Shown here: piece after piece, positions 1 through 64,000 of the stretch | Position numbering within the stretch: position 1 is the first letter of the stretch | Layout: every line of letters starts with the position of its first letter | DNA from: a virus | Taxonomy: Duplodnaviria > Heunggongvirae > Uroviricota > Caudoviricetes | Length of the DNA stretch: 64,000 nt | IMG/VR virus record: IMGVR_UViG_3300033747_000014 | Reading direction: 5' to 3' (one strand) | The notes under the pieces: generated by a model | What the model saw: the letters and a program-made list of their open reading frames with translations, nothing else | Databases searched by the model: none | Told to the model about the DNA's origin: nothing | Translations under genes and position numbers: made by a program

Positions 1-216
1 GTTTAAATATTTATTACAACAAATATAAACCATTTGTTTTAAATTACCAAATAATAATTGTTAAAAAAACAAAAATCCACTATCGGGAAATAGTGGATCT
101 CGTGAAAAATTTTAGAACGATTAATGTTATTAATTTATTTTAATATTTATCAATCATTATTATTTTAAATTTATTAATCGGGGGATCTTTATTGTCTATC
201 ATATCCATAATATTAA

Positions 217-462
217 TTAATCTTTTTTGTTAAATTTTCTCCATTGTTTACAAACATCATATCCTTCATAATCAGTCCATTTAGATGGTTCAATTTCTGA
301 ATCATATAATACATCAATTTCAATTGTACCATTTTCAGAGTTAAGTTTTGGAACACCTAATTGTGACATAATACCCTCTTTATTGAACAAATTATAATGT
401 TCATTAACATATTCGAAAAAATCCTCTAATAGAATTTCAATTTTACCTTCACCGTTTATCAT
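217..462 (-). CDS. hypothetical protein
   Basis: co-oriented ORF in tightly packed minus-strand block. Confidence 0.75.
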   Translation of the reverse strand: MINGEGKIEILLEDFFEYVNEHYNLFNKEGIMSQLGVPKLNSENGTIEIDVLYDSEIEPSKWTDYEGYDVCKQWRKFNKKD

Positions 463-463
463 A

Positions 464-856
464 TTATTTAGATTTTAGTTTAAAAATTTTTTTGATTTTT
501 GATTTAATATACCACCACTTCCAATAGAATTTTGGTGATCTTTTTATGTAATATTCAATTTTTAAATGATAAGAATCATCTACATTACCATTTTTTTCAA
601 GAGTTGTATCTTCATCAATAATTTTAAATCTTGTTGGAATGGGTATCTTTTTTTGTAAATCTTTTAAATGGTAATCAACCATGTTAGCAACAGCAACACC
701 ATTTTTAGCTTTAATTTTTTCATATTTACTAGGATATAATTTTTCAACATTCAGATACAATTTCTGACCTATATAGAAATTATCCACAGCATCAGCATAA
801 ATACTAAAAATGAAATCATCATTCTTCTTTTCAATAAAATGGATCGTTGTTTTCAT
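464..856 (-). CDS. hypothetical protein
   Basis: co-oriented ORF abutting its neighbours. Confidence 0.8.
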   Translation of the reverse strand: MKTTIHFIEKKNDDFIFSIYADAVDNFYIGQKLYLNVEKLYPSKYEKIKAKNGVAVANMVDYHLKDLQKKIPIPTRFKIIDEDTTLEKNGNVDDSYHLKIEYYIKRSPKFYWKWWYIKSKIKKIFKLKSK

Positions 857-857
857 A

Positions 858-1076
858 TTACCACTCTTTTGTTTTATATGTTAAAATTTCTTTGTCATAA
901 TTTTGATAAAGGTTAATCGTGTTGTATCCACCTTTACTTGTAGTTACATGAGCACTACCACAACTCAAGTTCTCAAACTTATCAAAAAGAATTGAAATAC
1001 AATTAATAGCTTGTTCATCTGTCATGTTTTCTACATCTTTTTTGAATTTGTCGATGTTAAATGTTTGTTTATCCAT
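858..1076 (-). CDS. hypothetical protein
   Basis: ORF just downstream of a TTTGG..TATATTTG promoter at ~1100-1135. Confidence 0.75.
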   Translation of the reverse strand: MDKQTFNIDKFKKDVENMTDEQAINCISILFDKFENLSCGSAHVTTSKGGYNTINLYQNYDKEILTYKTKEW

Positions 1077-1218
1077 ATTTATGTATGTTTTTAATTACAA
1101 TACAAATATAAGTGGATAATTTTAATTAACCAAATTTATTTAGTTAATAAATGTTAAATCAACATTTAATTTTATCAGAATCAACTTTTTTAATTTTAAA
1201 TTTATCACATTCATATAT

Positions 1219-1452
1219 CTACAATTTTGGGTGGATAGCAATAATATTATATTTACCATCACATGCAGCTTCCCTTGCATCCTCAATATTATTAAAAACT
1301 GGTAAATACCCTGCACAACCATTTAGTTTGGTTGTTATTTCCTCACCGCTAAATGGATCGTCATACTTTATTGTTGTAGTTAATTTAAGCACAGCAAATA
1401 GTGTTGAATTTATTTGAACATCATTATTATTTTCTTCGGCCATGCTATTCAT
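1219..1452 (-). CDS. hypothetical protein
   Basis: co-oriented ORF. Confidence 0.7.
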   Translation of the reverse strand: MNSMAEENNNDVQINSTLFAVLKLTTTIKYDDPFSGEEITTKLNGCAGYLPVFNNIEDAREAACDGKYNIIAIHPKL

Positions 1453-1660
1453 CTTTTAAATTTATTTTTTCAGCTAATAGATTGCCTAATCTAATATAAC
1501 ATTTTCCTAAATTATTTAACAATTCACAATACATCAAACTAGATTCATCATATTTTATTAAACCTAAATCAGTATGTTTAATTTCATCTCTAGTGTTTTG
1601 AATAAAAACATCCAATAGTTTAATTCTACTATCAATTAAAAACTGAATTTCTTTTTTCAT
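1445..1660 (-). CDS. hypothetical protein
   Basis: co-oriented ORF overlapping the next start. Confidence 0.7.
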   Translation of the reverse strand: MKKEIQFLIDSRIKLLDVFIQNTRDEIKHTDLGLIKYDESSLMYCELLNNLGKCYIRLGNLLAEKINLKDE

Positions 1661-1734
1661 ATTATTTTTGTATTAAAATATTCAACGTTGTGTTAAACAA
1701 TTAATAAATATTCATTTAATTTTATTTAAAAATA

Positions 1735-2334
1735 TTAAGAAGTCAGTTTATCATAATATTTAAAAACCTCATTCAATTGTTTTTCATCCTTAATTGAGTG
1801 TGTCCACCAATCACCATTTTCGTCAGGTGTTTTTTCATTTTTATCCAACCATCTATGATCAATAACATCTACGTAAAACGTTTTTGGAGTGAATGGAAAT
1901 TCTTTTATGTATTGAGCACTTCCAATATTCTCTCCATTGTGAGTTACACTTCCATTACCTGTAAATCTTCCACCAACATTTCCATCAAATACAATGGCTT
2001 CGATAAAATATGCTTGTCCATCCTCACCATTTTTAAAAACACGGCTATCTCGAATGTTTTGAAAAATTGATTTATCATCATTATATTCACTCATATCCAA
2101 CCACTCACCATCTTCACCTGTCAACGGTGCAAGTGTTTCAAACATCATTAATTTTTTTACAGCTTGAGATATCGCTGTTGCTGTAAATGGTGCAGAACCA
2201 CCACTTTGTCCACTTTTACCAAATGCTTCACATAAAGCAAGTATTTCGTTTTTAAATGGAATAACAATTGCATCTGGAGTTATTTTTTCGAGTAATTCCA
2301 ATTCTCGTTTTGCATGTAATTTTGAATTTGTCAT
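1735..2334 (-). CDS. conserved phage hypothetical protein
   Basis: 199 aa; motifs HAKRELELL, GQSGGSAP and PLTGEDGEW resemble a phage family of unknown function (from memory). Confidence 0.8.
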   Translation of the reverse strand: MTNSKLHAKRELELLEKITPDAIVIPFKNEILALCEAFGKSGQSGGSAPFTATAISQAVKKLMMFETLAPLTGEDGEWLDMSEYNDDKSIFQNIRDSRVFKNGEDGQAYFIEAIVFDGNVGGRFTGNGSVTHNGENIGSAQYIKEFPFTPKTFYVDVIDHRWLDKNEKTPDENGDWWTHSIKDEKQLNEVFKYYDKLTS

Positions 2335-2408
2335 ATATATAAATTTTAAATTTTTAAAACCAATCTTAAAAATGTTTTAGTAATTCTTCTATAAATTTAT
2401 CTCTTAAA

Positions 2409-2774
2409 TTATTTTTTGTTATCATAGTCAATTTTAAAATATTCCAAATTCCATTTGTTATCTTTTATTTGATCTCTATATTCTAATGCTTCTTCATATG
2501 ATTCAAACCATTTAATAATACTATCTTTATTTACAAAATCAATAACTACATGAGGTTTATAATAAACTTGATTATTATTGAATGTTAATGTTTTATCCAA
2601 ATCATCAATACTCATATAATTAAAACTCCAAACACTTTTTAATTTACCAATAAATTTCTTTTTTCCCCAGAAATTCTTGACATATTCAATATATTCATAA
2701 TGTGGATTTTTCTTAAAATCACTAACAAATATTGAAACTATTTTATCAAATTTATAATGTTTTTCTTTTTTCAT
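2409..2774 (-). CDS. hypothetical protein
   Basis: co-oriented ORF. Confidence 0.75.
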   Translation of the reverse strand: MKKEKHYKFDKIVSIFVSDFKKNPHYEYIEYVKNFWGKKKFIGKLKSVWSFNYMSIDDLDKTLTFNNNQVYYKPHVVIDFVNKDSIIKWFESYEEALEYRDQIKDNKWNLEYFKIDYDNKK

Positions 2775-2775
2775 A

Positions 2776-3168
2776 TTATTTTATATTATGTATTATTTCT
2801 AATGCTTCAAATAAACCATTTTCCAATGCTTCATCATGTTCTTTATATGATTCCATACTATCCTCGATACATTCATCATCTTTTAAATCTCTGATATTGT
2901 ACCACCATTCATCATAAATATAATAAACGAACACATGAATATTATATTCTTCTCTCAACCATTTAGACAATAATGATTGAGTAGGTGCTGGAATTGAATC
3001 AAATTCATTTGTTTCTTCTTTTCTATGTTTCAATTCTTCCAATATATCACCATCTAATTCACCTTTATAGTTGTAATAATGTTTTCCTTTAAACTTGCCA
3101 ATAACATCTTTAAAACCCGTTTTACAGGCTAAATTCGCTGTTTTATATGTTACAACTGTATCTTCCAT
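2776..3168 (-). CDS. conserved phage hypothetical protein (APTQSLLSKWLRE type)
   Basis: motif shared with the C-terminus of 22032..23084 and with 8353..8619. Confidence 0.8.
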   Translation of the reverse strand: MEDTVVTYKTANLACKTGFKDVIGKFKGKHYYNYKGELDGDILEELKHRKEETNEFDSIPAPTQSLLSKWLREEYNIHVFVYYIYDEWWYNIRDLKDDECIEDSMESYKEHDEALENGLFEALEIIHNIK

Positions 3169-3173
3169 CCTAT

Positions 3174-3485
3174 TTAATAATTTAATATATGTTTCACATT
3201 TTCAACTTTTGTATTTGGATCTTTTTTGTAGATTTCTAGAACCTGTTTTATTTGATCGATTGTTGGTGGATGGTAGTTATTATAAATTGCATTGCTTTTT
3301 ACTTGTTCCATGAAATTTTCAGGATTAATCTTATGACCAGATTCAAGTATTTTTTTTGAAGCATTCCATACAGTTAAAGAGTCTCTAACATATGTAAAAG
3401 TATCATCATCTTCAAATTTTATAATATAACCATATATTGGGATGTTACTAACACCTATAAAATAAATATAATCATCAATTTCCAT
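3174..3485 (-). CDS. hypothetical protein
   Basis: co-oriented ORF. Confidence 0.75.
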   Translation of the reverse strand: MEIDDYIYFIGVSNIPIYGYIIKFEDDDTFTYVRDSLTVWNASKKILESGHKINPENFMEQVKSNAIYNNYHPPTIDQIKQVLEIYKKDPNTKVENVKHILNY

Positions 3486-3489
3486 AATG

Positions 3490-3813
3490 TTAAAGTTTAT
3501 AACTATTATTTTCTAATGCAAACAAAAACCTTTCAATCAATTTAAAATCTGGTCTTGAATCTTCCCAATGATATTCATCATATTCACGGTCTATATACTT
3601 TTTAATATATCCCATAGTTAAAATATTGTTTTTTTTGAGATCGAAATTTGTTGTTAAAACACAATTATTATTGAAATAAACATTTATCCTATCTTTAGAT
3701 CCAGAATAAGATGTTACTTTTTTTATACCAGATAAAATACAATTATATAAATAATTGTTTAAAATTGGGTTAATTTTATATTTTTTTAAAAATCTCTTTT
3801 TTATATACTTCAT
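3490..3813 (-). CDS. hypothetical protein
   Basis: co-oriented ORF. Confidence 0.7.
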   Translation of the reverse strand: MKYIKKRFLKKYKINPILNNYLYNCILSGIKKVTSYSGSKDRINVYFNNNCVLTTNFDLKKNNILTMGYIKKYIDREYDEYHWEDSRPDFKLIERFLFALENNSYKL

Positions 3814-3825
3814 ACCAATATTTTT

Positions 3826-4152
3826 TTATTCATTTAAATTTTTAAGAATTTTATCAGCCCATCCATTGGCAACTTCATCAACCTTATTCTCAATATTCTT
3901 ACTTATTGTTTCTTGTAATTTATATTTTAATGCCCAATTATTACACAATAGTTTAATACTCATTTTAAATTCTTCTTTTACAAGTTCAGCAATTGTTTCT
4001 TCGAAATTATCGTCACTAAATAATTCATTAAAACCTCTTTCAATTCCGGCTTTTACACTATCCTCTATATGTTTATTATCAATTTGAACTTGTTGCAACA
4101 TTTTTTGTGCATTAATATCTAATTCTAATTTAATTTGTGTTAATCTTTCCAT
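3826..4152 (-). CDS. hypothetical helical protein
   Basis: co-oriented ORF. Confidence 0.75.
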   Translation of the reverse strand: MERLTQIKLELDINAQKMLQQVQIDNKHIEDSVKAGIERGFNELFSDDNFEETIAELVKEEFKMSIKLLCNNWALKYKLQETISKNIENKVDEVANGWADKILKNLNE

Positions 4153-4164
4153 AATTAATTTATT

Positions 4165-4530
4165 TTACATACTATAACTAAATTGAAAATATTCTTTTTC
4201 ATTTAATTGAATACTAATGGTTCCTGCAAATTCATCACCCAAATAACCACCATTAGTTGTTTGGTTAACCCATTGACCTTTTAATGCATTAAAATCAGAT
4301 TCTTCTTGATAATTACCTTTTGGTTTATTTGTGATAATATAATCATAAGTATATTCAGAGCATTCAATAGAAAATAAAACGTCTTCATACTCATCATTAT
4401 TTAATTGAGATTTAACATATTCTAGAACATTCTTTTTGTTTTCATCTTCTTTTCGTTCTAATTCAATCAGTTCTTTATATAACCTTGAATCATCCATATC
4501 CATATAGAATTCATAATCATTATTATACAT
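4165..4530 (-). CDS. hypothetical acidic protein
   Basis: co-oriented ORF. Confidence 0.75.
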   Translation of the reverse strand: MYNNDYEFYMDMDDSRLYKELIELERKEDENKKNVLEYVKSQLNNDEYEDVLFSIECSEYTYDYIITNKPKGNYQEESDFNALKGQWVNQTTNGGYLGDEFAGTISIQLNEKEYFQFSYSM

Positions 4531-4533
4531 ACC

Positions 4534-5067
4534 TTATATTTTAAATTTATTATTTAAATATTGAACATCAACATATTGTCTTATTGCCTTTTCAATATGT
4601 GTTGCTTCCCAAATAATATCTGTATCTCTAGGATTGAATTCTTGTAATTCATCCCAATTATATTTATGTGCTTTGAAAAGATCCGTTACATATCCACATC
4701 CATTTTTCGCCCACCATAAAACCGCATTACCAACATAACTACGATTATCTTGTACGTAATAATATTTGTCTTTTGGGAGAAGCTTAATTTTATTTTTTCT
4801 TTCAATCTCTTTTAATTTAAATCTTTTTATATGTTCACCATAATAATCAATAACATCAAAATTTTTATTTCTTTTAATTTTTACATTAAGAAAATCAACA
4901 TCTTTATTATTGATTGTTTTTGCATTATCAATAATTAAGATGTTAGTTGCTTTATATTTTGCTTCACCTCTTGAACCATAAATAACACCATAATGTTCAT
5001 AGTACCAAGGTTCATCTAAATTAGATGTATCAATTGACCAAGCTTTTTTTATTATGTTGTATTTCAT
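4534..5067 (-). CDS. conserved phage hypothetical protein
   Basis: 177 aa; own promoter (TTTGG..TATGTTTG) at ~5096-5128; YVGNAVLWWAKNGCGYVTDLFKAH motif. Confidence 0.8.
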   Translation of the reverse strand: MKYNIIKKAWSIDTSNLDEPWYYEHYGVIYGSRGEAKYKATNILIIDNAKTINNKDVDFLNVKIKRNKNFDVIDYYGEHIKRFKLKEIERKNKIKLLPKDKYYYVQDNRSYVGNAVLWWAKNGCGYVTDLFKAHKYNWDELQEFNPRDTDIIWEATHIEKAIRQYVDVQYLNNKFKI

Positions 5068-5184
5068 TTTTAAATTGGTTTTACATTTTCTTTATGCAAA
5101 CATAATCCATTTATTTTATTTATCCAAATATTTTTGATTTTTATTTTTATTTGTTTTATATTTGCAAGTAAATAATATATAAAT

Positions 5185-5265
5185 ATGAAAGTTATGATTG
5201 AAGATAAGATTAGTTTTGAATATATTATAGATTTAATTAAAAATAAGAAATTAAGGATAAAATAA
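5185..5265 (+). CDS. 26-aa counter-oriented micro-protein MKVMIEDKISFEYIIDLIKNKKLRIK
   Basis: TTTG (5133), 20-nt spacer, TATATTTG (5157) upstream; palindromic terminator downstream. Confidence 0.5.
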   Translation: MKVMIEDKISFEYIIDLIKNKKLRIK

Positions 5266-5310
5266 ATAAAAAACCCTTTCTAAATTAATTTAGAAAGGGT
5301 TTTTTATTTA
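5263..5310. terminator. bidirectional intrinsic terminator, 48-bp perfect palindrome
   Basis: TAAATAAAAAACCCTTTCTAAATTAATTTAGAAAGGGTTTTTTATTTA. Confidence 0.85.
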
Positions 5311-5982
5311 TTAAAGTTCTAAAATATATGGTTCCATTTTATCTCCAGTATCACAGAATAATAAATTACCAATATATTCAATATTTTGACCTACTGTATG
5401 ACCAATAATTTGATTATAATCTTTTAATGGATCATTAGTTAAATCATATTTATCAGCCCAAAATATTCCACCAGTAGGGTGACCACCACCTCTTCGAATA
5501 CCAACATCAAATAATGGTTCATATTTACGTTTAAATGCTTCATTTATTTGTTCATCAATTGGTTTATGGGTTAAACCATGAAAACGATTATCAAACCAAT
5601 CTTGTGTTATTCCGGCATGTGAGAAGATGTTATTATCTATTTGATAACATGCTTGGAATAAATCTTTATTATTGTTAAATAAATCATATAAATCAAAATG
5701 CATTTCGGGTCTATATCCTGAACACCCATAAGGATTATTCCAATCATTAGGATGAGCCAACATATATTGATTATCATGATTACCAGTTAATGTAATAACT
5801 TTATCAACATTTTCTTTTTTAAATTTAATAATTTCTTTTAAATTATTAAAAATTTCCACATTAGTTTTTATGTATGAATCAACATAATCACCTAAGAATA
5901 CAACAAGATCGTAATCTAGTTTCTTAACGTGTTTTTTCCATTCATTTCTACCATGAATATCAGCAATTATTAGTACTTTCAT
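5311..5982 (-). CDS. calcineurin-like metallophosphoesterase
   Basis: motifs DIHG, GDYVD, GNHD, HAG and GHT in canonical order. Confidence 0.92.
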   Translation of the reverse strand: MKVLIIADIHGRNEWKKHVKKLDYDLVVFLGDYVDSYIKTNVEIFNNLKEIIKFKKENVDKVITLTGNHDNQYMLAHPNDWNNPYGCSGYRPEMHFDLYDLFNNNKDLFQACYQIDNNIFSHAGITQDWFDNRFHGLTHKPIDEQINEAFKRKYEPLFDVGIRRGGGHPTGGIFWADKYDLTNDPLKDYNQIIGHTVGQNIEYIGNLLFCDTGDKMEPYILEL

Positions 5983-6169
5983 ATTTTTTTGATTTTTTAT
6001 GTTTCTTTAAAATTTTTCTCCAAACAGTAATATAATTTTTATGGGTAAATTCAAATGCAATACCTTTATTTACACCAATAATATTACCATATATTTCTTT
6101 ATCTGCGAATAAAATTACTTGATATTCATCATTAGGTAACCTTATTGATTTGTATTTTTTAAAAATCAT
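5960..6169 (-). CDS. hypothetical protein
   Basis: start trimmed to MIFKKY. Confidence 0.65.
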   Translation of the reverse strand: MIFKKYKSIRLPNDEYQVILFADKEIYGNIIGVNKGIAFEFTHKNYITVWRKILKKHKKSKKYESTNNC

Positions 6170-6170
6170 A

Positions 6171-6902
6171 TTAAATCCCTCCACTCATCATTCGTTCAAT
6201 TTTTTTCTCCACACTTATACATGCAGTTAAATAAGCATTCATTTGATCTTCACTCCACCATTCGAAAGACATATTTTTTAATCTGGTAATATAATCTCTA
6301 AGTTCATTAATAGTGTTAAAATCCCATTTAATATTATCATAATTAATTATGATAAATCCGTTTGAATCTATATTGGGGTAACTCCAATATTCAGTTTGAT
6401 TATAATCTAATTCTGGATGATGTTCATAATCATCAATATATTCAACAGGAACTGATTTAAGTGTACTTCTTTTATTCCATTCATTAATATAAATATTAAG
6501 AAATGATAATGGTATTTTAAATTTAATTATTGTATTATCTGTACTGGCTATAACCTTTTTACATTTATTAATATCCAAATAATAATACTCCACATTATCA
6601 GAATCACATACATATAATTGATTTGAGGTTATTTTAAGAACCCTTAAAATAGTATTGAGGTAATTACCCTCTTCACTATCAACGTGCTTTGATAACGCAT
6701 TATCTTTACAATAAACCCAATCATTAACTTCAATATTATCATCACTAACAACAAATAAATGTTGGTTTTCATGATAGTTAAAAATATCTTTATTTAATGA
6801 TAAAAAATCTGGGATAAAATCATCATTAAAATACATAGTGATTTGGTTGTTTTGTTTATTCGTTTCCAACATCACCAATTCACATTGTTTATTTCTAGTC
6901 AT
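6171..6902 (-). CDS. hypothetical protein, paralog of 22032 and 23259
   Basis: shared HLF.VSDD.I.V.D.V and KVIASTD-like motifs. Confidence 0.8.
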   Translation of the reverse strand: MTRNKQCELVMLETNKQNNQITMYFNDDFIPDFLSLNKDIFNYHENQHLFVVSDDNIEVNDWVYCKDNALSKHVDSEEGNYLNTILRVLKITSNQLYVCDSDNVEYYYLDINKCKKVIASTDNTIIKFKIPLSFLNIYINEWNKRSTLKSVPVEYIDDYEHHPELDYNQTEYWSYPNIDSNGFIIINYDNIKWDFNTINELRDYITRLKNMSFEWWSEDQMNAYLTACISVEKKIERMMSGGI

Positions 6903-6983
6903 ATAAAATCAATTATTAAATGCATTATAAATATCTTTTAATTCTTTCAATGTTCCTTTTAAAATTAAAATTTTTCATGATTT

Positions 6984-7211
6984 TTATATTTTTTCACGTT
7001 TATAATAAATCCTAATAAATTTACCATCATCAGGATCAATATAATTCATAGGATCTAATATTCTAATAATTTCCCAACCATTAGAACCCATATGATTAAT
7101 CAAACTAGTTTCATCTTCATCAAACATATCATGATCTATAACCCTATATTCATAGATTGGTTGATCTAATTCAACAATATCTTCTTTCTCTGGTCTATTT
7201 CTACCTCTCAT
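6984..7211 (-). CDS. hypothetical protein
   Basis: start trimmed to MRGRNR. Confidence 0.65.
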   Translation of the reverse strand: MRGRNRPEKEDIVELDQPIYEYRVIDHDMFDEDETSLINHMGSNGWEIIRILDPMNYIDPDDGKFIRIYYKREKI

Positions 7212-7376
7212 AACAATAAATTTATGTTGCAATTTTTTTACATAAGTAATTCCAATTAGGTGAGTCATTTACCAGAAGTTCAAATTGATTTCTTGCTTCT
7301 TCAATTGAAGAACAATGATAAACAAATATTTGTACTCTGGTATAGATGTGTTGAAAAACATGTGCTTCGTTCATAA

Positions 7377-7610
7377 TTATTTATTTTTCAAATAAAAGAA
7401 ATCGAAAGATTGAGAATTGTTTAAACTTTGAGTAACAAAAAAATAAACTTTATGCTTTAATTTGTTTTTTATTAAAATCCATATAAACCCCCAAGTAATT
7501 TCAGTAATTGGTAATTGTTCATCTTTAATTTTTCCATCATACGACAGAATATTTTTATGATGAGAACCTAAATTAACTTTGAAATCGTTTCTATAATGTA
7601 TTTTAATCAT
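7377..7610 (-). CDS. hypothetical protein
   Basis: co-oriented ORF. Confidence 0.65.
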   Translation of the reverse strand: MIKIHYRNDFKVNLGSHHKNILSYDGKIKDEQLPITEITWGFIWILIKNKLKHKVYFFVTQSLNNSQSFDFFYLKNK

Positions 7611-7613
7611 AAT

Positions 7614-8276
7614 TTATTGTTTTTTTATAATTTTAACAATATCACTAGTAACAACCATTTGACTATTTCTTTCTTCATACTCTTTTTTCTTTTGAAATGC
7701 TTCGTGTTCAGTTTTAGCATTAAAAGATATTGTAGTCTTAATCATTTCTTTTGGATCAACACCCCTCTTTACTTTTTTTGGGTATTTATTAAAATCATAA
7801 GCTTTAAAAGTATATTCTTTTTCAGGTACATCATCCATTCTCAACATATTGAAAATAATATCATGTTGTTTTGAATTTGAACACCATTCACCTTCAAGTG
7901 AAATTATATCATTATGCTTAAAATTTTCTTTTTTTAAGAATGAATCGTAAGGATTTGCAAAATCAATTAAATAACATCCAATATAACCAGTAGAGGACAT
8001 ATTATTATTATAATTTAATTGGGAGATATAAACATATTGTTTATATTGAACACCAAGTTGAGATAATCTATAAACAATCAAATATTTACCCTTCAACCAT
8101 TTATTGATTGTTCTATTAACAAACACATGTCTTTGAGAGTAAACAATATCAGGATTATTTTCATCATATCCTTTATATATTTGCTCTGACTCATTAATAG
8201 AATACCCACCATTTAATCTTTCCAAAATATCAAAGAATTTTTTTACTCTTTCGGTGTTAAATAATTTAGTTTCCAT
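7614..8276 (-). CDS. hypothetical protein
   Basis: start trimmed to METKLF; the longer ORF overlaps the promoter. Confidence 0.8.
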   Translation of the reverse strand: METKLFNTERVKKFFDILERLNGGYSINESEQIYKGYDENNPDIVYSQRHVFVNRTINKWLKGKYLIVYRLSQLGVQYKQYVYISQLNYNNNMSSTGYIGCYLIDFANPYDSFLKKENFKHNDIISLEGEWCSNSKQHDIIFNMLRMDDVPEKEYTFKAYDFNKYPKKVKRGVDPKEMIKTTISFNAKTEHEAFQKKKEYEERNSQMVVTSDIVKIIKKQ

Positions 8277-8352
8277 CTTTGTTTTATTTTTAAGTTCAAT
8301 GCAAATATATAAGAAAAACATTTACCAACCAAATAATATTAGTTAATAAATG

Positions 8353-8619
8353 TTAAATTGACTTTAAAAATTTATTGGTTTGTTCTTTTGTGGGTGCTGA
8401 ATATATAAATTCATCATATTTATTATGATTCATCCTTCTTTTATTCATCTTAACTCTTTTCAAACCCCTTTCAACAAAAGCAATTTTTGAAGTATCCAAC
8501 CAATAATAATAAGTTGGTTCATTAAATCCTAAAGATTTTAAATGTTTAGAGGTTTCTAAATCAGCAACATCTAAACCATCATAACCAACACTATATATAA
8601 AATTTGGGATATTATTCAT
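8353..8619 (-). CDS. hypothetical protein
   Basis: LKSLGF..P..YY...SAPT motif shared with 2776 and 22032. Confidence 0.75.
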   Translation of the reverse strand: MNNIPNFIYSVGYDGLDVADLETSKHLKSLGFNEPTYYYWLDTSKIAFVERGLKRVKMNKRRMNHNKYDEFIYSAPTKEQTNKFLKSI

Positions 8620-8836
8620 ATTTAATAAAACAACTATCTGTTTGAAAAACTTTGGCTATAAGACTTGTTGAACCGGAGGATTCTCTTTCAGTTAAATTAA
8701 TTTCATCTAATGAAAATTCACAATATTTACCACTATCTAAAGCTGTACCAGTAATTTCAAATACAGGTTTAACATCTTTCAATAACTTTTTTAAAAGTTT
8801 AAATTTCTCTTCATAAGTTAATTCATTGATTTCCAT
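8612..8836 (-). CDS. hypothetical protein
   Basis: co-oriented ORF. Confidence 0.7.
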   Translation of the reverse strand: MEINELTYEEKFKLLKKLLKDVKPVFEITGTALDSGKYCEFSLDEINLTERESSGSTSLIAKVFQTDSCFIKYE

Positions 8837-8847
8837 ATTTTTTTAAT

Positions 8848-9069
8848 TTAAATTAAAGAATACATTAACTTTTCAAGTTGTAAAACCAATTCCTTTTGTT
8901 CTGTGGATAATGGCTTAATTAGTTTATGTTGACCAGATCTAATTGCATCTTCGGTTCTTATTGATGGTTCACCTGTTTCGATTATACCAAGCCGACATGA
9001 GATACAATAATATAATTGTTCAACTAAATCACGATCTAATTCTTTATCGTTTACTATTACTTTATTCAT
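8848..9069 (-). CDS. hypothetical protein
   Basis: co-oriented ORF. Confidence 0.7.
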   Translation of the reverse strand: MNKVIVNDKELDRDLVEQLYYCISCRLGIIETGEPSIRTEDAIRSGQHKLIKPLSTEQKELVLQLEKLMYSLI

Positions 9070-9082
9070 ATTTTAATTTATT

Positions 9083-9319
9083 TTAGGAACGTTTGCTTTT
9101 TAAATAATGTTCAATATAAATACGTTCTGCTTTTTTTAAAACATCTTCTTCTGTTAAACCAGAACTCCAAAGACCGCTATAATTATCATCATTATAACCA
9201 ATTGACATGCCAGTGACTCTTGGCTTATCAGTTAATCCACGTGTTTCAGTTGTAACACTACGAATATTTATTTGATTTCTACCTCTTCGTCTGAGTTTTT
9301 TTAATAGTTTTACTTTCAT
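9083..9319 (-). CDS. hypothetical basic protein
   Basis: start trimmed to MKVKLLKK, downstream of a promoter. Confidence 0.7.
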   Translation of the reverse strand: MKVKLLKKLRRRGRNQINIRSVTTETRGLTDKPRVTGMSIGYNDDNYSGLWSSGLTEEDVLKKAERIYIEHYLKSKRS

Positions 9320-9501
9320 AAAAACATTATTTAATTTTAACAATATTACAAATATATAAAAAAAAACAACAACCAACCAAATAATATTAGTTAATTGTTG
9401 TTAAATAATAAAATATGGTTAAGGAAGTATACACAAAACCCCCACTCTATATCTTTTATATGGGTCATAGAATCCCTTTTAATGTGCATTTACCATGTTC
9501 A

Positions 9502-9690
9502 TTAAAAATTCTTCGTAAGAATATATTGATGTAGTTTTGAATAATCAATCATGTAGAGATCTGGTTCTTTTATATTTGTAAATGTTTCGATAATGTTTAA
9601 GAATTTTTTTATAGGAATATCTAACTCTGTTACCTCTAAAAACGAAATTCTAAATTCTTCTAATTTTATATAAAATCTCAATTTTTCCAT
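9502..9690 (-). CDS. hypothetical protein
   Basis: co-oriented ORF. Confidence 0.6.
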   Translation of the reverse strand: MEKLRFYIKLEEFRISFLEVTELDIPIKKFLNIIETFTNIKEPDLYMIDYSKLHQYILTKNF

Positions 9691-9878
9691 TATTTATTTT
9701 TTGTTATAGATAATCCAAAATAAAAATTAAGAATGGTTAAACCAAATCCATTTGCACCATAACCAAAAGTTAAAAGCATTAGAATATAATAACCACCATC
9801 AGAAATCCTCCAGTTATCTTTAAAATGAAAATTTACCGATTTATTTTTAAATTTAATTGTTTTTGAATAATTTTTCAT
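9690..9878 (-). CDS. hypothetical protein, possibly membrane
   Basis: hydrophobic C-terminal half. Confidence 0.6.
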   Translation of the reverse strand: MKNYSKTIKFKNKSVNFHFKDNWRISDGGYYILMLLTFGYGANGFGLTILNFYFGLSITKNK

Positions 9879-9880
9879 AT

Positions 9881-10060
9881 TTATAATTTAATAATACTAT
9901 GATTACCATTCATAACTGTAACCAATTTATATTGTTTCTTAGTAATCTCCATTCTAATGCTTTGTCTTTTTGTTAATTGCTCCCAAGCATCTTCTTCACT
10001 ATCAGCAGAAACTAAATAGTAATGACGACCATGTTTAAAAACAAATAAAATCCAATCCAT
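9881..10060 (-). CDS. hypothetical protein
   Basis: start trimmed to MDWILF; the upstream part overlaps 10071..10340. Confidence 0.6.
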   Translation of the reverse strand: MDWILFVFKHGRHYYLVSADSEEDAWEQLTKRQSIRMEITKKQYKLVTVMNGNHSIIKL

Positions 10061-10070
10061 AATTTTAAAT

Positions 10071-10340
10071 TTAAAATAATGAGTAATCATTTGTATAAAC
10101 CATTTGAGGTTTATTACCAATAAAACTATCTCTAATTGATTCTTTATAAGGTTCTTTTTCAAAATCATTGTCTTCCCAAACATTAATAGTTTTTTCATCC
10201 CATTCAGATTCAGGGATTTCTTCAACTTTCTCAATATTTATTTCACCCACTTCTTCAAACAATGATTCTTTGGCTTCTTCTTCTGAATTACCAGAATAAG
10301 CATAATAATATCTATCGGAATAAAATTTAAAAACTTTCAT
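10071..10340 (-). CDS. hypothetical acidic protein
   Basis: co-oriented ORF. Confidence 0.75.
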   Translation of the reverse strand: MKVFKFYSDRYYYAYSGNSEEEAKESLFEEVGEINIEKVEEIPESEWDEKTINVWEDNDFEKEPYKESIRDSFIGNKPQMVYTNDYSLF

Positions 10341-10343
10341 ATC

Positions 10344-10544
10344 TTATTTTTTTAGAATATAATCATTTAAATAAACAACTTCAACAACAATTAAATTATT
10401 ATCAATTAATACTTGTAATATAACAATTTCTTCATCATTCAACTTTGGATTTGATTTAAAAATATCACAAGAGGTTTTACTTTCTCTATGCATTCTAAGA
10501 AAAAAAGAATCTTCATGTGATTTTACTAAAATTTTTTTACTCAT
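10344..10544 (-). CDS. hypothetical protein
   Basis: co-oriented ORF. Confidence 0.65.
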   Translation of the reverse strand: MSKKILVKSHEDSFFLRMHRESKTSCDIFKSNPKLNDEEIVILQVLIDNNLIVVEVVYLNDYILKK

Positions 10545-10547
10545 ATT

Positions 10548-10730
10548 TTATTTTAAATTTAATTTGTTTAATAATTCATCTTTTTCTTTGATTAGAAAAT
10601 ATTTGGTCATTGCCGTATCTGAATCACCCAACCCATGTTCATTAATTTCATTTATTTGATAAGAAATTTCATCTAAACGAATATATAAATCAACAACTTT
10701 TATTAAATCAATATTTTTTTGATTACTCAT
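10548..10730 (-). CDS. hypothetical protein
   Basis: co-oriented ORF. Confidence 0.6.
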   Translation of the reverse strand: MSNQKNIDLIKVVDLYIRLDEISYQINEINEHGLGDSDTAMTKYFLIKEKDELLNKLNLK

Positions 10731-11064
10731 AAATTATTAATTAGGTGGGTACACCCCTTTACTACTATTGATAAAGGAATAAGTCCTTTTTTCTGCAGGG
10801 ATCATATTATCAAAAGATTCATAATATTTTAACCATGCTTGATATAAATATTCGTTTTTTACTTTTATCAACATATTGAATAAATTTATTAATGAATGAG
10901 AATTTTATCTTTAATAATATCAATTCTTTTTGCTACAGGATGAACACCAATACAATGATATTTATGTGGTTCTAATTCTATAACATCCCATTCATAATCT
11001 TTTAGTAGATCGAATGTTATCCCACAAGCAATGAGGATTTTCATAAACTTATTTTCTTTTGTCA

Positions 11065-11265
11065 TTATTTAATCAATTTAAAATATTTAAACCAAGTACC
11101 AAAAGTATGTTCATCACCTTGTTCATCAATTACTGTTGTTTTATGTATCGGTTGGTCATCAAAGGTATTTACTTGTTTATATACTCTACCCTTTATAAAA
11201 GATTTTTCTCCTGTACACATAAACAAATCTTTATTACAATAGTTATTAATTTCTATGAATTTCAA
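11065..11265 (-). CDS. hypothetical protein whose start lies at the tnpB element junction
   Basis: TTG start coincides with the inferred right end of the tnpB element. Confidence 0.6.
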   Translation of the reverse strand: MKFIEINNYCNKDLFMCTGEKSFIKGRVYKQVNTFDDQPIHKTTVIDEQGDEHTFGTWFKYFKLIK

Positions 11266-12545
11266 TGAAATTAACTTTATGTGTTGAATATATTCAACAT
11301 CACAGGATGAACTACTCCACCCTCTATCCCATCTGCGAAAGCTTTTGGGAATACTTTTCTTGTTATATTTAATGCTCCATTTACATCTGCATTAATTAAA
11401 CAACCTTTACTTGTTTTAAATAAACCTCTCTTTATCCTTCTTCCTAAATATTTTTCTTGTTTCTTCACCTCTTCATTATCTAAAAAACTACATTTTGATG
11501 TATATGATTCGTTTACCATGATATAATCAATTCCATATTCTTTACATTTATTTTCTAACTTTCTCTTAAATAAAAAATAAGGTATCTGAACAAAGGTTTG
11601 ATTATTTACCTTACCTATATTACAATTCTTTTTCCATGTCTCATTATATCCAATAATTATACTACCAATATTATGGTCTATAGAATATTTTATTATTCTT
11701 GATATAATTTGATTAAAATAATTATCAATATAATTATTTCTATTTTTATTTAATATAGAAATCTTTTTAGAATAATGTTTATCGTTACATACTTTTAATT
11801 CTGATTGTATTTGTGATTTCTGTTTGTTGTAAAATTTATTATAAGATTTAAGAGGTTTACCATTCATAGCAAATGAACGTCCAACATTAGAAACACAAGT
11901 TACTAGATTATTAATACCTAAATCAATACCTAATATATTATTTTTATCAAAATTATAATTTTGGTCTATTTTATTTTCTTCATAAACAATATATAAAGAA
12001 TAATAACCATAATTATTAGGTTTGATTATTGCTTGTTTAATTTTACCATCTATTTCATAGGAATAATTTAATTTTAAATCTTTAGTTATTTTTAATTTAC
12101 CTTTCTTCAAAGAAACTTGATCTTGTGGAAGAATAAGGATAAATTCACTATTAGATTTTTTATATTTAGGTTCAGATATATTATCAGCATATCTACCATT
12201 ATTTTTTTGTTTTAATAAATGAAAAAAAGAAACATAATTTTTATCAGCCAATCTCAGTATTTGTTGGGATATTTTAGCAGGAATAGATTTATAATGAATA
12301 TTCGTTTTCATTTCATGATATAATTTATTATAACCTATATAAGAATTAGTTTCTTTATAATAACATTTAATAAAATATAAGGTGGAATTATAAAGAGAAT
12401 TGGAATGTTTACACATTCTCTTCAACTCTATATATTGTGTTTTATTTAAACCTCTTATATTTTGTTTAATCGTTTTCATTGTATTATATAATACCGTTCT
12501 TTAAATATAAATAGTATGAATAATAAAAAAAATACAAGAAATTCA
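11265..12545 (-). mobile_element. non-autonomous solo-tnpB element; no tnpA in the window
   Basis: tnpB flanked by TTCA direct repeats at 11261-11264 and 12542-12545; boundaries are inferred. Confidence 0.55.
11277..12479 (-). CDS. tnpB: IS200/IS605/IS607-type RNA-guided endonuclease TnpB
   Basis: 400 aa; N-terminal HTH (SNSLYN); RuvC motifs GIDLG, VNESYTSK and NADVNGALNI intact. Confidence 0.93.
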   Translation of the reverse strand: MKTIKQNIRGLNKTQYIELKRMCKHSNSLYNSTLYFIKCYYKETNSYIGYNKLYHEMKTNIHYKSIPAKISQQILRLADKNYVSFFHLLKQKNNGRYADNISEPKYKKSNSEFILILPQDQVSLKKGKLKITKDLKLNYSYEIDGKIKQAIIKPNNYGYYSLYIVYEENKIDQNYNFDKNNILGIDLGINNLVTCVSNVGRSFAMNGKPLKSYNKFYNKQKSQIQSELKVCNDKHYSKKISILNKNRNNYIDNYFNQIISRIIKYSIDHNIGSIIIGYNETWKKNCNIGKVNNQTFVQIPYFLFKRKLENKCKEYGIDYIMVNESYTSKCSFLDNEEVKKQEKYLGRRIKRGLFKTSKGCLINADVNGALNITRKVFPKAFADGIEGGVVHPVMLNIFNT

Positions 12546-12711
12546 TTGTTTTTTCAAAATATTTCTTTATATTTGTGATGTTTTTGTTATACCATAATTT
12601 CTTTTCCTGATTATTATTCATAATATGTTCATTTTATAAATTCAATTCTAAAAAAATATTAACATCACAAATATATGAAAATTTTAAATAATAACCAAAT
12701 TATTTTTTTTA

Positions 12712-12918
12712 TTATGAAGCAAATTGATCAAAATCTGTTTCAATTCCATGTATCATTGTTTTTAATTGATCAATCAATGCTTCTTTATTATCACCACATT
12801 GATGCAATATGATTAGTTTTTTTCTACATGCTTTCATTTCTTCATCTGTCATATTGGTTTCCATCTTACCAACAAATGTTTCTATTTGTTTTGTATCAAA
12901 CCATGTTGAATCTCCCAT
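12712..12918 (-). CDS. hypothetical protein
   Basis: co-oriented ORF. Confidence 0.7.
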   Translation of the reverse strand: MGDSTWFDTKQIETFVGKMETNMTDEEMKACRKKLIILHQCGDNKEALIDQLKTMIHGIETDFDQFAS

Positions 12919-12934
12919 ATATTTTTAAATTTAA

Positions 12935-13222
12935 TTAAAATTCGTTGTTTATTGTCTTTTTTTGGATATGATCATTAGCAGCTTTTAAACTTTCAAATGC
13001 AGCATTAAAACCCATTTTATATGAGTTAAACATATGTTCTCTTCGTTCTCCCAATTTATTTAAATTTTCTACTTCATTTTTTTGATTTAAAATTTCCATA
13101 GCACTTTTAAACCCCTCAACAAAACCCTCTCTTTGACTTGCAGTTTGATTAGCTGTTCTAAATGGATCTGAACCGAATCTTTCTTCAGCTAATTTATTAA
13201 TATCCTTTATTTTGAATTCCAT
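12935..13222 (-). CDS. hypothetical protein
   Basis: co-oriented ORF. Confidence 0.75.
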   Translation of the reverse strand: MEFKIKDINKLAEERFGSDPFRTANQTASQREGFVEGFKSAMEILNQKNEVENLNKLGERREHMFNSYKMGFNAAFESLKAANDHIQKKTINNEF

Positions 13223-13227
13223 AACGA

Positions 13228-13404
13228 TTATTCTTTTTTAGCATTATCTTCTAATTGATGAATTGTTGAACAATTTTCACAAATTATGATTACTTCTAAA
13301 CATTCTCTATTTGTGTCATAATCAAAATATGACTTAGTTTCATATTTAAACATATCATTACAACCACAATTACCACAAATAATATGTAATTTAGCTTTTA
13401 CCAT
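13228..13404 (-). CDS. small Zn-ribbon protein (58 aa, not in the ORF track)
   Basis: hand translation MVKAKLHIICGNCGCND...ICENCSTIHQ with two CxxC. Confidence 0.7.
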   Translation of the reverse strand: MVKAKLHIICGNCGCNDMFKYETKSYFDYDTNRECLEVIIICENCSTIHQLEDNAKKE

Positions 13405-13408
13405 AATT

Positions 13409-13777
13409 CTATCTATTTTTTAGTTTGTTGATTTTATTATCACAATAAGCTTCCCATTTTTTTATTTCTTCATCAGAACTATTGGGTGGTGGAAATTTTT
13501 TACTTTTAAAATGAAAAGTTTCCATATCCATAACTATTGAATGACATCTTTTACATCTCACAGTAGCTATAAATGTATCAGTTTCAGTTATATAATTCTC
13601 ATATTCATGACCAATAAATGAACAAATAATACTATTAATTGATAGAATAATACCTTTAAACCATTTATATAAACGATTAAATATAAAACAATCACCATTA
13701 CAATTTTCTTTACAACAATTTGAACAAATCATTAACGGCTTTGATTTTATAATTTCATTTTTATTGTTCATCATCAA
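13409..13777 (-). CDS. DUF1660-like prophage protein
   Basis: ICSFIGHEY...RCKRC motif. Confidence 0.6.
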   Translation of the reverse strand: MMMNNKNEIIKSKPLMICSNCCKENCNGDCFIFNRLYKWFKGIILSINSIICSFIGHEYENYITETDTFIATVRCKRCHSIVMDMETFHFKSKKFPPPNSSDEEIKKWEAYCDNKINKLKNR

Positions 13778-14054
13778 TACTTTTTGTTATATTATAAATA
13801 ATATTATTAGCATAGGCTTTAAACCTTTTCAATAGTTCTGATTTACTTCTACTATAAACATTTAAACCATCATACACATCACCATATTGTAAAGTCTTCC
13901 AATGCACCTCTTTAATTGAATGATTATTATTCTTATCAATAATTATAAAAAATCTACTATTCTTAGGGTTTTTTCCAATAATTTCCCATTCAACAACATT
14001 ATCCTTATTTAATGAATATATTGTATCACCGATTTTACTTTCTTTATTTTCCAT
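13761..14054 (-). CDS. hypothetical protein
   Basis: co-oriented ORF. Confidence 0.7.
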   Translation of the reverse strand: MENKESKIGDTIYSLNKDNVVEWEIIGKNPKNSRFFIIIDKNNNHSIKEVHWKTLQYGDVYDGLNVYSRSKSELLKRFKAYANNIIYNITKSIDDEQ

Positions 14055-14055
14055 T

Positions 14056-14325
14056 TCAAATAGGTTTAAATTGATGAAACTCTTTAATGTTTGGATATCT
14101 CTCTTGCAACCTTTTTAAAGCATTGTTATATGTAGGAATTGCTTTTTTATGTAAAAATTCTTCATTATGTGGTACTAATCGTGTTCGTGTTTTTACTTCT
14201 TCCAAATATTTTAAATCACACCACATCTGAATTAATTCATCCACATGATGTTGTCTATACACCCTTTTACTAGCACCATAATAATTCTTTAATTTACTTG
14301 TTTTATAATCATGAATAGAAATCAT
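14056..14325 (-). CDS. hypothetical protein
   Basis: co-oriented ORF. Confidence 0.7.
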   Translation of the reverse strand: MISIHDYKTSKLKNYYGASKRVYRQHHVDELIQMWCDLKYLEEVKTRTRLVPHNEEFLHKKAIPTYNNALKRLQERYPNIKEFHQFKPI

Positions 14326-14349
14326 AATAAAATTAATTATTGGTAATTT

Positions 14350-14733
14350 TTAATTTCTTTTCTTCCAACGTTTAAATTCTCTTGTTGACATTGCTTTGAG
14401 GTCACTTAGAATTATATTTTGTTCTTCAATAGTTTCCAGTCTCATTTCAGCAACTCTTGCCAAGTCATCATAACGTTCTTTCAGTTCATTATATCGAAAT
14501 TCAGGTACTGAGTTATTCACATAATTATTATGAATAGCACCAATTTCTTTTACTGCACTATCAACAGTGATGACTCTATACTCATCATTTTCCCATTTAT
14601 CTTTTTCGATAATAAGAGCAACATTATCATCTTCGAAATATTCATTGAATGCTTTCTCTTTATTCAGGAGAAAGTTATAACGTTCAATATCGATTGTTGC
14701 AGTATTTTTTATTCCATAGTCTTCTTTACACAT
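14350..14733 (-). CDS. hypothetical protein
   Basis: co-oriented ORF. Confidence 0.75.
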   Translation of the reverse strand: MCKEDYGIKNTATIDIERYNFLLNKEKAFNEYFEDDNVALIIEKDKWENDEYRVITVDSAVKEIGAIHNNYVNNSVPEFRYNELKERYDDLARVAEMRLETIEEQNIILSDLKAMSTREFKRWKKRN

Positions 14734-14751
14734 AACTTTATTTGTTTTTAA

Positions 14752-14973
14752 TTAAGAATTAATATATTCACCATCAAATTCAAGTGAATTAATAACAATA
14801 TCAAGAGTAGCACCACAATCAAATTTAACTGCTACAAAAGTATCTTGAGAACCCCACATACTTAATTTAGTATTTGGTATTGTTATTCCTTCTTGACCTT
14901 TAGTTAATCGACTATCATACCTAGTCAAATCAACATTTAGTTTAACTCTTTTTGGACTACCACCTAGTTGCAT
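14752..14973 (-). CDS. hypothetical small beta-barrel protein
   Basis: co-oriented ORF. Confidence 0.7.
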   Translation of the reverse strand: MQLGGSPKRVKLNVDLTRYDSRLTKGQEGITIPNTKLSMWGSQDTFVAVKFDCGATLDIVINSLEFDGEYINS

Positions 14974-14991
14974 AGCTAATTGTTTTTTTAA

Positions 14992-15324
14992 TTAATAATT
15001 AGTTTCACCAATATGTTTCATACATTGAACTTTAGTAGCATCAATATTCCCATAAATGGTTTGACATTGAAGGTTTGTACAGTCTACATCACCATCAATA
15101 TTATTACATTTAATATTAGTACAATCTACATTACCCTTAATATTACCTTGTACCTCAAGATCGTTACAATCGATGTTGGCTAAATCTCCTTCGAATTTAA
15201 CCTTAACTTCTCCACTTAATCCTGATTCAATAACTTTACCATCTACTTGAATACTATCACCATTGAGAGTAATGTTATTACCTTGAACACTAAATGTCTT
15301 TCCATTAATTGTTATTTTATTCAT
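14992..15324 (-). CDS. beta-helix repeat protein (bactofilin/DUF4097-like)
   Basis: repeated G-D/N-V/I-D-C-x-x-L/I units. Confidence 0.7.
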   Translation of the reverse strand: MNKITINGKTFSVQGNNITLNGDSIQVDGKVIESGLSGEVKVKFEGDLANIDCNDLEVQGNIKGNVDCTNIKCNNIDGDVDCTNLQCQTIYGNIDATKVQCMKHIGETNY

Positions 15325-15348
15325 ATATATTAAAGTTTACTATTAATA

Positions 15349-15561
15349 TTAAAAAGTTAAATAATTATCTGAACATGTGTTTTCTTCACACATTTTTTTT
15401 GCTTCTGTAAATGTATGTGAACGGCCAATATCAGTTTGTTCTTTATTGTTTTTAAAGATTTGATATTTACCAACTAATTTAGGGTGTGTATTCTCTTGAA
15501 TAAAACAACCCTTATATAACCATTCACCAACTTCAATTTGTATTGGATTTTCTTTTTTCAT
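15349..15561 (-). CDS. hypothetical protein
   Basis: co-oriented ORF. Confidence 0.7.
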   Translation of the reverse strand: MKKENPIQIEVGEWLYKGCFIQENTHPKLVGKYQIFKNNKEQTDIGRSHTFTEAKKMCEENTCSDNYLTF

Positions 15562-15583
15562 ATTCTTAATGGAATTTTAATAA

Positions 15584-15910
15584 TTAAAAATCTGATTCAT
15601 CAAGACTGAATTCATCTTTAATCTTATACACTACTTCATCAAACAATTCGGATAATTTTTGAAGTTTATTTTCAGTTTCTTCCAATTTATCAATAACTTT
15701 ACTTTTTGCTTGTTCATCGATATATCTTTCGATATTATTAACTATTTTATTAAAGAGTTGAGGTTCTAATTCTACTCCATTTACAAGCAATTTAACATCA
15801 TAAAATTGGTCTTCACTTGCCTTCATAATAACATCACCTGTTAGTGATTCCATTAATTCAGCGTGTAACCATTCTTTCCTTGATAATGTTTCTTCAAATG
15901 TAATTTTCAT
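15584..15910 (-). CDS. hypothetical protein
   Basis: start trimmed to MKITFEE. Confidence 0.75.
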   Translation of the reverse strand: MKITFEETLSRKEWLHAELMESLTGDVIMKASEDQFYDVKLLVNGVELEPQLFNKIVNNIERYIDEQAKSKVIDKLEETENKLQKLSELFDEVVYKIKDEFSLDESDF

Positions 15911-15986
15911 GAGTATTATTTTTTTATTGTTTATACAAATATAAATCAATTAGTTCTTAATACCAAATTTATTTAGTTAATAAATC

Positions 15987-16343
15987 TTAATATAAATTTT
16001 CTGAAATTAAAATTGAATCGTCACCATTATCACTAGCAGATAATCCAAATTGAATTTGGTTATTTTCTTTAGCAATATTCCATCCTTCTTTTCTATCAAC
16101 ATATCTATCTAATGAAGTAACAAATCCTTGATGTTTTCGTTGTTCCTCAGTACTCATAGATTTAATTAAATCACCAACTTTTTCATTCGGTGTTTGATTA
16201 GTTAATGATTTAATTGTTTGATAACAATTATGATGTCTTCGACCACAAATAACAAAACCAGTATTAATATTCTCTGGTTGTCCTTCATGTTCAACACCAT
16301 CATTAATCCATATTGCAGCACATAAAATAAATTCTTTATTCAT
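15987..16343 (-). CDS. conserved phage hypothetical protein
   Basis: ILCAAIW, CGRRHHNC, QGFVTSLDRYVDRKE and LISENLY motifs of a common phage family (from memory). Confidence 0.8.
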   Translation of the reverse strand: MNKEFILCAAIWINDGVEHEGQPENINTGFVICGRRHHNCYQTIKSLTNQTPNEKVGDLIKSMSTEEQRKHQGFVTSLDRYVDRKEGWNIAKENNQIQFGLSASDNGDDSILISENLY

Positions 16344-16351
16344 ATTTTTCT

Positions 16352-17287
16352 TTATTGTAAATATGTTTTCATAATTCTAGCTGCCAATCTAGCATCATCC
16401 TCATCATAGAAAACGACATCATTAATAGCGGAATCTTCAATAGGATGAACCTTATAATCATTCATAATAATATAATAATTATCTTCTTTGTATTTATCAC
16501 TATTAAAATAACCTGCTAAATATTTCAATAAAAAATCTTTTTTAAGATCTTTATATTTAATATATTTAGGGTAATCTCTTGGAGCAATATGATATTGAAA
16601 TTTAAAAAATTCATCATCAAATTTATCCACTAAATCTCTATACATAATACCAAAAAGAATATAAGAACCTTTAATAGCTTCTTCATAATTATTATATACT
16701 GTTTTATTTTTAAATTTAATTTCTAATTTATTAAAAGTAAATTGAGTCACCATTTTATCATAAACATTAAAATGGTCATCAATAAAATAAAGAGTATCAC
16801 CAAATTCAAATTCAACATTATTACTACCTAATATTATTTTTTTATTTTGTTCTTCAACCCATTTATCTCTGGCTTCAACACTAGAAAAAACATAATCATC
16901 CCCTTCAACATCTGTTAATGGTAGAGTATGGTAATGATATCCTATTGAAAACTTTTTTGCTGAAACAGCATATACAATCTGATCTTTATTGTATATGGGT
17001 ACACCATCATAAGTAAAAAATAATGGTTTTTGTTGTAAACGAACGTTATTTTCATCGAATAAAACTGAGTATGTTGAATTATTATATTCAACCAGAATCA
17101 TTTCATTTTCTGTTGTATCACCATTAAAATTTAAATTTCTTTTACAATTAAATGGTTCTGAAATAATTTTACATAATTTACTATCAAAAAAAGTAAATTC
17201 ACTATATTGTTTACCTTTACTCAAATCAATTACATAATTATTATCCGAGGGTAAATAAAATTTACCAATTAAACTTTCTTTTTTCAT
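16352..17287 (-). CDS. modular hypothetical protein (FxTxDGV family)
   Basis: modules shared with 18490, 27234 and 28750. Confidence 0.8.
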   Translation of the reverse strand: MKKESLIGKFYLPSDNNYVIDLSKGKQYSEFTFFDSKLCKIISEPFNCKRNLNFNGDTTENEMILVEYNNSTYSVLFDENNVRLQQKPLFFTYDGVPIYNKDQIVYAVSAKKFSIGYHYHTLPLTDVEGDDYVFSSVEARDKWVEEQNKKIILGSNNVEFEFGDTLYFIDDHFNVYDKMVTQFTFNKLEIKFKNKTVYNNYEEAIKGSYILFGIMYRDLVDKFDDEFFKFQYHIAPRDYPKYIKYKDLKKDFLLKYLAGYFNSDKYKEDNYYIIMNDYKVHPIEDSAINDVVFYDEDDARLAARIMKTYLQ

Positions 17288-17317
17288 ATTAATTATTTTT
17301 TATTTTAAATATAAAAA

Positions 17318-17638
17318 TTATTTTGGTTGTTTATAAGTATATTTAATTCTGGTTAGTTCATCAACTCTCTCCAGTTCATTTATTGTTGGTTGACCATAAT
17401 CAACTTTCACCATTAAGCTTCGTAATTCATCTTCCAAAGAACGATAATAGTTTTTATTGAGTACCAAACAATGAAACGCCATATCTTCAAATTTACCTTT
17501 TGCTAATCGCTTATTATTATTCATACTATCATAAACATACCAATAACTATTAATGTTTCCATTATTGCAAGTATATTTAAATCTACGATCAGTTGTTTTA
17601 GGCATATCAACTTTACCTTTTATTACTTCTATTGCCAT
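17318..17638 (-). CDS. hypothetical protein
   Basis: co-oriented ORF. Confidence 0.7.
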   Translation of the reverse strand: MAIEVIKGKVDMPKTTDRRFKYTCNNGNINSYWYVYDSMNNNKRLAKGKFEDMAFHCLVLNKNYYRSLEDELRSLMVKVDYGQPTINELERVDELTRIKYTYKQPK

Positions 17639-17700
17639 AATCTGTACAATTTTTTTCTAATTCACCATCATTATATGTTTTAATAATTGTATTTTTAAAT

Positions 17701-17934
17701 TTAATATTTTATTTCCAATCCATCTATAACATATTTTTGAAATTCTTCTTCCGATAAAAACCATTTAATTGTTTGATCAATAAAATCAAGATTCATATTT
17801 TTATTAACGTTGGAATTTCTAATACTAATAAGTCTATTTAAAACAATCCTATCAACTTCATCATATGAGATCTTTACTGGTACTCTCAGTGATCGTTCCA
17901 ATTCCATAAAATTATCAATTAATTTATCATCCAT
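17701..17934 (-). CDS. hypothetical protein
   Basis: co-oriented ORF. Confidence 0.7.
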   Translation of the reverse strand: MDDKLIDNFMELERSLRVPVKISYDEVDRIVLNRLISIRNSNVNKNMNLDFIDQTIKWFLSEEEFQKYVIDGLEIKY

Positions 17935-18247
17935 ATTTTTTATATATTTTTCGTTTGTTTATTTTGTTTTCTTTATTCTTTTTATCTCTTGCTTCATTCT
18001 CTATTTTTACTTGTTTTAATTCTTTTTCCTCATATTTTTTTATATCGTCAAGAGTTTTAAATTCACTTATTACGTATTTAGCATCAGTATAATGCCAACT
18101 TTTTTTAACCATATATGCTCGTTCAACCATAATATCAAATTCATAATGACGAAGAGTTCTCCAAAATATCCCATTAGTAGTATATTTTAATACAAAGTAA
18201 TCGTCAGAATAGTATGTTGGTGATATTTTTACTTTAAATTTATTCAT
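17927..18247 (-). CDS. hypothetical protein
   Basis: start trimmed to MNKFKV. Confidence 0.7.
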   Translation of the reverse strand: MNKFKVKISPTYYSDDYFVLKYTTNGIFWRTLRHYEFDIMVERAYMVKKSWHYTDAKYVISEFKTLDDIKKYEEKELKQVKIENEARDKKNKENKINKRKIYKKYG

Positions 18248-18269
18248 AAAAAAATATTTATATTGTTTA

Positions 18270-18497
18270 TTATGAGAATAGGTCACTAATCATACCAGAT
18301 GTTGTATTTAATGAATGATTGAATATGGTAACAATTAAACCACCAATATTTGCCAAAGCATATAACATCCATATTGGATTATTCTGATATTCCATATATA
18401 ATTCAGCATTGAAATCATATGACCAAAATATCAATGTTACTAAACCATTTGCAATAATTAAATATATTAATGCTTTTAAAATAAATTTTCTACTCAT
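18270..18497 (-). CDS. small two-TM membrane protein
   Basis: two hydrophobic segments; start trimmed to MSRKF. Confidence 0.65.
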   Translation of the reverse strand: MSRKFILKALIYLIIANGLVTLIFWSYDFNAELYMEYQNNPIWMLYALANIGGLIVTIFNHSLNTTSGMISDLFS

Positions 18498-19596
18498 ATA
18501 AATATTTATATATATAATCAAGTTTATCACCCATAATTTTTATCGCTTTATTTCCAGCTTCTGCAGAAACAAAACGAAAGGGTGAATATATGTCAGTACC
18601 AGAATTAATAACATATGTATTACATTCTAAACATATTTCAGAATTACCTTCTTCTCCATCATTCAAATCATCAGCAATTAATAGTAATACTTTTGTCCAA
18701 TATAGTTTAGGATCATTTTTTCTTAACCATCTATAAACTTGATATTTGTCTTTATAGTTTTTAAGGTTTGTAATTTCTCCACTAAGACCTACTAATTGAT
18801 TTTCATATCCTTCTCTAATTTTAAATATCTGTAATCTAATCCAATTATCTCTGGCTTTTTCAGTTGAGAACCATATGAAAGAATCCACATTAATCTCACT
18901 AAATTCTTTTAAAGCATGTTTACATTTTCTATCACCAACAAAATATTGAGTGTTATTTATATTTGCACATCCATAAATAATTTTATTTTCGTCATAAATT
19001 TCAACACCATCATGGGTTATAAATAATAATGATTTCTTATGTATTTTCATTGGATTATAGTTTGTTTTTTCTGGTGGTAATATTCGAAAATTTAATTCTT
19101 TTCGTGGAATAAAATCACCACCATCCCAAACATATTCATATGTTTCACCAACTACACAATCCATAAGAGACATACCAGTATTCACATTATTTACTATTTT
19201 AAACATGTTAGGATTATCATTTAACAACTTTTCAGTAAATGTTGTTTTAATACCATTAATGGTTATCTCATCACCAATTTTAATCTCTTGTTCTTTAATA
19301 TAATATTTTTTCATGGTTTCAGATTTTTTTTCGGTATATAAAATGTCACCGATGTTAACTTTTTTATTGAGTTTTATACAAGCAAATTTTACTTTAATTC
19401 CACTATATAACATTAAATGTTCTTCAGTAATAACAGTATAACCCAAAACAACGAGTTCTTCATTATTTTGATTATATAGGATTTTATTATTTCCATCAAT
19501 CCAAGTATCTTCTAAAACAACATAATCTTTTAATTTTTGATGAGATGAAACATCATCAAAAATTCTTATAACCTTACTCCCTTTTCTATCATTCAT
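18490..19596 (-). CDS. modular hypothetical protein (FxTxDGV family)
   Basis: 368 aa; shared modules. Confidence 0.8.
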   Translation of the reverse strand: MNDRKGSKVIRIFDDVSSHQKLKDYVVLEDTWIDGNNKILYNQNNEELVVLGYTVITEEHLMLYSGIKVKFACIKLNKKVNIGDILYTEKKSETMKKYYIKEQEIKIGDEITINGIKTTFTEKLLNDNPNMFKIVNNVNTGMSLMDCVVGETYEYVWDGGDFIPRKELNFRILPPEKTNYNPMKIHKKSLLFITHDGVEIYDENKIIYGCANINNTQYFVGDRKCKHALKEFSEINVDSFIWFSTEKARDNWIRLQIFKIREGYENQLVGLSGEITNLKNYKDKYQVYRWLRKNDPKLYWTKVLLLIADDLNDGEEGNSEICLECNTYVINSGTDIYSPFRFVSAEAGNKAIKIMGDKLDYIYKYLYE

Positions 19597-20119
19597 CGTT
19601 TTTCAATATTTCTTCAGCTTTCTCTTTACATAAATTCCGTAAACATTTATCAAAAGAACGCTTTTTATGTGTTATACTTGTATTATTAGTTAAAGAATCA
19701 AAAATATCCTTAAATAGATCTAAAACATCTTTTCTACTTAATACTGGATAATGAAATCCATAATATTCTGGATAATGATCAGCATCACAGAAATAAGTAG
19801 TATTTTCTAATACCTCTTCACGATTCAAATAATTGGTATCTATTAAGCCAACTCTATTCTTTTTTTTGTATTTATACATACAATTAATATCATCCCATAT
19901 TACCTCAGTACCAACATCAGCATCGGGTAACTCTTTAATCACAATGTGTTTTTTACTATTATCATCTACCTTTATATCTTGAACAATAGTATATTGCTTC
20001 TCCAGATTTTCATTTAAGAAATAAATACCATTCTCATCTTCATATCTTGCTACTAACAATGGTTGTCCATTATAACCTTCAACTTTGATACTGTTTGATC
20101 TTATTTCTAATACTTTCAT
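19589..20119 (-). CDS. hypothetical protein
   Basis: start trimmed to MKVLEI. Confidence 0.75.
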   Translation of the reverse strand: MKVLEIRSNSIKVEGYNGQPLLVARYEDENGIYFLNENLEKQYTIVQDIKVDDNSKKHIVIKELPDADVGTEVIWDDINCMYKYKKKNRVGLIDTNYLNREEVLENTTYFCDADHYPEYYGFHYPVLSRKDVLDLFKDIFDSLTNNTSITHKKRSFDKCLRNLCKEKAEEILKNDE

Positions 20120-20312
20120 GTTTATTTGTTTTAGTTCGATTACAAATATATAACAAAAAAAATTTCTATGCAAATTTTTTACACTGTTTTTACAGCTTCT
20201 CTATCATCGTGTTCAAGAGGTACGGGTAGTTTGTAATCCTCAGAAGTTCAAACCTTACTTGTGGATCTGTACTTTACTACGTTGCATTTCAGCTATCATC
20301 ATTATTTATTAT

Positions 20313-20825
20313 TTACTTAATTAAAATCATTTTATTATATTTCTGTTCAATATCTAAAACATCATATATATCATTTTTGGTAATTAATTTAATCTTTGGT
20401 ATTTCAAAATCAAAATCCTCGGCCAACTTTGAAAATCTAAATTTATGATCATTCAACCATTCCTCTTTAATCTTATTAGTTTTAAATTTATTATTGATTA
20501 AATCATTAGCAAAATCATTCCTTTTTATTAGTGAAGCTTTTAAATCATTATTATATAAATAATTTCTAACAATCATTAATAATGGTAGGACTCGTTTAAC
20601 ATTATTATTTGTGAATTTTAAATTTATTTCATTTATCATCTCAAATTCATTTTCAATCTCAAACCCACTATTAACTGTATGATATAATGTGTACTCATTA
20701 ATATAAATATTAATACCATCATCATAAGTAATTTTAATATTGTCTTTATTTATATCCCGGAATGCATTGTGTGTTTTATCAAGAAACATATTTGGTAAAA
20801 CATCTAAATTTTCATTTTTATTCAT
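20313..20825 (-). CDS. hypothetical protein
   Basis: co-oriented ORF. Confidence 0.75.
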   Translation of the reverse strand: MNKNENLDVLPNMFLDKTHNAFRDINKDNIKITYDDGINIYINEYTLYHTVNSGFEIENEFEMINEINLKFTNNNVKRVLPLLMIVRNYLYNNDLKASLIKRNDFANDLINNKFKTNKIKEEWLNDHKFRFSKLAEDFDFEIPKIKLITKNDIYDVLDIEQKYNKMILIK

Positions 20826-20842
20826 AACGTATTATTTTTAAT

Positions 20843-21025
20843 TTATTTACATTGTTTATTAATTTCATCATCATTCATTGACTGCAGGATTCTAAGCATT
20901 GCAGCACCTATTTCCTCAGTAGTTAGATCTGAGTAAATATCACTTACTTCTACAATAGTATCTAAAAATGCTTTTTCAACACCATTGATCCTTCTTTTCG
21001 CTTCTTCTAAATTGTTTATATCCAT
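20843..21025 (-). CDS. hypothetical protein
   Basis: co-oriented ORF. Confidence 0.65.
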   Translation of the reverse strand: MDINNLEEAKRRINGVEKAFLDTIVEVSDIYSDLTTEEIGAAMLRILQSMNDDEINKQCK

Positions 21026-21249
21026 AATATCTATTATTTTTAATTAAGAATTATATAAAAATGATGGAGAAATATTCTCAGCATATCAGTCACTATGACC
21101 TTTTTTAAAACATGCGCTAATGTTCGGTTTTAGTTGGGCACTTATTCGCAGTATGTTATATTTCAAACAGTAATCTCTTATGGCTTGTCTATCACCACCA
21201 ATATATTTATTGGTTAATAAGTTTGAATATTTCCATCATTCTTTGTTTT

Positions 21250-21456
21250 TTATTCAACTACTTTGAAATTAATATTTACAATGCTCAATCCTTCGGTATT
21301 ACTATTCTTTTGCATTGAATCAAGAAATTGTGCTACTGTTGATTGACCAGTTACTTCTACTGCTGGATTATGATGAAAATTAGGTGTTCCATCAATTAAA
21401 TCTTTATATTCTGATAGTATAACAAAAGAATAATCTATAATTGTTTCCATATTCAT
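21250..21456 (-). CDS. hypothetical protein
   Basis: co-oriented ORF. Confidence 0.65.
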   Translation of the reverse strand: MNMETIIDYSFVILSEYKDLIDGTPNFHHNPAVEVTGQSTVAQFLDSMQKNSNTEGLSIVNINFKVVE

Positions 21457-21476
21457 AATATCTATTGTTTTTAGTT

Positions 21477-21779
21477 TTAAAGTGAAGATATTTTAAGCAT
21501 TCTCATTAACTTACATCTTTCAATAAGATTTAAATCATCTGTTTCAAGAAAGAATCTTTGTATATAAGGTTTTTCTTCATCAGTTAGAATAACTTTTCTA
21601 TCCATTATATTTGTGTTGTCAACAATTGCTTGTTCTTCTTCATATTCAATAACATCTTGAGTTATTGAAGTATTGTTTTTTAATTTACTACATTTCTCAC
21701 ATAGTATTGTTATTGGTGTGTCCCAACTTCCTTGATGAGTTGTACTTGCTCCACATTCATCACATCGTAAGTATGCCAT
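21477..21779 (-). CDS. Zn-finger hypothetical protein
   Basis: CDEC...CEKC. Confidence 0.7.
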   Translation of the reverse strand: MAYLRCDECGASTTHQGSWDTPITILCEKCSKLKNNTSITQDVIEYEEEQAIVDNTNIMDRKVILTDEEKPYIQRFFLETDDLNLIERCKLMRMLKISSL

Positions 21780-21810
21780 AATTGTTTTAAATTTTTCATT
21801 TCATTAATTT

Positions 21811-22026
21811 TTAGTTATCCCATATAATAGATCTATACTTACTTTCTATTTTACTATGAAGTGAGTTAGATACTTCCATTTTGTTTCCAAGCGTTTCGTT
21901 TACACATTCAGCAGCAAATCTTTTAGCAACATCTTCTGCATACATTTGCATTAGTTCTGCAGTGGTAAAATTACCCGAAATAGATTTGTAAAACTCTTCT
22001 GCTGTTTTTAATTGATATATCCTCAT
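21811..22026 (-). CDS. hypothetical protein
   Basis: co-oriented ORF. Confidence 0.65.
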   Translation of the reverse strand: MRIYQLKTAEEFYKSISGNFTTAELMQMYAEDVAKRFAAECVNETLGNKMEVSNSLHSKIESKYRSIIWDN

Positions 22027-22031
22027 TTTAT

Positions 22032-23084
22032 TTATTTAATATTACATAATTTAATTGCTTTTAATAACGCATTTACTCGTGATTCCTCAATTGTATCAGT
22101 AGTCCCTGAATAACATTTTTCAGAAGTTGTTCCATCATTTTCTATGCATACTTGCCAATAGGAATTTAGATATCCAGATAAAAAAAATCCACTGTATTTT
22201 ACAATAATATTTTTTTCTTCTCTAAAAAAATCAATAGCTTGTTGCCATAGTGGTGCTGAAATTAAAGTTTCACTACTATTATAATTAATCCACTTTGCTT
22301 CAGATGCTAAAGTTTTATCCTGAAAATAGGAATATAAACATTCATCATCAAACCCCAATTCTTTAAGTTTTGATGCTATTTCATATGTTACAACATGTTG
22401 TTGAGCAATGATTTGAGATTCATCCCAAACACTTTTAGGAATACCATATGCTTTTAATTCGATATCTAAATTTGTTTCTTCTGGAATATTAATATCGATA
22501 GTACCATCCCAATTAATATTTAACCATTTAATAATATCTGGATGATTTTCATCACCTTCTTTAAAACTTCTACCATCGGGAAAACCCATATCTTCTTCAA
22601 CACCAACAAACTCAGGTATTTCATTGTTTTCATCAATATATTCAATTAACATATCAATTGAATCATCAGATATTTCAGGTAATGATGTAATTGTTTTTAC
22701 ACCTTTATGATTACCATCTGGATATTTCTCATGATACATTATCTCAAGGAATTGATTTGTTGATGCAACAATTTTCCAAACCCTATTATCCTTAACTCTT
22801 TTTAATTCATCACCTTTAGGTGTGGCAATACCAACATGACTATCAGATGAATCATAAAACCTATATACCAAATCACCTTCATTTATTTCAGCTTCAGTAT
22901 CAACTAATAAGAAGTGACATTTTTTTAAATGTGAATATGTCATATGAGCATTCGACCAACTATCAATCACTTTTTGAGTTAAAATGAATATTGGTTTTAT
23001 GTGTCCATATTCTGTATTTATCACAATATCACCATCTTTAGGTGTTTCTTGAGATTCGAATAATATGAGTTTTAAGTTTTTCAT
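22032..23084 (-). CDS. two-module hypothetical protein
   Basis: N-terminus like 6171/23259; C-terminus (LKELGF...SAPLWQQAIDFFRE) like 2776. Confidence 0.8.
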   Translation of the reverse strand: MKNLKLILFESQETPKDGDIVINTEYGHIKPIFILTQKVIDSWSNAHMTYSHLKKCHFLLVDTEAEINEGDLVYRFYDSSDSHVGIATPKGDELKRVKDNRVWKIVASTNQFLEIMYHEKYPDGNHKGVKTITSLPEISDDSIDMLIEYIDENNEIPEFVGVEEDMGFPDGRSFKEGDENHPDIIKWLNINWDGTIDINIPEETNLDIELKAYGIPKSVWDESQIIAQQHVVTYEIASKLKELGFDDECLYSYFQDKTLASEAKWINYNSSETLISAPLWQQAIDFFREEKNIIVKYSGFFLSGYLNSYWQVCIENDGTTSEKCYSGTTDTIEESRVNALLKAIKLCNIK

Positions 23085-23258
23085 TAAGATATTATTTAGT
23101 GTTCCAATTGTTTTGAATATTCAATATTTTAAATCCATGTTTAGATGCTGATTTTCCATAATCCTTTGTTGCTAAAATTTTATCTTTTTCAATATGATAT
23201 GCAAATGTATCTTCATAACATTCATCATATATAATTGGAATTAATTTAATAGTGTACT

Positions 23259-24002
23259 TCATTTAGTGTTATTTTTTAACCATTTCATTGGTGTAATGTA
23301 TTTACCCCCACTATAAACATATTCATTAAGATACTTTTGCATATTACGACACATTTCATCATATGTATATGTTTTTTCTTCTTGATTGTTTCTTTTTGGG
23401 AATATTACTTCTTTATCTTCATCAGACAAATTTAACCATCCATTATAAAAATCTGATTTTTCTTCAACAATATCAACGAAACCGTTAACTAGTTTTGGAT
23501 GAAATTTATATATTGACATATCTGAATTTGACTCATTATTACTTGGACTACAGGGTAATAATGTTTTACCATGTAAAGCTAATAATTCACCTTTAATCTC
23601 AATATCTTTAACATTACCGTTATTAAATTCTTCAATAAATCTTTCAATATATTCTGGTGATAGTTGGTCATGAGTTGCAATTACTTTTGCACAATCAGAT
23701 ACAATAAATCTCAAATTATCATTTGGTAGACCAAACATATCTTCACATATAATAGTTTTAGTTAAACCATTTTCAACAAAATGACTTACAGTGAATATTT
23801 GATTTCTACCAACATGATATATTTTATCCTTAACGTTGATTTTCACATTTCCATCTAAACTAATTAGAATGATTTCTTTATGACCCCAAGCAGCTTCAAA
23901 TGGTTTAGTTAATACTAACCTATTTGAATTATCATCAAGTACAATTACTGATGATTTGTCTGTTGTGTCTACAAATACTGGTTTCACTCTCATTGTTTTC
24001 AT
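23259..24002 (-). CDS. hypothetical protein, paralog of 6171/22032
   Basis: CAKVIATHD motif. Confidence 0.8.
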   Translation of the reverse strand: MKTMRVKPVFVDTTDKSSVIVLDDNSNRLVLTKPFEAAWGHKEIILISLDGNVKINVKDKIYHVGRNQIFTVSHFVENGLTKTIICEDMFGLPNDNLRFIVSDCAKVIATHDQLSPEYIERFIEEFNNGNVKDIEIKGELLALHGKTLLPCSPSNNESNSDMSIYKFHPKLVNGFVDIVEEKSDFYNGWLNLSDEDKEVIFPKRNNQEEKTYTYDEMCRNMQKYLNEYVYSGGKYITPMKWLKNNTK

Positions 24003-24072
24003 AGTATAATCTTTTATTTAGTTTTTTACTTCAATACAAATATATGATAAAATAATTTACTATGCAAATTAT

Positions 24073-24375
24073 TTACAATATTGTTGAAAGTTTAAAAACC
24101 AACCAAACAATAACATGAGTTCCATTAAACGCTAAAAATATTTGTGTTGGCATATTATATCCCAAAAGTTCGTCTTTAAAAATATAACTGTAAATATTAT
24201 CTGTCCACATAGATTTCTTTTTTTGTATATTTATTTTAAATTTAAAAAAATTATATACCCATATGGATAAAAATAATAAATTTAAAATAATATACAAAGC
24301 CAATAATACTTTACTTTCGATATGACCACCACCATTCATTGGTATTGGTATTATTACTTGATTAAATATTCCCAT
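24073..24375 (-). CDS. membrane protein
   Basis: two hydrophobic segments. Confidence 0.7.
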   Translation of the reverse strand: MGIFNQVIIPIPMNGGGHIESKVLLALYIILNLLFLSIWVYNFFKFKINIQKKKSMWTDNIYSYIFKDELLGYNMPTQIFLAFNGTHVIVWLVFKLSTIL

Positions 24376-24402
24376 TAAATTAAATGTTTAAAATTTACTT
24401 GA

Positions 24403-24891
24403 TTAATCACCATCTTGTTGTATTAATGGTAGTACCTTATTAGCATCAATTACTTTAATTCTTTTCTTTAATTCATCTAAACTTTCATGAAGCAATTCTT
24501 CTCTATTTAAATTATAATAATGATCTTCTATTTTACATAATAGTTTCCATGCTAATCCGCTTTGTATTTTTTTACGCATATCATCAATTTTCTTATAATA
24601 TGCATCATAATCTTCAGGGGATTTTATTTTTAGTATTTTTGAATTATTTGGGTCTAGTTTAATATTATGTTTTTCACACAAAGCATTATATTCATTTTCA
24701 CTAATATTATGATAATCTTTCCACAATAATTTCTGAAGTTTATCTTTTCTTTCAAGTTTTGATTTTACTTCTTTAACTTTATTATATGCTTCCTCTGTTA
24801 ATCTTTCAGCTTCTTCTCTACTTGTTGCAAAGAACCAATTAGCTGTTGTGTAACCTTGACATTCAAATGTGCTTAGTGTGTATAATTTCAT
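24403..24891 (-). CDS. hypothetical coiled-coil protein
   Basis: ORF downstream of a promoter at ~24920-24950. Confidence 0.75.
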   Translation of the reverse strand: MKLYTLSTFECQGYTTANWFFATSREEAERLTEEAYNKVKEVKSKLERKDKLQKLLWKDYHNISENEYNALCEKHNIKLDPNNSKILKIKSPEDYDAYYKKIDDMRKKIQSGLAWKLLCKIEDHYYNLNREELLHESLDELKKRIKVIDANKVLPLIQQDGD

Positions 24892-25000
24892 AAGTATTAT
24901 TTATTCCTTTATTATCTATTACAAAGATATAACATTGATCTATATAATCCTAATTATTTATGTTAATAATTCCTAATAAATATATATTTTAAATTTAAAA

Positions 25001-25189
25001 TAAACAAAGCTGTCCCCAAGTGGAATTATTAAGACACCATGTATGGACGTTTAAAGCTAGCGTATTCCGCAAACTTCTTAATAACCTTACAATAAATACA
25101 CTATTCACTTGGTAATGATATTGGATTTTTATCAGTAACCCACACATTCTACATAATATCATCTTATTTATTGTAAGCAGCTTTGTTTA
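25001..25189 (-). ncRNA. candidate ~190-nt multibranch structured RNA; strand inferred from neighbours
   Basis: nested perfect helices 25001-12/25178-89, 25086-98/25165-77 and 25026-34/25076-84; no ORF. Confidence 0.55.
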
Positions 25190-25215
25190 ATAATTATTTT
25201 ATATAAAAAACTTCT

Positions 25216-25350
25216 CTATGATATTAATAAATATATGATCCAAAGAACTTGTAAAATATTTGCTAATATTGGATATATTATCTTAATTTTTTCATATCCA
25301 TACAAAATCCATAAGGTTAATGCTAAAATCATTAATAGTAGTGAAATCAT
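25216..25350 (-). CDS. 44-aa two-TM peptide (not in the ORF track)
   Basis: hand translation MISLLLMILALTLWILYGYEKIKIIYPILANILQVLWIIYLLIS. Confidence 0.5.
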   Translation of the reverse strand: MISLLLMILALTLWILYGYEKIKIIYPILANILQVLWIIYLLIS

Positions 25351-25387
25351 AATAACTCTTTTTGTTTAATTATTAATATTGTTTATA

Positions 25388-25888
25388 TTATCTACCAATT
25401 GGATTATTATAATAACGATATGTATTATTATTAGATTTAGGTTTCTCTATTTCAAACTCATATTTGGGGTCAGGTTTATTAAAATAATTATGAAATGATT
25501 TCAACACAAAATAAATCTTATCGTATAACATTTTTTCATTATATATTGATGTCCCATATGGTTTAATGATTAATTTAGTGTAATTATCATCAACATAGAC
25601 TGTAAAAATACCTTTATATTCAGTAGTAAAACTTTCACTATTAAAATAATCTATAACATATTTACCTTTAAAAACACCATATTCTTTATCACTGTATTGA
25701 ATAACTGTTTTTGATGAATTAAAAACATCAACAGCCCATAAATTACATTCAACGAATAATGAATCTTTTGATTTATTAACATTTATCTCTGTGGAATATT
25801 CTGCATCTGACAAAATGGATGTGCTAACACAACTCATCTGAGTTAATGTTAAAATCAGTAAACTAATTATTAATATAGTTTTATTCAT
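25388..25888 (-). CDS. lipoprotein, DUF4468-like
   Basis: signal peptide ending in QMSC; SKDSLF..W....F.SSKTVIQYSDKE.G..KG motif. Confidence 0.65.
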   Translation of the reverse strand: MNKTILIISLLILTLTQMSCVSTSILSDAEYSTEINVNKSKDSLFVECNLWAVDVFNSSKTVIQYSDKEYGVFKGKYVIDYFNSESFTTEYKGIFTVYVDDNYTKLIIKPYGTSIYNEKMLYDKIYFVLKSFHNYFNKPDPKYEFEIEKPKSNNNTYRYYNNPIGR

Positions 25889-25893
25889 AGTAC

Positions 25894-26391
25894 TTATTGT
25901 TTTTGTTTATAATTAAGATTTATACCAATTGTAAAATATATTCTTTGTATAGTTCCTGTACCCATAGTAATACTTGTATCGTGTTGTGATAATGTTAACT
26001 GAATACCACCATTCATTTTACCCTCTCTATATGTTACTATATTACCATATATTTGTTCAGACACCACATATCCAATTTTGGGTGTTATATAAATTAATGG
26101 TTTATACCCTGAAGGATTCGATAATTTGAAATTAACACCAACATTACCACCATACCAATGAAGATTATCTTTATCATTATTATATTCTCTTAATGAATTA
26201 GAATAATCTAAATGTAACCAATTATAATCAATTGAAAACATAAAAGCAGCTTCATCATCCACTTCAAGAATTTCAGATTCAATATAATTTGTGGTAATAC
26301 CCATTGAAAAGAAATTGATTTCTTTTTGTGCATCCACAGTATTTATTATACCAACAAATGCAATCATCAATAATAAAATAATTTTCTTCAT
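25894..26391 (-). CDS. secreted/outer-membrane beta-barrel-like protein
   Basis: MKKIILLL..AF signal peptide; amphipathic beta strands; aromatic C-terminal strand. Confidence 0.6.
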   Translation of the reverse strand: MKKIILLLMIAFVGIINTVDAQKEINFFSMGITTNYIESEILEVDDEAAFMFSIDYNWLHLDYSNSLREYNNDKDNLHWYGGNVGVNFKLSNPSGYKPLIYITPKIGYVVSEQIYGNIVTYREGKMNGGIQLTLSQHDTSITMGTGTIQRIYFTIGINLNYKQKQ

Positions 26392-27182
26392 AATGCTTCT
26401 TTTTATTTAATTATTAATACTTATTTAATTATTACTCTGCAAACATAACACATTTATTTTTACCATGCAAATATTTTATAAGAAAAAATTCCCATAGAAG
26501 AAAAATAATTATTATCTATGAATATTAATTATTCCTATAACTATAATAAGAATAATGATTAGTCACCATATAAACCATTTTTAAGCCATATAAGAACATT
26601 TATCTATATATCCACACAAAGATACCCATAGAACTTTTTTATGAAACTATCATTACTATATTATACAAATATAACCCATAGAAGATAATATATTATCCAT
26701 ACTAATCATTTTTCCCCTATATAGATATTATTTTATCTATTACTATTTTTGACCATATTTTAATCATAACAATGATTAGTTTTTAATCATAATTTATATT
26801 GATTATTATCTTTACTATATTTTGTTTATTTTTTAATCATTTATCGTCTATCTGTACTAAAACCCTATTTATTTGTACTAAACCCATTATATATCTATTT
26901 ATTAAGTAGTTAGGGATATATATTCTAATTCGTTGAAATAGAGGGGGATATAGGCACATTGTACAGTATTTTAAATTTAAAATATATTAAAATAGTTATT
27001 TAGTTGATTATTAGGGGTTTATGACGAGAATATGTAAACATTGTACAGTATTAGGTGGTTGAAAATGGTTAATAGTGGTTGAAAATGGGGTTCCCCCACC
27101 CAGAGCATTTCATCCATAATTAAAATTATGTTTATTAAAATTATAAAAAATTATATTAAATAGAATTATGATAAACAAAAAA

Positions 27183-27213
27183 ATCCCCTATAGATATTTT
27201 TTCTATAGGGGAT
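27183..27213. terminator. intrinsic terminator
   Basis: ATCCCCTATAGA/TCTATAGGGGAT stem flanked by A/T tracts. Confidence 0.8.
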
Positions 27214-27233
27214 AAAAAGAGTAGACAAAAAAA

Positions 27234-28574
27234 TTAAATTAAATTTTTATTAACAAGATTGTAAAGATAATCACCCATAATTTTAATAGTTGTTTCAGCA
27301 TCTACCCTATTTTTAAAGACTACATCAGTTACAGAAGGATCTTCAACACAACTCATAACAAGAAATTTATTTTGATGACCATCATAAACAATAACAGATC
27401 CATTACAATTTGGGTTAGAATAATCAAAAGACCAACCATTATTAAGGTCTTTGGCAATTACATTAAGTAGGTGTAATGCTTTTTCTTTTTTATTTGCAAA
27501 TCCAAAATATTCAACATCTAATTTATCAGTATATTTTCTTCTTTGGATTTTATACCAATGGTCATGGGTAGTTTTTTTAGATTTAGAAACAAAGAAATCT
27601 CCAATAGAATGTTTTTTGTTATATTGTTTATTTTTATTTTCAATACTAATTAGGATATTTTTAAATTTATCTTTAGAGATTATATCCTTGATATATTTAT
27701 TAGTATTATCAATTAGGAAGAAATAGCAATCATCATCAGGATGGATTATTTCATCATATTGATTAATATGAGCATCTAAATACCATTTATCATTAAGAAC
27801 ATCATAGATTTTAATTGATATATTATTTTTATATTTAAAATAAAGATTTAGATTATCAGAATCAAAACTAAAAGATCCTAAAACATTATCAGGATATTTC
27901 TTTTTAAATTCTTTAATTAGATAACCAACATATTCTTCTTCTTTGATAGGTTTAAAATCCCAATAATTATTACTAAATTCAAGATAATCACTAATATTAT
28001 CTTTATAGAAACATCTACCACTAAATAATATTGTATTATCAACTAAATGCCCAACGTATTTAATATATTTAGAATTTTCAATAATCCATCTTTGTCTGTC
28101 ATACTTACTGGAGAACCAGTTCCAAAAGATATTATTATCTTTGGCAAAATTAACTGGTTTGTTTATATACAGATCAACATCACCAATATTTAAAATAGGG
28201 TGATTAATAGGAACACCATATAAGATTTGGTCTTCATCATAAATTTGAACACCATCAAAAGTAGTAAAAATAGTTTTTTTCCCTATATCACTAAGATCGG
28301 TAATATTTGTTAAATCCCAATTAGATATATTTAATTTTTTAAATAATCCATTAGGAGTAGTAGCAAAAGCCAATGATGAAGAAAAATTAATAGAAGAACC
28401 GCCAAGATGTGTTTTATCTTCTTTTTTAGTATTATTAACGACTCTAAACATATCAGGGTTAAGAGTAATTAGTCTTCGAGTAACTGGAGTATTAGTTCCG
28501 TTAATATTAATAACATCACCTATTTTAATTTTCTTTTGTGATTCGATGAAAAAGTATTCAATATTATCCTTCAT
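27234..28574 (-). CDS. modular hypothetical protein (FxTxDGV family)
   Basis: 446 aa; shared modules. Confidence 0.85.
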   Translation of the reverse strand: MKDNIEYFFIESQKKIKIGDVININGTNTPVTRRLITLNPDMFRVVNNTKKEDKTHLGGSSINFSSSLAFATTPNGLFKKLNISNWDLTNITDLSDIGKKTIFTTFDGVQIYDEDQILYGVPINHPILNIGDVDLYINKPVNFAKDNNIFWNWFSSKYDRQRWIIENSKYIKYVGHLVDNTILFSGRCFYKDNISDYLEFSNNYWDFKPIKEEEYVGYLIKEFKKKYPDNVLGSFSFDSDNLNLYFKYKNNISIKIYDVLNDKWYLDAHINQYDEIIHPDDDCYFFLIDNTNKYIKDIISKDKFKNILISIENKNKQYNKKHSIGDFFVSKSKKTTHDHWYKIQRRKYTDKLDVEYFGFANKKEKALHLLNVIAKDLNNGWSFDYSNPNCNGSVIVYDGHQNKFLVMSCVEDPSVTDVVFKNRVDAETTIKIMGDYLYNLVNKNLI

Positions 28575-28613
28575 AATGTACAGTATTTTAAATTTAAAGT
28601 TGATTTAATTAGG

Positions 28614-28687
28614 TGGGCCTAGTAGGACTTGAACCTACGACCTTAATATTATGAGTATTCTGCTCTAACCAACTGAGCTATAGGCCC
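28614..28687 (-). tRNA. trnI: tRNA-CAT, most likely Ile2 (lysidine) rather than Met
   Basis: GGGCCTA acceptor, GCTC/GAGC D-arm, loop CTCATAA, GTAGGTTCAAGTCCTAC T-arm, A73; CCA not encoded. Confidence 0.9.
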
Positions 28688-28749
28688 TAATTATTTATTA
28701 ATACAAAAGTAATATAATATATTTTAATAAACAATAAATAAATTTATAA

Positions 28750-29322
28750 TTAGGATAATTTCTTTAATTTGAATAAAAATAGTTTAATAATATCGACTGC
28801 TCTATCTGCAGTGGATTTAGATTTAAAGACTACATCAATAAGAGCAAGATCAGTAATTTTATCAACAGTAAAATCAGACATAATAATAAATTTATCATTA
28901 TGTTCAGTTGGTTTCCATTCACCATTTAAATGTTTACTAATAACCATAAGGAATTTATGAATGGATATATTATCAGTTAGACTATAATCTTCGGCATTTG
29001 AAGTAATATAATTATATAAGTCTTTTTCTGCTTCTTCTAATGTTTTGAATAGGTAAGTATTTTTATAATAAGTATAATTATATTTATCAATTATGACACT
29101 ATTAATACGCAAATAATCATATTCCACATAATAATAACGATAATCAGGATAGATATTAGTACCATTAATGGTTCTAAATAGTTTTTCTTCGATTTCTGTA
29201 AAGATTTCTGGGTTATTATCTATAACATCTTTAGTAAGGGTAAATTTAAGGTTATTATAGATAATTTCATCACCAATAGTGAATACTTTATTCTCTGGAT
29301 GAAATTTATAAGTTTTAGACAT
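28750..29322 (-). CDS. modular hypothetical protein (FxTxDGV family)
   Basis: shares N- and C-terminal modules with 27234. Confidence 0.8.
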   Translation of the reverse strand: MSKTYKFHPENKVFTIGDEIIYNNLKFTLTKDVIDNNPEIFTEIEEKLFRTINGTNIYPDYRYYYVEYDYLRINSVIIDKYNYTYYKNTYLFKTLEEAEKDLYNYITSNAEDYSLTDNISIHKFLMVISKHLNGEWKPTEHNDKFIIMSDFTVDKITDLALIDVVFKSKSTADRAVDIIKLFLFKLKKLS

Positions 29323-29350
29323 AATGTACAGTTTTTTAAATTTAGATTAG

Positions 29351-29422
29351 TACACCCTGTAGGAATCGAACCTACATCTTGAGATTAGAAGTCACACGTT
29401 CTATCCGTTGAACTAAGGGTGT
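29351..29422 (-). tRNA. trnR: tRNA-Arg(TCT)
   Basis: ACACCCT/AGGGTGT acceptor, loop CTTCTAA, GTAGGTTCGATTCCTAC T-arm; CCA not encoded. Confidence 0.92.
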
Positions 29423-29548
29423 ATATTTTAATTGTGGTACAAATATAGTAATAATGTACAGTAAAAACAAATAGTTTTTTTAAAGATATACCCAATAAGA
29501 TATAAAATAATATTTAAATTTAAAATTATATTCTATTGGGTATAATAA

Positions 29549-29731
29549 CTATTTATTAAAATTAGAATATTTATCTTCCAACCATTTAATATATTCATGG
29601 ACTTTATACAAATGTTCAGCATCATCCTCATCCAATACATCTTCCATAAGATAATTTAATATTGATATATCAGGGGTAAACCCAACATCTCTATTAAAAT
29701 CTCTAATAATATCGTTTCTATTTTTAATCAT
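29549..29731 (-). CDS. hypothetical protein
   Basis: co-oriented ORF. Confidence 0.6.
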   Translation of the reverse strand: MIKNRNDIIRDFNRDVGFTPDISILNYLMEDVLDEDDAEHLYKVHEYIKWLEDKYSNFNK

Positions 29732-29750
29732 AATATTTTAAATTTAGTTA

Positions 29751-29945
29751 TTATTCAGATTGGAAACCATCTTTAATAGATTGCACAACAGGTTTAGACC
29801 ATTGAACAACATATAGGGCAGTTTCTTTTGATGATACACCTACGTTGTACCAAATACCTTTCTCATTAGTTTGTGACTTGTTATAGGCTTTAAAACCAAC
29901 AACAATAACAAAAACCAGTAGGATTAATTTAATAATATTTTTCAT
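29751..29945 (-). CDS. small membrane-anchored protein
   Basis: N-terminal TM segment; ACTGTACATT leader. Confidence 0.7.
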   Translation of the reverse strand: MKNIIKLILLVFVIVVGFKAYNKSQTNEKGIWYNVGVSSKETALYVVQWSKPVVQSIKDGFQSE

Positions 29946-29965
29946 ATAATGTACAGTTTTTAAAT

Positions 29966-30205
29966 TTAAAATAAATCAATTGATATTCTATAAAGGATTT
30001 CAGTTTCCAATTCAAATTTAATTTCATGGTATTGGTCTAACCAATATTTTTGATTGCTCATATTGAACAATTCTTTTAATTTGATTGATTTGTTAGCGTA
30101 ATATGGTTTTTTCATATTACCCACTTTTTTTAATTCAATGTACAGTTCTTTTAATAATTCATTAGAATAAGAACTAATAGTAATTTTCAACCATTCATCT
30201 TTCAT
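29966..30205 (-). CDS. hypothetical protein
   Basis: co-oriented ORF. Confidence 0.65.
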   Translation of the reverse strand: MKDEWLKITISSYSNELLKELYIELKKVGNMKKPYYANKSIKLKELFNMSNQKYWLDQYHEIKFELETEILYRISIDLF

Positions 30206-30219
30206 AGTGAAATTTAAAT

Positions 30220-30540
30220 TTAAAATTCGATAAAATTTGGTTGATAACCCATTGATCCACCATTAAATATCATACGATCAACAACATCTTTACGGGTAAT
30301 AATAACATATTTATAACCATCATACTCAAAAGATGTATCATTTTTAGTATATAGATACTCATGAGTTTTAGTATCAAACGGGGCACGATTTCTTTCAATA
30401 ATATCATCTGAGCAATTAAAAGCTAAATCTCTTAATACATTTTTAGCTTCTTTAATTGAATAACATTCATCAATAAGTTCCCATTTACGGTTGAATCCTG
30501 ATTGATTGCCATGATTAGATTTGATTACATAACATTTCAT
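30220..30540 (-). CDS. hypothetical protein
   Basis: ACTGTACATT leader. Confidence 0.75.
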   Translation of the reverse strand: MKCYVIKSNHGNQSGFNRKWELIDECYSIKEAKNVLRDLAFNCSDDIIERNRAPFDTKTHEYLYTKNDTSFEYDGYKYVIITRKDVVDRMIFNGGSMGYQPNFIEF

Positions 30541-30558
30541 AATGTACAGTTTTTAAAT

Positions 30559-30933
30559 TTAAAATTCAGAAATTCTTTCAGCTACAATATTAAAATCATA
30601 ATTTATATAATAAGGGATCATTTCTTGAACATCATCATTATCAATATCGAAATCGAGGTCAAACATATTTTCAAATTTCTCAATATTAATATTAATAGAA
30701 AACAATATTACAATATAATCTTTATATAGATCATTTGAAGCATCACCAAATTCATCATATTCAAATCCTATTGCACCATAATAATCAGTAAATGCCCGTT
30801 TAAAATCAGAATGCCAATCACCTTCAACATTTGTATCAATGGGGAAATGTTGATTTTCATCATCAATATCTCTACCATTAACCCAAACACAATAAACTAT
30901 AATATTTTCTTTTTTCTTATTCATAATGTACAA
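30559..30933 (-). CDS. hypothetical acidic protein
   Basis: co-oriented ORF. Confidence 0.75.
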   Translation of the reverse strand: MYIMNKKKENIIVYCVWVNGRDIDDENQHFPIDTNVEGDWHSDFKRAFTDYYGAIGFEYDEFGDASNDLYKDYIVILFSININIEKFENMFDLDFDIDNDDVQEMIPYYINYDFNIVAERISEF

Positions 30934-31117
30934 TATTAATTATTCATAAGCAAATTTATAAGCTTCCATAAATTCTTTAAGAGTCATATTAGGATATAAT
31001 TCTTTTAAGAATTTAGCAGCATCCATTTTAGAAATAGCATCATATCTTTCTTTTAAACTATTAGCCATTTCATTAATAACCCTTAGAGTATTTTTTGTCA
31101 TGATTTTAAATTTAAAA

Positions 31118-31411
31118 TTAGAATAATATTCTTCCTAATTCATTTCGGTATTTTCTACCGTTCATTCTTTTCAATACTTTAATTTTATGACCATCATAAA
31201 TTCCTTTCAATTCATTAAGAAGATCAGAATATTCTTCTTCGGTTGCTAATTTGGTGTTTCTAATCACGAAATTGTAAGTAGCAATTGAATGTTGTCCTAT
31301 GTGCATATAAGACAAAACATCACCATAAGCATTTTCTAATTCATAAGGAAATAGAGCAATAACATCTCCATTACTATACTTCCTAAATATTACTGTTAAT
31401 TCTTTCTTCAT
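31118..31411 (-). CDS. conserved phage hypothetical protein
   Basis: VIFRK..GDVIALFP, SYMHIGQHS and ATEEEY.DL..EL motifs; own promoter. Confidence 0.8.
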   Translation of the reverse strand: MKKELTVIFRKYSNGDVIALFPYELENAYGDVLSYMHIGQHSIATYNFVIRNTKLATEEEYSDLLNELKGIYDGHKIKVLKRMNGRKYRNELGRILF

Positions 31412-31672
31412 GATTGTTTTTGTTTTAATGATTATAATACAAATATAATTGATTTATAGATGATAACCAAATATATTGTGTTAATAAAAGTTAATCATTG
31501 AATAATAAAAATATTCTATCAATATCTTTATCTGATAATTTTGCTTCATAATGAAGATAATTTGAAATAGCCATTAATGCTTCAAATCTTCCTTGTTCAA
31601 TTTTATCATTATATATTTCAATAATGGTTTCCATTGTTGATTTTTTGTCCATGATATTTTAAATTTAAAATA

Positions 31673-31879
31673 TTAAGTAGATATAATTTCTTCTTTTTCC
31701 TCCCATGCTGTTTCAATAGCATTTTTTTGTCTAACGGTTAAAATGAAGTCTTCTTCAATCAATTCAATAAATTCTTGATAAGAATCCCCAAACAAAAATT
31801 CTTTTGCATACAATGGGTACAAATAGGTATAGAATATTTTTGAGGGATGCACGTTTAATTTTTTTCTAATAGTAGCCAT
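31673..31879 (-). CDS. hypothetical protein
   Basis: co-oriented ORF. Confidence 0.65.
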   Translation of the reverse strand: MATIRKKLNVHPSKIFYTYLYPLYAKEFLFGDSYQEFIELIEEDFILTVRQKNAIETAWEEKEEIIST

Positions 31880-31889
31880 AATTTTAAAT

Positions 31890-32153
31890 TTAAAGGTAAG
31901 ACAATTTGAAATTTGATTTTATATTGTGTTTTTCATATAGATGATTTGAAATAACACTTTCAACCATATTAATAATATCCAAATCCTCTGTTTTATGAAT
32001 ATTATCTATATTATATTCTATTTCCTCATCAAATGGTACAATAATATTATTTTGAATATCATAAATGAATATGATAACCTTACCAGAGAAATAAAACAAT
32101 CCATCACTAAAATCTTTTGTTTCTTTCTCGAATGTGTAATAGAATTTTTTCAT
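31890..32153 (-). CDS. hypothetical protein; N-terminus like 40764
   Basis: start trimmed to MKKFYYTFEK. Confidence 0.7.
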   Translation of the reverse strand: MKKFYYTFEKETKDFSDGLFYFSGKVIIFIYDIQNNIIVPFDEEIEYNIDNIHKTEDLDIINMVESVISNHLYEKHNIKSNFKLSYL

Positions 32154-32235
32154 GTTTGTTTTTGTTTTATGATTACAGTACAAATGTATTTGATTTATAA
32201 ATAAAAACCAAATATATTGTGTTAATAAATGTTAA

Positions 32236-32661
32236 TTATAAAACAGATTTAATATATTTAAAGGGATTTGTTTTAGGTAGTTTATACCTCATATATCCAA
32301 CACTAATAATAATTTTATTTTTATTCTCAATTACTTCACCAATTGAATTATCGGCCATAACATATTTATCACCAATGTTAAATTTAATATTAAACAATTC
32401 ATGTTCATAATTATGGGTAATTGAAAAATTAGGGTTGTATGATTCTTTAAAATCAAAGGGTATTTTCTTTTCCCTACAAAATTCAACAAGATCACTTGCA
32501 TCACAATCTTCTTCAAGAAAAACCCTTGTAAGATTATGACCACTATACCTACTTATTTTTTCATAAGGGTATTCAATAGCAATAAGGTCTTTCTTTGCTA
32601 TTGAAAGATACCCGTGACTTCCAGTGTCAATGAATGTTCCTTTAATTGTTTTCATGATCAT
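32236..32661 (-). CDS. conserved phage hypothetical protein
   Basis: DTGSHGYLSI and ISRYS..VFLEEDCDA motifs. Confidence 0.8.
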   Translation of the reverse strand: MIMKTIKGTFIDTGSHGYLSIAKKDLIAIEYPYEKISRYSGHNLTRVFLEEDCDASDLVEFCREKKIPFDFKESYNPNFSITHNYEHELFNIKFNIGDKYVMADNSIGEVIENKNKIIISVGYMRYKLPKTNPFKYIKSVL

Positions 32662-33074
32662 TTTATTTTTATGTTTGTATTACAAATATAGGGGTAATGA
32701 TCTAATACACCAAATAATTTTAGTTAATAAATGTTAACATTTTAAATTTAAACATTTATAGTAGTTACACTCCAGAAAAAACCCTTTTTATTTGGTTTCA
32801 TTTTACTGATATTTGTATTTAATTCTTTAACTTTCTTTTCTGCATTTGCGTAATTCTCATCAATAGTTAATGTTTTTACTGCTTTATTTTTTGTAGGATC
32901 AATTAACGAAATAATACAAGCCATAATGTTTAGTTTTAGTTATTAATATTGTATTACAAATGTAGGGATTATATTTGAATCTGCAAATTTTAAACAGTTA
33001 ATAAAAGTTAAAATATTGGTGTGTTAAATTTTGTTAAAAATTTGGTAGTTAGAGATTTAATTCGTATCTTTGTA

Positions 33075-33150
33075 TTGTTATCCTGAAGAGGGATAAGGGC
33101 GTAGCTATTATGTTTAGTAGCTGGAAGAGTAGACTCCACCCTAATAATTT
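33075..33150 (+). ncRNA. dispersed sRNA family, copy A
   Basis: promoter TATCTTTG 33065; GGGCG 33097; hairpin AGCTATTA/TAGTAGCT; GGAAGAGTAGACTCCACCC 33123-33141. Confidence 0.7.
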
Positions 33151-33176
33151 TAAAAAAATTATGTTAAGTTGTTTTC

Positions 33177-33204
33177 GTTTATCATAATGTGAGTTATAGG
33201 ACTG
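33177..33204 (-). other. dif-like tyrosine recombinase core site 1
   Basis: minus strand CAGTCCTATAA-CTCACA-TTATGATAAAC. Confidence 0.45.
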
Positions 33205-33239
33205 GTGAATCATTTAAATTTAAAGGGTTTGATGAGGTT

Positions 33240-33267
33240 ATTTATCATAATGTCAGTTATAAGACAG
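33240..33267 (-). other. dif-like tyrosine recombinase core site 2
   Basis: minus strand CTGTCTTATAA-CTGACA-TTATGATAAAT; one mismatch to the XerD arm TTATGTTAAAT. Confidence 0.45.
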
Positions 33268-33299
33268 GGGAGTTCACTATTAAACATAATATACCAATA

Positions 33300-33370
33300 T
33301 TAGGTAGGATGGAGTCTACTCTTCCTGTTACTCTAAGAATAACACCGCCCCTCATCTCTTTAAGATGATA
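33300..33370 (-). ncRNA. dispersed sRNA family, copy B
   Basis: promoter TATATTTG (33374-81, minus); GGGCGG; TGTTATTC/GAGTAACA; GGAAGAGTAGACTCCATCC. Confidence 0.7.
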
Positions 33371-33443
33371 TAACAAATATACTATTAGTTCTCCAGTGTA
33401 CCAAATTATTTAACATTTTTAACATTTCAATATATAGATAAAA

Positions 33444-33472
33444 AAAATCCTATACTTATTATATAGGATTTT
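33444..33472. terminator. intrinsic terminator
   Basis: AAAATCCTATA/TATAGGATTTT. Confidence 0.75.
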
Positions 33473-33484
33473 AAATTTAAAATA

Positions 33485-33739
33485 TTAATAATAATATTCA
33501 TTAAAGAATTTATCAATAACATTATGCGTATCATAATCAATATATTTCTTTTCCATAGCCATGAATTCTTTAAATTTATCATAGATAAATTCATTACTAT
33601 CTAAATATAAAGGTGATTGGGTTTTAATCCAATTTTTAAATTCATCTTTACATTCATTACAAATATAATACTCACCATTTACACAGGTGTCACACATTAT
33701 ATTATCACAACCGTTTTTATCACAACTTAGTACTCCCAT
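33485..33739 (-). CDS. Cys-rich Zn-binding hypothetical protein
   Basis: MGVLSCDKNGCDNIMCDTC..YICNEC. Confidence 0.75.
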   Translation of the reverse strand: MGVLSCDKNGCDNIMCDTCVNGEYYICNECKDEFKNWIKTQSPLYLDSNEFIYDKFKEFMAMEKKYIDYDTHNVIDKFFNEYYY

Positions 33740-33751
33740 AATGATTATTGT

Positions 33752-34159
33752 TTAATTTAAAATTTCAGAATTAATATTGAGGTGTAGCAAATACCCTTGT
33801 TTATGATTGTTTTTAGCTATGATTTTAAGCCTGTTTATTTTTCTATCATAATATTCCATGATAGAGATTAAACGTTCATAAACCCTATAATATTTAGATA
33901 ATTTACCAATCAGTAATAAACGAATTTTAAAAAAAGGATTTAAAGTCATTAATTTAAGTTTAAATCTTTTACCCTCTAATGAATTAATAATACTATAATA
34001 ATGAATTGCTTCATTTATTTGACGATTACCAACAGATATACTTCTTGAAGCTAAATAATCAGCATATTGATTAAACATTTTAAATTTAATATCTTTTCGA
34101 TAATCTATTTTGCTTTTAGGATAAAAATTCATAATTTTAAATTTAAAGATTGTTTTCAA
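33752..34159 (-). CDS. hypothetical basic protein
   Basis: co-oriented ORF. Confidence 0.65.
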   Translation of the reverse strand: MKTIFKFKIMNFYPKSKIDYRKDIKFKMFNQYADYLASRSISVGNRQINEAIHYYSIINSLEGKRFKLKLMTLNPFFKIRLLLIGKLSKYYRVYERLISIMEYYDRKINRLKIIAKNNHKQGYLLHLNINSEILN

Positions 34160-34901
34160 TCCATTCAGGAATTTGATTATATGGATCAGTCATTTTATTT
34201 CTTGCAATATGTGATTGCATAATTAAAAATTCAACATCTTCTTTGGTGTATAGTCTTTCACCATCATCACCCCATAATTTACCATCGGATTTTCTTTCTG
34301 ATTTTTTCCAAACAAATTCCATATTCCAAATATGTTCAATTTCTCTACCTGTTAGGGAATCTGGTTTTCTTTTGTAATATGTAAGTGCTAAACCATGTTT
34401 TTTCAACATAGAAAGATTATTCCACCATTCCATAGCTTTTTCACGGTCTGTTTTATTAGATGGATGAGTAGGACTTAATGTAGTAGAACCACAATAACAT
34501 CTCTTAGATCCTTCTTCATGGATTGATTTGCAATTTTCACAAATTAGTTTTTTCATATCTTGTTCTCCCTTAATTCTCCAATTATCAATATGAATTTTAC
34601 CAAATCCTTCACAATAAACATAACCTTCATCATCCTGAAGCTTTACTGCTTCATCATAAGGAGTATTAATAATAAACTCATCACTTATTTCTTGAGTGGT
34701 AAGAGTTTTAAATCTATGTGGGTTTAGTTCCACTATTAAATTCTCAATATATTTATTAATATCATAACCACATTCTTTCAAATAAACCAAAGATTTAAAA
34801 TACCCAAGTTCCATTGAAGGTATTATAATTTCAAAGATTTTACCATCAGATAATCTTTTAGCTTTTTTTCCTGTTAGAGTAATTCCATTAATTGTTTTCA
34901 T
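34143..34901 (-). CDS. hypothetical protein with Zn ribbon
   Basis: start trimmed to MKTING; CENC..CYC. Confidence 0.75.
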   Translation of the reverse strand: MKTINGITLTGKKAKRLSDGKIFEIIIPSMELGYFKSLVYLKECGYDINKYIENLIVELNPHRFKTLTTQEISDEFIINTPYDEAVKLQDDEGYVYCEGFGKIHIDNWRIKGEQDMKKLICENCKSIHEEGSKRCYCGSTTLSPTHPSNKTDREKAMEWWNNLSMLKKHGLALTYYKRKPDSLTGREIEHIWNMEFVWKKSERKSDGKLWGDDGERLYTKEDVEFLIMQSHIARNKMTDPYNQIPEWIENNL

Positions 34902-34990
34902 ATCTTGTTTTGTTTTATGATTACAATACAAATATATTACAACTAAATAACCTATGCAAATTATAAGTGTTAAATAATGTTAAAATAAAA

Positions 34991-35021
34991 AAAGGAATAT
35001 AGTATAAAACCATATTCCTTT
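34991..35021 (-). terminator. terminator after the ncRNA array and tRNA-Leu
   Basis: AAAGGAATAT/ATATTCCTTT stem followed by a U-tract on minus. Confidence 0.7.
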
Positions 35022-35058
35022 CTCATCATTAAACCATTAAAACAAAACTATTTGAGAG

Positions 35059-35144
35059 TGCCGAGAACAGGACTCGAACCTGCAAGACCATTACTGATCG
35101 GTAGAGTTTAATTCTACTATGTTTACCAGTTTCATCACCTCGGC
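35059..35144 (-). tRNA. trnL: tRNA-Leu(TAA)
   Basis: GCCGAGG/TCTCGGC acceptor, GTAGA-ATTAAAC-TCTAC anticodon arm, long variable arm, GGTTCGAGTCC T-loop. Confidence 0.9.
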
Positions 35145-35150
35145 ATATAA

Positions 35151-35548
35151 ACAGATGACTATTTTACTACTATCGCTATATCCATTAGTTTTAAAAAAGA
35201 TTGCTGTAAGTCATCTTATGAGATTTTCAAAAGATTTTATTTTTTAAATTTAATTATTAGACAGATTATATCTAAACGATATAAGAGTATATTTATTCCT
35301 CAATTTACTAATAATTAAAAAACAGGTAACTATATTTACGTGTCAATTTAAAAGATTGATGTATATAAATAGTTGCTGTAAGTTACCTTTTACAAGTGAC
35401 AAACGGATTTGAACCGCATCTTTAAATGTTTCAGAATTTAAATTTAACCATAGGGTGGTTGCTGTATGTCACTTTATAGAAACAGATGAGCATTTATTTA
35501 TCCAAATCATATATCAGGTTTTTTTAAATGATTGCTGTTGCTCATCTT
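35151..35548 (-). ncRNA. tandem array of four ACAGCAA stem-closed RNA units
   Basis: units 35151-35217, 35322-35389, 35392-35474, 35482-35548; 8-9 bp covarying closing stems, invariant ACAGCAA, 3' GT. Confidence 0.75.
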
Positions 35549-35625
35549 TTAATTAAGAGGTTGGTAGAAAATATTATCATGAAAACACGCTGACGTTTCA
35601 GGTGACAACCAACCTCTTTATAAAT

Positions 35626-35820
35626 TTAAAAGTTATCTAAAAGATTATTAATCTCTTTTTCAATTTTACTGGTGATGTCTGTATTACCAGATAAATTCTT
35701 ATGGGTTACAAGCATGTTTGTTAATGTTTGCAAAATCCCAACTTTCTTTTCTCTTATAGAAACATTATGTGTTTCATTATTTCTATTTTTAATAGATTCA
35801 ACTAATACATCTTCAGTCAT
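35626..35820 (-). CDS. hypothetical protein
   Basis: ORF after a promoter at ~35845-35875. Confidence 0.65.
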   Translation of the reverse strand: MTEDVLVESIKNRNNETHNVSIREKKVGILQTLTNMLVTHKNLSGNTDITSKIEKEINNLLDNF

Positions 35821-35881
35821 AAATATTTCATTTTTAATTACAGTACAAATATAACTCTTTTATTTTTCCTGTGCAAGTATT

Positions 35882-36196
35882 TTATTGATTTTTTTCAAAA
35901 ATTTCTTTAAGATCATCAATACTTTTCATTTCTTCATTATCAATCCATAAATGAGAATCGAGGTAATTTGTAAAGATACTGATTCTATCTTCCCATTCTT
36001 CATCAAATGGATCTACATCGAATTTATTAAGTGCTGTAAGATATACACTTTCGATAATTGAATTAAAATTATCATCAGATTCAATTTCAACATCCTCAAT
36101 CTCTACATCAAAATTTTTCATTTCTCTTTCAAGAAAATCAACATCGGCATATCCACAATCAAGAAATTCTGTAAGTAGTACTGTCTTAAAATCCAT
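35882..36196 (-). CDS. hypothetical acidic protein
   Basis: own promoter; IFTNYLDSHLW motif. Confidence 0.75.
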   Translation of the reverse strand: MDFKTVLLTEFLDCGYADVDFLEREMKNFDVEIEDVEIESDDNFNSIIESVYLTALNKFDVDPFDEEWEDRISIFTNYLDSHLWIDNEEMKSIDDLKEIFEKNQ

Positions 36197-36266
36197 AACG
36201 TTTAGTTTTAATGATTAATTTGATATTACAAATATAGGGTAAATATTTTAAACCACCAAATCTTTT

Positions 36267-36767
36267 TTAAAAATTCTTTAAAGATTTTACAATATCAACC
36301 ATAACACCATCAAGAAGGATTGCTTGTCCAGATGTTTCTCTACCCCAAATAGGAGCCATATATTCATCAATGATAACTTCTCCCCTATCTTTCAATTTCT
36401 CTGCAAGGAAAGGACTAACAATCCAATATTCCAATGGTTCTGGATATTCATCAAAGTCAAGATTCCCCAGTTCTTCAATTTTTTCTTCCAGTTGAGAAAT
36501 TTTTTCTTCTACTTCAATTTCTTGTTCTTCTGAAATAACTTCATGAAGTTCATCATTAAGTTGATCAATTTTTTCATCTCTATCCTCAATTATTTTATCA
36601 ATTTCCTCTTGGGTATATTCCTCACCCTCATAAATACATTTAGGTGTACAGTATTCAAAGAGTTCAATTTTATTTGTTTCGATGAGGTCTTGAACTATAT
36701 CGGTAACATTTGAATATACTTCACGACCTACAAATTCTCCAACGGTATTCTGACTTACTTTGCTCAT
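36267..36767 (-). CDS. conserved phage hypothetical acidic protein
   Basis: EYWIVS..LAEKL...GE...IWGRETSGQAILLD motif of a widespread phage family (from memory). Confidence 0.85.
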   Translation of the reverse strand: MSKVSQNTVGEFVGREVYSNVTDIVQDLIETNKIELFEYCTPKCIYEGEEYTQEEIDKIIEDRDEKIDQLNDELHEVISEEQEIEVEEKISQLEEKIEELGNLDFDEYPEPLEYWIVSPFLAEKLKDRGEVIIDEYMAPIWGRETSGQAILLDGVMVDIVKSLKNF

Positions 36768-36866
36768 AGTTTTATGTTTTAATGATTAATATTGTAGTAC
36801 AAAGATAATACAACTGTACATTATATGCAAATTTTTTATGTTAAAATTTGTTAAGTGTACATTATA

Positions 36867-37040
36867 TCAATATTTTATAAATTTAACTTTCCATTTTTTA
36901 CCAGTGGTATAATCAAAAAATTTTATCACATCATTAGGTTTACCACTATAAAACATATTTATTAGAAATCCATTAGTAATTTCATCAATAGTTTTATAAT
37001 GAGAATAAACATTATCATAATAAAATTCTACAGCTTGCAT
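36867..37040 (-). CDS. hypothetical protein
   Basis: start trimmed to MQAVEF. Confidence 0.55.
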   Translation of the reverse strand: MQAVEFYYDNVYSHYKTIDEITNGFLINMFYSGKPNDVIKFFDYTTGKKWKVKFIKY

Positions 37041-37349
37041 AATTTTAAATTTAAAGTTTTTTACATAGTGGATAATAAACACCATTCTTTTTTGACCACA
37101 ACCATTTTTCAGGATTTTGAACTCCTGAAGCATCGTGTTGATGTTGTTTTGCTATTTTCCAAGTAACTGTTTCCATAAGATTCTTTTTTCTTTATTTGTT
37201 ATTACAAAGATATGTACATTATATGTAAACTCCAAATATTAATAGTTAATAAATGTTAAAAGGTGTACATTATATACTAATCATAAGTAATATGTATTTC
37301 AGAAATATTTTCCTTTGATAATTCCAAAGAAAGATATATTGTTTTAAAT

Positions 37350-37817
37350 TTAAATTGAGTCAACAAAATCTTTAAATTTAAAAGGATGATTCATTAATTC
37401 ATATAATGAGTCATATCCAAATTCTGAAGTCCTTTTAAAATTAAATTCTGGTTTGGGATAGAATGATTCACTAATACCACCTAACTTTCCAAATGAGACT
37501 GTTTTAAAAGAGTGTCCGGTTTCTTCTATAACAAGTTCATGTTGTCCATAAATATCAGCAACACCTATTGTTATTTTCTGTATATTGATGTGTACACTGC
37601 TTAGATCTTTTAGAATTTGTTTTACATTCATAACAGTAAAGAATTTATAATTTGATTCGAATTCATCCCAAGATATTTGAATAATTGTCCAATCTTTAAA
37701 TTTAGATTGTGTTTGTTCAAAAGATTCACCTAAACTAAATTTAACTTTATCGTTTTTAATTACTTTAAAAGGTAGTTTGCCTTTTGATTTAGCAAGGATC
37801 ATTTGATCTCTATTCAT
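37350..37817 (-). CDS. hypothetical protein
   Basis: ACTGTACAAT leader. Confidence 0.75.
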   Translation of the reverse strand: MNRDQMILAKSKGKLPFKVIKNDKVKFSLGESFEQTQSKFKDWTIIQISWDEFESNYKFFTVMNVKQILKDLSSVHINIQKITIGVADIYGQHELVIEETGHSFKTVSFGKLGGISESFYPKPEFNFKRTSEFGYDSLYELMNHPFKFKDFVDSI

Positions 37818-38178
37818 ATTGTACAGTTTTTAAATTTAAAATCCCGAAACCACCATCAATTCTATCAATCAAATCATTTAGATCGTAAGATTGATAATAA
37901 TCCCAATTTTCCATAAGGTCATTCTGTACAATATCACGAACTTTTCTTATGGTAAGACCTTGGCCTTTTTTCTCCATAGGGATTTTATCTCTCTCCATGA
38001 TATAAGAATCCTCATCATTCTCATAATCTTTTCCATATCCCTTTAAGATCCTTACAAGATGATAATCCCATACATCAGGACAAATAAATATCCTAATATA
38101 TTTGTTTTCTTCATACTCTGGATTTTCTTTAAAAGCAAAATCCGTTATCTCTGTATATTTACCAAATTCAAATAGCAT
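37810..38178 (-). CDS. hypothetical protein
   Basis: co-oriented ORF. Confidence 0.75.
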   Translation of the reverse strand: MLFEFGKYTEITDFAFKENPEYEENKYIRIFICPDVWDYHLVRILKGYGKDYENDEDSYIMERDKIPMEKKGQGLTIRKVRDIVQNDLMENWDYYQSYDLNDLIDRIDGGFGILNLKTVQYE

Positions 38179-38185
38179 AATCTTT

Positions 38186-38827
38186 TTATTTTATATCAAT
38201 GAATATTCCAATTTCTTTTAATTCGTTATAATCCAAATTATGAATCAAACGTGCAAAATAATCCATAGAAACACGACCTACTTCATTTTTAAAATTAATT
38301 TTATCAGTGTTAAATCTAATTTTATTTAGGAATTGGTAACATACATATTCAATAAAGATATTTATATCACTATAAGCTTCTATATTATCCCATTCTCCAT
38401 CTTCATTTTTATAAATTAAAATGGGTCGGCCAATCCAAGAAGTGGAAATTTTAAATTTATTTTCATTGAGCAAAGGTAAAATAGTTTCAATAAAAAACTC
38501 TTTAATTTTACCATTTATAAAATCATTTACCTCATCACCTATTTTCTTAATTCCTTCTTGAATATTTGTAGCATTAGCAAACATCACTGGTTGTTCATCA
38601 ATCAAATATATTTCAGCCTGACCAGAAAAAGAAAACTTTTTAATGATAGATAATATCTCATCAATTGTATTAACATTGTCCAGTGAAGGAACCTCATCAG
38701 GTTTAACATACTGAGGATAAAAAGATGGATCGTTAATAATACCATCCTCATTCTCAAAAAAATCAGCATATTGATAAAAACCTGCCTTAGAGTATTTAAT
38801 TGTATATTTTTTTACTTTTTTAAACAT
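38186..38827 (-). CDS. hypothetical protein
   Basis: own promoter at ~38865-38900. Confidence 0.8.
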   Translation of the reverse strand: MFKKVKKYTIKYSKAGFYQYADFFENEDGIINDPSFYPQYVKPDEVPSLDNVNTIDEILSIIKKFSFSGQAEIYLIDEQPVMFANATNIQEGIKKIGDEVNDFINGKIKEFFIETILPLLNENKFKISTSWIGRPILIYKNEDGEWDNIEAYSDINIFIEYVCYQFLNKIRFNTDKINFKNEVGRVSMDYFARLIHNLDYNELKEIGIFIDIK

Positions 38828-38919
38828 AGTGGTTTGTTTTAGTTTTAATGGTTATTAATTTAATATTACAAAGATAACTACATAATTCAAATATACCAAA
38901 TATATTTAGTTAATAATTG

Positions 38920-39201
38920 TTAAAATATACGTTCAAACACATGACCAACAAAACCACCCATTTGATATTGATATGTACCAATGTACACTCTATCTACACC
39001 CATATCAAAATAAATTTCCTGACCAGTACCAAAGAGTTCAAAAAATCTTACTTCTTTGTCGTTACACGTATCGACTAATGCCCAAATACAAGGAGTATTA
39101 GTTTTTTGATCAATTTGTACTGTTAGAATTTCAGCACCTTCGGGTATAGATATTTTTGTAATATCATTAAATTCTAATTCAAATTTCCAGATAGTCATCA
39201 T
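38920..39201 (-). CDS. conserved phage hypothetical protein
   Basis: IWKF.L..., IP.GAEIL.VQ, IWALVD, GTG and YIGT motifs. Confidence 0.8.
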   Translation of the reverse strand: MMTIWKFELEFNDITKISIPEGAEILTVQIDQKTNTPCIWALVDTCNDKEVRFFELFGTGQEIYFDMGVDRVYIGTYQYQMGGFVGHVFERIF

Positions 39202-39219
39202 AATGTACAGTTTTTAAAT

Positions 39220-39474
39220 TTATCTTTGTTTAAAATTTTTATCATCAATTGAAAGATATAAAATGTGTGGAAGAACTTTTGAGGGTTTTAACATGATATT
39301 ATATCCTTTGGATAATATATCACTGATAACATAATTAATGTATCTTTCTTTTGTCGTTGTGAGAAATCCTTTAACATCAATTTCTTCATTATGTTTATAA
39401 TCCAAATCTTTAAATTTAGAACCTCGAAAATAAGATATTAATACTACGTCTATGTTTTCAAAATAATCATTCAT
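39220..39474 (-). CDS. hypothetical protein
   Basis: ACTGTACATT leader. Confidence 0.7.
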   Translation of the reverse strand: MNDYFENIDVVLISYFRGSKFKDLDYKHNEEIDVKGFLTTTKERYINYVISDILSKGYNIMLKPSKVLPHILYLSIDDKNFKQR

Positions 39475-39492
39475 AATGTACAGTTTTTAAAT

Positions 39493-39711
39493 TTAAAGTT
39501 TGGTTATATCGATAAGGTCATCTACATAGAAGACATCAATAAATTTATTTGAGTTGTCTTTATTTATAACAAACCAAACAAACTCATCAATGAATTTTTT
39601 ATTTGTTGTGGGTTTAAATTCCTTTAGGAATTCAGCAATTTGATAAGAATAAAATTCTGTTCTTAGAGTTCCCAAAGATTCACCGTTTTTATTAATTTCA
39701 ATGTACTGCAT
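39493..39711 (-). CDS. hypothetical protein
   Basis: co-oriented ORF. Confidence 0.65.
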   Translation of the reverse strand: MQYIEINKNGESLGTLRTEFYSYQIAEFLKEFKPTTNKKFIDEFVWFVINKDNSNKFIDVFYVDDLIDITKL

Positions 39712-39730
39712 AAAAATAAATTTAAAAATA

Positions 39731-40066
39731 TTAGTAGTTCAAATCAAAAATCCATTGGTTTAATTCGTCTTGATTCCAATTAATACGATTAATGAGGTCA
39801 CGAATAATCTTTTTACCCTCATTGGTAAGTTTATACCAATTAATTGCTCTGGGTGTCAATCTTGCGTATGTTGGTTCAACATACTCTTTTATTTGTTTAA
39901 CCTCTGAAAGTAAAGCAGGAAATAACAATTCTGTATCAATATCACCATTATTAAATTGGTGGATTCTTCGATAACATTCTAACAAAGGAACGTATTTTGC
40001 CTTTGCCCTAATATTGTTATCTTTTTTCCAATTTTCAATTTCTTGAAGTACTGAATTTTTAATCAT
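39731..40066 (-). CDS. hypothetical protein, possibly winged-helix
   Basis: start trimmed to MIKNSV; WYKLTNEGK motif. Confidence 0.7.
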   Translation of the reverse strand: MIKNSVLQEIENWKKDNNIRAKAKYVPLLECYRRIHQFNNGDIDTELLFPALLSEVKQIKEYVEPTYARLTPRAINWYKLTNEGKKIIRDLINRINWNQDELNQWIFDLNY

Positions 40067-40094
40067 TTCCTTTTGTTTTACTGGTTCGTTTTTA

Positions 40095-40281
40095 TTTTCG
40101 ATTACAAACATACAACAAATAAAAATACTATCCAAACAATTTAACATCTTTTAATATTTAATCTATAATTTCTTAATAATAGTTAAAATACACCTATTTT
40201 AAATTTAAAATTTGGATGGTATTGTTTTTATCTATACATTTGTAGTGTTGTTAATTATTAACCATTAAAACAAATTAAGTT
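40095..40281. promoter_or_regulatory. back-to-back Bacteroidetes-type promoters at the strand divergence point
   Basis: minus TTTGG..TATGTTTG; plus TTTGG..TACATTTG; TTAACA boxes and TTTAAATTTAAA between them. Confidence 0.8.
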
Positions 40282-40482
40282 ATGAATGAAGAATTAGATT
40301 TTTCAAAAGACCAGCATCTAATGAGTATTAGAAAAGATGGAGAGTGGCTTGGACATATTGAGATTGAAAACGGGGAACTTGTTACTAATGGATTTGTTGG
40401 TAATAATACCTATGATAATTTTGTTGAGTTGATTCGTGGCTTGCAAGGTCACGGTCTTGAATTTGATGATATATTTTTTTAA
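40282..40482 (+). CDS. hypothetical protein
   Basis: first plus-strand ORF; promoter and CATTAAAAC leader. Confidence 0.75.
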   Translation: MNEELDFSKDQHLMSIRKDGEWLGHIEIENGELVTNGFVGNNTYDNFVELIRGLQGHGLEFDDIFF

Positions 40483-40492
40483 ATTTAAAATT

Positions 40493-40681
40493 ATGAACAA
40501 AGGGGATTTTATTTATTATTACAGTAAAGAAAATGGAATGATACCTGCAAAGATAATAAAAGTGAATGATAAAACTTTTAAAATTGGTGGGGATTTTCCC
40601 AAAGGTTCTACAGTTAGAATTGTAAAAAAAGATAATTGTATTTTACAATCTGATTGGTTAAAAGAAAATGAATTGAATTAA
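40493..40681 (+). CDS. hypothetical SH3-like small protein
   Basis: start trimmed to MNKGDF. Confidence 0.7.
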   Translation: MNKGDFIYYYSKENGMIPAKIIKVNDKTFKIGGDFPKGSTVRIVKKDNCILQSDWLKENELN

Positions 40682-40763
40682 CATTTTTTAACAGAAAATA
40701 TTTGGTAGATTAAACCATAAACCCTATATTTGTATTGTTGTTAAATCATTAAAACTATTTGTT

Positions 40764-40964
40764 ATGAAAAAGATTTATTATACAATTGAAAAAGATTATG
40801 AATGTGGGTTCAAAACTATTAACCTATATTCTATTGAAAACAATGAATTAATAACTGTTGGCGATATTGAAACAAATATTGAAAATATTTCAATATCTGA
40901 GATTCAACGTTATTTAGATAATAATGGAATGGGTGATGAGGAATTTGAATTTGTTTTACTGTAA
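40764..40964 (+). CDS. hypothetical protein
   Basis: own promoter and leader. Confidence 0.75.
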   Translation: MKKIYYTIEKDYECGFKTINLYSIENNELITVGDIETNIENISISEIQRYLDNNGMGDEEFEFVLL

Positions 40965-40978
40965 TTATTAACATTTAT

Positions 40979-41022
40979 TAACACGGATAATTTGGATAAG
41001 TAAGTTATCCGTGTTATATTTG
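40979..41022 (+). promoter_or_regulatory. hairpin-embedded promoter; representative of about 12 copies
   Basis: TAACACGGATAA/TTATCCGTGTTA inverted repeat enclosing the -33 TTTG and abutting the -7 TATATTTG. Confidence 0.75.
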
Positions 41023-41054
41023 TACTATTGTTAAACCACAAAAAACTAAACATT

Positions 41055-41315
41055 ATGAGTTTTAAAGATTTTAAAATTGTAAAGCAAGGAAACAACTTCG
41101 TAGTAGTGGAAAATGAGGATCAGGTGGCCTTATTTTCTTATGATTCTTTGATTGCGGTCAAAGACTTGGGTTCTGGAGAAATAACCTTAAATGAGCGTTA
41201 CTGGAATTATTCTGCCACTACTGGAAAACACAGAAACGAATTTTTGGGTGAAGGAATTGCAGAAACCAGAAAGAAAATTAAATCTGGAGAGTATATTGTT
41301 GAGGATTTGGGTTAA
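41055..41315 (+). CDS. conserved phage hypothetical protein
   Basis: FSYDSLIA and WNYSATTGKHRNEFL motifs; start trimmed. Confidence 0.8.
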   Translation: MSFKDFKIVKQGNNFVVVENEDQVALFSYDSLIAVKDLGSGEITLNERYWNYSATTGKHRNEFLGEGIAETRKKIKSGEYIVEDLG

Positions 41316-41404
41316 TGGGTTTGTTCATTTTTGAAGGGTGTTCATGTAACGTGAACACCTTTCTTTTGTGAACAAATTTAAATTTAATTTTTTATTTAAC
41401 ATAA

Positions 41405-41483
41405 TAAAAAAAATTATATAGGTTGGAGTCCACTCTTCCTGTCACTTGTGATGACACCGCCCATCAGTCTTTCAATCTGATAG
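41405..41483 (-). ncRNA. dispersed sRNA family, copy C
   Basis: promoter (41486-93, minus); GGGCGG; TGTCA/TGACA; GGAAGAGTGGACTCCAACC; U-tract. Confidence 0.75.
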
Positions 41484-41661
41484 TACAAATATACCACATT
41501 AATTCATTCAAACCAAATTATTTAACACTTTTAACATTTGACTATTATTATCTTAATAAAAGTTAAAACTATCATTTTTTAAATTTAAAATTTGGATGGT
41601 ATTGTTTTTATCCTTACATTTGTACTGTTGTTAATTATTAATCATTAAAACTATTTGCTTT

Positions 41662-41964
41662 ATGAAAACAGTTATTAGAGACGAAAACGGAAGTGTTTCA
41701 AAGTTATACCTTTGTCATATTAAAGGATTTCCTGCTTATGGTGTAAAGGAAGAAGTGGAAACCATTATCGAAACACCAATTACTGAAGAAATGGTTGCCA
41801 AAATGAATAAAGATAAATTTATTAATTTGTCTTTGGATCACATTAACAATATTATTCACACGTGGGAATTTAAATATGAAATTCTCAAAGCAAATGGATA
41901 TAAATTTAATTTATTCTTTGATGTAGATTCTGTAATTGCATCCATGAAAAAACCAAAAGGTTAA
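41662..41964 (+). CDS. hypothetical protein
   Basis: own promoter and leader. Confidence 0.75.
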   Translation: MKTVIRDENGSVSKLYLCHIKGFPAYGVKEEVETIIETPITEEMVAKMNKDKFINLSLDHINNIIHTWEFKYEILKANGYKFNLFFDVDSVIASMKKPKG

Positions 41965-42053
41965 CATTTATTAACAGGAATAATTTGCATGGGTGAATTA
42001 TTCCTGTTACATTTGTACTAACAAAATAAGTTAAACCATTAAAACTAAATGTT

Positions 42054-42593
42054 ATGAGTACTCCAAACTTTGCGAACAGAAACGCCTCAAAATATTTCGT
42101 ATTAGAGATTGAGGATGATTTTGAATACGATATGCAGAAAGAAGATATTCAATATTATCTTTCTGAACATGGTTATGAAGAAATGGACTCCAGACCACAT
42201 GATGATAATAGAAGTTATCCTTCTGTTATTATTGCTCAAAAGAGTGTTGAAAAATATTTTGGCGATTTTAGCGTGGAAATTATTATTAATGTATTAATCC
42301 GATCAGGTTATTATGCAGGTGTAAATTTAGATTGGGAAATTGAAATAGAAACACCTTATGATAAATATAATGATGAGATTCCAGAAAAAGATTGGATTAT
42401 AGACCAATTTGAGGATGAAGGCTACTCCAGAGGGTTTGGTACTATTCAATCAAAAAACGTTCTTAATTTCATTGATAAGACTATTATTCAGCTATCAGAA
42501 GAAACTGAAGAACACCTTGGAAAATTAACAGAAACATATGTTCGTACTGCTTTATTTTCCAATGGTGAAGCAATTTATGAAAAAGTTTCATAA
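42054..42593 (+). CDS. conserved phage hypothetical acidic protein
   Basis: MSTPNF, RSGYY.G.NLD and FSNGEAIYEK motifs. Confidence 0.85.
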   Translation: MSTPNFANRNASKYFVLEIEDDFEYDMQKEDIQYYLSEHGYEEMDSRPHDDNRSYPSVIIAQKSVEKYFGDFSVEIIINVLIRSGYYAGVNLDWEIEIETPYDKYNDEIPEKDWIIDQFEDEGYSRGFGTIQSKNVLNFIDKTIIQLSEETEEHLGKLTETYVRTALFSNGEAIYEKVS

Positions 42594-42611
42594 TTCCATA
42601 ATTTTAAATTT

Positions 42612-42648
42612 AAAAAATCCTTTGTTATTAATTTAGCAAAGGATTTTT
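42612..42648 (+). terminator. intrinsic terminator
   Basis: AAAAAATCCTTTG/CAAAGGATTTTTT. Confidence 0.8.
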
Positions 42649-42751
42649 TGTTAATAAAAGTTAAAAGAGTTATTTTTTAAATTTAAAATTTGGATGGTAT
42701 TGTTTTTATCCTTACATTTGTAGTGTTGTTAATCATTAAAACAAAACAGAT

Positions 42752-43009
42752 ATGAAAATGAGCGACATTAGAACAGAAAATAAATTTAATCTTGTGGATC
42801 GTTTTAACAATGATGAAGGATTATATTCACTTCTCTTTATTAATTCTTATGAAGGGAGTTTTAGTGAAGTTGAAAAAGAAGTGAGAAAAATGTTTGTTTG
42901 CACAGATGAACAAATGGAATTTTTAAATTTAAATTTTCATTTCCCTTCTTTTACAAAGGAGGAACTTGTTGAATATAGTCAGAAAGAACTTGAAGAATTT
43001 CCATTTTAA
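42752..43009 (+). CDS. hypothetical protein, paralog of 43663
   Basis: F.NDEGLYS and F.CT..Q motifs. Confidence 0.75.
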   Translation: MKMSDIRTENKFNLVDRFNNDEGLYSLLFINSYEGSFSEVEKEVRKMFVCTDEQMEFLNLNFHFPSFTKEELVEYSQKELEEFPF

Positions 43010-43020
43010 CATTTAAAATT

Positions 43021-43233
43021 ATGAGTATGTGGGAAAAAGCATATAAGAACACGAAAAAGATTAAGAATAATTATTTTGGTTTTGATCGAGTATGTGGTGC
43101 TTGTGGTGTTAAAACCGATATAAAGCAAAATAATAAACCAGAAAGACAAGTTTTGGGCAATTCTATTGAAACCATTGTCTATTGTTCTGCTTGTAACAAT
43201 CCATTTGTAACAAGTCATCTTTATGGTTCTTAA
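43021..43233 (+). CDS. Zn-ribbon hypothetical protein
   Basis: CGAC...CSAC. Confidence 0.7.
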   Translation: MSMWEKAYKNTKKIKNNYFGFDRVCGACGVKTDIKQNNKPERQVLGNSIETIVYCSACNNPFVTSHLYGS

Positions 43234-43332
43234 ATTAATTAACAATTATTAACAGGAATAATTTGCATGGGTGAATTATTCTTGTTACATTTGTACTAAC
43301 AAAATAAGTTAAACCATTAAAACTATTTGATT

Positions 43333-43569
43333 ATGGATATTGTTAATGTAATTGTTTCAGAAAAACCAACAGGTTTCATTTTATCAATTGATTCTTTTAT
43401 TGTTCATGAAGAGCAATTAAAAGATGATGTAATCGCTGAAGCTGAAAAGCGATACGTTAATTTGTGCATTGAAAATGATATTGATGAGGTTGTTGCTGAA
43501 GAATCAATCGAAGAGGGTTGCATTGAAAACACTGAACGTCTCATATCAATTATCTGGTCATACGACTAA
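43333..43569 (+). CDS. hypothetical acidic protein
   Basis: hairpin promoter and leader. Confidence 0.7.
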   Translation: MDIVNVIVSEKPTGFILSIDSFIVHEEQLKDDVIAEAEKRYVNLCIENDIDEVVAEESIEEGCIENTERLISIIWSYD

Positions 43570-43662
43570 TTAACATTTTTTAACAGGAATAATTTGGTTA
43601 ATTAAGTTATTCCTGTTATATTTGTACTAACAAAATAAGTTAAACCAATAAAACTATTTGAG

Positions 43663-43860
43663 ATGAGAAACGACATTAGACATTATTCAGACGAAGAACT
43701 TTCAATCAATTTTATGAATGATGAAGGATTATATTCAATCCTTCAAAATGCAAGTTCTTTTGATGAGATTAAAGAACTTGCAGATGAGTTGTTCATTTGC
43801 ACCTTGGATCAGTTGGATAACCTAAAAGAAACTTGGGAGGAAGAACAAGAAGAAGAATAA
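43663..43860 (+). CDS. hypothetical acidic protein, paralog of 42752
   Basis: hairpin promoter; FMNDEGLYS. Confidence 0.75.
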   Translation: MRNDIRHYSDEELSINFMNDEGLYSILQNASSFDEIKELADELFICTLDQLDNLKETWEEEQEEE

Positions 43861-43992
43861 TTTTTAAATTTAAAGTTTATGGTTCAACCTTGTGGATGAT
43901 AGCATGAAGAAGCAAGGGGAGTTCTCCAGCAACACTTCAAAGTTTGCTTAAAACTAATAACTTTATTTAAATTTATTTTTTATTTAACATAA

Positions 43993-44064
43993 TAAAAAAA
44001 ATTATATAGGTTGGAGTCCACTCTTCCTGCTACTTTTGATAGCAACGCCCACCCAAATCGGTAA
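43993..44064 (-). ncRNA. dispersed sRNA family, copy D
   Basis: promoter (44067-74, minus); GGGCGT; TGCTA/TAGCA; GGAAGAGTGGACTCCAACC; U-tract. Confidence 0.75.
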
Positions 44065-44241
44065 TACAAATATAAGAATAGTATTCATTCTAACCAAACA
44101 ATTTAACACTTTTAACATTTGACTATCATTATCTTAATAAAAGTTAAAAGAGAAAATTTTCCACTTTAAAATTTGGAGGGTATTGTTTTTATCCTTACAT
44201 TTGTACTGTTGTTAATTATTAATCATTAAAACATATTAATT

Positions 44242-44838
44242 ATGACTATTTCAGTAGAAGACAGATTCCAGACAATCCTTTCAGCAATTGAAAACACTAA
44301 TTCAATCTATGATGAGATTGAAATTGTTTCAGAGTATGGTGATCATGGTTATGACCTTGAAGAAGGAAAAAAAGCTATTCTTTTGAGTAATTGGAATGTA
44401 TTCGATAAATTTCCAAACATCATGGAATTCCTTGAAGAAAATTTTGAATTGGAATGGTCTGATGAGTGGGTGGTGGATTACACGAATGACCGTTGTTTTA
44501 GGTCTTCACCTGATTCTTATGGGTGGCAACCCCAATTTGTCATTTTAGACGGTGAAGTAATGGGTGTGGATGAGTTGAATGAAATGGATGAGGATGACTT
44601 CATTGAATTCTTAGAAAAAGAGGATTATTTAAACAATCCCAAAAATGCAATCAATTTATACGGTTTTGAGCCTAAAGGTGAAGGAATTGATGAGGATGAT
44701 TATTTGATGTTTGAACGTGGATGCGATCCATCAAAGATGCTTGAGGAAGCACTAGAAAAATATCCCGAAAAGAATTTTTATTTTGTTGTGGATTCAGTTG
44801 CACAATTTGGGTTAAATTTTAGCTTGTATATGCTGTAG
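44242..44838 (+). CDS. conserved phage hypothetical acidic protein
   Basis: EWSDEW and RSSPDSYGWQP motifs. Confidence 0.85.
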   Translation: MTISVEDRFQTILSAIENTNSIYDEIEIVSEYGDHGYDLEEGKKAILLSNWNVFDKFPNIMEFLEENFELEWSDEWVVDYTNDRCFRSSPDSYGWQPQFVILDGEVMGVDELNEMDEDDFIEFLEKEDYLNNPKNAINLYGFEPKGEGIDEDDYLMFERGCDPSKMLEEALEKYPEKNFYFVVDSVAQFGLNFSLYML

Positions 44839-45169
44839 CTTAATGGTTTGTTTTGTAACAGGTATGGATTTATTTTCATACCTGTTTTTTAAATTAAAAA
44901 CACTATGAGAAATTTTAAATTTAAAAAGCAATTAAGAAAGATCTTTTTATGGATTGCTTATTTGTCTGCAATATTGATTCTGGTATTGCTTAGTACCTAT
45001 CAAAAAGAATATTTAAATTTATTTTTGATTTTATTTTTTGGTGTTTGTTTACCCTCATATCTAATAAGTATTATTTTGGATTAACGTTTATTAACTAAAA
45101 TTATTTGGTGGTTACTTCAATAAACACTATATTTGTTATTAGTAATTAACCATTAAAAATATTTGAGTT

Positions 45170-45439
45170 ATGAAAGTATTTAATAGTCTTACAGAATATG
45201 AGAAACAAGCTAGAATAAACGATATTATTGTTTTAGGAGGTAAAGGTCTTATGGATGGGATTAAGTCATTAGGAAGTAAGCACGATACTTTAAAAGTATC
45301 TGGATTTAAAATTGATGGTAGTGTTCTTATTAAAAAATATAGGGGGAGAACAAATTTTGTTGTTGGTGCAGGTTCTTATGATCAAGAAGTTGCTTTACTA
45401 ACAAAAAAAGAATTTAATGATTTACCTGTTTTGTATTAA
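45170..45439 (+). CDS. hypothetical protein
   Basis: own promoter and leader. Confidence 0.75.
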   Translation: MKVFNSLTEYEKQARINDIIVLGGKGLMDGIKSLGSKHDTLKVSGFKIDGSVLIKKYRGRTNFVVGAGSYDQEVALLTKKEFNDLPVLY

Positions 45440-45459
45440 TAATTAAAAATATTTGAGTT

Positions 45460-45828
45460 ATGGAATTTCTATTCAATGAGAAAACTTATACTAAAGAACA
45501 AATAAAAGCAATAAATAAATTTAAAAGTTGCTTTAGGATTTTCTTTGAGGGTTGTACTTATGAATATATTGAACAGATTTATGAAACACATATTCCTATT
45601 AGGAATTTTGAAATTACAAATTTAACTTTTGATTTTCCTAAAAATGATATGATTGTTACTATTAGATTGGAAAATCCGGGGATTCTAATCGGTAAAGGAG
45701 GGGGAACAATTGATTCATTGAAGGAATATATTACAGATGTTTTCAATGGTCAATTTAAAAATGTTGAATTAAATATTGTTGAAAGTAAACTTTGGAGACA
45801 AACATTTATTCCTGAATTAGAGTATTAA
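45460..45828 (+). CDS. KH type-II RNA-binding protein (ribosomal S3 N-domain-like)
   Basis: VTIRLENPGILIGKGGGTIDSLK..VELNIVES matches the S3 KH pattern with a GxxG loop. Confidence 0.75.
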   Translation: MEFLFNEKTYTKEQIKAINKFKSCFRIFFEGCTYEYIEQIYETHIPIRNFEITNLTFDFPKNDMIVTIRLENPGILIGKGGGTIDSLKEYITDVFNGQFKNVELNIVESKLWRQTFIPELEY

Positions 45829-45851
45829 TTTTAAATTTAAAAAATAATACC

Positions 45852-46109
45852 ATGACAAGCGAACATTTTTTATTAGGTACATTAAAGTGCATACAACAGG
45901 GTTTATTTGATGATGTTCATGATATGAGGGTGAATGCTTCACTTGTTATTAGAAACGTAAAGAAACCACCTGTAAAGAACAAATTTTATGGTGTGTATAT
46001 GTTTCTATTTTCTTTAAGTAATGGATATTATTCAAAATACAACCATATAAAGAGTTTATCTCATAAAACTCTAAAGGATTTTTACAGACAAAAATATTCC
46101 AGAGTTTAA
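45852..46109 (+). CDS. hypothetical basic protein
   Basis: co-oriented ORF. Confidence 0.6.
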   Translation: MTSEHFLLGTLKCIQQGLFDDVHDMRVNASLVIRNVKKPPVKNKFYGVYMFLFSLSNGYYSKYNHIKSLSHKTLKDFYRQKYSRV

Positions 46110-46190
46110 CATTTATTAACAGGAATAATTTGCATAGGTTGATTATTCCTGTTATATTTGTATTGTTATTAATCATTAAAACTAAAAGAT

Positions 46191-46427
46191 ATGAAAAACG
46201 AACCTTGGGATTTAGTTGAAAAGTATTATCCAAATTATTATGGGTGTGATTTGATTGCAAGAAATTCAGATTTAAGCAAATTAATGCAAAAAGATTATGA
46301 AGTTGGATCTGAAGCTGAATATCTTTTACACACAGAATTCAACGGAATTCTAAACAATCAAAAAATTGAATTGGAATACTATAAAACATTATCAGAAATA
46401 TTTGAAAAAACATTATCAAATATTTAA
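46191..46427 (+). CDS. hypothetical protein
   Basis: hairpin promoter and leader. Confidence 0.75.
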   Translation: MKNEPWDLVEKYYPNYYGCDLIARNSDLSKLMQKDYEVGSEAEYLLHTEFNGILNNQKIELEYYKTLSEIFEKTLSNI

Positions 46428-46440
46428 GTTTTATTAACTA

Positions 46441-46477
46441 AATTCCCTATCTATTTATTTGGATAGGGAATTTTTTT
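46441..46477 (+). terminator. intrinsic terminator
   Basis: AATTCCCTATC/GATAGGGAATT followed by a T-tract. Confidence 0.8.
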
Positions 46478-46512
46478 GCCTTATATTTGTATAAACTTTA
46501 AAACTTAAAACT

Positions 46513-46728
46513 ATGTACCAGAAACTAACAAATATCGACAAAGCATTTAATGACTGGAGAAAGGAATACGAAACAAAAGTAATCCTTTGCAACTATCCAG
46601 ACAGCAATAATATAAATTTAGAAATGTTGGATGGATTAAATAATGTTGAAAAACTTGAATTGCTTAATAGAATAAATGACTATAAGCATGAGAGAGCCAA
46701 AGATTTTAAATTTATCTCTATGAATTAA
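46513..46728 (+). CDS. hypothetical protein
   Basis: co-oriented ORF. Confidence 0.65.
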   Translation: MYQKLTNIDKAFNDWRKEYETKVILCNYPDSNNINLEMLDGLNNVEKLELLNRINDYKHERAKDFKFISMN

Positions 46729-47063
46729 ATTAAGATCTTTTAACAGAAATAATTTGCACCGTATAAATAAAAACATCATAAATATAATGAAATATTTTGA
46801 AAAAATAATGAAAAACTCTTGTTTATATTGAATAATTATTTTATATTTGTGTTCAAATAACGATAACCAAGTTATTTAAATTAATGATTAAAATAGGGTT
46901 GAGTTCACCCGAATTAACGCTTCAGGAGAGAATAACATTAGTTAGCTCGTAGAATGAAGAATAAAATGTAATTTCGTGGATTTTCATGTTATTACAGAAC
47001 TATAAATAAAAGACTTATATTTGTAATAATAAAATTAGTTAATCATTAAAAATTTTAAATGTA

Positions 47064-47384
47064 ATGGAACCAATTAAAGCAACAGGTGTGGCTTACAAAT
47101 GTGGAAACCTGTTTTTTGAATTCAACCAAAACAATATCGGTGTTTCCGATTTGATTAAAGGGTTGAGAGAAGCTGAAGAAGTAATTAGAAAAAAACACCC
47201 AGAAGTTGAGAATGGGGATTTGTGGTTTAATTTTGGTGAGGATGACACAACAGTAACCACAATTAATGATCTGAAACATGATTTAAATTTATCGCATTCA
47301 GATCCAAACAGAATGTTTATTGAAGAAAAAATCGGGATGACTGTAGATGACCCGAATTGTATTTTACAAGTCTTTTATTCGTAG
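47064..47384 (+). CDS. hypothetical protein
   Basis: followed by a terminator at 47404-47438. Confidence 0.75.
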   Translation: MEPIKATGVAYKCGNLFFEFNQNNIGVSDLIKGLREAEEVIRKKHPEVENGDLWFNFGEDDTTVTTINDLKHDLNLSHSDPNRMFIEEKIGMTVDDPNCILQVFYS

Positions 47385-47522
47385 TTTTTAGTTTTGATGG
47401 TTGAAAATCCTTCATGTTTTATACATGGAGGATTTTTTTATTTAACAATTATTAACAAAAATAATTTGTTTGTATTGTTTTTATTTATTACATTTGTTAT
47501 ACAAAATTAAAACAAAAATAAA

Positions 47523-47777
47523 ATGAAAAAACCTTACATTACTAAAACAGTGAATAATACATTTGCAATTTTCATTCCTTATGAATGGATTGAAACCATT
47601 AATGCTACGCAATGGACTAGCATTATCATTGCGATGGAATCATGGGCAATATGGAAAAAGAATATTGAGCCTAATTATACTGGATGGGAATTTTCAAATG
47701 AATTAACACCTGAATCAATACAACACGCTTTTAAAAGATGTTCAGGTGAAACTGCAGAAATTATTCTCCCAAACTAA
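47523..47777 (+). CDS. hypothetical protein
   Basis: own promoter. Confidence 0.7.
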   Translation: MKKPYITKTVNNTFAIFIPYEWIETINATQWTSIIIAMESWAIWKKNIEPNYTGWEFSNELTPESIQHAFKRCSGETAEIILPN

Positions 47778-47787
47778 ATTTAAAATT

Positions 47788-48018
47788 ATGAGAACTTTTA
47801 AAGTGTTTTCTTTCATTAATAGAGAATATGTGGATAAAACATTTTTTTCTCTTATTGGTGTTAAAAAATATATTGAGAATGATTTGTATTTTTTTGATTC
47901 AAATAATTATGGTGTTTATGAATATGTAAACAATAAAATTGAATCGTATTGTAGTGCTAAACATATTTTCAATTCAGAAAATTTAAATTTAACTGAATCA
48001 ATAAAAGATTTAGTTTAA
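47788..48018 (+). CDS. hypothetical protein
   Basis: start trimmed to MRTFKV. Confidence 0.65.
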   Translation: MRTFKVFSFINREYVDKTFFSLIGVKKYIENDLYFFDSNNYGVYEYVNNKIESYCSAKHIFNSENLNLTESIKDLV

Positions 48019-48109
48019 CATTTATTAACAGAAATAATTTGCATGAGTGGATTACTTCAGTTATATTTGTACTAACAAAATAAGTTGTTAACCATTAAAA
48101 CAAACAGTT

Positions 48110-48382
48110 ATGTTTAAAGAATTCAAAGTTGTTGCAGTTTCAGAGAATACTAATTCATTTGGATTGAGAGGTTTCATTGCAGTAGCCAGAGATGGTGATG
48201 CTTTTCAAGCTGCAGCCAACAGTATTAACATTCCACAAAAAGATGCTATTTTGAGAATGCCGTTTTTAAAAGATATTGACGGGAAACCAACAAAAAAAAT
48301 CAATTATGTGGTTGGTGGTTATGAAATTCCTGAAAAATTGGATAATTGCCCTGCTGATGCAGTAAAAGAAATCTGGAGTTAA
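48110..48382 (+). CDS. hypothetical protein
   Basis: VSENTNSFGL motif; hairpin promoter. Confidence 0.75.
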   Translation: MFKEFKVVAVSENTNSFGLRGFIAVARDGDAFQAAANSINIPQKDAILRMPFLKDIDGKPTKKINYVVGGYEIPEKLDNCPADAVKEIWS

Positions 48383-48477
48383 TTAACATTTATTAACACG
48401 GATAATTTGGATAAATAAGTTATCCGTGTTATATTTGTATTAACAAAATAAGTTATTAACCATTAAAACTAAAAGCA

Positions 48478-48711
48478 ATGAACTACGAAGATTTAACTTA
48501 CAAAGTTGTTTGGAATGGCAAACAAGCTACAGAAGATGTTGGTGACAAATTTGAATTTGAATTTTCACCTTTTAAAGAGGGTTTTTCAGAAGAAGAATGG
48601 AATGAGATGGGAACTCTTGAGAAAGATTGCATCATTGAAGAAGAAGTAAAAGAAGAATTTTATTCAAAGTATTGGTTTTCTTTTCAATATAAGGAAAATG
48701 AAAACGTATAA
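48478..48711 (+). CDS. hypothetical acidic protein
   Basis: hairpin promoter and leader. Confidence 0.75.
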   Translation: MNYEDLTYKVVWNGKQATEDVGDKFEFEFSPFKEGFSEEEWNEMGTLEKDCIIEEEVKEEFYSKYWFSFQYKENENV

Positions 48712-48728
48712 CCTTTAAATTTAAAATT

Positions 48729-48752
48729 ATGAAGTCAAGACCACCACCCTAA
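48729..48752 (+). CDS. micro-ORF MKSRPPP (arrest-peptide-like)
   Basis: ATG AAG TCA AGA CCA CCA CCC TAA after TTTAAATTTAAAATT. Confidence 0.45.
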   Translation: MKSRPPP

Positions 48753-48821
48753 AGGTGATTTGATAGATTTAATTTATATAATTTAGACTAATAATATATA
48801 ACTTTTTAAAATTAAAATAGT

Positions 48822-48848
48822 ATGATACGACCACCGCCCGATATTTAA
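48822..48848 (+). CDS. micro-ORF MIRPPPDI (arrest-peptide-like)
   Basis: ATG ATA CGA CCA CCG CCC GAT ATT TAA after a TAAAA leader. Confidence 0.45.
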   Translation: MIRPPPDI

Positions 48849-48931
48849 ATTCTAGTTTACAAAATATCTAAATATAATAATAAAATAACGGTTCAAAAAT
48901 AATAACAATTTTGATCTAAATTGAAACTACA

Positions 48932-48969
48932 AAAAGCTATCTGTTCTATAAATGCGCAGATAGCTTTTT
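48932..48969 (+). terminator. intrinsic terminator
   Basis: AAAAGCTATCTG/CAGATAGCTTTT. Confidence 0.8.
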
Positions 48970-48997
48970 AAATTTAAAATTTTTTATTTAACATAAT

Positions 48998-49067
48998 AAA
49001 AAAAATTATATAGGTTGGAGTCCACTCTTCCTCTGACTTGTGATCAGAACGCCCGTCTTAATGACAA
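48998..49067 (-). ncRNA. dispersed sRNA family, copy E
   Basis: promoter TACTTTAG (49070-77, minus); GGGCGT; TCTGA/TCAGA; GGAAGAGTGGACTCCAACC; U-tract. Confidence 0.75.
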
Positions 49068-49226
49068 TACTAAAGTACTACATTTTACCTTAACAACCAA
49101 ACAATTTAACACTTTTAACATTTGACTCTTAGTATGTTAATAAAAATTAAATGATTAGATATTATTTGCATGGTATTGTTTTTATCCTTACATTTATAGT
49201 GTTGTTAATCATTAAAACTAAAAGAT

Positions 49227-49661
49227 ATGAAAGTTAATTATGTTGATGGTGAAAGTTTTTGCAGATATAATGGTGTTCTAATGAATCCTGAGAACATGAA
49301 AAAAACCTTTGGTTTCAATGGTGAACTTGAAGAAATTGAAATTAATGATAAAACAATTATCATTATGTATGGTGATGATGATCTGATTTATGTGGATAGC
49401 GATAATATTGCAGATGCAATATATATTTATCTTTATTCTAAAAGTTATGAAACCACAAGTGTATCTTATGATAATGCCTTAGATGAAGCACATGGGTTTT
49501 CAAAAGAACATAAAAATAAAATACTTGAATTTAAACATGTAGATGAAATTCCTAATATTCGGGTATTAACCAAAGAACAAAAATCTAAATTTAAAATAGA
49601 TGAGTATTTTGAATTTTTAGATGAAATTGATTTATCAATTAATAAAATGGCAGGGAAATAA
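49227..49661 (+). CDS. hypothetical acidic protein
   Basis: own promoter and leader. Confidence 0.8.
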   Translation: MKVNYVDGESFCRYNGVLMNPENMKKTFGFNGELEEIEINDKTIIIMYGDDDLIYVDSDNIADAIYIYLYSKSYETTSVSYDNALDEAHGFSKEHKNKILEFKHVDEIPNIRVLTKEQKSKFKIDEYFEFLDEIDLSINKMAGK

Positions 49662-49724
49662 TTTGGTGGAATCAAATTTATTTTTTATATTTGTAGTGTT
49701 ATTAATCATTAAAACTATTACACT

Positions 49725-50477
49725 ATGCGACCTAACAGAGTATATCCAAACAAATTAAACTTATACACTAAAAAACACACACAAAAAATCAAAATGATGA
49801 GTGGTGTTGAATTGACTGCATTATATTTGTTGAAAGAAACAAATCAATATTATATAAGCATTGATTCTTGGGCTTTTTGTTGTTCAACTTTAAAAAGAAA
49901 GAAAAAAAATCTAAATCTAAATTTAAATCTTCCAATATTAGAAGATTTAGAAACTATTGAAATACTAAATGAAAATTCTAATTTGGATTGGTTGGAATCT
50001 GGTTTAAATAATAATGAATCTGATATGGTTGAATCTTTTAATTTCTTAAGAGATCTATTTCCTAATAAACATATCACATATTTACCAGAATTCTCAAATT
50101 ATATTGTCCTAAACTATTGTTGGGATAAATTAAATTTAAATAATGAACGAAATAAAGACGAAAAATCTATCAATAGATTGAAAAGATTAAACAGAAAATT
50201 TATTGAGTTTAGTCATATTGATACTTATAAACCATTATTCGAAAAACTGAATAGTGGTGAAATTGATATGAAAACATTTATATCTGAAAGAGACGATTTT
50301 TTATTTAAAAATTATAACATCATAGACAAACTAAATTTAATCGGTAAAAATACTATTGTTTGCCCTTATATATTTTCAGATAGATGTGTCGAAGGTAGTT
50401 CTTATGAAAATGCTGGAGAAATCTACATGGTTGTAACTAAAGATACTGTGTATTTTGAATGTTCCAGACATTTTTAA
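49725..50477 (+). CDS. hypothetical protein
   Basis: 250 aa; own promoter and leader. Confidence 0.8.
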   Translation: MRPNRVYPNKLNLYTKKHTQKIKMMSGVELTALYLLKETNQYYISIDSWAFCCSTLKRKKKNLNLNLNLPILEDLETIEILNENSNLDWLESGLNNNESDMVESFNFLRDLFPNKHITYLPEFSNYIVLNYCWDKLNLNNERNKDEKSINRLKRLNRKFIEFSHIDTYKPLFEKLNSGEIDMKTFISERDDFLFKNYNIIDKLNLIGKNTIVCPYIFSDRCVEGSSYENAGEIYMVVTKDTVYFECSRHF

Positions 50478-50560
50478 GATTTATTAACAGGAATAATTTG
50501 CATAGGTGGATTATTCCTGTTATATTTGTATTATAAAATTAATCATTAAAACTAAAAGAT

Positions 50561-50965
50561 ATGAAAGCTACTTACAAAAATCTGACAATCGAGAGTGAAT
50601 ATAAAGGAAATGAAATTTCTGATTGGGCATTGGTAAATAACCGTCATACACACCATAGTATAACGGTAAAGAATAATGATACTAAAATTAAAATTAAATT
50701 TAATTTTTGGGCTTCAATATCTCAACCTACAATTAAAACTGAAGAGGATTTGTTTAATGCTTTTCAATGTTTTATTAGTGATTGTATGATTGGTGGTGAA
50801 AGCTTTGAAGATTTTAAATTTAATTATTCTTACGAAGATAATGAAAAATCTGAAGAGATTTTTTCAAAGTGTGTAGAATCATACGAAAAGTTTAATGAGG
50901 TATCTGAAGAATCTGTGTACGATTTTGCAAATGAGTTAAGTGATTATATTGAAGAAAACTTTTAA
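50561..50965 (+). CDS. conserved phage hypothetical protein
   Basis: FWASI..P and AFQCFISD..G.SFEDF motifs. Confidence 0.8.
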   Translation: MKATYKNLTIESEYKGNEISDWALVNNRHTHHSITVKNNDTKIKIKFNFWASISQPTIKTEEDLFNAFQCFISDCMIGGESFEDFKFNYSYEDNEKSEEIFSKCVESYEKFNEVSEESVYDFANELSDYIEENF

Positions 50966-51046
50966 CATTTATTAACAGGAATAATTTGCATAGGTGAATT
51001 ATTCCTGTTATATTCGTAGTGTTGTTAATCATTAAAACTTCTTATT

Positions 51047-51235
51047 ATGGATTTAAATGAAATAAAAGAACAAGTACAAAAAGCTGGTAACATTATTGAA
51101 TCAGTTGATGAGGTAATAACAAACGAATTGGTGAACTCCCAACACGCAAGCCATGAATTTAAAGAAAATCAAAGAATATCGAATGCAGTTTTAAATGTTA
51201 TTCGTGCTATTGATAATCTTAAACATGAACTTTAA
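51047..51235 (+). CDS. hypothetical helical protein
   Basis: hairpin promoter. Confidence 0.7.
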   Translation: MDLNEIKEQVQKAGNIIESVDEVITNELVNSQHASHEFKENQRISNAVLNVIRAIDNLKHEL

Positions 51236-51245
51236 ATTTAAAAGA

Positions 51246-51689
51246 ATGAATAAATTTAGTTTATCACATGTAGCATTATATACAAAAAATTGGTATAATC
51301 GTTCAGGTAATATAATTGAGGATTTATCTAAATGTATTGATGCAGATGGTTATTGGATGAATAATACCTCACATGAAATTTTTAATTTAATTTTTGGTAA
51401 ATTGATCAATTCAAAAATTATTCACCCAGAAACAAATTTAAAATCTTTAATTAACTCTGCCAGTCCTCATGATTCTTGGAGGGTTGGATATTACACAAAA
51501 GATTCTTTATGCAATCCAAACCCTAAAGTGGAATATGAATATTATACAGCGTTAATTTATTCGTGTATGTATTATATTCAAAACCTTGAAAAAGATCAAT
51601 GGAATTATCATGTAAAACCAGATCCAAAAGTTTTACCTGTATCGGAAAAGAAAATAAAAGAATATGAAAATCTTTTGATAAAGTCATAG
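51246..51689 (+). CDS. hypothetical protein
   Basis: HVALYTKNWY motif; start trimmed. Confidence 0.75.
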   Translation: MNKFSLSHVALYTKNWYNRSGNIIEDLSKCIDADGYWMNNTSHEIFNLIFGKLINSKIIHPETNLKSLINSASPHDSWRVGYYTKDSLCNPNPKVEYEYYTALIYSCMYYIQNLEKDQWNYHVKPDPKVLPVSEKKIKEYENLLIKS

Positions 51690-51832
51690 TTTAGTTTAAT
51701 GGTTAACAATAGAAAACCTCATCTTTCAAACGTGATTGATGAGGTTTTTAACATTTATTAACTAAATTAATTTGGTCTATTAATATTTTTAGTTTATATT
51801 TGTAGTGTTGTTAATCATTAAAACTAAAAGAT

Positions 51833-52267
51833 ATGAAAATTAGTAACCATAATATTAGTAAATATTTCGATTATACTTGCATGGATATTTGTGAAGATAT
51901 TAATAAAAGAATTGAAAAATTTATTAATGACTATCAAAAAAAGATGTTTGGTAAAGCATTCTTTTTGGATGTTGAATATAGAAATGTTTTAATTGATCTT
52001 ATTTGGTATAGGGAAGACAGATTAAAAACTCACATTCATTTGTGTAGGATTAATAAATTACCAGAGGATTCATTTGCAATCCAACATGCAAGATATTATT
52101 TAAAAAGATTGAAAGATATTGAATTTAAATCATTTATTCATGTAATGAGATTAAACACTAATTATTCGTGGTTTGGATTTTCTCAAAAAAGAAAAGACGA
52201 AATGAATAAAGAACTTTGTGAAATTGCTAAAAAAGTTGTTGAAAAAATGAAAAAAGAAAAACTTTAA
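51833..52267 (+). CDS. hypothetical protein
   Basis: own promoter and leader. Confidence 0.75.
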   Translation: MKISNHNISKYFDYTCMDICEDINKRIEKFINDYQKKMFGKAFFLDVEYRNVLIDLIWYREDRLKTHIHLCRINKLPEDSFAIQHARYYLKRLKDIEFKSFIHVMRLNTNYSWFGFSQKRKDEMNKELCEIAKKVVEKMKKEKL

Positions 52268-52284
52268 ATTTAAATATAAAAATT

Positions 52285-52512
52285 ATGTGTAAATTTTGTA
52301 ATAATTCTGGAGTTCGACTTGAAACTTATTTTAATGAAGAAGAACAAGAAACAGCAGATTTTCAATTTATGATTTATGGAGGTAAGTATTTGCGTGTTAG
52401 TTCTGATAAAGTACTAGAATTGGGTTATTTACAATTAGCTCATGCAGGTAGTCTTGAAATAAATTATTGTCCTATGTGTGGTAAAAAACTTGAAAATTAT
52501 ATGATGAAATAA
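52285..52512 (+). CDS. Zn-finger hypothetical protein
   Basis: MCKFC...INYCPMCGKKL. Confidence 0.75.
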   Translation: MCKFCNNSGVRLETYFNEEEQETADFQFMIYGGKYLRVSSDKVLELGYLQLAHAGSLEINYCPMCGKKLENYMMK

Positions 52513-52612
52513 ATTTAATTGGTTTAACATTTATTAACACGAATAATTTGCATAGGTGAATTATTCGTGTTATTTTTGTATTAGAAAATTAAAACTAAAA
52601 ACAAATAGAACC

Positions 52613-53722
52613 ATGAGACTAATTAAAAATTTAAACAAAGACCTTGGTCAGAATACAGACCTATTTACAAATGTAGCTGCAAAGATAGCATCCGTGTTTA
52701 GCGTTATCTTTGCAATGAGTATTGTATATGAACTCAAGGATCATATTGATCTTTGGTTGGTTGGAATCCTTTCAATCTTTATTGCTTTCTTTCTTATTGT
52801 AAATGAAGTAATAAAAATTAAAAGCATTAAAAACGTTCATAATGGAAATAACAAAGCGTTATTATCTTTTATTTTCACTTTTGTTATCTCTATTGCTCTG
52901 AGTGGAACAGGTATTTATCTATGGGTTAATAAAACTCAAGATATTAATTCAAAATCTTTAATTGATAAAACTGTTAAAGTTAATGATATTAAATCGGAAT
53001 ATACAAAAGAATTTGAAAGATTAAATTTAAAATCCTTTGAAGATACAAAAGAATTTTTAAATTTAAAAAAATCTTTAACCTATTGGGAAAATAGATCTGC
53101 TGCTACTCTTGATGAGAGAACAGAAATTCGCAACACTATTAGAGAAATTCAAAATAACATTAATGAGAACAGAAAAGTATTTAATACAGCAAAAAAAGAA
53201 CTCATTAATGAAAAAGAAAATGAATTAGAATCTAAATTAAAAGTGGTAGATGTAGAATTCAACAACCAATCAAAAGAAGTAAACAAAAATAATCTGCTTA
53301 CTTATATTCTTTTGACCTTAGTTATTATTGTTGAATTTGCAATTATATATTTAAACAATAATATTGCCAAAGGAGAACAGGAGATTTTAAATTTAAAAAA
53401 TAGTGATGAGGTTAATAAATATTTTATTGGTAGAAAAATATTAAAATCCCTCTATTTGACGGCTGATTATGATGAAAACAACGAATTGTTTACCACAATC
53501 AAAAAAGCACAGTATTTGGCTAATAAAACGTCAAATTTGGAGTGGGAAGACTTTGCTGAATTATATAATCTTTATATTGATCTGGGAATTCTGGATAATG
53601 GTTCCACTATGAAACCCAAAGATGAAAATAAAAAAGGAATCCTAATGAATAGAATTATTATGCAGGATAAAAATATGGCATTTAAAAAATATGATGAGTT
53701 CTATAATATAGTTTTATCTTAA
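52613..53722 (+). CDS. membrane protein with long coiled coil
   Basis: three N-terminal TM helices, a coiled coil, one further TM; start trimmed. Confidence 0.85.
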   Translation: MRLIKNLNKDLGQNTDLFTNVAAKIASVFSVIFAMSIVYELKDHIDLWLVGILSIFIAFFLIVNEVIKIKSIKNVHNGNNKALLSFIFTFVISIALSGTGIYLWVNKTQDINSKSLIDKTVKVNDIKSEYTKEFERLNLKSFEDTKEFLNLKKSLTYWENRSAATLDERTEIRNTIREIQNNINENRKVFNTAKKELINEKENELESKLKVVDVEFNNQSKEVNKNNLLTYILLTLVIIVEFAIIYLNNNIAKGEQEILNLKNSDEVNKYFIGRKILKSLYLTADYDENNELFTTIKKAQYLANKTSNLEWEDFAELYNLYIDLGILDNGSTMKPKDENKKGILMNRIIMQDKNMAFKKYDEFYNIVLS

Positions 53723-53802
53723 CATTTATTAACAGGAATAATTTGCATAGGCGGATTATTCCTGTTATATTTGTATTGTTGTTAAATTTTAAATTTATTC
53801 TT

Positions 53803-54021
53803 ATGATGTTTTCAGAGTTAATGAAAGAAGTTAGAGACTTGTTTAATGCTTGGATGAAAGATGATGATATTCTTAATCATTATTCAGGTGATGAGGTTGA
53901 AATCCAAAGAGAATTTGTTAAATGTGTTCAGCAAGAAATAGGATCTAATTTTGTGATTCTTACTGAAGAAGAATTGCAAAATAAATTAGATTCTTATTAT
54001 GAAACTATGGAGGGATTTTAA
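53803..54021 (+). CDS. hypothetical protein
   Basis: start trimmed; hairpin promoter. Confidence 0.65.
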   Translation: MMFSELMKEVRDLFNAWMKDDDILNHYSGDEVEIQREFVKCVQQEIGSNFVILTEEELQNKLDSYYETMEGF

Positions 54022-54129
54022 ATTTAAAAAGTTTGATTGGTTTAACATTTATTAACACAAATAATTTGCTTATGTGAATTGTTTGTGTTATATTTGTATT
54101 AACAAATTAACCATTAAAACTATTGAATT

Positions 54130-54516
54130 ATGAATTTAACTGAAAAACAAATAGAAGAATATAACGAATCAATTGGTAAGTTTATGAATATGAAAACTGG
54201 TTTAACTTATCAGTTGTTTGGTGAAAATTTAAATTTAACTATTCTTGATCGAACACGTACCTTTTGTTATCCTCACGAATTAAGGTTTCATAAGGATTGG
54301 AATTGGTTGATGGAAGTCATTGAAAAGATCGAAAAATTACCAATCACAGATAATGGTGGAATATGTGTGTCAATTGAACATAACTATTGTAGAATTTATC
54401 TGGATGATTGGGGACAGTTTACAGATATTGCTATCGGTATTTCAAAAAATAGTAAAATTGAAGCTACTTTTAAAGCAGTAGTTAATTTCATTGAATGGTA
54501 TAACCAACAAAAATAA
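54130..54516 (+). CDS. conserved phage hypothetical protein
   Basis: FHKDWNWLMEVIEKIE and IEATFKAVVNFIEWYN motifs. Confidence 0.8.
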   Translation: MNLTEKQIEEYNESIGKFMNMKTGLTYQLFGENLNLTILDRTRTFCYPHELRFHKDWNWLMEVIEKIEKLPITDNGGICVSIEHNYCRIYLDDWGQFTDIAIGISKNSKIEATFKAVVNFIEWYNQQK

Positions 54517-54520
54517 TATT

Positions 54521-54877
54521 ATGAATAAAACAATAAAGAAAATATTGATAGGGAAACTTTTTAAATTTAATCCTTGGCTTAATACGCTTTTTGTTATTGT
54601 CGGGGTTAGATATAATCCCTATCATAATATTATTGATATTTTAGTTGGTAGAGTTTATTTAAATGCAAAAGAAATACAAATTTATTCATGGTATCAATTA
54701 AATAAATATGATATTCATTTTTGGAAAAGAAGTAGCAAAGAAGAAATAAAAAAATGTTTGAAAACTAATCCAGATAAAATAAAATATCATATTGGTGAAT
54801 GTATTGATATTTCTAAATTTGAAATTTATGAATATAAAACCAATTATTATCAGGAGTATTTAAACCAACAAAAATAA
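54521..54877 (+). CDS. hypothetical protein
   Basis: start trimmed to MNKTIK. Confidence 0.7.
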   Translation: MNKTIKKILIGKLFKFNPWLNTLFVIVGVRYNPYHNIIDILVGRVYLNAKEIQIYSWYQLNKYDIHFWKRSSKEEIKKCLKTNPDKIKYHIGECIDISKFEIYEYKTNYYQEYLNQQK

Positions 54878-54884
54878 ATTTAAA

Positions 54885-55085
54885 ATGAGATACGTATATC
54901 AAATACATGAAGACAGTGAAATATATAGTAGTCGTTTAAAAGCACATAAAAGACTATGTAATATATGGAGAAAAGATATGGATGAATTTCTACCAATTAA
55001 GGAACGGATTCATCCCAGATGTAAAGGTTGGGTTGAAATAATATATTCTAATGGTGCAACTATAACCAAAAGACCTTTACTATAA
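54885..55085 (+). CDS. hypothetical protein
   Basis: co-oriented ORF. Confidence 0.65.
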   Translation: MRYVYQIHEDSEIYSSRLKAHKRLCNIWRKDMDEFLPIKERIHPRCKGWVEIIYSNGATITKRPLL

Positions 55086-55284
55086 CATTCTTTCGTACAT
55101 TGTAGTTACTGCACATTGTGTTTTAAATTTAAAATGGACATTGTGTATATGTACACGTACATTATATATCCCTAACTGTACATTGCACCCCCACCCCTAA
55201 AGAATGTACACTTTTTATTTGGTAGTCTCAAATATTATCACTATATTTGTATTATAATAATTAACCATTAAAACTATTTCAATT

Positions 55285-55524
55285 ATGATGACAGTCGCAA
55301 CAATTACAGAACTTCTAAGAACATTGAAAAAATATTTACTCTTAAAGTATCATGCAGAAGGTAGATCAATAGATCGACCAGAAGTAAACCAATCCCTTAA
55401 TGATATGTTGAACAATATCATTATTGAACTGGAGACTTTGAGAATGAAAGAACAAATATCAGAAGAAGATTTTGAAAGCCTTGTGGAAATTGCTGAGAAA
55501 TATACCTGCCATTTGCAACTATAA
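55285..55524 (+). CDS. hypothetical helical protein
   Basis: own promoter; terminator at 55552-55590. Confidence 0.7.
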   Translation: MMTVATITELLRTLKKYLLLKYHAEGRSIDRPEVNQSLNDMLNNIIIELETLRMKEQISEEDFESLVEIAEKYTCHLQL

Positions 55525-56036
55525 ATATTGATTCGTTTTGCCATAAACGCAAAAAACCCTTCATTGATTATTTCAATGAAGGGTTTTTTTATAGTGTTTA
55601 ACCAAAAAAATAAATTTAAAATAGACAAAACAATATTACATTATGTTAAATAACCTGAAGCTATTTAACATAATAATTCTATTGGTAAATAAACATATTA
55701 TTCCCATCCTATTTAACAAAATAGTTTTTCATGTAATTTATGTTTGTCTTGTCTTTCTTTATTCATACGCAAATAATTTAATTTGTTTCTTTTTCTATGT
55801 TTAACCGATGCAAAAGTAATGCAAGGGATTTGCACAAACAATATTTAAATTTAAAATGGTCAACTTTCACATATTTTAACATACCTGCCATCTATCTTAA
55901 TTTTTGTAAACTACCGGAACCGGCTCTCCACCAGGTGTTTACACCAATTCACTAAAATTCTAATTGTTAATAAAAGTTAATATTTTAAATTTAGCTTGGT
56001 GGTTCAAATATTTACATTACCTTTGCATCAGTGTTT

Positions 56037-56082
56037 AACCATAGTGGTTTCACGGGTTTTTAATGCCACTATAAAAAACCGT
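56037..56082 (+). promoter_or_regulatory. 5'-UTR H-type pseudoknot resembling a preQ1-I riboswitch (variant), copy 1
   Basis: ATAGTGG/CCACTAT P1, ACGG/CCGT P2, ATAAAAAA L3; promoter TACCTTTG at 56018; ATG at 56092. Confidence 0.55.
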
Positions 56083-56091
56083 TCTTTGTGT

Positions 56092-56280
56092 ATGGAAATT
56101 GATGTTTGCGATTTGTATGAATTTTATCTAAAGGGATATGAAAATACGGCATATACTTTTGGATATGTGCCAGAATTCAAAGATAGTAAAACCATTGAAG
56201 CTTATGTAATGGGAAGCATTGATGGTAGAACAGATCAAAAAAAAGATTTTGAATGTTTCATTAAAAAATTTCAAAAATAA
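56092..56280 (+). CDS. hypothetical protein
   Basis: start trimmed to MEIDVC. Confidence 0.7.
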   Translation: MEIDVCDLYEFYLKGYENTAYTFGYVPEFKDSKTIEAYVMGSIDGRTDQKKDFECFIKKFQK

Positions 56281-56281
56281 T

Positions 56282-56653
56282 ATGGAAAAGTATTTTTTGA
56301 ATGTTTCGGTTGAAAATAAAGTTTATACTTTTGAGGGTTCTTTAAAAAGCACCCTTAGAAGGTGTAAATTTTATGAACACAAAAGAATCAATAAAATAGA
56401 ACCAATCGGTTCGGAGGTTGTTTCTGTTTATAGTTTCGTAAACAAACACCCTGAAGATTTTACAGTATTAGATATTGATGGTAAAATTTGTGGGGCTGAG
56501 TTTCTTCCCAAAGATGCACTTGTTTCTCAAAATACTGGAGTGGTTGTTTATCCTACAGGTTTCTTTGGGTTTCAACTGACCCTTAAGCCAAAGATTGAAA
56601 AAGCTTTTGATAGCTTATTAAGTCAAAAAAATGAGATCCCTATCTTATATTGA
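56282..56653 (+). CDS. hypothetical protein
   Basis: start trimmed to MEKYF; terminator at 56671-56704. Confidence 0.75.
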   Translation: MEKYFLNVSVENKVYTFEGSLKSTLRRCKFYEHKRINKIEPIGSEVVSVYSFVNKHPEDFTVLDIDGKICGAEFLPKDALVSQNTGVVVYPTGFFGFQLTLKPKIEKAFDSLLSQKNEIPILY

Positions 56654-56709
56654 TGACTGGTAAATTAGTCAACCCCTGCAAGATTATCCTGCAGGGGTTT
56701 TTTTATGCT

Positions 56710-56845
56710 TTATAGTGCCGGAATTTAAACCAGAAACAGTCTTAATTTAATCTTTTATATCTTTTACGGGTTCTTACTCCAGATTGATGATTGAAGTCTT
56801 TAAACAGGCTTATTTTGAATCAGTGTTAATGTATGTTAAAGAATT
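56710..56845. repeat. intergenic duplication, copy 1 (copy 2 at 59066-59201)
   Basis: shared blocks GAATTTAAACCAGAAACA and GGTTCTTACTCCAGATTGATG...GCTTATTTTGAATCAGTGTTAAT. Confidence 0.85.
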
Positions 56846-56886
56846 TGGAGGTTTAAATTTAAAAAATTACCTTTGCATTAGAGTTT

Positions 56887-56930
56887 AACCAGAGTGGTTC
56901 ACGGGTTTTGAATGCCACTATAAAAAACCG
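56887..56930 (+). promoter_or_regulatory. 5'-UTR H-type pseudoknot resembling a preQ1-I riboswitch (variant), copy 2
   Basis: AGTGG/CCACT P1, CGG/CCG P2, ATAAAAAA L3; promoter TACCTTTG at 56868; ATG at 56941. Confidence 0.55.
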
Positions 56931-56940
56931 ATTTTTGTGT

Positions 56941-57249
56941 ATGGAAATTTTAAGCAAGTCAAAAGCAGGTTTAACAGTCAAACTGATGGCTGATAAAATA
57001 AGTTTTGCTTATATGGATAAAGCAAATAACATCTTTTACGATTTCGATCAATATAGATTGAATCGTATCTTTGATTCTTTGAAAGGAAAAAAAGGAACTT
57101 TCATTGAAGAGTACAAAGGTATTAGTAAATCTGAATTAAACCATATCCAAACACAAAACAACAAAGATCTAAACAGATTGGTTAAAAAAACAGGGTTAGC
57201 CGAATCTGCAGGAATAGTTACTATATTTAAAAACAAAGGTATTATCTAA
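56941..57249 (+). CDS. hypothetical basic protein
   Basis: start trimmed to MEILSK. Confidence 0.75.
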   Translation: MEILSKSKAGLTVKLMADKISFAYMDKANNIFYDFDQYRLNRIFDSLKGKKGTFIEEYKGISKSELNHIQTQNNKDLNRLVKKTGLAESAGIVTIFKNKGII

Positions 57250-57268
57250 TTTTAAAATTGTTACCACT

Positions 57269-57421
57269 ATGGAAACCATTTATGTAGTATTTGATGGAAC
57301 TTCTTTTTTTATGGCTTATCAGGAACTTTTAAACGAAGATCCAAGCTTAGAAGTTCACGGAGAATTTTCGGATATTGAAAACGCTTCAGATTTTTGTGAT
57401 CTTAAAAATCTGGAGGTTTAA
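57269..57421 (+). CDS. 50-aa acidic protein (not in the ORF track)
   Basis: hand translation METIYVVFDG...DLKNLEV. Confidence 0.6.
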   Translation: METIYVVFDGTSFFMAYQELLNEDPSLEVHGEFSDIENASDFCDLKNLEV

Positions 57422-57459
57422 ATTTAAAATCTTTAATGTTTAACCAAAAAACTAAAATC

Positions 57460-57900
57460 ATGCAAAACGAAATTAAAAACCTTTTAGAGACTATTTTACC
57501 TTCAAAAACTGTAATACTGGTAAAAGAACATAAAAAGATTTTTGATGACGGGAAAACCCTTCAGATTGCTTTTTATCCCGAATCTGAAACAATTAACAAT
57601 GTTAGGGGTCAATATCCACAAGTTGTTTCTTTAAGATTAGATCTCAATACTTTGGAACTGGAGCCACAAATTTATGGCGGTAACGGTGGAAGATGTATCT
57701 ATAGAACACCTGACGAAAAGCACAGTTATTTAGCTATGCAATCTATAAAAATACCATTCAGAAAGCCCAAACCAGAAAAAGATAAAATTCTGGCTGCAAT
57801 CAAAAGATTTGCGGAACGGTGGCTTCAGGCTTTAAAAGACAACAAAGATGTTTTGAAATACCACGATCTTGTTAACTACGATGAATATTTCAACAGTTAA
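57460..57900 (+). CDS. hypothetical protein
   Basis: start could also be 57436. Confidence 0.75.
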   Translation: MQNEIKNLLETILPSKTVILVKEHKKIFDDGKTLQIAFYPESETINNVRGQYPQVVSLRLDLNTLELEPQIYGGNGGRCIYRTPDEKHSYLAMQSIKIPFRKPKPEKDKILAAIKRFAERWLQALKDNKDVLKYHDLVNYDEYFNS

Positions 57901-57979
57901 CATTAGTTAACAACCATCCGACCAAATGTTAAAAATGTTAAATCCTTTGGTCGGATGGATTTTTATATATACTTTTGAG

Positions 57980-58060
57980 TATTCCTTTCAACGGAGAGGC
58001 TACCAAGGGCATGGTTATTTTGTTAAATAGCCGGAAGAGTAGACTCCAACCTACTTTTTT
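57980..58060 (+). ncRNA. dispersed sRNA family, copy F
   Basis: promoter TACTTTTG at 57970; GGGCA; GGTTATTT/AAATAGCC; GGAAGAGTAGACTCCAACC 58033-51; T-tract. Confidence 0.7.
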
Positions 58061-58193
58061 AAAAAAAAAGAAACATTTTTTTACATTTGATGAGGTAATT
58101 GTTAATGTATGTTAAATTTTTAAATTTAATTTGGATTTTAAATTTAAACCCGTACCTTTGTTTTAGTGTTTAACAAATTAAAAATTTTCAATT

Positions 58194-59012
58194 ATGATGA
58201 CTTCTTTAGAAAAAATGCTTTTTGACGTAGAGATGGTAAAAATGCAGGAATTAACTGGAATTCCAGCAAACAGCGATTACGAATATGCCGTATTAGGCCA
58301 TATTAACGGTGAAAAAAGAATTCTGAATGCTTGTTCAGACCGTTACGAATTGGTGGACAATAAAGAGATCTTTCCGCAAATTAGACAAGTTCTAAACGCT
58401 TCTGGTTTGGAGTTTTCAGAATCCTATAGGATGACCCCAAACAATGCCCGCTTTTATGCGGATTACGTGATCGAAAGTGAACAGGCTTCAATTGGATCGG
58501 GTTTTGATATTGTTAAACCTTTGATCAGGGTTCGCCACTCTTACAATGGTATGACCAAATATGGTATTACTTTCGGTTATTATCGCATGGTTTGCGATAA
58601 TGGTCTGGTTGTTCCTGTAGAGGGAAAAGAAGCAACCAACCTGCATATAACAGGCCGTCACACTATCAATATTAGACGGTCTTTTGATACCTTAATTCAA
58701 AGATTGGAAAAGTTTACAACAAACCACCAAATCTATAGCGAAGTATATAACAACCTCGCAAGAAAAGAAGTGGTAAACGTAGAGGATAGAGTAAAAGAGG
58801 TTTTAAACGCCTGTTCTATTCCAGAAACAAGATCCACAACTGTAGTTTTATCCGTCAAAGAAGAAGCTTCAAAACTATATAACGGCCAAATAAATGATTG
58901 GCTTATATATAACGGTGTGAATCAATTAGTACACAAAGGAGAGAGTAAAAAGGTTCTGGAACAAAAAGAAGTTTACGACCATAAAGCAATAAACTTTCTG
59001 GTAAAGCACTAA
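58194..59012 (+). CDS. DUF932/DUF945-family phage protein
   Basis: SDRYELVDN..F, HSYNG and R.VCDNGLV motifs. Confidence 0.8.
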   Translation: MMTSLEKMLFDVEMVKMQELTGIPANSDYEYAVLGHINGEKRILNACSDRYELVDNKEIFPQIRQVLNASGLEFSESYRMTPNNARFYADYVIESEQASIGSGFDIVKPLIRVRHSYNGMTKYGITFGYYRMVCDNGLVVPVEGKEATNLHITGRHTINIRRSFDTLIQRLEKFTTNHQIYSEVYNNLARKEVVNVEDRVKEVLNACSIPETRSTTVVLSVKEEASKLYNGQINDWLIYNGVNQLVHKGESKKVLEQKEVYDHKAINFLVKH

Positions 59013-59030
59013 ACTAAAAAGTTTATCTTT

Positions 59031-59060
59031 AAACCCTGTTCAAAAGAGCAGGGTTTTTTT
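59031..59060 (+). terminator. intrinsic terminator
   Basis: AAACCCTG/CAGGGTTT followed by a T-tract. Confidence 0.8.
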
Positions 59061-59065
59061 ATACC

Positions 59066-59201
59066 TTATAGTACCAGAATTTAAACCAGAAACACACCTA
59101 TTTTAATTTTTTTATCTTGTTTCAGGTTCTTACTCCAGATTGATGGTTAAAGTCTTTAAATAAGCTTATTTTGAATCAGTGTTAATATACGTTAAAGAAT
59201 T
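59066..59201. repeat. intergenic duplication, copy 2
   Basis: near-identical blocks to 56710-56845. Confidence 0.85.
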
Positions 59202-59269
59202 GGATATTGTTTGGATTTTAAATTTAAAGCATTATCTTTGTATTAGTGTTTAACCAAAATGATTGAGAT

Positions 59270-59518
59270 ATGAAAGTACTTAAAGAAAATAACACACATA
59301 AAGCAGTTGAGGATATTGGAGTAATTTCAATCTATTCCAAGGGATGTAGCAAAGAAAATTTTGATCAGGAATTTATTGATAAATTTCCTCACATGTTTGA
59401 GGATGATTTTCTTTTCTCTGTGGATTATGAAGAGGATTTGTTTGCAATCTTTGAACAGTTTGAAGAAAACAGTCGAATCTTGCTTAACGAAGCAAGTGCA
59501 GAATTTAAATTATGTTAA
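59270..59518 (+). CDS. hypothetical acidic protein
   Basis: last plus-strand ORF; own promoter. Confidence 0.7.
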   Translation: MKVLKENNTHKAVEDIGVISIYSKGCSKENFDQEFIDKFPHMFEDDFLFSVDYEEDLFAIFEQFEENSRILLNEASAEFKLC

Positions 59519-59520
59519 CC

Positions 59521-59760
59521 GGGATGGGGGTGTCTGTTTAACATAAGATACCCCCCTACGTATCCCCCCCTCTCCCCCTCCCCCCTATGGGGGTGGTTTT
59601 GGGGGTGGGGGTACAACACCCATAAGATATTTCAAAAATTTTTTTATAAAATTTCACATTCTATAAAACCCTTTTTATAAAAATTTATATATAAAAAATC
59701 AGAATTTCAAAAACCAAATTTATAAAAAATTATAAAACAATATAGGGGGGGGGTGTTTTT
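59521..59760. other. G/C-homopolymer patch with hairpin and G4 potential at the strand convergence
   Basis: four C-runs of 5-7 nt, several G-runs, then TTTTATAAAA-type repeats. Confidence 0.6.
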
Positions 59761-59896
59761 TTCGAACCTCAAAAAAATTTATATAAAAAAATAGGATTCT
59801 GAAAAGGTGTTTTTATAAAAAAATATAACATAAGAAATAAATATTATCTACATCTATTTCTCATGTTATATTTTTATTTAAGGGTGTTGTATTTAT

Positions 59897-60268
59897 TTAG
59901 TCATTATCAAAAGACACTTCTAACCAATCATTTTTAAGCATATCTGTTTGTGATGGTGACCAACCATTAACGATATTTCCATTAGCATCTTTAAGGCATA
60001 AATATGAAGTGAATTTAATTTTAACACATTCATCTGCCGGATACATTCTTTCACCGTTATCATTTAGGGTATCTTGTTTAAAATATTCTTTAACGTTATC
60101 GGGTAATGATTTTACTTTATCGATAACAGTATCAATATGTATTTCATCATCTGGTCTTAAAAATACAAACATATCTTTACCATTCCAACCTAATCTTTGC
60201 ACCAATTTACCTTTTCTTATTAATTCTAAGGCTTGGCTAAAATTTAAACTATCTTTAAGTATTTTCAT
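59897..60268 (-). CDS. tad2: DUF2829 protein, Thoeris anti-defence Tad2-like
   Basis: FSQALELIRKGKLVQRLGWNGKDMFVFL ... NGWSPSQTDMLKNDW. Confidence 0.8.
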   Translation of the reverse strand: MKILKDSLNFSQALELIRKGKLVQRLGWNGKDMFVFLRPDDEIHIDTVIDKVKSLPDNVKEYFKQDTLNDNGERMYPADECVKIKFTSYLCLKDANGNIVNGWSPSQTDMLKNDWLEVSFDND

Positions 60269-60281
60269 ATTATTATTTATT

Positions 60282-60602
60282 TTATATTAAATCATTTCTT
60301 TTATTAATTTCATCAATACGTGAATCAATATCAGATAACTTTAATAATATTGAATATCTTTCATATTTATCAAATATTTTGAAATCGAATCTAATTAAAT
60401 CTTTATAATCATCTTCCATTGACGGATGCCAAATATTAAGATCAAAAATATAGTTAATATCCATAATACAATTAGAAAATGTTTTAACATTATGTATAAC
60501 AGAATCTAATGTTTTTATTTCACCATCAATATATTTCTTCAAGAAAAAGATTATCAAATCTTGAACATATAGCACTTGTATTTTAGTTAAAAGTTTAGTC
60601 AT
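60282..60602 (-). CDS. hypothetical protein
   Basis: start trimmed to MTKLL. Confidence 0.65.
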   Translation of the reverse strand: MTKLLTKIQVLYVQDLIIFFLKKYIDGEIKTLDSVIHNVKTFSNCIMDINYIFDLNIWHPSMEDDYKDLIRFDFKIFDKYERYSILLKLSDIDSRIDEINKRNDLI

Positions 60603-60615
60603 TTGTATATTTTTA

Positions 60616-60816
60616 TTAAAATATCCCATCAATATCAATAGAATTATTTTTATCTATGGGTGGGAAATATTCATCGAGATTATTCATAAGGGTATCATAG
60701 CATTTATCTGAACAAACTGGAGGATCTATAGGCATACCCATACATCCACAATTAGTTCCATCACAACAGACATCTAATTCTATGTCTTTATTACATATAA
60801 TGCAATTACTTTTCAT
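60616..60816 (-). CDS. Cys-rich small protein
   Basis: CIIC..CCDG..CGCMG.P..PPVCS..C. Confidence 0.75.
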   Translation of the reverse strand: MKSNCIICNKDIELDVCCDGTNCGCMGMPIDPPVCSDKCYDTLMNNLDEYFPPIDKNNSIDIDGIF

Positions 60817-60827
60817 ATATAGTAAAT

Positions 60828-61262
60828 TTATTTTCTATTATTCCACATTTCGACTACTTTATGATATGAGTTACAATTCCAATCAGCACCATCTTGTAGA
60901 TAACAATCCTCATTAGTACATCTTATATCATAGTATATTTTATTAATATCACAATCACCTATACCTTCACGTTCTAATTTTTCAGCATTAGAACCACAAA
61001 AAGGACAAGGTAATAAATTAAAAACATCACACTCATTCATGTATTTACAGGTTGCACACCAATGACCTATTGGGTTTTTAAATTTAATATGTGGATTTAA
61101 ACAACCATTATTATTAGATTGATTTGAATCCTCCATTTGATTGAAACATTTTTCAAACTGTTCTCCAAGGTCTTCATTATTATAATCACAATCGTACCCA
61201 ATTGGTTTTTCATCCATCCAATCCAAATACATTGTTATTATTTGAGATATTGTATATTTCAT
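60828..61262 (-). CDS. protein with C-terminal Lar (restriction alleviation)-like Zn domain
   Basis: LLPCPFCGS...IRC...C...WNNRK. Confidence 0.7.
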   Translation of the reverse strand: MKYTISQIITMYLDWMDEKPIGYDCDYNNEDLGEQFEKCFNQMEDSNQSNNNGCLNPHIKFKNPIGHWCATCKYMNECDVFNLLPCPFCGSNAEKLEREGIGDCDINKIYYDIRCTNEDCYLQDGADWNCNSYHKVVEMWNNRK

Positions 61263-61414
61263 GTTCTATTTTTAATTAAATAATATTAATAGACATAATA
61301 AGAATAAACTTATAGCAAAGATTATTATAATTGTGTTTGGTAATTTATGGTAACCATATTCGAATGTTGCTAATTTATCCTTATCGACTTTAGGTATTTT
61401 AATTTTATTTTTTG

Positions 61415-61783
61415 TCATTCCAAATGTTTATAATAAGACCAAGTATTATTACCGTAAGTAATGTTATACTTATCAATATAAGTAAATTCAACACCACCAT
61501 TTTTACCCCAGAATAATGTTATATTAAAATCTGATAGATATGGTGATATTTGAGCATATTGGGTAGAAAATTTATTAAATATAGAATGTAAATCTGATAA
61601 ATTTTTTGCATACCAAGTAATTTTTGGTAACCCCTTTTCTTGTATGGCTTTGCTTAATTCTGAATAATTAAGATTATTTAAAAATTTTATAAATAATTGT
61701 TTTTCCTTTTCTTCTTTCTCTTTTTGTTTATTTGAAACATCGTTTAAAACCTCAACCAGTTTATCTTTTAAATTATTATCCAT
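61415..61783 (-). CDS. hypothetical protein
   Basis: co-oriented ORF. Confidence 0.7.
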   Translation of the reverse strand: MDNNLKDKLVEVLNDVSNKQKEKEEKEKQLFIKFLNNLNYSELSKAIQEKGLPKITWYAKNLSDLHSIFNKFSTQYAQISPYLSDFNITLFWGKNGGVEFTYIDKYNITYGNNTWSYYKHLE

Positions 61784-61788
61784 ATAGA

Positions 61789-62004
61789 TTACAATTTATT
61801 AACTTTAATTATTTGTTCTACATCTTTCGGAGTTATTTCTTCATCATGGATAATATCATAGTGAACAACTTTTTTATCTTTAAATATCTTAAATTTAGAC
61901 CCACCGTTATCATCACAATTATAATCACTGATTAACCATTTATATTGTTGGTTATTTACCATAATGGTTCTAAGGGATTTCATTCTATTTTTGTTTGTAT
62001 TCAT
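61789..62004 (-). CDS. hypothetical protein
   Basis: co-oriented ORF. Confidence 0.65.
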   Translation of the reverse strand: MNTNKNRMKSLRTIMVNNQQYKWLISDYNCDDNGGSKFKIFKDKKVVHYDIIHDEEITPKDVEQIIKVNKL

Positions 62005-62020
62005 AGTAATATTATTTTAA

Positions 62021-62206
62021 TTAACAAAATTTAACTATTATATCTTCGGCCAATGATTTTTTACTAGCTTCATAAATCCATTCTAATGACATGAATGAAT
62101 ATTCTTCTTTCATAAGATCACCAGAATCTTTAATTATTTTTTCTAAGTAATTAGCTAATTCAGCTTTACTAATATATTTATCTAATCTTTTATATGAATC
62201 ATCCAT
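62021..62206 (-). CDS. hypothetical protein
   Basis: co-oriented ORF. Confidence 0.6.
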   Translation of the reverse strand: MDDSYKRLDKYISKAELANYLEKIIKDSGDLMKEEYSFMSLEWIYEASKKSLAEDIIVKFC

Positions 62207-62215
62207 AGATTTATT

Positions 62216-62344
62216 TTAAATTGTTAAACCAATAATTATTGGTATTAGAATAAACATAATTATTATAAATTTTCTAGGGGAGATTGGGAATCCAATATCC
62301 CATATATTATTTTGTTTAAAATTAAAGAAATTGTCTTTTTTCAT
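62216..62344 (-). CDS. small C-terminally anchored membrane peptide
   Basis: start trimmed to MKKDNF. Confidence 0.5.
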   Translation of the reverse strand: MKKDNFFNFKQNNIWDIGFPISPRKFIIIMFILIPIIIGLTI

Positions 62345-62345
62345 T

Positions 62346-62633
62346 TTAAATTTCTTTAATATAATTGATTGTATATCTATCAATATCATCATTAGTAATA
62401 TCATCAATTTTTTCTCTATTACCCCACCACCAAGTTCTAAATTTGGTAATAATTTCTTTATGATTATATGATTGGTGTTTTGTCAAATATTTTTCAAATA
62501 GATTCTCCAGATCAGTAGAAACACTTGGAGCATCAGGGGCATCTTCAGTTATATTTTCTCTTGGAATTTCTTTTACAAGATTATATATTTTATTCCAGAG
62601 TTCACTATGATTTTGTTTGTTATGATTATCCAT
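62346..62633 (-). CDS. hypothetical protein
   Basis: co-oriented ORF. Confidence 0.7.
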   Translation of the reverse strand: MDNHNKQNHSELWNKIYNLVKEIPRENITEDAPDAPSVSTDLENLFEKYLTKHQSYNHKEIITKFRTWWWGNREKIDDITNDDIDRYTINYIKEI

Positions 62634-62723
62634 ACTTATTTTAATTTACTAACAAAATTATTAAATTATTACCCATTAAATTAATTACCATTTGTGCAAT
62701 TTTATGTGATGTAAATTTAATTT

Positions 62724-62999
62724 TTATTTTTCACCAATCCCAATACAATTAATAAGTGTTTTTAATTTTTCTTTTGTGATATAACCATCATAGTCATAAT
62801 TGTGTAAACAAATGATATCTGTTATTTTTAATTTATTTTTTTCATCAATTTCACAAATAAAAAGCATCTCATTTGGTGTACCGACACAATTCATACTTAG
62901 ATCCCTTCTTCTACCTAAGTCATAAGTATAGGTATTTCCTATCGTAAAATGTGGAATTGGTTTAAAACCCATCTCCAATAAATCATCAGTTGTTATCAT
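62724..62999 (-). CDS. conserved phage hypothetical protein
   Basis: own promoter; LLEMGFK and ICLHNYDYDGYIT motifs. Confidence 0.75.
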   Translation of the reverse strand: MITTDDLLEMGFKPIPHFTIGNTYTYDLGRRRDLSMNCVGTPNEMLFICEIDEKNKLKITDIICLHNYDYDGYITKEKLKTLINCIGIGEK

Positions 63000-63162
63000 T
63001 TTTTATTTATTTAAGATTTATACAACAAATATATAAATTTTTATCTATTATACCAAATAATATTTATTAAAAATTGTTTATTTACCACAAATATATAAAT
63101 TTTGTTGGTAATTCTCAACATTAAACTTGAAAAAGAATTTCTTTGTTGGGAATTACCAACTT

Positions 63163-63795
63163 TTATTGAGTTGATGTATAAAGTAATTTATATCTCTTAA
63201 TCATATCATCAGCTAACTCAGGCATATAATCTTTCATTTCCATAGCATAAGTTAACGCTGCTTTTTTACATGCATTAAGATGTCTTTTATCTTTACAACC
63301 ATCATCTAATCTCAAAACAAAATAATCTGAATTAGGGTCAATGGGTTTACCATTTGTTTTAGCAATTTTATATTTACCATATAACCCTTTTGATCTATCC
63401 TTAGATTTATATATTTCAACTTCTTTATCGCAACTCACACAAATTGGTTTACCATTGATTAATTTTATCGGTGGTGTTGTAATATTAATAACATTACGAC
63501 AACTACAGAAGTTACCATCTATTGTTTTTAAATTAGTTTGACACATTTGAATAATTTTATCATAATCTTGATTTTCTTCAGAAAATGGTAAATCTATAAT
63601 TCGATCAATGTTTAACGAACAAAGATGATTAATATTAAATATTGCATGATAATAAGTATTAGTATTATCATCTTTAAACCTTTTGATTGTATCATGTGTT
63701 TTGATGTCAACTACGGACTTTATTTGTTCTTTCCATTTCAAAAAATAGTCTAAATCACGACAAATTACTCCTATATGTTTTTCAGTACCATCCAT
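63163..63795 (-). CDS. two-domain hypothetical protein
   Basis: C-terminal GLYGKYKIAKTNGKPIDP..YFVLRLD..A..YA motif common in phages (from memory). Confidence 0.8.
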   Translation of the reverse strand: MDGTEKHIGVICRDLDYFLKWKEQIKSVVDIKTHDTIKRFKDDNTNTYYHAIFNINHLCSLNIDRIIDLPFSEENQDYDKIIQMCQTNLKTIDGNFCSCRNVINITTPPIKLINGKPICVSCDKEVEIYKSKDRSKGLYGKYKIAKTNGKPIDPNSDYFVLRLDDGCKDKRHLNACKKAALTYAMEMKDYMPELADDMIKRYKLLYTSTQ

Positions 63796-63796
63796 A

Positions 63797-63997
63797 TTAA
63801 TCGTTTTTATTTAAAATACTATTAAGGATTTTAGCAACCTCAGAATTTGTTATATTCATTTGTTGCTTAGGTTTCCTACCTATACGTTCAACCTTTATCA
63901 TGCTATTAATAAAACTCAATGGAATATCATCATCATTATTAGGATAAAGTTCATTGAAAAGCATTTTTGTTGGTACATAACCCAATTCACCTTCCAT
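63797..63997 (-). CDS. hypothetical protein
   Basis: co-oriented ORF. Confidence 0.6.
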   Translation of the reverse strand: MEGELGYVPTKMLFNELYPNNDDDIPLSFINSMIKVERIGRKPKQQMNITNSEVAKILNSILNKND

Positions 63998-64000
63998 ATA

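Follow-up and report, generated by a model that had tools for sequence, protein, structure and literature searches.

A structured 189-nt RNA of an uncultured jumbo phage and its three-way-junction module common to other phage RNAs

Retron ncRNAs carry a closing inverted repeat and have a length and a long stem similar to those of the 189-nt RNA described here. GOLLD is able to embed another RNA, and phage ribozymes, namely the theta ribozymes, occur in tRNA-like and tmRNA settings. For the crAss-like Cellulophaga phage phi14:2, strong and stable rightward transcription of an RNA at the g005-g006 junction has been described; this RNA is reported to be very abundant, its function being left open (bioRxiv 10.1101/2020.03.07.982082).

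The locus analysed here lies in a window of 64,000 nt, i.e. the whole stretch of DNA under study. A first-pass annotation of the window had proposed an ORF-free, structured ncRNA, probably derived from the minus-strand transcript, with a closing repeat reminiscent of retrons. What it overlooked is that one arm of the fold is a module common to the RNAs of unrelated phages. The 189-nt RNA belongs to no catalogued family and acts like a small stable phage RNA; both the RNA and its module are new and absent from Rfam.

Genomic surroundings and fold of the RNA

The window has a GC content of 25% and is densely packed with short genes without known function, along with three tRNAs, the nearest of which lies 3.4 kb from the 189-nt RNA. 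Intergenic repeats flanking the genes of the window fit the Bacteroidota promoter consensus, which consists of TTTG, a spacer and TAnnTTTG. The proteins encoded next to the RNA recur letter for letter on contigs of up to 299,394 bases, and near-identical DNA is present in ENA, JGI and Logan assemblies. On the basis of the promoter matches and the identical neighbour proteins on these long contigs, the source of the window is an uncultured AT-rich jumbo phage, probably a Bacteroidota phage.

All genes around the RNA are encoded on the minus strand (Table 1). The 44-aa hydrophobic ORF is kept in a related phage (contig L172). Judging from the arrangement of the motifs, the nearest upstream promoter match is the probable source of the RNA transcript, while the separate promoter match of the downstream gene argues against the RNA being the leader of that gene. 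A terminator scan found none at the 189-nt RNA. The GC content of the element amounts to 32%, compared with 13-17% in its flanks. A 55-codon ORF (24995-25162, minus strand) overlaps the element mechanically and is uncalled as a gene in all assemblies compared.

Table 1. Coordinates of the features at the RNA locus (window positions) and of the related loci in Stenotrophomonas phages (contig positions).
Feature	Position	Strand	Remarks
Whole structured ncRNA, 189 nt	25001..25189	-	Closing helix P1, arms P2 and P4, short third arm or loop; multi-way junction
P1, 5' strand, 12 bp	25178..25189 with 25012-25001	-	Pair probability 0.93-1.0, end pair 0.64
P1, 3' strand	25001..25012	-	Followed by a U/A-rich tail and a copy of the TTTAAATTTAAA palindrome (24988)
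P2 arm	25086..25177	-	13-bp stem 25177-25165/25098-25086; encloses hairpin 25141-25123 and the 5' strand of the putative pseudoknot
Putative pseudoknot/kissing strand a	25106..25112	-	7 Watson-Crick pairs, duplex -8.6 kcal/mol
Junction segment with putative pseudoknot strand b (25022-25016)	25013..25025	-	Alternative 3-bp hairpin, pair probability about 0.5
P4 arm, the common three-way-junction module	25026..25084	-	Relatives in phi14:2, BUCT626 and Yut1
P4 stem, 9 bp	25084-25076/25034-25026	-	
P5 hairpin	25075-25055	-	
Invariant UUAAA linker	25054-25050	-	
P6 hairpin, one bulged U	25049-25035	-	
44-aa hydrophobic ORF	25216..25350	-	Ends 26 nt upstream of the RNA; third and last gene of the unit
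DUF4468 gene	25388-25888	-	In the three-gene unit upstream of the RNA
First gene of the three-gene unit	25894-26391	-	Same unit as the DUF4468 gene and the 44-aa ORF
Bacteroidota-type promoter match	26440..26471	-	Nearest upstream of the RNA, ahead of the three-gene unit
Bacteroidota-type promoter match	24922..24953	-	Downstream of the RNA; serves gene 24403-24891
BUCT626 module	L379:1479-1524		Model R3, 20.2 bits
tRNA-like RNAs of Stenotrophomonas phages	BUCT626 L379:1454-1557; Yut1 L382:144-244; BUCT627 L383:155-289		Exchangeable structured inserts

On the minus strand the element folds at -50 kcal/mol with a z-score of -4.42, compared with -41.8 kcal/mol and -3.96 on the plus strand, both z-scores being far from zero. 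None of 200 shuffled sequences folded as well, and a perfect helix of at least 12 bp, of which the element has two (12 and 13 bp), arose in 1 of 500 shuffles. The three outer helices exceed what chance would give. In a window-wide stability scan the element ranked among the most stable minus-strand segments, though not at the top. Pair probabilities exceed 0.9 for P1, P2 and most of P4.

The helices of 12, 13 and 9 bp listed in the first-pass annotation, together with both strands of its 7-nt cross-pair, were all recovered in place. The smaller inner stems fared less uniformly. All of them are present in the sequence, but the 8-bp inner stem has a pair probability of about 0.01 on the minus strand, so that the interior of the P2 arm is left without a settled fold. 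The strands of the 4-bp stem CCAT/ATGG allow two to three pairs at most, because four pairs would leave a 2-nt loop, and the 3-bp stem GCG/CGC is really the tip of a longer hairpin.

For comparison with the cross-pair, a perfect 7-bp helix with four G-C pairs was formed by 18 of 500 shuffles (about 4%), and the cross-pair alone is therefore suggestive of a pseudoknot rather than diagnostic. As modelled, pairing of 25112-25106 with 25022-25016 into a pseudoknot is plausible, with the covariation basis of the structure lying in the P4 arm only. One pseudoknot model combines a 3-bp hairpin, six kissing pairs and a 5-bp stem, giving 14 pairs beside the 13-bp P2. On the plus strand the model loses four G-U pairs. 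This loss, together with the orientation of the module in the tmRNA and tRNA-like RNAs described below, identifies the minus strand as functional. The outer helices fold on this strand, and the element as a whole is very likely a real structured RNA. The earlier assignment of a structured ncRNA to the minus strand agrees with a phage tmRNA whose sense strand carries a relative of one arm with its structure kept.

Several further features of the window were recorded alongside the RNA. The palindrome TTTAAATTTAAA occurs at about 43 sites (e.g. 24988, 28587, 29959 and 30552), often at gene boundaries, and in several cases the leader ACTGTACATT comes after the palindrome, immediately 5' of a start codon. 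An 840-nt stretch without genes (26392-27233), conserved in the related phage (L172:2815-3513), contains a terminator and ACTGTACA motifs; the GC skew flattens nearby, and the stretch is a possible origin or control region. A TnpB/IS605-family gene with the Pfam domains OrfB_IS605 and Cas12f1-like TNB is located at 11277-12479 on the minus strand. Between 40900 and 54150 on the plus strand at least 13 near-identical promoter cassettes precede short genes, an inverted repeat spanning the promoter, and the region looks like an early-gene region with a common regulator site. The gene-free segment 59500-59900, situated between converging gene blocks, has long G and C runs and might be a genome end or an assembly joint. 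Immediately upstream of tRNA-Leu, 35145-35620 (minus strand) forms four tandem short stems with an ACAGCAA motif after each, with a below-threshold Rfam likeness to Dictyostelium class I RNA (E 0.004). The stem and the ACAGCAA motif are also found on the gut phage contigs L179, L195, L198, L211, L213, L218 and L229, and the region is probably a small-RNA array.

The three-way-junction module in other phage RNAs

The covariance models of Rfam 15 gave no match to the element even at E 10, the sole match at E 5.6 lying outside it, in agreement with the earlier expectation of an undescribed RNA. Neither BLAST against cultured phages nor pattern scans of IMG/VR and metagenomes found a full-length relative, and P1, P2 and the pseudoknot consequently carry no covariation. 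Furthermore, no relative of the P2 arm and no second copy of the element in the window were found, and those scans of the two collections whose patterns were taken from the pseudoknot strands returned chance matches only. Relatives of the neighbour proteins lie on short contigs that are devoid of the RNA or end before its site; contig L172 stops about 35 nt short of the RNA site, and a Logan contig (SRR26090898) encoding a neighbour-protein relative has a 368-nt gap before the gene. A literature search found no description of the RNA or the module, the short models of the viral candidate-RNA catalogue PMC10690425 standing outside this comparison.

Covariation among homologues, which had been suggested as a check, was observed in the P4 arm, for which relatives were found. 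The models R1-R3, with R1 being a covariance model from the element sequence alone, were run over about 120 phage records and identified phi14:2 only. R1 matched phi14:2 (L232) at 4269-4389 with 21.9 bits, inside the tmRNA gene (4031-4500; assigned by ARAGORN, with a just-sub-threshold Rfam match) and 3' of the tag reading frame. The module itself occupies 4302-4366 and runs in the order P4, P5 hairpin with a variable tip and no gap, UUAAA, P6 with a bulged U and two C-G pairs, and the second P4 strand, again without a gap. All 18 module pairs hold in the window and in phi14:2, with eight pairs differing, seven on both sides and one on one side; this count leans toward structure, as the structure was derived from the same two sequences.

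Scored by sequence only, the phi14:2 match was equalled by one of 1500 shuffled versions of that RNA region, and its score of 34.5 compares with a best chance score of 34.0 in 3.1 Mb of unrelated DNA. In a scan of a genome collection, the coding region of fabZ matched much of the core by chance, and one further chance site was hit. Owing to this nearly equal background and the fabZ match, the case rests on sequence, structure and context jointly. A structure-plus-motif descriptor applied to 6.3 Mb returned the window and phi14:2 only. A weak match on L368 and a match on L380 turned out to be coding DNA, and a BLAST search of the module against plasmids gave no genuine relative.

The long non-coding RNA at the g005-g006 junction of phi14:2 is a tmRNA that has a long tag and carries an inserted domain of 121 nt; the available sections of the phi14:2 report neither state this assignment nor describe the module (bioRxiv 10.1101/2020.03.07.982082). 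The tmRNAs of Bacteroidota phages (about 120, L249-L367) possess long tags and, from the stop codon to the 3' end, structured inserts in varying combinations. Of about 100 tmRNA-bearing records compared, phi14:2 is the one that carries the module. A second recurring module with the core GAAAGACCCGAA frames the three-way-junction module in phi14:2 (L232:4280-4300). This core was also observed in other tmRNAs and free-standing (L250:5470-5530, L355, L359:7380-7430 and, outside its tmRNA, L320), and the likeness of this second module to 23S rRNA 2057-2077 was not significant.

Using a query mixed from the two conserved cores of the window and phi14:2, we obtained an intergenic match in the Stenotrophomonas phage BUCT626 and its kin with a BLAST E value of 0.4, which is not significant alone. 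At this locus, the predicted P4 and P5 pair in exact register with unrelated sequence, a situation that 20 of 2819 random positions (0.7%) allow; the locus had no match in Rfam. The BUCT626 module takes the place of the anticodon loop in a tRNA-like RNA that has acceptor, D and T arms. The corresponding RNA of Yut1 (L382) shows a P5 changed on both strands with pairing kept, the linker, bulge and CC/GG pairs being likewise kept and the first P6 pair broken. In the sister phage BUCT627 (L383) this tRNA frame encloses another, longer insert, and the RNA carries a pseudo-tRNA annotation there, whereas the tRNA-like RNAs of BUCT626 and Yut1 are unannotated. Several more strong hairpins were noted around the BUCT626 locus (L379:1183-1700).

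The complete arrangement of P4, gapless P5, UUAAA and bulged-U P6 with CC/GG is found in the window, phi14:2 and BUCT626, and all of it but the first P6 pair in Yut1. Across these four different module sequences, of which two are closely related, the module is conserved in structure in three kinds of RNA. It is rare and exchangeable, and it has been found so far only inside non-coding RNAs.

Possible role of the RNA and its module

We propose that the 189-nt RNA is a small, stable phage RNA that acts in trans and whose gene lies on the minus strand. It would be transcribed from the promoter at 26471 as the 3' part of the three-gene transcript and subsequently trimmed to the 12-bp closing helix, the paired ends of which would be protected, while the cross-pair would fasten the P2 arm to the base of the fold. 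Closed and probably pseudoknotted, the frame may act as a scaffold on which the module persists and stays accessible; in other phages the module is built into other long-lived RNAs, namely the tmRNA of phi14:2 and the tRNA-like RNA of the Stenotrophomonas phages. With unpaired bases that are conserved while the stems vary, and with three different RNAs as its hosts, the module has the appearance of a binding site, and the nature of its carriers, a tRNA-like RNA and a tmRNA, points to translation, RNA decay or tRNA-targeting defence. Judged from this context, the module would most likely bind a protein, as a decoy or recruiter, of the host translation, RNA-decay or anti-phage machinery. Taken together, the account of a stable trans-acting scaffold that displays a protein-binding or decoy module is put forward tentatively, with transcription, processing, pseudoknot and binding as its predicted steps.

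A more specific version, in which exchangeable aptamer modules on long-lived frames bind and inactivate a conserved protein of the host, for instance a translation factor or a defence nuclease that targets tRNAs, appears rather unlikely to us. If true, the 189-nt RNA would be a dedicated carrier of an RNA-based counter-defence module that is active across Bacteroidota and Gammaproteobacteria. The joining of three RNA classes by the module in unrelated phages suggests that phage ncRNAs are assembled from exchangeable parts. With phi14:2 and BUCT626/Yut1 being cultured carriers and BUCT627 a natural swap control, the roughly 50-nt module is open to experiment.

The position of the RNA, 26 nt after the last stop codon of the three-gene unit, with a U-rich tail and a next gene that has its own promoter, would also suit a purely architectural role, in which the fold blocks 3' exonucleases and stabilises the upstream membrane-protein mRNA in cis. 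The module would then be filler in the tmRNA and tRNA-like RNAs, and phage tmRNAs indeed exchange many structured inserts in the same region. However, a simple hairpin would be enough for end protection and the terminator scan found none, and the unpaired UUAAA, the bulged U and the AUA loop start are invariant in three unrelated phage groups, resembling a recognition surface. We thus consider an exclusively architectural function unlikely, albeit worth keeping in mind.

Improbable in our view is a new small ribozyme or processing signal, by which the module or the whole RNA would cut or release its host RNA. Cutting at the anticodon position or within the tmRNA would fragment those very RNAs, and neither a hammerhead, HDV, group I or RNase P core motif nor an Rfam ribozyme match was found, although such an activity would fit a three-way junction that is compact, keeps its unpaired bases and occurs in tRNA-like RNAs and a tmRNA. 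Slightly less probable still is a selfish, hitch-hiking insertion spread by recombination and tolerated for its self-folding without benefit. Its patchy occurrence in one of about 100 tmRNA-bearing Bacteroidota phage records and its swapping between sister Stenotrophomonas phages are in line with such a mobile sequence, but the module copies are without common terminal repeats or target duplication, and the compensatory changes indicate selection on the RNA structure.

It is very improbable that the helices and the cross-phage matches reflect chance in AT-rich DNA. The sequence-only significance is weak, a full-length relative was not found and fabZ matched much of the core, but these points are opposed by the z-score of -4.4, the two perfect helices of 12-13 bp, the 18 of 18 pairs with seven compensatory changes, and the location of all three structural relatives in non-coding RNA genes. 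Finally, a retron-like msr-msd RNA or decoy whose reverse transcriptase would be encoded in another part of the 299-kb genome, of which the window covers a minor part, is hardly credible despite the 12-bp closing inverted repeat, the length and the long stem, as no reverse transcriptase was found among the scanned proteins or beside the RNA, no unpaired G ends the closing stem on either strand, and the module relatives reside in tmRNA and tRNA-like RNAs.

Comparison with known RNA systems

The retron likeness noted in the first-pass annotation is confined to the outer shape, i.e. the 12-bp terminal inverted repeat (a1/a2-like) and the length of about 190 nt of msr-msd RNAs. Different from retrons, no reverse transcriptase is adjacent and there is neither an unpaired branching G nor a simple msd hairpin; the G with which the 5' arm ends is paired (0.98), the next base being C on the minus or U on the plus strand. 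The neighbours are the DUF4468 gene, the 44-aa hydrophobic ORF and unknown proteins, and the relatives of the arm are not beside reverse transcriptases. The additional remark that the window lacks this enzyme is consistent with our scan of 20 proteins (the neighbours and most of the largest ORFs), among which no reverse transcriptase family was detected.

The helix order recalls the catalytic domain of RNase P RNA (P1-P2-P3-P4-P19), with a closing helix, a second helix holding a hairpin and a pseudoknot strand, an arm and the partner strand, the pseudoknot itself being putative. CR-I, CR-V, the bulged U in the pseudoknot (P4), P5/P15 and the specificity domain are lacking, the similarity to E. 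coli rnpB does not exceed that of shuffles, and Rfam gave no match. Among known ribozymes and introns, the hammerhead, HDV L3, group I P7 and group II D5 motifs were absent in minus-strand scans and Rfam. Mimicry of 23S rRNA was discarded, the element, the module and the outer domain of phi14:2 scoring no better than shuffles. The likeness of the module to 16S rRNA 1331-1377 was reached by 3 of 200 shuffles, and 16S mimicry was rejected because it was one of 15 tests and relies on the non-conserved P5 tip.

With phage small stable RNAs (T4 species 1/2 and the larger GOLLD and ROOL) the 189-nt RNA has in common the closed ends, the high degree of structure and the setting in tRNA-bearing regions. 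It differs from GOLLD and ROOL in having no Rfam match, and the T4 species 1/2 RNAs (rnaC/rnaD) showed no module anchor and heavily gapped alignments only. A tRNA or tRNA-like identity of the element itself was dismissed, with acceptor, D and T arms and a CCA end not found in it, and ARAGORN and Rfam detected no tmRNA in the window, the module alone being common.

The BUCT626/Yut1 tRNA-like RNA is distinguished from the window RNA by its tRNA frame, a GC content of 58%, a gammaproteobacterial host and a shorter P5, and shares with it the module, for which the anticodon stem acts as P4. The phi14:2 tmRNA differs in that the module is nested in a tmRNA with a tag ORF and tRNA-like ends, whereas the window RNA is free-standing without tag ORF, T arm or CCA and has an extra P2 arm and a possible pseudoknot. 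Like the probable source of the window RNA, phi14:2 is a Bacteroidota phage, and its RNA is transcribed on the matching strand. The 121-nt domain around the phi14:2 module is closed by a helix that has the same five bases at its start and end as P1.

Follow-up and report, generated by a model that had tools for sequence, protein, structure and literature searches.

Six copies of a small RNA gene in one phage genome

The window, i.e., the whole stretch of 64,000 nucleotides that was analysed (IMG/VR record IMGVR_UViG_3300033747_000014, Caudoviricetes), contains six dispersed repeats of a short element (Table 1). The exact 19-mer GGAAGAGTRGACTCCAHCC forms the core of all six; its chance expectation in the window is 0, and no match was obtained in 100 dinucleotide shuffles of the window. 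A covariance model run with filters off recovered the same six loci and no others in the window, with 48-55 bits, and thus every locus reported in the earlier note is present at its place.

Table 1. Positions of the six RNA genes and of their parts (minus-strand parts are given in the direction of transcription; tilde, approximate position).
Copy	Span	Strand	Score (bits)	-33 box	-7 box	P0	GGGC(G/A)	P2	Core	Tail
1	33041-33165	+	47.9	TTTG, 33041-33044	TATCTTTG, 33065-33072	~33079-33095	GGGCG, 33097-33101	33102-33122 (8 bp)	33123-33141	A/U inverted repeat, end ~33165
2	33275-33405	-	53.0	33405-33402	TATATTTG, 33381-33374	~33369-33352	GGGCG, 33350-33346	33345-33326	33325-33307	UACC, then A/U hairpin
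3	41395-41517	-	51.4	TTTG(G), ~41517-41514	TATATTTG, 41493-41486	41481-41463	GGGCG, 41462-41458	41457-41440	41439-41421	U8 and A/U hairpin, end ~41395
4	43983-44098	-	53.7	44098-44095	44074-44067	~44062-44051	GGGCG, 44050-44046	44045-44028	44027-44009	identical to copy 3
5	48988-49101	-	52.3	49101-49098	TACTTTAG, 49077-49070 (one mismatch)	49065-49055	GGGCG, 49054-49050	49049-49032	49031-49013	identical to copy 3
6	57946-58070	+	54.7	57946-57949	TACTTTTG, 57970-57977	~57984-57999	GGGCA, 58007-58011	58012-58032	58033-58051	UAC-U6-A9

The proposed Bacteroidetes -33/-7 promoter was found in front of every copy and consists of TTTG and TAnnTT(T/A)G separated by 20 nt, a promoter type for which a sigma-70 promoter scan is uninformative. 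From the end of the -7 box to GGGC(G/A) the distance is 15-29 nt in the six copies, and a short, fixed promoter distance is common to these copies and to homologues with three promoter types. The described layout also held for the 5' hairpin (P0), the listed arms of the second hairpin (P2) and the A/T-rich tail, but the supposed A/T tract is an inverted repeat composed of A and U only.

Copies 1 and 2 are mutually convergent. Copy 3 is flanked by plus-strand genes and diverges from a plus-strand promoter at ~41560, copy 4 diverges from one at ~44141, and copies 3-5 each occupy the exact boundary between two operons, pointing towards the end of the preceding one. On the codon-score map no same-strand gene lies downstream of copies 1-5, and four copies (1, 3, 4 and 5) are antisense or convergent to their neighbours, rather than the three counted originally. 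The DUF932 gene 3' of copy 6 (58194-59012) has a separate promoter at ~58109. Only one overlapping ORF, 33189-33368 (+), exceeds the score cut-off, with 5.3 compared with 16-64 for the neighbouring genes; mechanical ORFs of 43-59 aa (the others scoring 3 or less) do overlap some copies, which corrects the claim that the loci contain no ORF. Across the RNA family the orientation relative to neighbouring genes varies freely, in both cultured carriers the RNA is antisense to every annotated flanking CDS, and for most copies and relatives the next element downstream is a fresh promoter, not a regulated gene.

By codon-score map, free orientation and promoter spacing, the repeats are real: each of the six is a gene with its own promoter, and the product is a small structured RNA, as had been suggested. 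A riboswitch or cis leader was rejected because no same-strand gene follows copies 1-5 and because a promoter separates copy 6 from its neighbour gene. The loci are also not canonical intrinsic terminators: a terminator scan gave no match there, the tails in this phage are hairpins of A and U only and a large subgroup of homologues has no U run. From the sequence we infer that the RNA is indeed transcribed, and that it is transcribed early.

An RNA family common to otherwise unrelated phages

Exact-pattern scans of IMG/VR yielded matches in more than 120 contigs, from which about 105 distinct copies were aligned. By covariance model the family was present in all 39 records tested, with 1-5 copies per record. 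The carriers range from 28-kb contig fragments over genomes of ~60 kb to jumbo phages of up to 360 kb. Most of them, including the ~60-kb genomes, have a single copy, and the "high dosage" assumed in the earlier note is therefore a peculiarity of the multi-copy source phage. Two cultured carriers were found, both phages of marine Flavobacteriia: Tenacibaculum phage Larrie has a canonical copy and Flavobacterium phage immuto a degenerate form. Neither the large subgroup nor 8.5 kb of the window, compared by megablast, had a relative among cultured phages. Among one genome each of 185,579 species the scan gave eight matches, about half of them chance matches in coding sequence; the remaining ones are copies on short contigs of MAGs, most of whose bins bear Bacteroidota names (Saprospirales, Bacteroidetes). 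Judged by these scans, the RNA element is restricted to phages.

Apart from the RNA, the carriers are unrelated. Larrie and four ~62-kb group B genomes have only four protein families in common, with 23-35% identity: thymidylate synthase, a primase-helicase and two ribonucleotide reductase subunits.

The element was rightly thought not to belong to a known Rfam family. With Rfam 15 (4227 models) the whole window gave three tRNAs at gathering score and nothing at the copies, and ten homologous loci were without an overlapping match at E<=10. For copies 1 and 2 the sole overlap at E<=10 was a 39-nt 6S-Flavo fragment (33131-33169, minus strand), which overlaps the 3' end of copy 1 in antisense direction and resembles a chance match, as it scores 19 bits where 85 are the gathering score (E=7). 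Full-text literature searches retrieved no description of the RNA. Fremin, Bhatt and Kyrpides (2023, PMC10690425) screened IMG/VR for structured RNAs and list 10,006 covarying viral candidates without names, which are the same kind of object from the same source; our motif is not described in the text of that paper. As far as these searches reach, no name, structure or function of the family is in print. What is new here is a large RNA family that is in no RNA database.

One covarying helix beside an invariant core

The covariation which the earlier note saw in the second hairpin was borne out in the homologues. The three basal pairs of P2 are formed in 94-95% of the copies with 25-52 double changes per pair; none of 500 shuffles reached the observed value, and slid controls were 36-53% paired. 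G.U combinations outnumber A.C by 24:4, which argues for selection on the transcribed strand as RNA. In the large subgroup P2 is a 5-bp stem with a 7-nt loop. On this comparative sequence evidence, P2 is the only helix proven by covariation.

The 22-base core next to it is the same in every letter in well over a hundred otherwise unrelated phages; it is invariant in the ~105 distinct copies and shows no covariation. As the sequence of the GAG-URGA-CUC stem never varies in the homologues, this stem is neither confirmed nor refuted; three IMG/VR scans requiring a non-canonical base in it returned only chance matches in coding sequence. A three-way junction closed by GGG/CCU, as initially drawn, did not find support, since these bases are paired in 79% of the main alignment without covariation and the energies of the 5'/3' flank duplexes are barely better than those of shuffles (mean z -0.7 and -0.4). 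Both the GAG/CUC hairpin and the GGG/CCU closing helix are possible. A competing helix, GURG/CURC, is 97.6% paired with one double change and variation on one side only; it would fit the variants at least as well as GAG/CUC and explain the sole variable core positions. At the 3' side, an alternative hairpin competes for the 3' strand in two homologous loci (L025 and L021), and in the source phage pairing is possible between the purines GGAAGA and the U-rich tail, which in copy 6 gives a 10-bp hairpin. In folding energy the six RNAs do not stand out (z -2.1 to +0.6, not significant), and the case for a structure therefore rests on the comparison of homologues and not on stability.

Partners and possible functions

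No phage protein appears to travel with the RNA in the genomes compared. The KH protein nominated as partner has homologues in two of 41 carrier records and in none of the 11 near-complete genomes, which speaks against it as a general partner. A family of 75-120 aa proteins flanks the RNA in 66 loci, all of one phage lineage, and is without matches in Pfam or PHROG and without relatives among cultured phages; the clusters of neighbouring genes are likewise lineage-specific. Since unrelated carriers share only proteins of nucleotide metabolism and replication, either a host partner or a self-sufficient RNA is indicated. Nor were nucleic acid targets detected: a complement of the 19-mer is missing from one genome each of 185,579 species, the variable parts and hairpins have no antisense targets of at least 10 nt in the window, and complementarity to the 16S/ITS region of one Bacteroidota MAG did not exceed that of shuffled sequences. 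In the 16S/ITS spacer, 9 nt of a tRNA are matched by the rare G variant only, which is within chance. A base-pairing sRNA with a conserved seed was rejected on these results, which cover seeds of at least 10 nt.

The RNA probably binds a conserved host component, as its invariant module suggests, and a trans-acting RNA which occupies a host factor is our best guess, held with limited confidence. Each locus would then be an autonomous gene from which the host RNA polymerase transcribes an RNA of ~55-90 nt, composed of an optional P0, GGC(G/C), the hairpin P2 of free sequence and the module GGAAGAGURGACUCC-NN-CC-URC; the transcript would end, in phages of Bacteroidota, with an A/U hairpin or a U tract. 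The module beside P2 would be a sequence-specific docking site for a macromolecule, most likely a protein, conserved in hosts among the Flavobacteriia and other Bacteroidota, and P0, P2 and the terminal hairpin would contribute folding and stability only. For the group B carriers a partner conserved in Bacteroidota is an assumption. Docked in trans, the RNA might serve as decoy, sponge or cofactor; action in trans and a host partner, as well as a decoy, sponge or aptamer function, are what we infer. In favour of this reading are the autonomy of the units, the formation of P2 on the transcribed strand, the extreme constraint on the core in unrelated carriers, the lack of a phage protein that accompanies the RNA and the restriction of the element to phages. 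With most carriers single-copy, titration of an abundant host factor is not obviously feasible. The ordinary folding energies count against the host-factor reading, and an invariant stem would be no less typical of the core of a ribozyme or aptamer.

Three groups of known phage elements are comparable. RNA anti-CRISPRs (Racr, solitary repeat units) and pseudo-ToxI are phage-encoded small RNA decoys that act in trans and occupy a host protein via a conserved RNA module. Like the present RNA they are short, separately promoted and sometimes multi-copy, but they copy a host repeat or antitoxin and have known targets, whereas here the hairpin sequence is free and the core matches only phage-like contigs and chance sites among the genomes of 185,579 species. 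Lambda OOP RNA and the PR'-tR' 6S RNA are short promoter-to-terminator phage transcripts, the former pairing antisense to cII and the latter being the unread form of the late operon. They resemble our loci in that they are tiny stand-alone units, transcribed by the host enzyme and frequently antisense or convergent to adjacent genes; in contrast to them, the RNA has no antisense target in the window and no downstream operon, and its conserved part is intergenic and common to unrelated phages. HK022 put and lambda nut (boxA/boxB) also combine a hairpin and a conserved linear element in structured RNA just behind early promoters. These act in cis on their own polymerase and require downstream genes, which five of the six copies lack, and a fresh promoter follows most relatives of our RNA; a processive antitermination RNA of this type was rejected because copies 1-5 have no downstream genes on the same transcript and the orientation is free.

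A wider reading, possible but doubtful, takes the 22-nt module as a new compact class of functional RNA (mini-pseudoknot aptamer, ribozyme or immune decoy) that would have spread horizontally among unrelated Bacteroidota phages because it neutralizes or exploits one conserved host process, with the dose tuned by copy number (six here).

It is rather unlikely that the RNA is self-sufficient, with the 22 invariant nucleotides folded compactly, as a pseudoknot or junction, so as to bind a small molecule (e.g., a nucleotide-derived signal) or catalyse a reaction with no protein partner. Conservation of stem, loop and junction bases beside free peripheral helices is the pattern of an aptamer or ribozyme core; the overlapping GAG/CUC and GURG/CURC pairings are compatible with an H-type pseudoknot or a switch, to which the alternative hairpin of some members (L025, L021) and the negative search for a conserved phage protein partner may be added. 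However, similarity to an Rfam ribozyme or riboswitch is absent at E<=10, the units are stand-alone genes and not leaders of regulated genes, and the core fold has neither covariation support nor remarkable stability.

Mimicry of a substrate of a host RNA enzyme or RNA-targeting defence, as a tRNA-like minihelix, a decoy for anticodon or acceptor nucleases or a CRISPR repeat mimic, has little probability. It narrows the decoy idea to one kind of target, an enzyme of RNA processing or defence, and the phage RNA decoys named above are its precedent. A tRNA that lacks the D arm can be drawn from the layout, in which the G-rich 5' strand pairs with bases after URC, P2 is the 5-bp/7-nt arm (large subgroup) and GURG/CURC provides another arm. 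Yet ARAGORN sees only the three real tRNAs in the window and none at homologous loci, the Rfam tRNA model (RF00005) does not match, and a tRNA or tRNA-like molecule was rejected on this basis. The loops (UGAAAUA, CUAACAA and ACUCCNNC) have no T-loop or anticodon-loop signatures, the closing helix is weak and the element does not cluster with tRNA genes. Absence of the core from the bacterial genomes searched (one for each of 185,579 species), phage-like contigs and chance apart, argues against a CRISPR repeat mimic.

We give as little credence to a cis-acting DNA element, i.e., a transcript priming or opening an origin within the A/T-rich stretch just downstream, or a hairpin and 19-mer that form a nicking or binding site in single-stranded DNA. 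In its favour, promoter, structured transcript and A/T-rich inverted repeat follow each other, ~60-kb genomes have one copy, and a T7 gp4-like primase-helicase is the only information-processing protein common to unrelated carriers; a variable hairpin adjoining an invariant sequence is also typical of HUH-nuclease sites. On the other hand, five to six copies in 25 kb are too many origins, the G.U excess indicates selection at the RNA level, the fixed-distance promoter in three dialects argues that RNA is the product, and no HUH or relaxase gene was noticed nearby.

Least probable is a promoter and terminator module without function in trans (an RNA polymerase sink, an inter-operon insulator or, in some members, a cis leader or attenuator), which would suit the GGAAGA pairing with the U-rich tail, the inter-operon position of copies 3-5 and the few relatives (L025) with an alternative hairpin followed by AUG, but does not need 22 invariant bases across unrelated phages and is at odds with the missing U tract of the large subgroup and with another promoter, instead of a regulated gene, behind most copies.

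Small RNAs of phages are known, and to our knowledge few families are common to more than one phage genus. In the family described here 22 bases have stayed the same in phage lineages with proteins that are unrelated or at most about 30% identical, and conservation to such a degree is normally the sign of an RNA that touches a universal machine or has a catalytic or ligand-binding core. The RNA is open to study now, as Tenacibaculum phage Larrie is cultured and has a canonical copy. Should it turn out to act on a host factor or a defence system, it would provide a new compact tool and would also mark a large group of phages from marine and fresh waters that are still uncultured.

Layout and genomic setting of the six copies

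Exactly six occurrences of the 19-mer GGAAGAGTRGACTCCAHCC are present in the window, and none appeared in 100 dinucleotide-preserving shuffles of it. These exact matches bear out all six positions of the small RNA named in the earlier note, and reading the flanks of all copies confirmed the common layout described there, with exactly the same arms for the second, variable hairpin (P2). In the promoter, TTTG is separated by 20 nt from TAnnTT(T/A)G, the latter replaced by TACTTTAG in one copy; the promoter is followed by a short 5' hairpin (P0), GGGC(G/A), P2, the invariant block and an A/U-rich tail. The latter had been described as an A/T tract, but turns out to be an inverted repeat composed of A and U only. 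Each copy carries a tandem TGTTAAA 5' of the -33 box. This element also precedes ordinary gene promoters in the window and was seen again in contigs of related phages and in phage Larrie; it may act like an UP element or serve as the site of a phage transcription factor. The element is similar to the XerD arm of dif. Copies 3-5 have promoter spacers that are about half diverged, yet they share an identical upstream element, GGGCG, P2 loop, core (the invariant block 3' of P2) and 45 nt of tail; they differ at three inner P2 pairs, where all changes are compensated.

Genes were mapped with a codon-usage score trained on the long ORFs of the window. The claim that none of the loci encodes an ORF has to be qualified: Some copies are overlapped by mechanical ORFs, of which only one exceeds the score cut-off. 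Given this map and the weakness of the overlapping ORFs, all six loci are free-standing units and not leaders. Copies 3-5 occupy gaps that separate plus-strand genes; they point away from the plus-strand promoter that comes next and toward the terminator of the preceding gene. Copies 1 and 2 are convergent and 150 nt apart, and downstream of copy 6 a DUF932 gene has a promoter of its own. Exactly between copies 1 and 2 there are two direct repeats, recorded separately as dif-like sites. Elsewhere in the window, 17-bp inverted repeats represent promoters embedded in hairpins.

Coordinates and characteristics of features in the window and at homologous loci of other phages (L numbers)
Feature	Position	Characteristics
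TGTTAAA element (examples)	33416-33425(-), 41537(-), 44118(-), 49121(-), 57926-57935(+), 40147(-), 56833(+), 58109(+)	just upstream of -33 TTTGG
ORF above cut-off	33189-33368 (+)	codon score 5.3 vs 16 to 64 in neighboring genes
Direct repeats	33177-33267	two of ~26 nt, TTATCATAATGT-S-AGTTATA-R-GAC, ~60 nt apart
Inverted repeats	41972-42009, 43250-43287, 43581-43618 (+)	TAACAGGAATAATT..., ending directly in -7 box (CATTTGTACT)
KH protein	45460-45828 (+)	stand-alone KH_2 domain, E 4e-8
Convergent pair in Larrie (L134)	record 16934-17060	divergent copy (GGAAGGGUAGACUCC) and opposite-strand second copy, converging within ~40 nt
Members with insertion	L183:151-260, L188:151-234	25-30 nt inside the module, with own hairpins
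Flanking small proteins	L018:10055-10372, L059:4983-5210, 64 other loci	75-125 aa; motifs KRFVVRKSLIG, YNHD, MPCW, SYT
3009-aa ORF	L202:1316-10345 (record G012)	sole match a weak polynucleotide-kinase-like stretch

Distribution and sub-groups of the family

The exact sequence pattern was found at 37 IMG/VR loci, and after relaxation at three positions at more than 120 loci among the matches listed. True copies share features outside the pattern, namely GGC(G/C)N 5' of the hairpin and U-R-C 3' of CC; the few matches which lack both lie in coding sequence and are attributed to chance. About 105 distinct copies were aligned and used to build a covariance model, which detected the six copies in the window and nothing else. 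Each of the 39 IMG/VR records tested with the model contains at least one copy, among them all 11 genomes that are nearly complete (about 58-360 kb); usually one copy is present, in some records up to five. Two cultured phages carry the element: Tenacibaculum phage Larrie, which has a canonical copy at 18783-18835 as well as a divergent one with its convergent partner, and Flavobacterium phage immuto, whose copy is degenerate. In both phages all annotated neighboring genes lie on the strand opposite to the RNA. The convergent pair in Larrie mirrors copies 1 and 2. Across 185,579 bacterial and archaeal species, each represented by one genome, only eight matches to the pattern were obtained; roughly half of them are chance matches in coding sequence and the rest are copies on short metagenome-bin contigs, mostly Bacteroidota by name.

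Rfam 15 contains no match, in agreement with the earlier assessment, and full-text literature searches on the core sequence and on small RNAs from phages of these hosts yielded nothing. A 2023 IMG/VR screen (PMC10690425) reports 10,006 unnamed candidates, among which the family might be included.

The window-type sub-group is characterized by a Bacteroidota-type promoter, GGGCG and CCAACC. The second sub-group is larger, derives from genomes of roughly 60 kb, for which no cultured relatives were found, and shows extended -10-like boxes a few bases 5' of GGCCUG, the P2 loop UGAAAUA and CCGYCC. Comparison of Larrie with four genomes of the second sub-group, all complete or nearly so, revealed only thymidylate synthase, a primase-helicase and two ribonucleotide reductase subunits as common proteins, with 23-35% identity. 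The two carrier lineages are unrelated. The ~60-kb lineage also contains a 3009-aa ORF, which may encode a giant virion protein or a polymerase.

Secondary structure of the RNA

The covariation claimed for P2 proved to be real. Its three outer pairs are 94-95% paired, with 25-52 double changes each and up to five pair types; the observed value was reached by none of 500 shuffles, and slid controls were 36-53% paired. By comparative analysis, the P2 helix can be regarded as proven. G.U outnumbers A.C by 24:4, which shows that P2 is selected on the transcribed strand. P2 stems vary in length from 3 to 8 bp; their loops may be as short as GNRA-type tetraloops or as long as 13 nt.

The GAG-URGA-CUC hairpin proposed for the core showed no variation in the 105 distinct rows of the alignment, and three IMG/VR scans designed for members with an altered GAG/CUC stem base gave chance matches only. 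The RNAalifold prediction is different, with GURG in the core pairing to CURC in the tail. The conserved block has only two variable positions, both purines and each opposite a U in this GURG/CURC helix, which is 97.6% paired and includes one member with a G-C to U.G double change; UAC is kept in members that lost CUCC or CC (immuto, L192). Since helix and hairpin are mutually exclusive at one base, the RNA might conceivably form a pseudoknot or act as a switch. Pairing of the purine run with the U-rich tail is a further possibility in some window-type members. For the proposed GGG/CCU closure, pairing amounts to 79% and no covariation was seen, and duplex energies of the 5' and 3' flanks are barely better than those of shuffles; a closing helix finds support in some variants (GUG/CAC in L025, GUACAG/CUGUAC in L068, UGGCG/CGCCA in L192). 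In two members an insertion separates ACUCC(AC) from a second CUCCAACCUR-C, and part of the module is thus duplicated around it. For the six RNAs of the window, folding energies are unremarkable (z-scores -2.1 to +0.6).

Candidate partners and possible function

The KH protein, previously suggested as a partner of the RNA, has homologues in only two of the 41 carrier records, both related jumbo-phage contigs, which speaks against this role. Neighboring genes are lineage-specific, without assigned function, and were discarded as a functional clue. Members of one small-protein family border the RNA in the ~60-kb uncultured lineage, in many cases on both sides; neither Pfam nor PHROG contains a match to this family, and it has no relative in cultured phages. 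The RNA showed no association with tRNA genes and no antisense target within the window, and its complementarity to the one Bacteroidota 16S/ITS examined was no better than that of shuffled sequences.

Among the alternative explanations, a self-sufficient aptamer or ribozyme is the main rival and is considered unlikely. Mimicry of a tRNA-type substrate appears less probable still, to the same degree as an origin or a site acting at the DNA level, and a mere promoter-terminator module is slightly less probable again.

On the most economical reading, which we favor tentatively, the RNA would act in trans as decoy, sponge or cofactor by docking onto a host macromolecule that is conserved, because the genes are autonomous, the module is invariant and the unrelated carriers have no candidate partner protein in common. 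Autonomous genes, presumably transcribed by the host, would each encode an RNA whose sequence-invariant module would bind this host macromolecule in trans.

What the first reader, a model, noticed from the sequence alone, without database searches (positions are those of the whole stretch)
35151..35616. Tandem array of four ACAGCAA handle-plus-payload RNAs upstream of tRNA-Leu, one unit tRNA-like
Seen on the minus strand: each unit is an 8-9 bp closing stem, then (T/A)ACAGCAA, a variable ~40-60 nt interior, the complementary strand, and GT. The stems covary fully: AGATGACT/AGTCATCT, AGGTAACT/AGTTACCT, AAGTGACA/TGTCACTT, AGATGAGC/GCTCATCT. The interiors are unrelated. Unit 35392-35474 carries a tRNA-type T-arm (GCGG-TTCAAAT-CCG) and an anticodon-like hairpin TTTAAAT-TCTGAAAC-ATTTAAA (8-nt loop containing GAA). 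A further 9-bp-closed hairpin (GAGGTTGGT/ACCAACCTC, 35557-35616) lies upstream. The array is co-oriented with tRNA-Leu and ends at one terminator. Inference: processed small RNAs with a fixed protein-binding handle. They could be Y-RNA-like partners of a Ro60/TROVE protein encoded elsewhere, tRNA-mimic decoys against anticodon nucleases, or a guide-type array.
Basis: partly seen in the sequence, partly recalled or inferred. Interest (0 to 1): 0.8.

Follow-up and report, generated by a model that had tools for sequence, protein, structure and literature searches.

The report
Phage Ro60-partner small RNA array
A giant phage of Bacteroidota carries four back-to-back small RNA genes that share one short docking "handle". 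The handle travels with a Ro60-like ring protein across very different phages and matches, down to its end nucleotides, the unexplained "Class I" RNAs of Dictyostelium social amoebae.

Summary
Four minus-strand units (35151-35549) each have an 8-9 bp closing helix, then (U)ACAGCAA, a 39-57 nt unrelated interior, the complementary strand and GU. The chance of such a stem plus GU is about 0.002 per ACAGCAA site.

They are most likely Y-RNA-like partner RNAs of a Ro60-like protein.
- The same handle lies within 8 kb of a DUF2828/DUF7788 gene in all 8 gene-positive cultivated phages I examined.
- It is absent from 4 phages that lack the gene.
- KVP40, picked as a negative control, had both the gene and the RNAs.
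- This genome encodes such a protein (573 aa) about 78 kb away. Its model matches Ro60 at Z 20.5.
- A further handle copy encloses that gene's start codon. ACAGCAA is kept there in two reading frames in relatives, which suggests autoregulation.

The handle matches Dictyostelium Class I RNAs in stem, CUUACAGCAA, AAG start and CUGU end (Rfam RF01414, 29 and 26 bits, below threshold).

The guide-array idea found no support. The interiors of units B and C imitate tRNA arms.

This scan has noted the RNA family before in at least 16 other genomes. I found no publication describing it.

The parts
35846..35875 (-). Bacteroidota-type promoter (TTG, then TATATTTG). It is the nearest upstream promoter for the array.
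   Evidence: The next promoter of this type on this strand is at 34936-34929, beyond the terminator.
35626..35820 (-). 64-aa ORF between the promoter and the RNA array, probably on the same transcript.
   Evidence: It is also called as a gene on the ENA contig (L001 2755-2949). It was not searched against any protein family library or database here.
35556..35617 (-). Hairpin closed by a 10-bp stem, with no ACAGCAA. Role unknown.
   Evidence: -19.3 kcal/mol, z -4.15, 0 of 200 shuffles fold as well.
35482..35549 (-). Unit A: handle (AAG start, 9-bp stem, ACAGCAA, CUGU end) with a 39-nt interior.
   Evidence: R1 66.3 bits; it is in the training set.
35392..35476 (-). Unit B: handle with a 57-nt three-hairpin interior. 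It has a T-arm-like hairpin (loop UUCAAAU) and an 8-nt loop UCUGAAAC.
   Evidence: R2 only 14.1 bits because of the long insert. The fold gives z -2.35.
35322..35390 (-). Unit C: handle CUUACAGCAA. The interior has an anticodon-arm-like hairpin, UCAAU-CUUUUAA-AUUGA.
   Evidence: RF01414 26.2 bits; R1 67.6 bits.
35219..35321 (-). 103-nt spacer. It holds AUAAUCUGU, the same 3' handle half as in the permuted tRNA mimic, so it may be a decayed unit.
   Evidence: Inference only.
35151..35218 (-). Unit D: handle CUUACAGCAA with a 40-nt interior. It ends 6 nt before tRNA-Leu.
   Evidence: RF01414 29.0 bits, E 0.0039; R1 65.6 bits.
35058..35144 (-). tRNA-Leu(UAA), co-transcribed with the array. Its 5' maturation would free the 3' side of unit D.
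   Evidence: (48.2 bits).
34988..35024 (-). Intrinsic-terminator-like hairpin with a U tract that ends the transcription unit.

Best explanation
The four units are genes for small RNAs of about 67-84 nt. They are probably made as one transcript: promoter near 35850, a 64-aa ORF, a hairpin, units A to D, tRNA-Leu, then the terminator. The transcript would then be cut into single RNAs.

Each RNA has two parts.
- A constant handle: a terminal helix whose outer A-U and G-C pairs are fixed, the unpaired ACAGCAA next to it, and a 3' GU.
- A variable module.

The handle is the docking site for the phage's own Ro60-like ring protein, a 573-aa DUF2828/DUF7788-type protein encoded about 78 kb away. The variable modules, some imitating tRNA arms, give the particle different contacts. 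The likely contacts are host enzymes that act on tRNA or structured RNA, in the service of counter-defence or RNA repair.

A sixth handle wraps the start codon of the protein's own mRNA. This suggests the protein represses its own translation once free handles run out.

What is shown:
- the anatomy and covariation of the handle;
- co-occurrence of handle and gene across phages;
- the Ro60 fold of the protein;
- the handle at the start codon.

What is inferred: transcription, processing, binding, autoregulation and the cellular targets.
For: 1. The terminal helix covaries. On 16 units from 4 phages, 93.7% of cells pair against about 40% when partners are slid, and 7 of 8 pairs show changes on both sides.

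2. Handle RNAs lie within 8 kb of a DUF2828+DUF7788 gene in Felix O1, Listeria LMSP-25, Aeromonas 4_4572, Prevotella Lak-B1, Mycobacterium BigCheese, Bacillus FADO, Campylobacter F371 and Vibrio KVP40.
- In whole-record searches of Felix O1, LMSP-25 and 4_4572, all hits below E 1e-4 lie within about 5 kb of the gene, with one exception.
- The Lak-B1 and F371 units were found by eye or pattern scan only; model R2 missed them.

3. T4, T5, Carin-5 and phiKZ have neither the gene nor a hit below E 0.01. KVP40 was picked as a negative control and turned out to have both.

4. This genome encodes P0122.
- PF25043 at E 9.8e-11 and PF11443 at E 0.003.
- The MIDAS motif DxSxS is conserved.
- AF2 model pLDDT 83.7.
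- The ten best PDB matches are all Ro60: Z 13.4-20.5, 1YVP at rmsd 4.4 A over 430 residues. The next matches are vWA-only at Z 9.7 or less.

5. A handle encloses the P0122 start codon (AG-AUG-UU, CG, ACAGCAA ... AACAUCU-GU).
- The same stem and ACAGCAA are kept in 3 relatives of 53-55% identity.
- ACAGCAA is read in two different frames there (MFDSK and MFTAK).
- Model R2 scores these sites at 21-29 bits.

6. All five relatives of P0122 that I examined have strong unit arrays 0.1-1.9 kb downstream of the gene.

7. A permuted handle sits inside a tRNA-shaped gene of the same genome.

8. A published lead: Bas63 gp130, a Felix O1-type protein, has a Ro60 fold, lies upstream of the tRNA genes and counters the ppl defence system (PMC11482910). 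The window is rich in anti-defence genes such as Tad3 and Tad2-like.
Against: - No RNA data of any kind exist for this phage, so transcription, the RNA ends and abundance are unknown.
- No DUF2828-type protein has been shown to bind any RNA.
- In this genome the gene and the array are about 78 kb apart, unlike in every other case I examined.
- The handle lacks the features of canonical Ro60 sites (a long bulged helix; the CGAA motif of phiLo Yrl RNAs). No Rfam Y-RNA model matches.
- The start-codon handle is degenerate in 1 and absent from 1 of the 6 loci of the subfamily. The N-terminal peptide MF..K..LF stays conserved there, so part of that signal is at protein level.
- Model R2 was trained partly on units A, C and D. 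Their high scores follow from that and prove nothing.
Confidence: 0.7

Rival explanations
1. The handle is a processing or stability signal read by a nuclease or another factor, not by the Ro60-like protein. The units would be spacer or precursor elements of tRNA operons. The linkage to the DUF2828 gene would reflect only shared residence in tRNA and RNA-repair regions.
For: - The units sit in tRNA clusters, or directly before a tRNA, here and in Felix O1 and LMSP-25.
- A handle at the 5' end of an mRNA could equally be a stabiliser or a cleavage site.
- No binding data exist.
Against: - The handle is the same in phages of Proteobacteria, Firmicutes, Actinobacteria, Campylobacterota and Bacteroidota, whose RNases differ. 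This favours a phage-encoded reader.
- tRNA-rich phages without the gene (T4, T5) have no handles.
- BigCheese has three units next to the gene, and no tRNA is annotated in the 7.4 kb around them.
Confidence: 0.12
2. The units are stand-alone tRNA-mimic decoys, for example against anticodon nucleases or tRNA-modifying defence enzymes. They would act without the Ro60-like protein, and the handle would serve only folding or export from the precursor.
For: - Unit C shows UCAAU-CUUUUAA-AUUGA, the geometry and loop of a tRNA-Lys(UUU) anticodon arm.
- Unit B shows a T-arm-like hairpin and a GAA-containing loop.
- Other phages carry T-arm and acceptor pieces in their payloads.
- The genomic neighbourhood is anti-defence.
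Against: - Units A and D, and most units in other phages, show no tRNA part I could recognise.
- This idea does not explain the invariant ACAGCAA, its linkage to the protein gene, or the copy on the gene's start codon.
- A single AT-rich 7-nt loop match can arise by chance.
Confidence: 0.1
3. A guide-type array: the interiors base-pair with nucleic-acid targets, and the handle loads them into an effector.
For: - The layout is constant handle plus variable insert.
- The genome carries a CRISPR-Cas locus and TnpB genes.
Against: - Exact matches of the interiors to about 113 kb of this genome are no longer than those of shuffled interiors (12-15 nt).
- The interiors are internally structured.
- The constant part is 7 nt plus a covarying stem, not a repeat.
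- No cas or TnpB gene lies next to the array.
- The host genome could not be tested.
Confidence: 0.03
4. DNA-level elements: folded recombination sites like the attC-type hairpins of the integron-like island elsewhere in this genome.
For: - They are inverted repeats of similar size.
- An earlier scan note reports an integron-like cassette island 30 kb before the window.
Against: - There are no cassettes between the units, which are 1-5 nt apart.
- The conserved box is asymmetric and on one strand only.
- The units are always co-oriented with tRNA genes and the Ro60-like gene.
- One copy lies inside a coding start, and a permuted copy lies inside a tRNA-shaped RNA.
Confidence: 0.02

Closest known systems
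Dictyostelium Class I RNAs (Rfam RF01414; Aspegren 2004, Avesson 2011, Kjellin 2021 = PMC7919456)
   Same: - A short terminal helix joins the 5' and 3' ends. Its structure is conserved, not its sequence.
- The motif CCUUACAGCAA sits directly after the 5' half. Units C and D carry CUUACAGCAA.
- The RNA starts AAG and ends CUGU.
- The interior is variable, with an A-rich stretch before the 3' half.
- There are many paralogues per genome.
- The Dictyostelium-trained model hits units D and C (29.0 and 26.2 bits) and three Aeromonas phage units (28-30 bits). These exceed the 25-bit working cut-off of Kjellin et al..
   Different: - The scores are below Rfam's gathering score of 41.5.
- The units are 67-84 nt, not 42-65 nt.
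- They form a tandem polycistronic array behind a bacterial-type promoter, with no DUSE element.
- The host is a phage of Bacteroidota.
- The only known direct binder in Dictyostelium is the RRM protein Rnp1A, not a Ro60-like protein.
- Common descent versus convergence is open.
Y RNAs bound by Ro60/Rsr: Deinococcus Yrn1, Salmonella and mycobacterial YrlA (Chen 2014, PMC4201824), Yrl1/Yrl2 of Thermus phage phiLo (PMC12135203)
   Same: - Small RNAs whose paired 5' and 3' ends form the protein site, with a variable second module that is sometimes tRNA-like.
- They are encoded beside or with a ring-shaped TROVE+vWA-fold protein.
- Phage examples exist.
- The partner here has the Ro60 fold (Z 20.5).
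   Different: - The protein belongs to DUF2828/DUF7788, not Pfam TROVE, with 9-12% identity to Ro60.
- The handle is an 8-9 bp helix plus unpaired ACAGCAA, not a long bulged helix or a CGAA motif.
- No Rfam Y-RNA model matches.
- There are up to 10 or more paralogous RNAs per genome.
Bas63 gp130 / Felix O1 ORF86 (PhageMaP preprint, PMC11482910)
   Same: - It is the same protein family (PF11443+PF25043).
- It is reported to have a Ro60 fold, to lie directly upstream of the tRNA genes and to counter the ppl defence system.
- The authors guessed that some of the 'tRNA genes' are Y RNAs.
   Different: - That work did not identify the RNAs.
- In Felix O1 the handle RNAs are four unannotated units between the tRNAs, not the annotated tRNAs.
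- In the present genome the gene and the array are far apart.

Membership tests
Dictyostelium Class I RNA (RF01414) | Short helix joining the 5' and 3' ends, conserved in structure and not in sequence | tested here: met
   There are 8-9 bp in all four units, with different sequences. Covariation across phages is shown.
Dictyostelium Class I RNA (RF01414) | 11-nt motif CCUUACAGCAA directly after the 5' half of the stem | tested here: met
   Units C and D match 10 of 11 positions (CUUACAGCAA). Units B and A keep (U/A)ACAGCAA.
Dictyostelium Class I RNA (RF01414) | Conserved termini: AAG at the start and CUGU at the end | tested here: inconclusive
   The DNA of every unit reads (A)AAG...CUGU or UUGU (Kjellin 2021). 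The real RNA ends have not been mapped.
Dictyostelium Class I RNA (RF01414) | Score at or above Rfam's gathering threshold (41.5 bits) | tested here: not met
   Units D and C score 29.0 and 26.2 bits. Units A and B have no hit at E 10 or below.
Dictyostelium Class I RNA (RF01414) | Length 42-65 nt and an own DUSE promoter about 60 nt upstream | tested here: not met
   The units are 67-84 nt and 1-5 nt apart. One Bacteroidota-type promoter lies about 300 nt upstream of unit A.
Dictyostelium Class I RNA (RF01414) | Binds Rnp1A (CIBP); restricted to Dictyostelia | not testable with these tools
   The source is a phage of Bacteroidota: TAnnTTTG promoters and phage-type genes.
Y RNA (Ro60/Rsr partner; YrlA type) | A Ro60-fold protein is encoded in the same genome | tested here: met
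   P0122 matches 1YVP_A at Z 20.5, rmsd 4.4 A, 430 residues. The ten best PDB matches are all Ro60. The gene lies about 78 kb from the array.
Y RNA (Ro60/Rsr partner; YrlA type) | Canonical Ro-binding helix (long bulged stem; CGAA-type motif in phage phiLo), or a match to a Y-RNA model | tested here: not met
   No Y-RNA family appears among the matches at E 10 or below over 34900-35900. The stem is short and unbulged, and the motif differs.
Y RNA (Ro60/Rsr partner; YrlA type) | A second module that mimics tRNA | tested here: inconclusive
   Unit B has a T-arm-like hairpin and unit C an anticodon-arm-like hairpin. Units A and D have none. No tRNA caller accepts any unit.
Y RNA (Ro60/Rsr partner; YrlA type) | Physical binding to the Ro60-type protein | not testable with these tools
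   There are no RNA-protein tools or data.
Phage stem-ACAGCAA handle RNAs beside DUF2828/DUF7788 genes (unpublished family, defined operationally) | Covarying terminal helix followed by ACAGCAA; recognised by a model that had not seen the sequence | tested here: met
   R1 was built from window, Felix O1 and Listeria units. It found 7 held-out Aeromonas units. R2 found held-out units in BigCheese, FADO and KVP40 and in five relatives of P0122. Window units A, C and D were in the training set.
Phage stem-ACAGCAA handle RNAs beside DUF2828/DUF7788 genes (unpublished family, defined operationally) | A DUF2828/DUF7788 gene in the same genome, usually within 8 kb | tested here: met
   The gene is present, but adjacency is not met for the array (about 78 kb). 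One further handle lies on the gene's own start codon.
tRNA | Cloverleaf accepted by ARAGORN or Rfam RF00005 | tested here: not met
   Only tRNA-Leu at 35058-35144 is called.

The most novel reading that the evidence does not exclude
The stem-ACAGCAA RNAs and DUF2828/DUF7788 proteins may form a second, ancient class of Ro60/Y-RNA-type particles shared by phages, bacteria and eukaryotes. The Class I RNAs of Dictyostelium would be its eukaryotic members. Their long-sought function would then run through a Ro60-fold partner. DUF7788-named proteins dominate the AlphaFold-cluster matches, but organisms were not shown there, so their presence in eukaryotes rests on my recollection of the accessions. 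In phages the particle would be a modular adaptor: one handle and many payloads, turned against host defence or RNA damage, and self-limited by a handle on the protein's own start codon.
Probability: 0.25. Interest if true: 0.9.

Novelty: new variant of a known kind. Interest (0 to 1): 0.75.

Why it matters
1. It assigns partner RNAs to a very large, unstudied protein family.
- The family has 710 hits among cultivated phage records and more than 2,000 metagenomic relatives of each query.
- One member already has a counter-defence phenotype.
- This makes the mechanism testable in Felix O1 and Bas63 on E. coli.

2. It offers a concrete hypothesis for the Dictyostelium Class I RNAs, which have had no mechanism since 2004: look for a Ro60-fold binder of the handle.

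3. It explains many unannotated gaps and 'pseudo-tRNAs' in phage tRNA clusters.

4. The handle on the start codon suggests a simple autoregulatory circuit. It can be tested with a reporter, and it would be direct genetic evidence for the protein-handle interaction.

Tried and rejected
- No whole genome is held. The genome search cannot read the ENA contig. An exact-pattern scan and a neighbour-protein scan of viral contigs found nothing.
- I therefore walked the ENA contig 10 kb at a time. The roughly 160 kb beyond the window's right flank remains unread.
- The window itself holds no DUF2828-like ORF.
- The 446-aa ORF beside tRNA-Met (27234-28574) showed no sequence similarity to DUF2828 proteins: no Pfam hit, no BLASTP or HMM match, nothing clear in the protein atlas. 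It was not folded.
- Searching with the Lak-B1 protein could not pick out this genome's copy among 2,049 hits.
- The single-sequence AF2 model of P0122 was useless (pLDDT 36.8). An alignment-based model worked.
- Sequence searches of the PDB with P0122 or a family profile found no Ro60. Only the fold comparison did.
- AlphaFold-cluster matches carried no organism names, and the Swiss-Prot set held no Dictyostelium entry. Whether Dictyostelium has a DUF2828/DUF7788 protein is untested.
- Avesson 2011 is not held, so the other three Class I-binding proteins remain unknown to me.
- The interiors show no excess complementarity to 113 kb of this genome. A first version of that script timed out.
- MAFFT misaligned the 3' stems of short units. 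I fixed this by building R1 from 8 well-aligned units and re-aligning to the model.
- R2 missed the Lak-B1 and Campylobacter units, which I found by eye or pattern scan.
- One literature search on 'TROVE' was wasted on the common word.

Full report
**What is there.**
On the minus strand between 35549 and 35151 lie four units of one design. Each unit reads: (A)AAG, an 8-9 bp stem half, 0-1 nt, ACAGCAA, an unrelated interior of 39-57 nt, the exact complement of the stem half, then GU.
- The four stems differ in sequence and are fully Watson-Crick paired.
- Four of the window's nine ACAGCAA sites fall in these 340 nt on one strand.
- In random sequence of local composition only 0.235% of ACAGCAA sites have such a stem plus GU. 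Four out of four is therefore far beyond chance.
- The units are separated by 5, 1 and 103 nt. The last one ends 6 nt before tRNA-Leu(UAA) at 35144-35058.
- A hairpin with a 10-bp closing stem lies upstream at 35617-35556 (z -4.15).
- The only terminator-like hairpin follows the tRNA at 35024-34988.
- The nearest upstream promoter of the host's type (TTG, about 20 nt, TATATTTG) is at 35875-35846, before a 64-aa ORF. The next one is beyond the terminator.

The likely transcription unit is therefore promoter, small ORF, hairpin, units A-C, spacer, unit D, tRNA-Leu, terminator. This is inference, since no RNA data were available.

**Source.**
The window is 24-27% GC with tightly packed small ORFs. 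It carries TnpB, DUF932 and Tad3 genes and Bacteroidota-type promoters, and I saw no Shine-Dalgarno sequence before the two ORF starts I read.
- The same DNA occurs on ENA contigs of 136 and 275 kb.
- One of its proteins is on record from a 299-kb contig.
- It is a jumbo phage of a Bacteroidota host, as earlier notes of this scan also say.
- The array is identical in three assemblies.

**First lead: Dictyostelium Class I RNAs.**
A permissive Rfam scan matched units D and C to the Class I RNA family (RF01414) at 29.0 and 26.2 bits, below the gathering score of 41.5. The likeness goes beyond the score. Kjellin et al. (PMC7919456) define Class I RNAs by four features:
- a short terminal stem conserved in structure but not sequence;
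- an 11-nt motif next to the 5' half (CCUUACAGCAA in the Rfam consensus);
- a conserved AAG start and CUGU end;
- a variable remainder.

All four units show each of these features in their DNA. What they lack is the DUSE promoter, the 42-65 nt size and the organism. They are therefore not members of that family as it is defined, but they are built the same way.

**Second lead: a Ro60-like protein.**
Earlier notes of this scan claim that stem-ACAGCAA RNAs accompany a Ro60-like DUF2828 protein in many phages. I tested this independently.
- Felix O1 has a PF11443 gene (ORF86) directly before its tRNA cluster. Four unannotated units sit in gaps between the first tRNAs.
- tblastn with ORF86 finds 710 phage records across Proteobacteria, Firmicutes, Actinobacteria, Campylobacterota, Fusobacteria and Bacteroidota hosts.
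- Listeria LMSP-25 has three units just before the gene. Aeromonas 4_4572 has about ten before it. Prevotella megaphage Lak-B1 has two.

I then built two covariance models.
- R1 was built from 8 units of three phages. It recovered seven held-out Aeromonas units.
- R2 was rebuilt from 16 units.
- On these 16 units the terminal helix pairs in 93.7% of cells against about 40% for slid partners. Seven of eight pairs show double changes. One caveat applies: the alignment was fitted to the model.

Whole-record searches gave the following.
- In Felix O1, LMSP-25 and 4_4572, every hit below E 1e-4 lies within about 5 kb of the gene, with one exception.
- Held-out gene-positive phages behave alike. BigCheese has three units right after the gene and FADO several before it. 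Campylobacter F371 has two before it, found by pattern scan only.
- Of five phages picked as negatives, T4, T5, Carin-5 and phiKZ have neither a PF25043 gene nor an R2 hit below E 0.01.
- KVP40 unexpectedly has an R2 hit at E 5e-11, and it turned out to carry the gene 7-8 kb away.

The tally is 8 of 8 gene-positive and 0 of 4 gene-negative records. The sample is small, but one of the cases was a blind prediction.

**The partner in this genome.**
The window has no such gene. Walking the ENA contig leftwards reached a 573-aa ORF, P0122.
- It lies about 42.5-44.2 kb before the window's start, on the window's plus strand, about 78 kb from the array.
- It matches PF25043 (E 9.8e-11) and, weakly, PF11443 (E 0.003). 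It has the architecture of Felix O1 ORF86 and a conserved MIDAS DxSxS motif.
- An AlphaFold model built on 42 homologues has pLDDT 83.7.
- Its ten best PDB matches are all Ro60: Xenopus, human, Thermus phage phiLo and Deinococcus. Z runs from 13.4 to 20.5 (1YVP_A: rmsd 4.4 A over 430 residues). The next matches are vWA-only domains at Z 9.7 or less.
- Reviewed Ro60 proteins also lead the Swiss-Prot structure search.
- By sequence it is not a TROVE protein.

**A handle on the protein's own start codon.**
R2 hits the first 65 nt of the P0122 ORF. The site reads AG-AUG-UU as the 5' stem half, then CG, ACAGCAA, 44 nt, and AACAUCU-GU.
- Three relatives of 53-55% identity keep the same stem halves (one with a G-U pair) and ACAGCAA.
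- In two of them ACAGCAA is shifted by one base relative to the AUG. The peptide then reads MFTAK, not MFDSK.
- Conservation of the nucleotides across two reading frames points to an RNA-level constraint.
- R2 scores these sites at 21-29 bits.
- Residues 1-22 are disordered in the model.
- Two further relatives with other N-termini have a degenerate handle or none. The feature is therefore frequent (4 of 6) but not universal, and the peptide itself is also conserved.

The simplest reading is translational autoregulation: the protein binds a copy of its RNA site that contains its own start codon. This is inferred, not shown. All five relatives carry strong unit arrays 0.1-1.9 kb downstream of the gene. 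Adjacency is thus the rule, and the present genome has moved its array next to tRNA-Leu.

The same genome also holds a tRNA-shaped gene whose anticodon region is replaced by a circularly permuted handle. In order, it reads 3' half, loop, 5' half, ACAGCA. This shows that the handle is a transplantable module.

**Payloads.**
- Unit B folds into three hairpins inside the handle, including a T-arm-like GCGG-UUCAAAU-CCGU and a loop UCUGAAAC.
- Unit C holds UCAAU-CUUUUAA-AUUGA, the geometry and loop of a tRNA-Lys(UUU) anticodon arm.
- Units in Felix O1 and the Aeromonas phage contain T-arm and acceptor pieces.
- Units A and D show nothing I could recognise.
- The interiors show no excess complementarity to 113 kb of this genome, so a guide role is unsupported.

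**Mechanism proposed.**
By analogy with Ro60 and Y RNAs, the handle would dock on the Ro60-like ring, and the payload would recruit or block a second factor.
- In the known systems the paired RNA ends bind the ring and a second module tethers an effector such as PNPase. In phage phiLo the particle dampens host PNPase (PMC12135203).
- The one functional datum for this protein family is that Bas63 gp130 counters the ppl defence system (PMC11482910).
- The array lies in a region dense with anti-defence genes, including Tad3, Tad2-like and Lar-like. Gad2 and an RNA ligase lie on the left arm.

I therefore favour a role in counter-defence or in tRNA and RNA damage control, at moderate confidence.

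**Literature and novelty.**
I found no paper that describes the ACAGCAA handle in phages or links Class I RNAs to Ro60-like proteins. DUF2828 is mentioned in five papers, none of them functional.
- Within this scan the family has been reported repeatedly on other DNA.
- This report adds an instance where the array and the gene are far apart, a blind control test and the start-codon handle.
- Against published knowledge it is a new variant of the Ro60/Y-RNA kind.
- Whether the likeness to Dictyostelium reflects common descent is open. It is the most interesting untested point.

Noticed in passing
window 1735-2334 (-), about 59897-60268 (-) and about 60828-61262 (-): Precomputed Pfam hits to Tad3 (PF25185), Tad2-like (PF11195) and Lar_restr_allev (weak). 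The window is an anti-defence-rich early region. On the left arm outside the window lie Gad2, GmrSD_N, a radical SAM protein, an R2K ligase and a Cas3/Cas7fv/Cas6 locus.
   Followed up: no
L020:2128-2196 (+), about 44.2 kb before the window's start: A handle copy encloses the start codon of the Ro60-like gene. ACAGCAA is kept in two reading frames in relatives (L029, L030, L031), degenerate in L032 and absent in L033. This suggests translational autoregulation.
   Followed up: yes
L017:13063-13185 (+), about 10.2 kb before the window's start: A tRNA-shaped gene whose anticodon region is replaced by a circularly permuted handle (AUAAUCUGU, UUUU, AAGAUUAU, UAACAGCAU). ARAGORN does not call it.
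   Followed up: partly
window 35219-35321 (-): The 103-nt spacer between units C and D contains AUAAUCUGU, the 3' handle half seen in the permuted mimic. It may be a decayed unit.
   Followed up: no
window 35556-35617 (-): A strongly folding hairpin with a 10-bp closing stem and no ACAGCAA, at the head of the array. Its role is unknown.
   Followed up: partly
L019:6955-8262, about 28.5-29.8 kb before the window's start: A 435-aa protein with weak RNA-ligase hits (PF09414, PF21189), followed by a 344-aa ORF with no family. It is a possible RNA-repair partner of the Ro60-like system.
   Followed up: no
L009:6428-6979 and L009:3941-4039 (Listeria phage LMSP-25): A ROOL RNA match (88.5 bits, just under its threshold of 99.1) and a drum RNA match (50.2 bits, above 43) lie inside the tRNA region, next to the handle RNAs and the DUF2828 gene.
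   Followed up: no
L010:5494-5610 (Aeromonas phage 4_4572): The Rfam tRNA model matches 117 nt (49 bits), overlapping a handle unit at 5543-5630. This is another tRNA-shaped RNA that carries the handle.
   Followed up: no
Vibrio phage KVP40, NC_005083: 168343-168909 and 176009-176724: KVP40 carries a DUF7788 gene (E 2e-47) and two handle RNAs (E 5e-11 and 5e-4) 7-8 kb away on the same strand.
   Followed up: partly
window 11277-12479 (-), plus two copies just outside the window: Three different TnpB (OrfB_IS605) genes of 393-404 aa lie within about 70 kb of this phage genome.
   Followed up: no
one search hit list: Close relatives of the Lak-B1 DUF2828 protein occur on many gut metagenome contigs of about 100 kb as well as on megaphage-size contigs. 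The protein is widespread in phages of gut Bacteroidota.
   Followed up: no

Follow-up and report, generated by a model that had tools for sequence, protein, structure and literature searches.

Two near-identical 5' leaders in the early region of a jumbo phage can each fold in two mutually exclusive ways, with similar computed energies: either as two hairpins followed by a U-rich tract or as an H-type pseudoknot laid out like the class I preQ1 (preQ1-I) aptamer. Our leading reading, held tentatively and at somewhat less than an even chance, is that this is a ligand-free, two-state leader that has spread recently and damps accessory early genes, as part of a promoter-to-start-codon cassette copied between early units. 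If so, a Bacteroidota phage would throttle possibly toxic early genes, without Shine-Dalgarno sequences, by means of a movable structured leader.

The leaders and the genes behind them

The window, meaning the whole 64,000-nt stretch of DNA that was analyzed, is part of a 299-kb jumbo phage contig, has about 25% G+C and is crowded with small ORFs without assigned function. Both leaders lie on the plus strand in an early-type region, with DUF932, Tad2-like and Lar-like genes nearby. Transcription in the Bacteroidota starts 4–5 nt past the TAnnTTTG -7 element (PMC6847099), and the TAnnTTTG promoters of the phage point to a host in this group. As the initial annotation had described, two near-identical leaders are present downstream of promoters; they are 94% identical over 52 nt and 849 bp apart. 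The elements of the region, with positions in related contigs where these are known by label (L131, L134, L154), are as follows.

56018..56025 (+): promoter of copy 1, Bacteroidota-type TAnnTTTG -7 element, TACCTTTG; predicted start A56030, at 4-nt spacing
56030..56091 (+): leader copy 1, 62 nt, ending at AUG 56092
Parts of copy 1 (+): P1 56043-56047/56066-56070; G 56065; L3 56071-56078; P2 56052-56055/56079-56082
56092..56280 (+): ORF1, 62 aa, between the leader and ORF3; no homolog outside the phage
56282..56653 (+): ORF3, 123 aa, function unassigned; 96% ortholog in L131
56671..56705 (+): strong intrinsic terminator (-17.6 kcal/mol), ending unit 1
56868..56875 (+): promoter of copy 2, -7 element; predicted start A56880
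56880..56940 (+): leader copy 2, 61 nt, ending at AUG 56941
Parts of copy 2 (+): P1 56893-56897/56915-56919; G 56914; L3 56920-56927; P2 56902-56904/56928-56930
56941..57249 (+): ORF2, 102 aa, basic alpha/beta protein of a small uncharacterized family; no fold match
56032..57436 (+): 1,405-bp accessory block holding both leaders and ORF1-ORF4, bounded by a repeated TGTTTAACC motif
57975-58060: conserved non-coding stretch of about 80 nt; also at L131:8405-8475, L134:2150-2225 and L154 about 975-1060

The combination of P1, A-rich L3 and P2 is possible in both copies, and the likeness to preQ1-I on which the initial annotation was built is real. In both, G replaces the C that reads the ligand in preQ1-I (G 56065 and G 56914), and the CCG that had been put about 10 nt ahead of the start codon lies exactly 10 nt from the AUG. 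Two features were absent from that first reading: the U-run of the loop can pair with the A-tract into a hairpin of roughly 12 bp with a U-tract behind it, and U6 is a possible partner of the G. A generic scan for the pseudoknot layout (5-bp stem, A-rich loop, second stem) matches these two sites only in the window, and the same scan on order-4 Markov nulls gives 0.075 matches per 64 kb. Because the copies represent one duplication, the two sites were counted as one event; the pattern anywhere is modestly above chance, and more so within a promoter-to-AUG leader.

The downstream genes are hypothetical and not que genes, as had been pointed out: they fall in no Pfam or PHROG family, and no que gene is among the called genes within 10 kb. 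The ORF2 model (pLDDT 84) has no Foldseek or VIA match, the ORF3 model is unusable (pLDDT 40), and Atlas searches for the downstream proteins returned nothing. These proteins give no hint of a ligand.

In F. johnsoniae, A at -3, -6, -12 and -13 boosts initiation, and structure reduces it (PMC6847099). Both leader start sites have A at none of these four positions, as is true of only 3 of 137 window ORFs, and there are just 2–3 A residues between -15 and -1 in both leaders versus a mean of 7.9. The sole A-tract of the leader is paired up in every fold. Codon 16 of ORF2 is a second, better placed AUG, yet residues 1–15 are conserved throughout the family, which makes the first AUG the probable start. 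An in-frame upstream GTG start, found in copy 1 only, and a three-codon uORF (AUG-CCA-CUA), lost in L134, were both considered and set aside as not conserved.

Several other features of the surrounding DNA were recorded. A minus-strand TAnnTTTG promoter at 55797-55830, kept in L131, L134 and L143, points away from copy 1 and would transcribe an AT-rich gap at 55640-55810. A 19-nt inverted repeat (C-rich/G-rich; 55183-55201 and 59598-59616) flanks a 4.4-kb early block, whose 56–60 kb part has raised G+C (0.31–0.32 vs 0.25). Within the same region, a 151-nt direct repeat (85%; 56695-56845 and 59051-59201) runs from terminator tail to next promoter and looks like a repeated regulatory cassette. 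The conserved non-coding stretch listed above contains short hairpins, has a terminator-like repeat on one side and the DUF932 promoter on the other, and is a possible small RNA. In a sister phage (L143:7060-7330), the ortholog of a 79-aa ORF (window 55285-55524) is frameshifted and has no start codon.

Two competing folds

ORF2 has three close relatives, and their contigs add three leader copies (two from L131, one from L134), so that the leader comparisons concern five closely related copies from three phages. In copy 1 the competing structures are these.

56037..56049 (+): H1, hairpin of 5 bp and a 3-nt loop; incompatible with P1; left arm within a 5' motif common to the phage's plain leaders
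56043..56082 (+): possible H-type pseudoknot, made of P1, P2 and L3 plus U56048.G56065
56052..56091 (+): H2 and U-rich tract; P2 lengthened as five U pair with the A-tract; alternative resembling a weak terminator or a pause

H1 corresponds to the AACC/GGUU hairpin that had been suggested to disrupt P1; it is present (56037-56041/56045-56049), and the two cannot coexist. Nearest-neighbor folding favors H1 and H2, that is, two hairpins with a U-tract resembling a weak terminator, in four of the five copies, whereas P1 is dominant in copy 2. The pairing probabilities are 0.91–0.99 for H1 and 0.68–0.94 for H2 in the four copies, and 0.77 for P1 in copy 2, where formation of P1 leaves the A-tract paired with the U-tract ahead of the AUG. 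Simulated co-transcriptional folding takes copy 1 from H1 to P1 and then to H1 with H2. Rough energies, with the triplex term left out, are -5 to -7 kcal/mol for the pseudoknot versus -9 to -11 kcal/mol for the nested folds, placing the pseudoknot 3–5 kcal/mol higher; in L134 its energy is near zero. H2 is followed by 5–6 U within the next 7 nt in all copies. At only -5 to -5.5 kcal/mol, it falls far short of the stability of the phage's true terminators (-16 to -22 kcal/mol), and a terminator scan did not call it.

The differences among the copies bear on each helix. P1 and P2 show no two-sided change; P1 has lost a G-C pair in L134 (now A.C), next to the pocket floor, and P2 has lost its outer pair in copy 2. 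Covariation in P2, which the initial annotation had named as a check on the pseudoknot, is thus lacking in the five copies, among homologs that are 84–98% identical and so do not make a strong test. The G or A at the 'ligand' place can pair with U6 in all five copies (U.G or U-A), which would shut the pocket. H1 is intact in 5/5 copies, and the sole two-sided change, C-G to U-A, lies in H1 and at the same time breaks P1. This compensatory change is a weak sign, since it would arise at random with a chance of about 4% for H1 and 21% for any helix.

Two further ideas about the leader were rejected. Pairing with its own start codon as the main mechanism does not fit, as the complement is found in only 2/5 copies and the AUG is free in minimum-energy folds; derivation from the phage's terminator tails, copied in inverted orientation, gave a best local alignment score of 29, inside the shuffle range of 26–38.

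From the computed foldability and poor start context we infer termination, pseudoknot formation and damping, in a scheme that could run as follows. H1 would fold first, after which H2 and the U-tract would cause partial termination or pausing, and the transcripts that read through would be poorly translated. Point changes would shift the balance between folds, toward P1 in copy 2 and wholly toward H1 and H2 in L134, and this balance could in turn tune output without a ligand.

The base before the 3' strand of P1

The pocket bases of preQ1-I type I are U6, U7, U16, C17, A30 and C31 (PMC8752633), and every class I preQ1 type reads its ligand via a cytosine (PMC11625349). Five of these six bases are present in the leader (U6, U7, U16, A30 and C31), and only C17 is replaced. 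The bases before the 3' strand of P1 are UG in four copies and UA in L134, and the cytosine specificity base (UC or AC) is absent. The G5-C floor, the A-rich L3, U6 and A30 are present in all five copies, with an A.C pair under the floor in L134. Infernal with RF00522, which the initial annotation had proposed as a check, returned a likeness well under the cut-off of 39, with copy 2 at 19.5 bits (E 1.5) and copy 1 unlisted at E ≤ 10; a real tmRNA PK1, that of L113, scores 23.6 bits on this model, above the leader. As the specificity base, the score and the gene context all fail, the leader is not a member of preQ1-I.

In the Rfam tmRNA consensus, stem 1 has a G directly 5' of its 3' strand. 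When metagenomes were scanned for this P1, G and A-tract, the matches listed included many tmRNAs, the motif being their PK1; these matches were selected by a pattern derived from the leader, and the Rfam consensus is independent of it. The type I beta-site bases U7, U16 and C31 are present in the leader and also in the L113 tmRNA PK1, and hence are not diagnostic. Because G is the tmRNA PK1 consensus base and L113 has the same five bases, a G at this place is by itself no pointer to a new ligand. The P1/L3 module is a pseudoknot part shared by tmRNA PK1 and preQ1-I, and since tmRNA PK1 also has P1 and the A-tract with a G ahead of the 3' strand, that combination alone is not enough to call an altered preQ1 aptamer. 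The consensus G, the A in L134 and the broken P1 there all tell against the altered-specificity riboswitch that the initial annotation had put forward, of which the likeness in layout stands. Its other option, a ligand-free structured leader, fits better, be it mainly a pseudoknot or mainly two hairpins. The leader is not part of a tmRNA, and no catalogued family covers it. In the window, Rfam at the gathering cut-off finds three tRNAs only, and neither ARAGORN nor Rfam finds a tmRNA.

A comparable substitution was found in three leaders elsewhere, each preceding a gene for a Vut_1 queuosine-precursor transporter.

L019:1095-1135 (+): preQ1-I-like leader
L169:917-957 (+): preQ1-I-like leader
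L002:523-563 (-): preQ1-I-like leader

In these, U-G or U-A replaces U-C/A-C before the 3' strand of P1, and they score 20–26 bits on RF00522, under the cut-off. Their gene context would suit a queuosine-related ligand. They are better altered-specificity preQ1-I candidates than the window element and the better testing ground for that idea. A covariance model built from them gives 68–76 bits to its members, 21–22 to the window copies, 20.4 to an unrelated phage element and 19.5 to tmRNA PK1; kinship of the phage leader with the Vut_1 leaders is unsupported, as its score barely tops that of the unrelated element and is far under those of the members.

Related modules were seen at other loci. 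A 45-kb phage (L004:211-242, plus strand) has a compact stem plus A-tract resembling preQ1-I, which keeps the canonical AC and lies three bases ahead of the AUG of an IclR/MarR-like HTH gene; it gives no RF00522 match at E ≤ 0.001. Another phage element (L005:2295-2328, minus strand; also in L006 and L008-L010) has the same P1/L3 module with A before the 3' strand of P1, a possible 5-bp P2 and no clear downstream gene.

Movement of the cassette, rival readings and known systems

The leader is not tied to one gene. A 69% ortholog of ORF2 (L136) has a plain A-rich leader instead, and in L131 the leader stands directly before the ORF3 ortholog, from which ORF1 seems to have been inserted at shared first codons. 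Sister phages L143, L145 and L165 are without the 1,405 bp between the two TGTTTAACC motifs, and there the copy 1 promoter runs directly into the plain leader that serves the following gene. The DNA upstream of the L134 ORF2 leader resembles that of the L131 ORF3 leader (8% different), and cassettes diverge by 2–10% between copies whose upstream DNA differs by 38–49%. The unit moved by recombination thus extends from the -7 element through the first two or three codons. The near-identity of the copies reflects this recombination and is not independent proof of selection. Its range is narrow in the searches made: BLASTN against annotated phages gave no real match, pattern scans found no further copy in IMG/VR and GTDB genomes and none among the matches listed from JGI metagenomes, protein-based locus scans found no relatives, and the loci of distant ORF2 homologs (L155, L156 and L167) have no such leader.

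Such mobility also allows that there is no selected RNA structure, the cassette being a by-product of recombining promoter-leader motifs and the preQ1-I likeness a chance product of an AT-rich genome. Leader divergence equals that of flanking promoter DNA (6–8%, p=0.77), so that selection on structure is unproven; copies are fused to differing promoters and genes at short shared motifs, between which sister phages delete the block; folding energies are unremarkable against shuffles (z-scores -0.8 to +0.7); every variant harms a different helix; and the 3' half of the leader also occurs by chance within a coding sequence (L159). We nevertheless consider this reading rather unlikely. The pseudoknot pattern is rare in nulls and is placed exactly in the leader, three to four complementarities overlap within 45 nt, and a start site so poor in A is extreme in this genome. 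Moreover, the leader diverges less than ORF2 synonymous sites (20–40%), with 5/62 vs 18/75 changes in one pair (p=0.02). Another reading makes the leader an operator, with a phage RNA-binding protein on one of its folds or a DNA-binding protein on the AACCA-N3-TGGTT palindrome past the start. Translational operator pseudoknots are established in phages, for example in T4 gene 32, and this phage encodes a stand-alone KH protein (45460-45828; KH_2 E=4e-8; ortholog L131:2968-3336). H1 is a perfect palindrome in 5/5 copies, holds the sole two-sided change and has a variable first spacer base. However, nothing links the KH protein to the leader, ORF2 is without a known RNA-binding fold, and most of the palindrome's left arm belongs to the 5' motif that nearly all leaders in the phage share, which leaves an operator quite improbable.

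A ligand-binding element would be the most novel outcome, and we judge it unlikely: no earlier preQ1-I offshoot has its specificity base changed, and phage early genes would be under riboswitch control. It would be a variant preQ1-I-like riboswitch that turns on early accessory genes in a host without Shine-Dalgarno use. U6 would pair with the purine at position 17 and extend P1, and the ligand, a 7-deazaguanine, another purine or a signaling nucleotide, would sit one layer higher in a stand-alone beta-like site formed by the equivalents of type I U7, U16 and C31, stabilizing the pseudoknot against H1 and H2. The leader would then be an undescribed preQ1-I offshoot, kin of the U-G/U-A leaders before Vut_1 genes. 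The five conserved pocket bases are consistent with this, a choice between two folds close in energy, one of them terminator-like, is how riboswitches are wired, and the three Vut_1 leaders share the U-G/U-A change, G/A polymorphism included; their model also ranks the window copies first among other sequences. That rank comes with a margin of just 1–2 bits over tmRNA PK1 and the unrelated phage element, and the RF00522 score is half the cut-off. A stand-alone beta site has not been seen (PMC11625349), L134 breaks the G-C pair adjoining the pocket floor, and L2 is 10 nt long and complementary to L3. Nor does the setting suit it, with no que genes within 10 kb, downstream proteins without an assigned kind and a leader that the 69% ortholog does without.

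On the preferred reading, the leader would work like a structured attenuating 5' leader whose pseudoknot option has its closest counterparts, as to layout, in tmRNA PK1 and type I preQ1-I. With tmRNA PK1 (RF00023) the leader has in common the 5-bp stem 1, the G 5' of its 3' strand, the A-rich L3 and a stem 2 able to gain U-A pairs by recruiting the A-tract; the PK1 of L113, which has no known ligand, matches the leader in P1, L3, the CGG/CCG junction, U6, U7, U16 and C31. Unlike PK1, the leader sits in an mRNA with competing H1 and H2 folds, and its L2 is 7–10 nt versus 1–3 nt. The end of the A-tract is 13 nt from the AUG versus 17–18 nt from the resume codon in tmRNA, and a tmRNA-like placing of the first codon was rejected with the spacing off by about 5 nt.

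With preQ1-I type I (RF00522; C. antarcticum, PDB 8fb3) and type II (B. subtilis queC, T. tengcongensis), the leader shares a P1 equal to the Rfam consensus, U6, U7, U16, A30, C31 and an A-rich L3. It differs in C17 being G/A, in a long U-rich L2 complementary to L3, in a P2 without Shine-Dalgarno sequence, in having no que or transporter gene downstream and in P1 being broken in one homolog. The uncatalogued Vut_1 leaders have the same P1, AAU[G/A] before its 3' strand, the same L3 and CC, but differ in a T. tengcongensis-like CGCAGU loop, a Shine-Dalgarno sequence that follows L3 immediately and a gene of the queuosine pathway. ZTP and fluoride riboswitches are ON-type transcriptional switches in which a pseudoknot competes with a terminator. 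They differ from the leader in having no Rfam sequence likeness to it and in that its terminator is very weak; what the leader has in common with them is a pseudoknot and a terminator-like hairpin that share strands.
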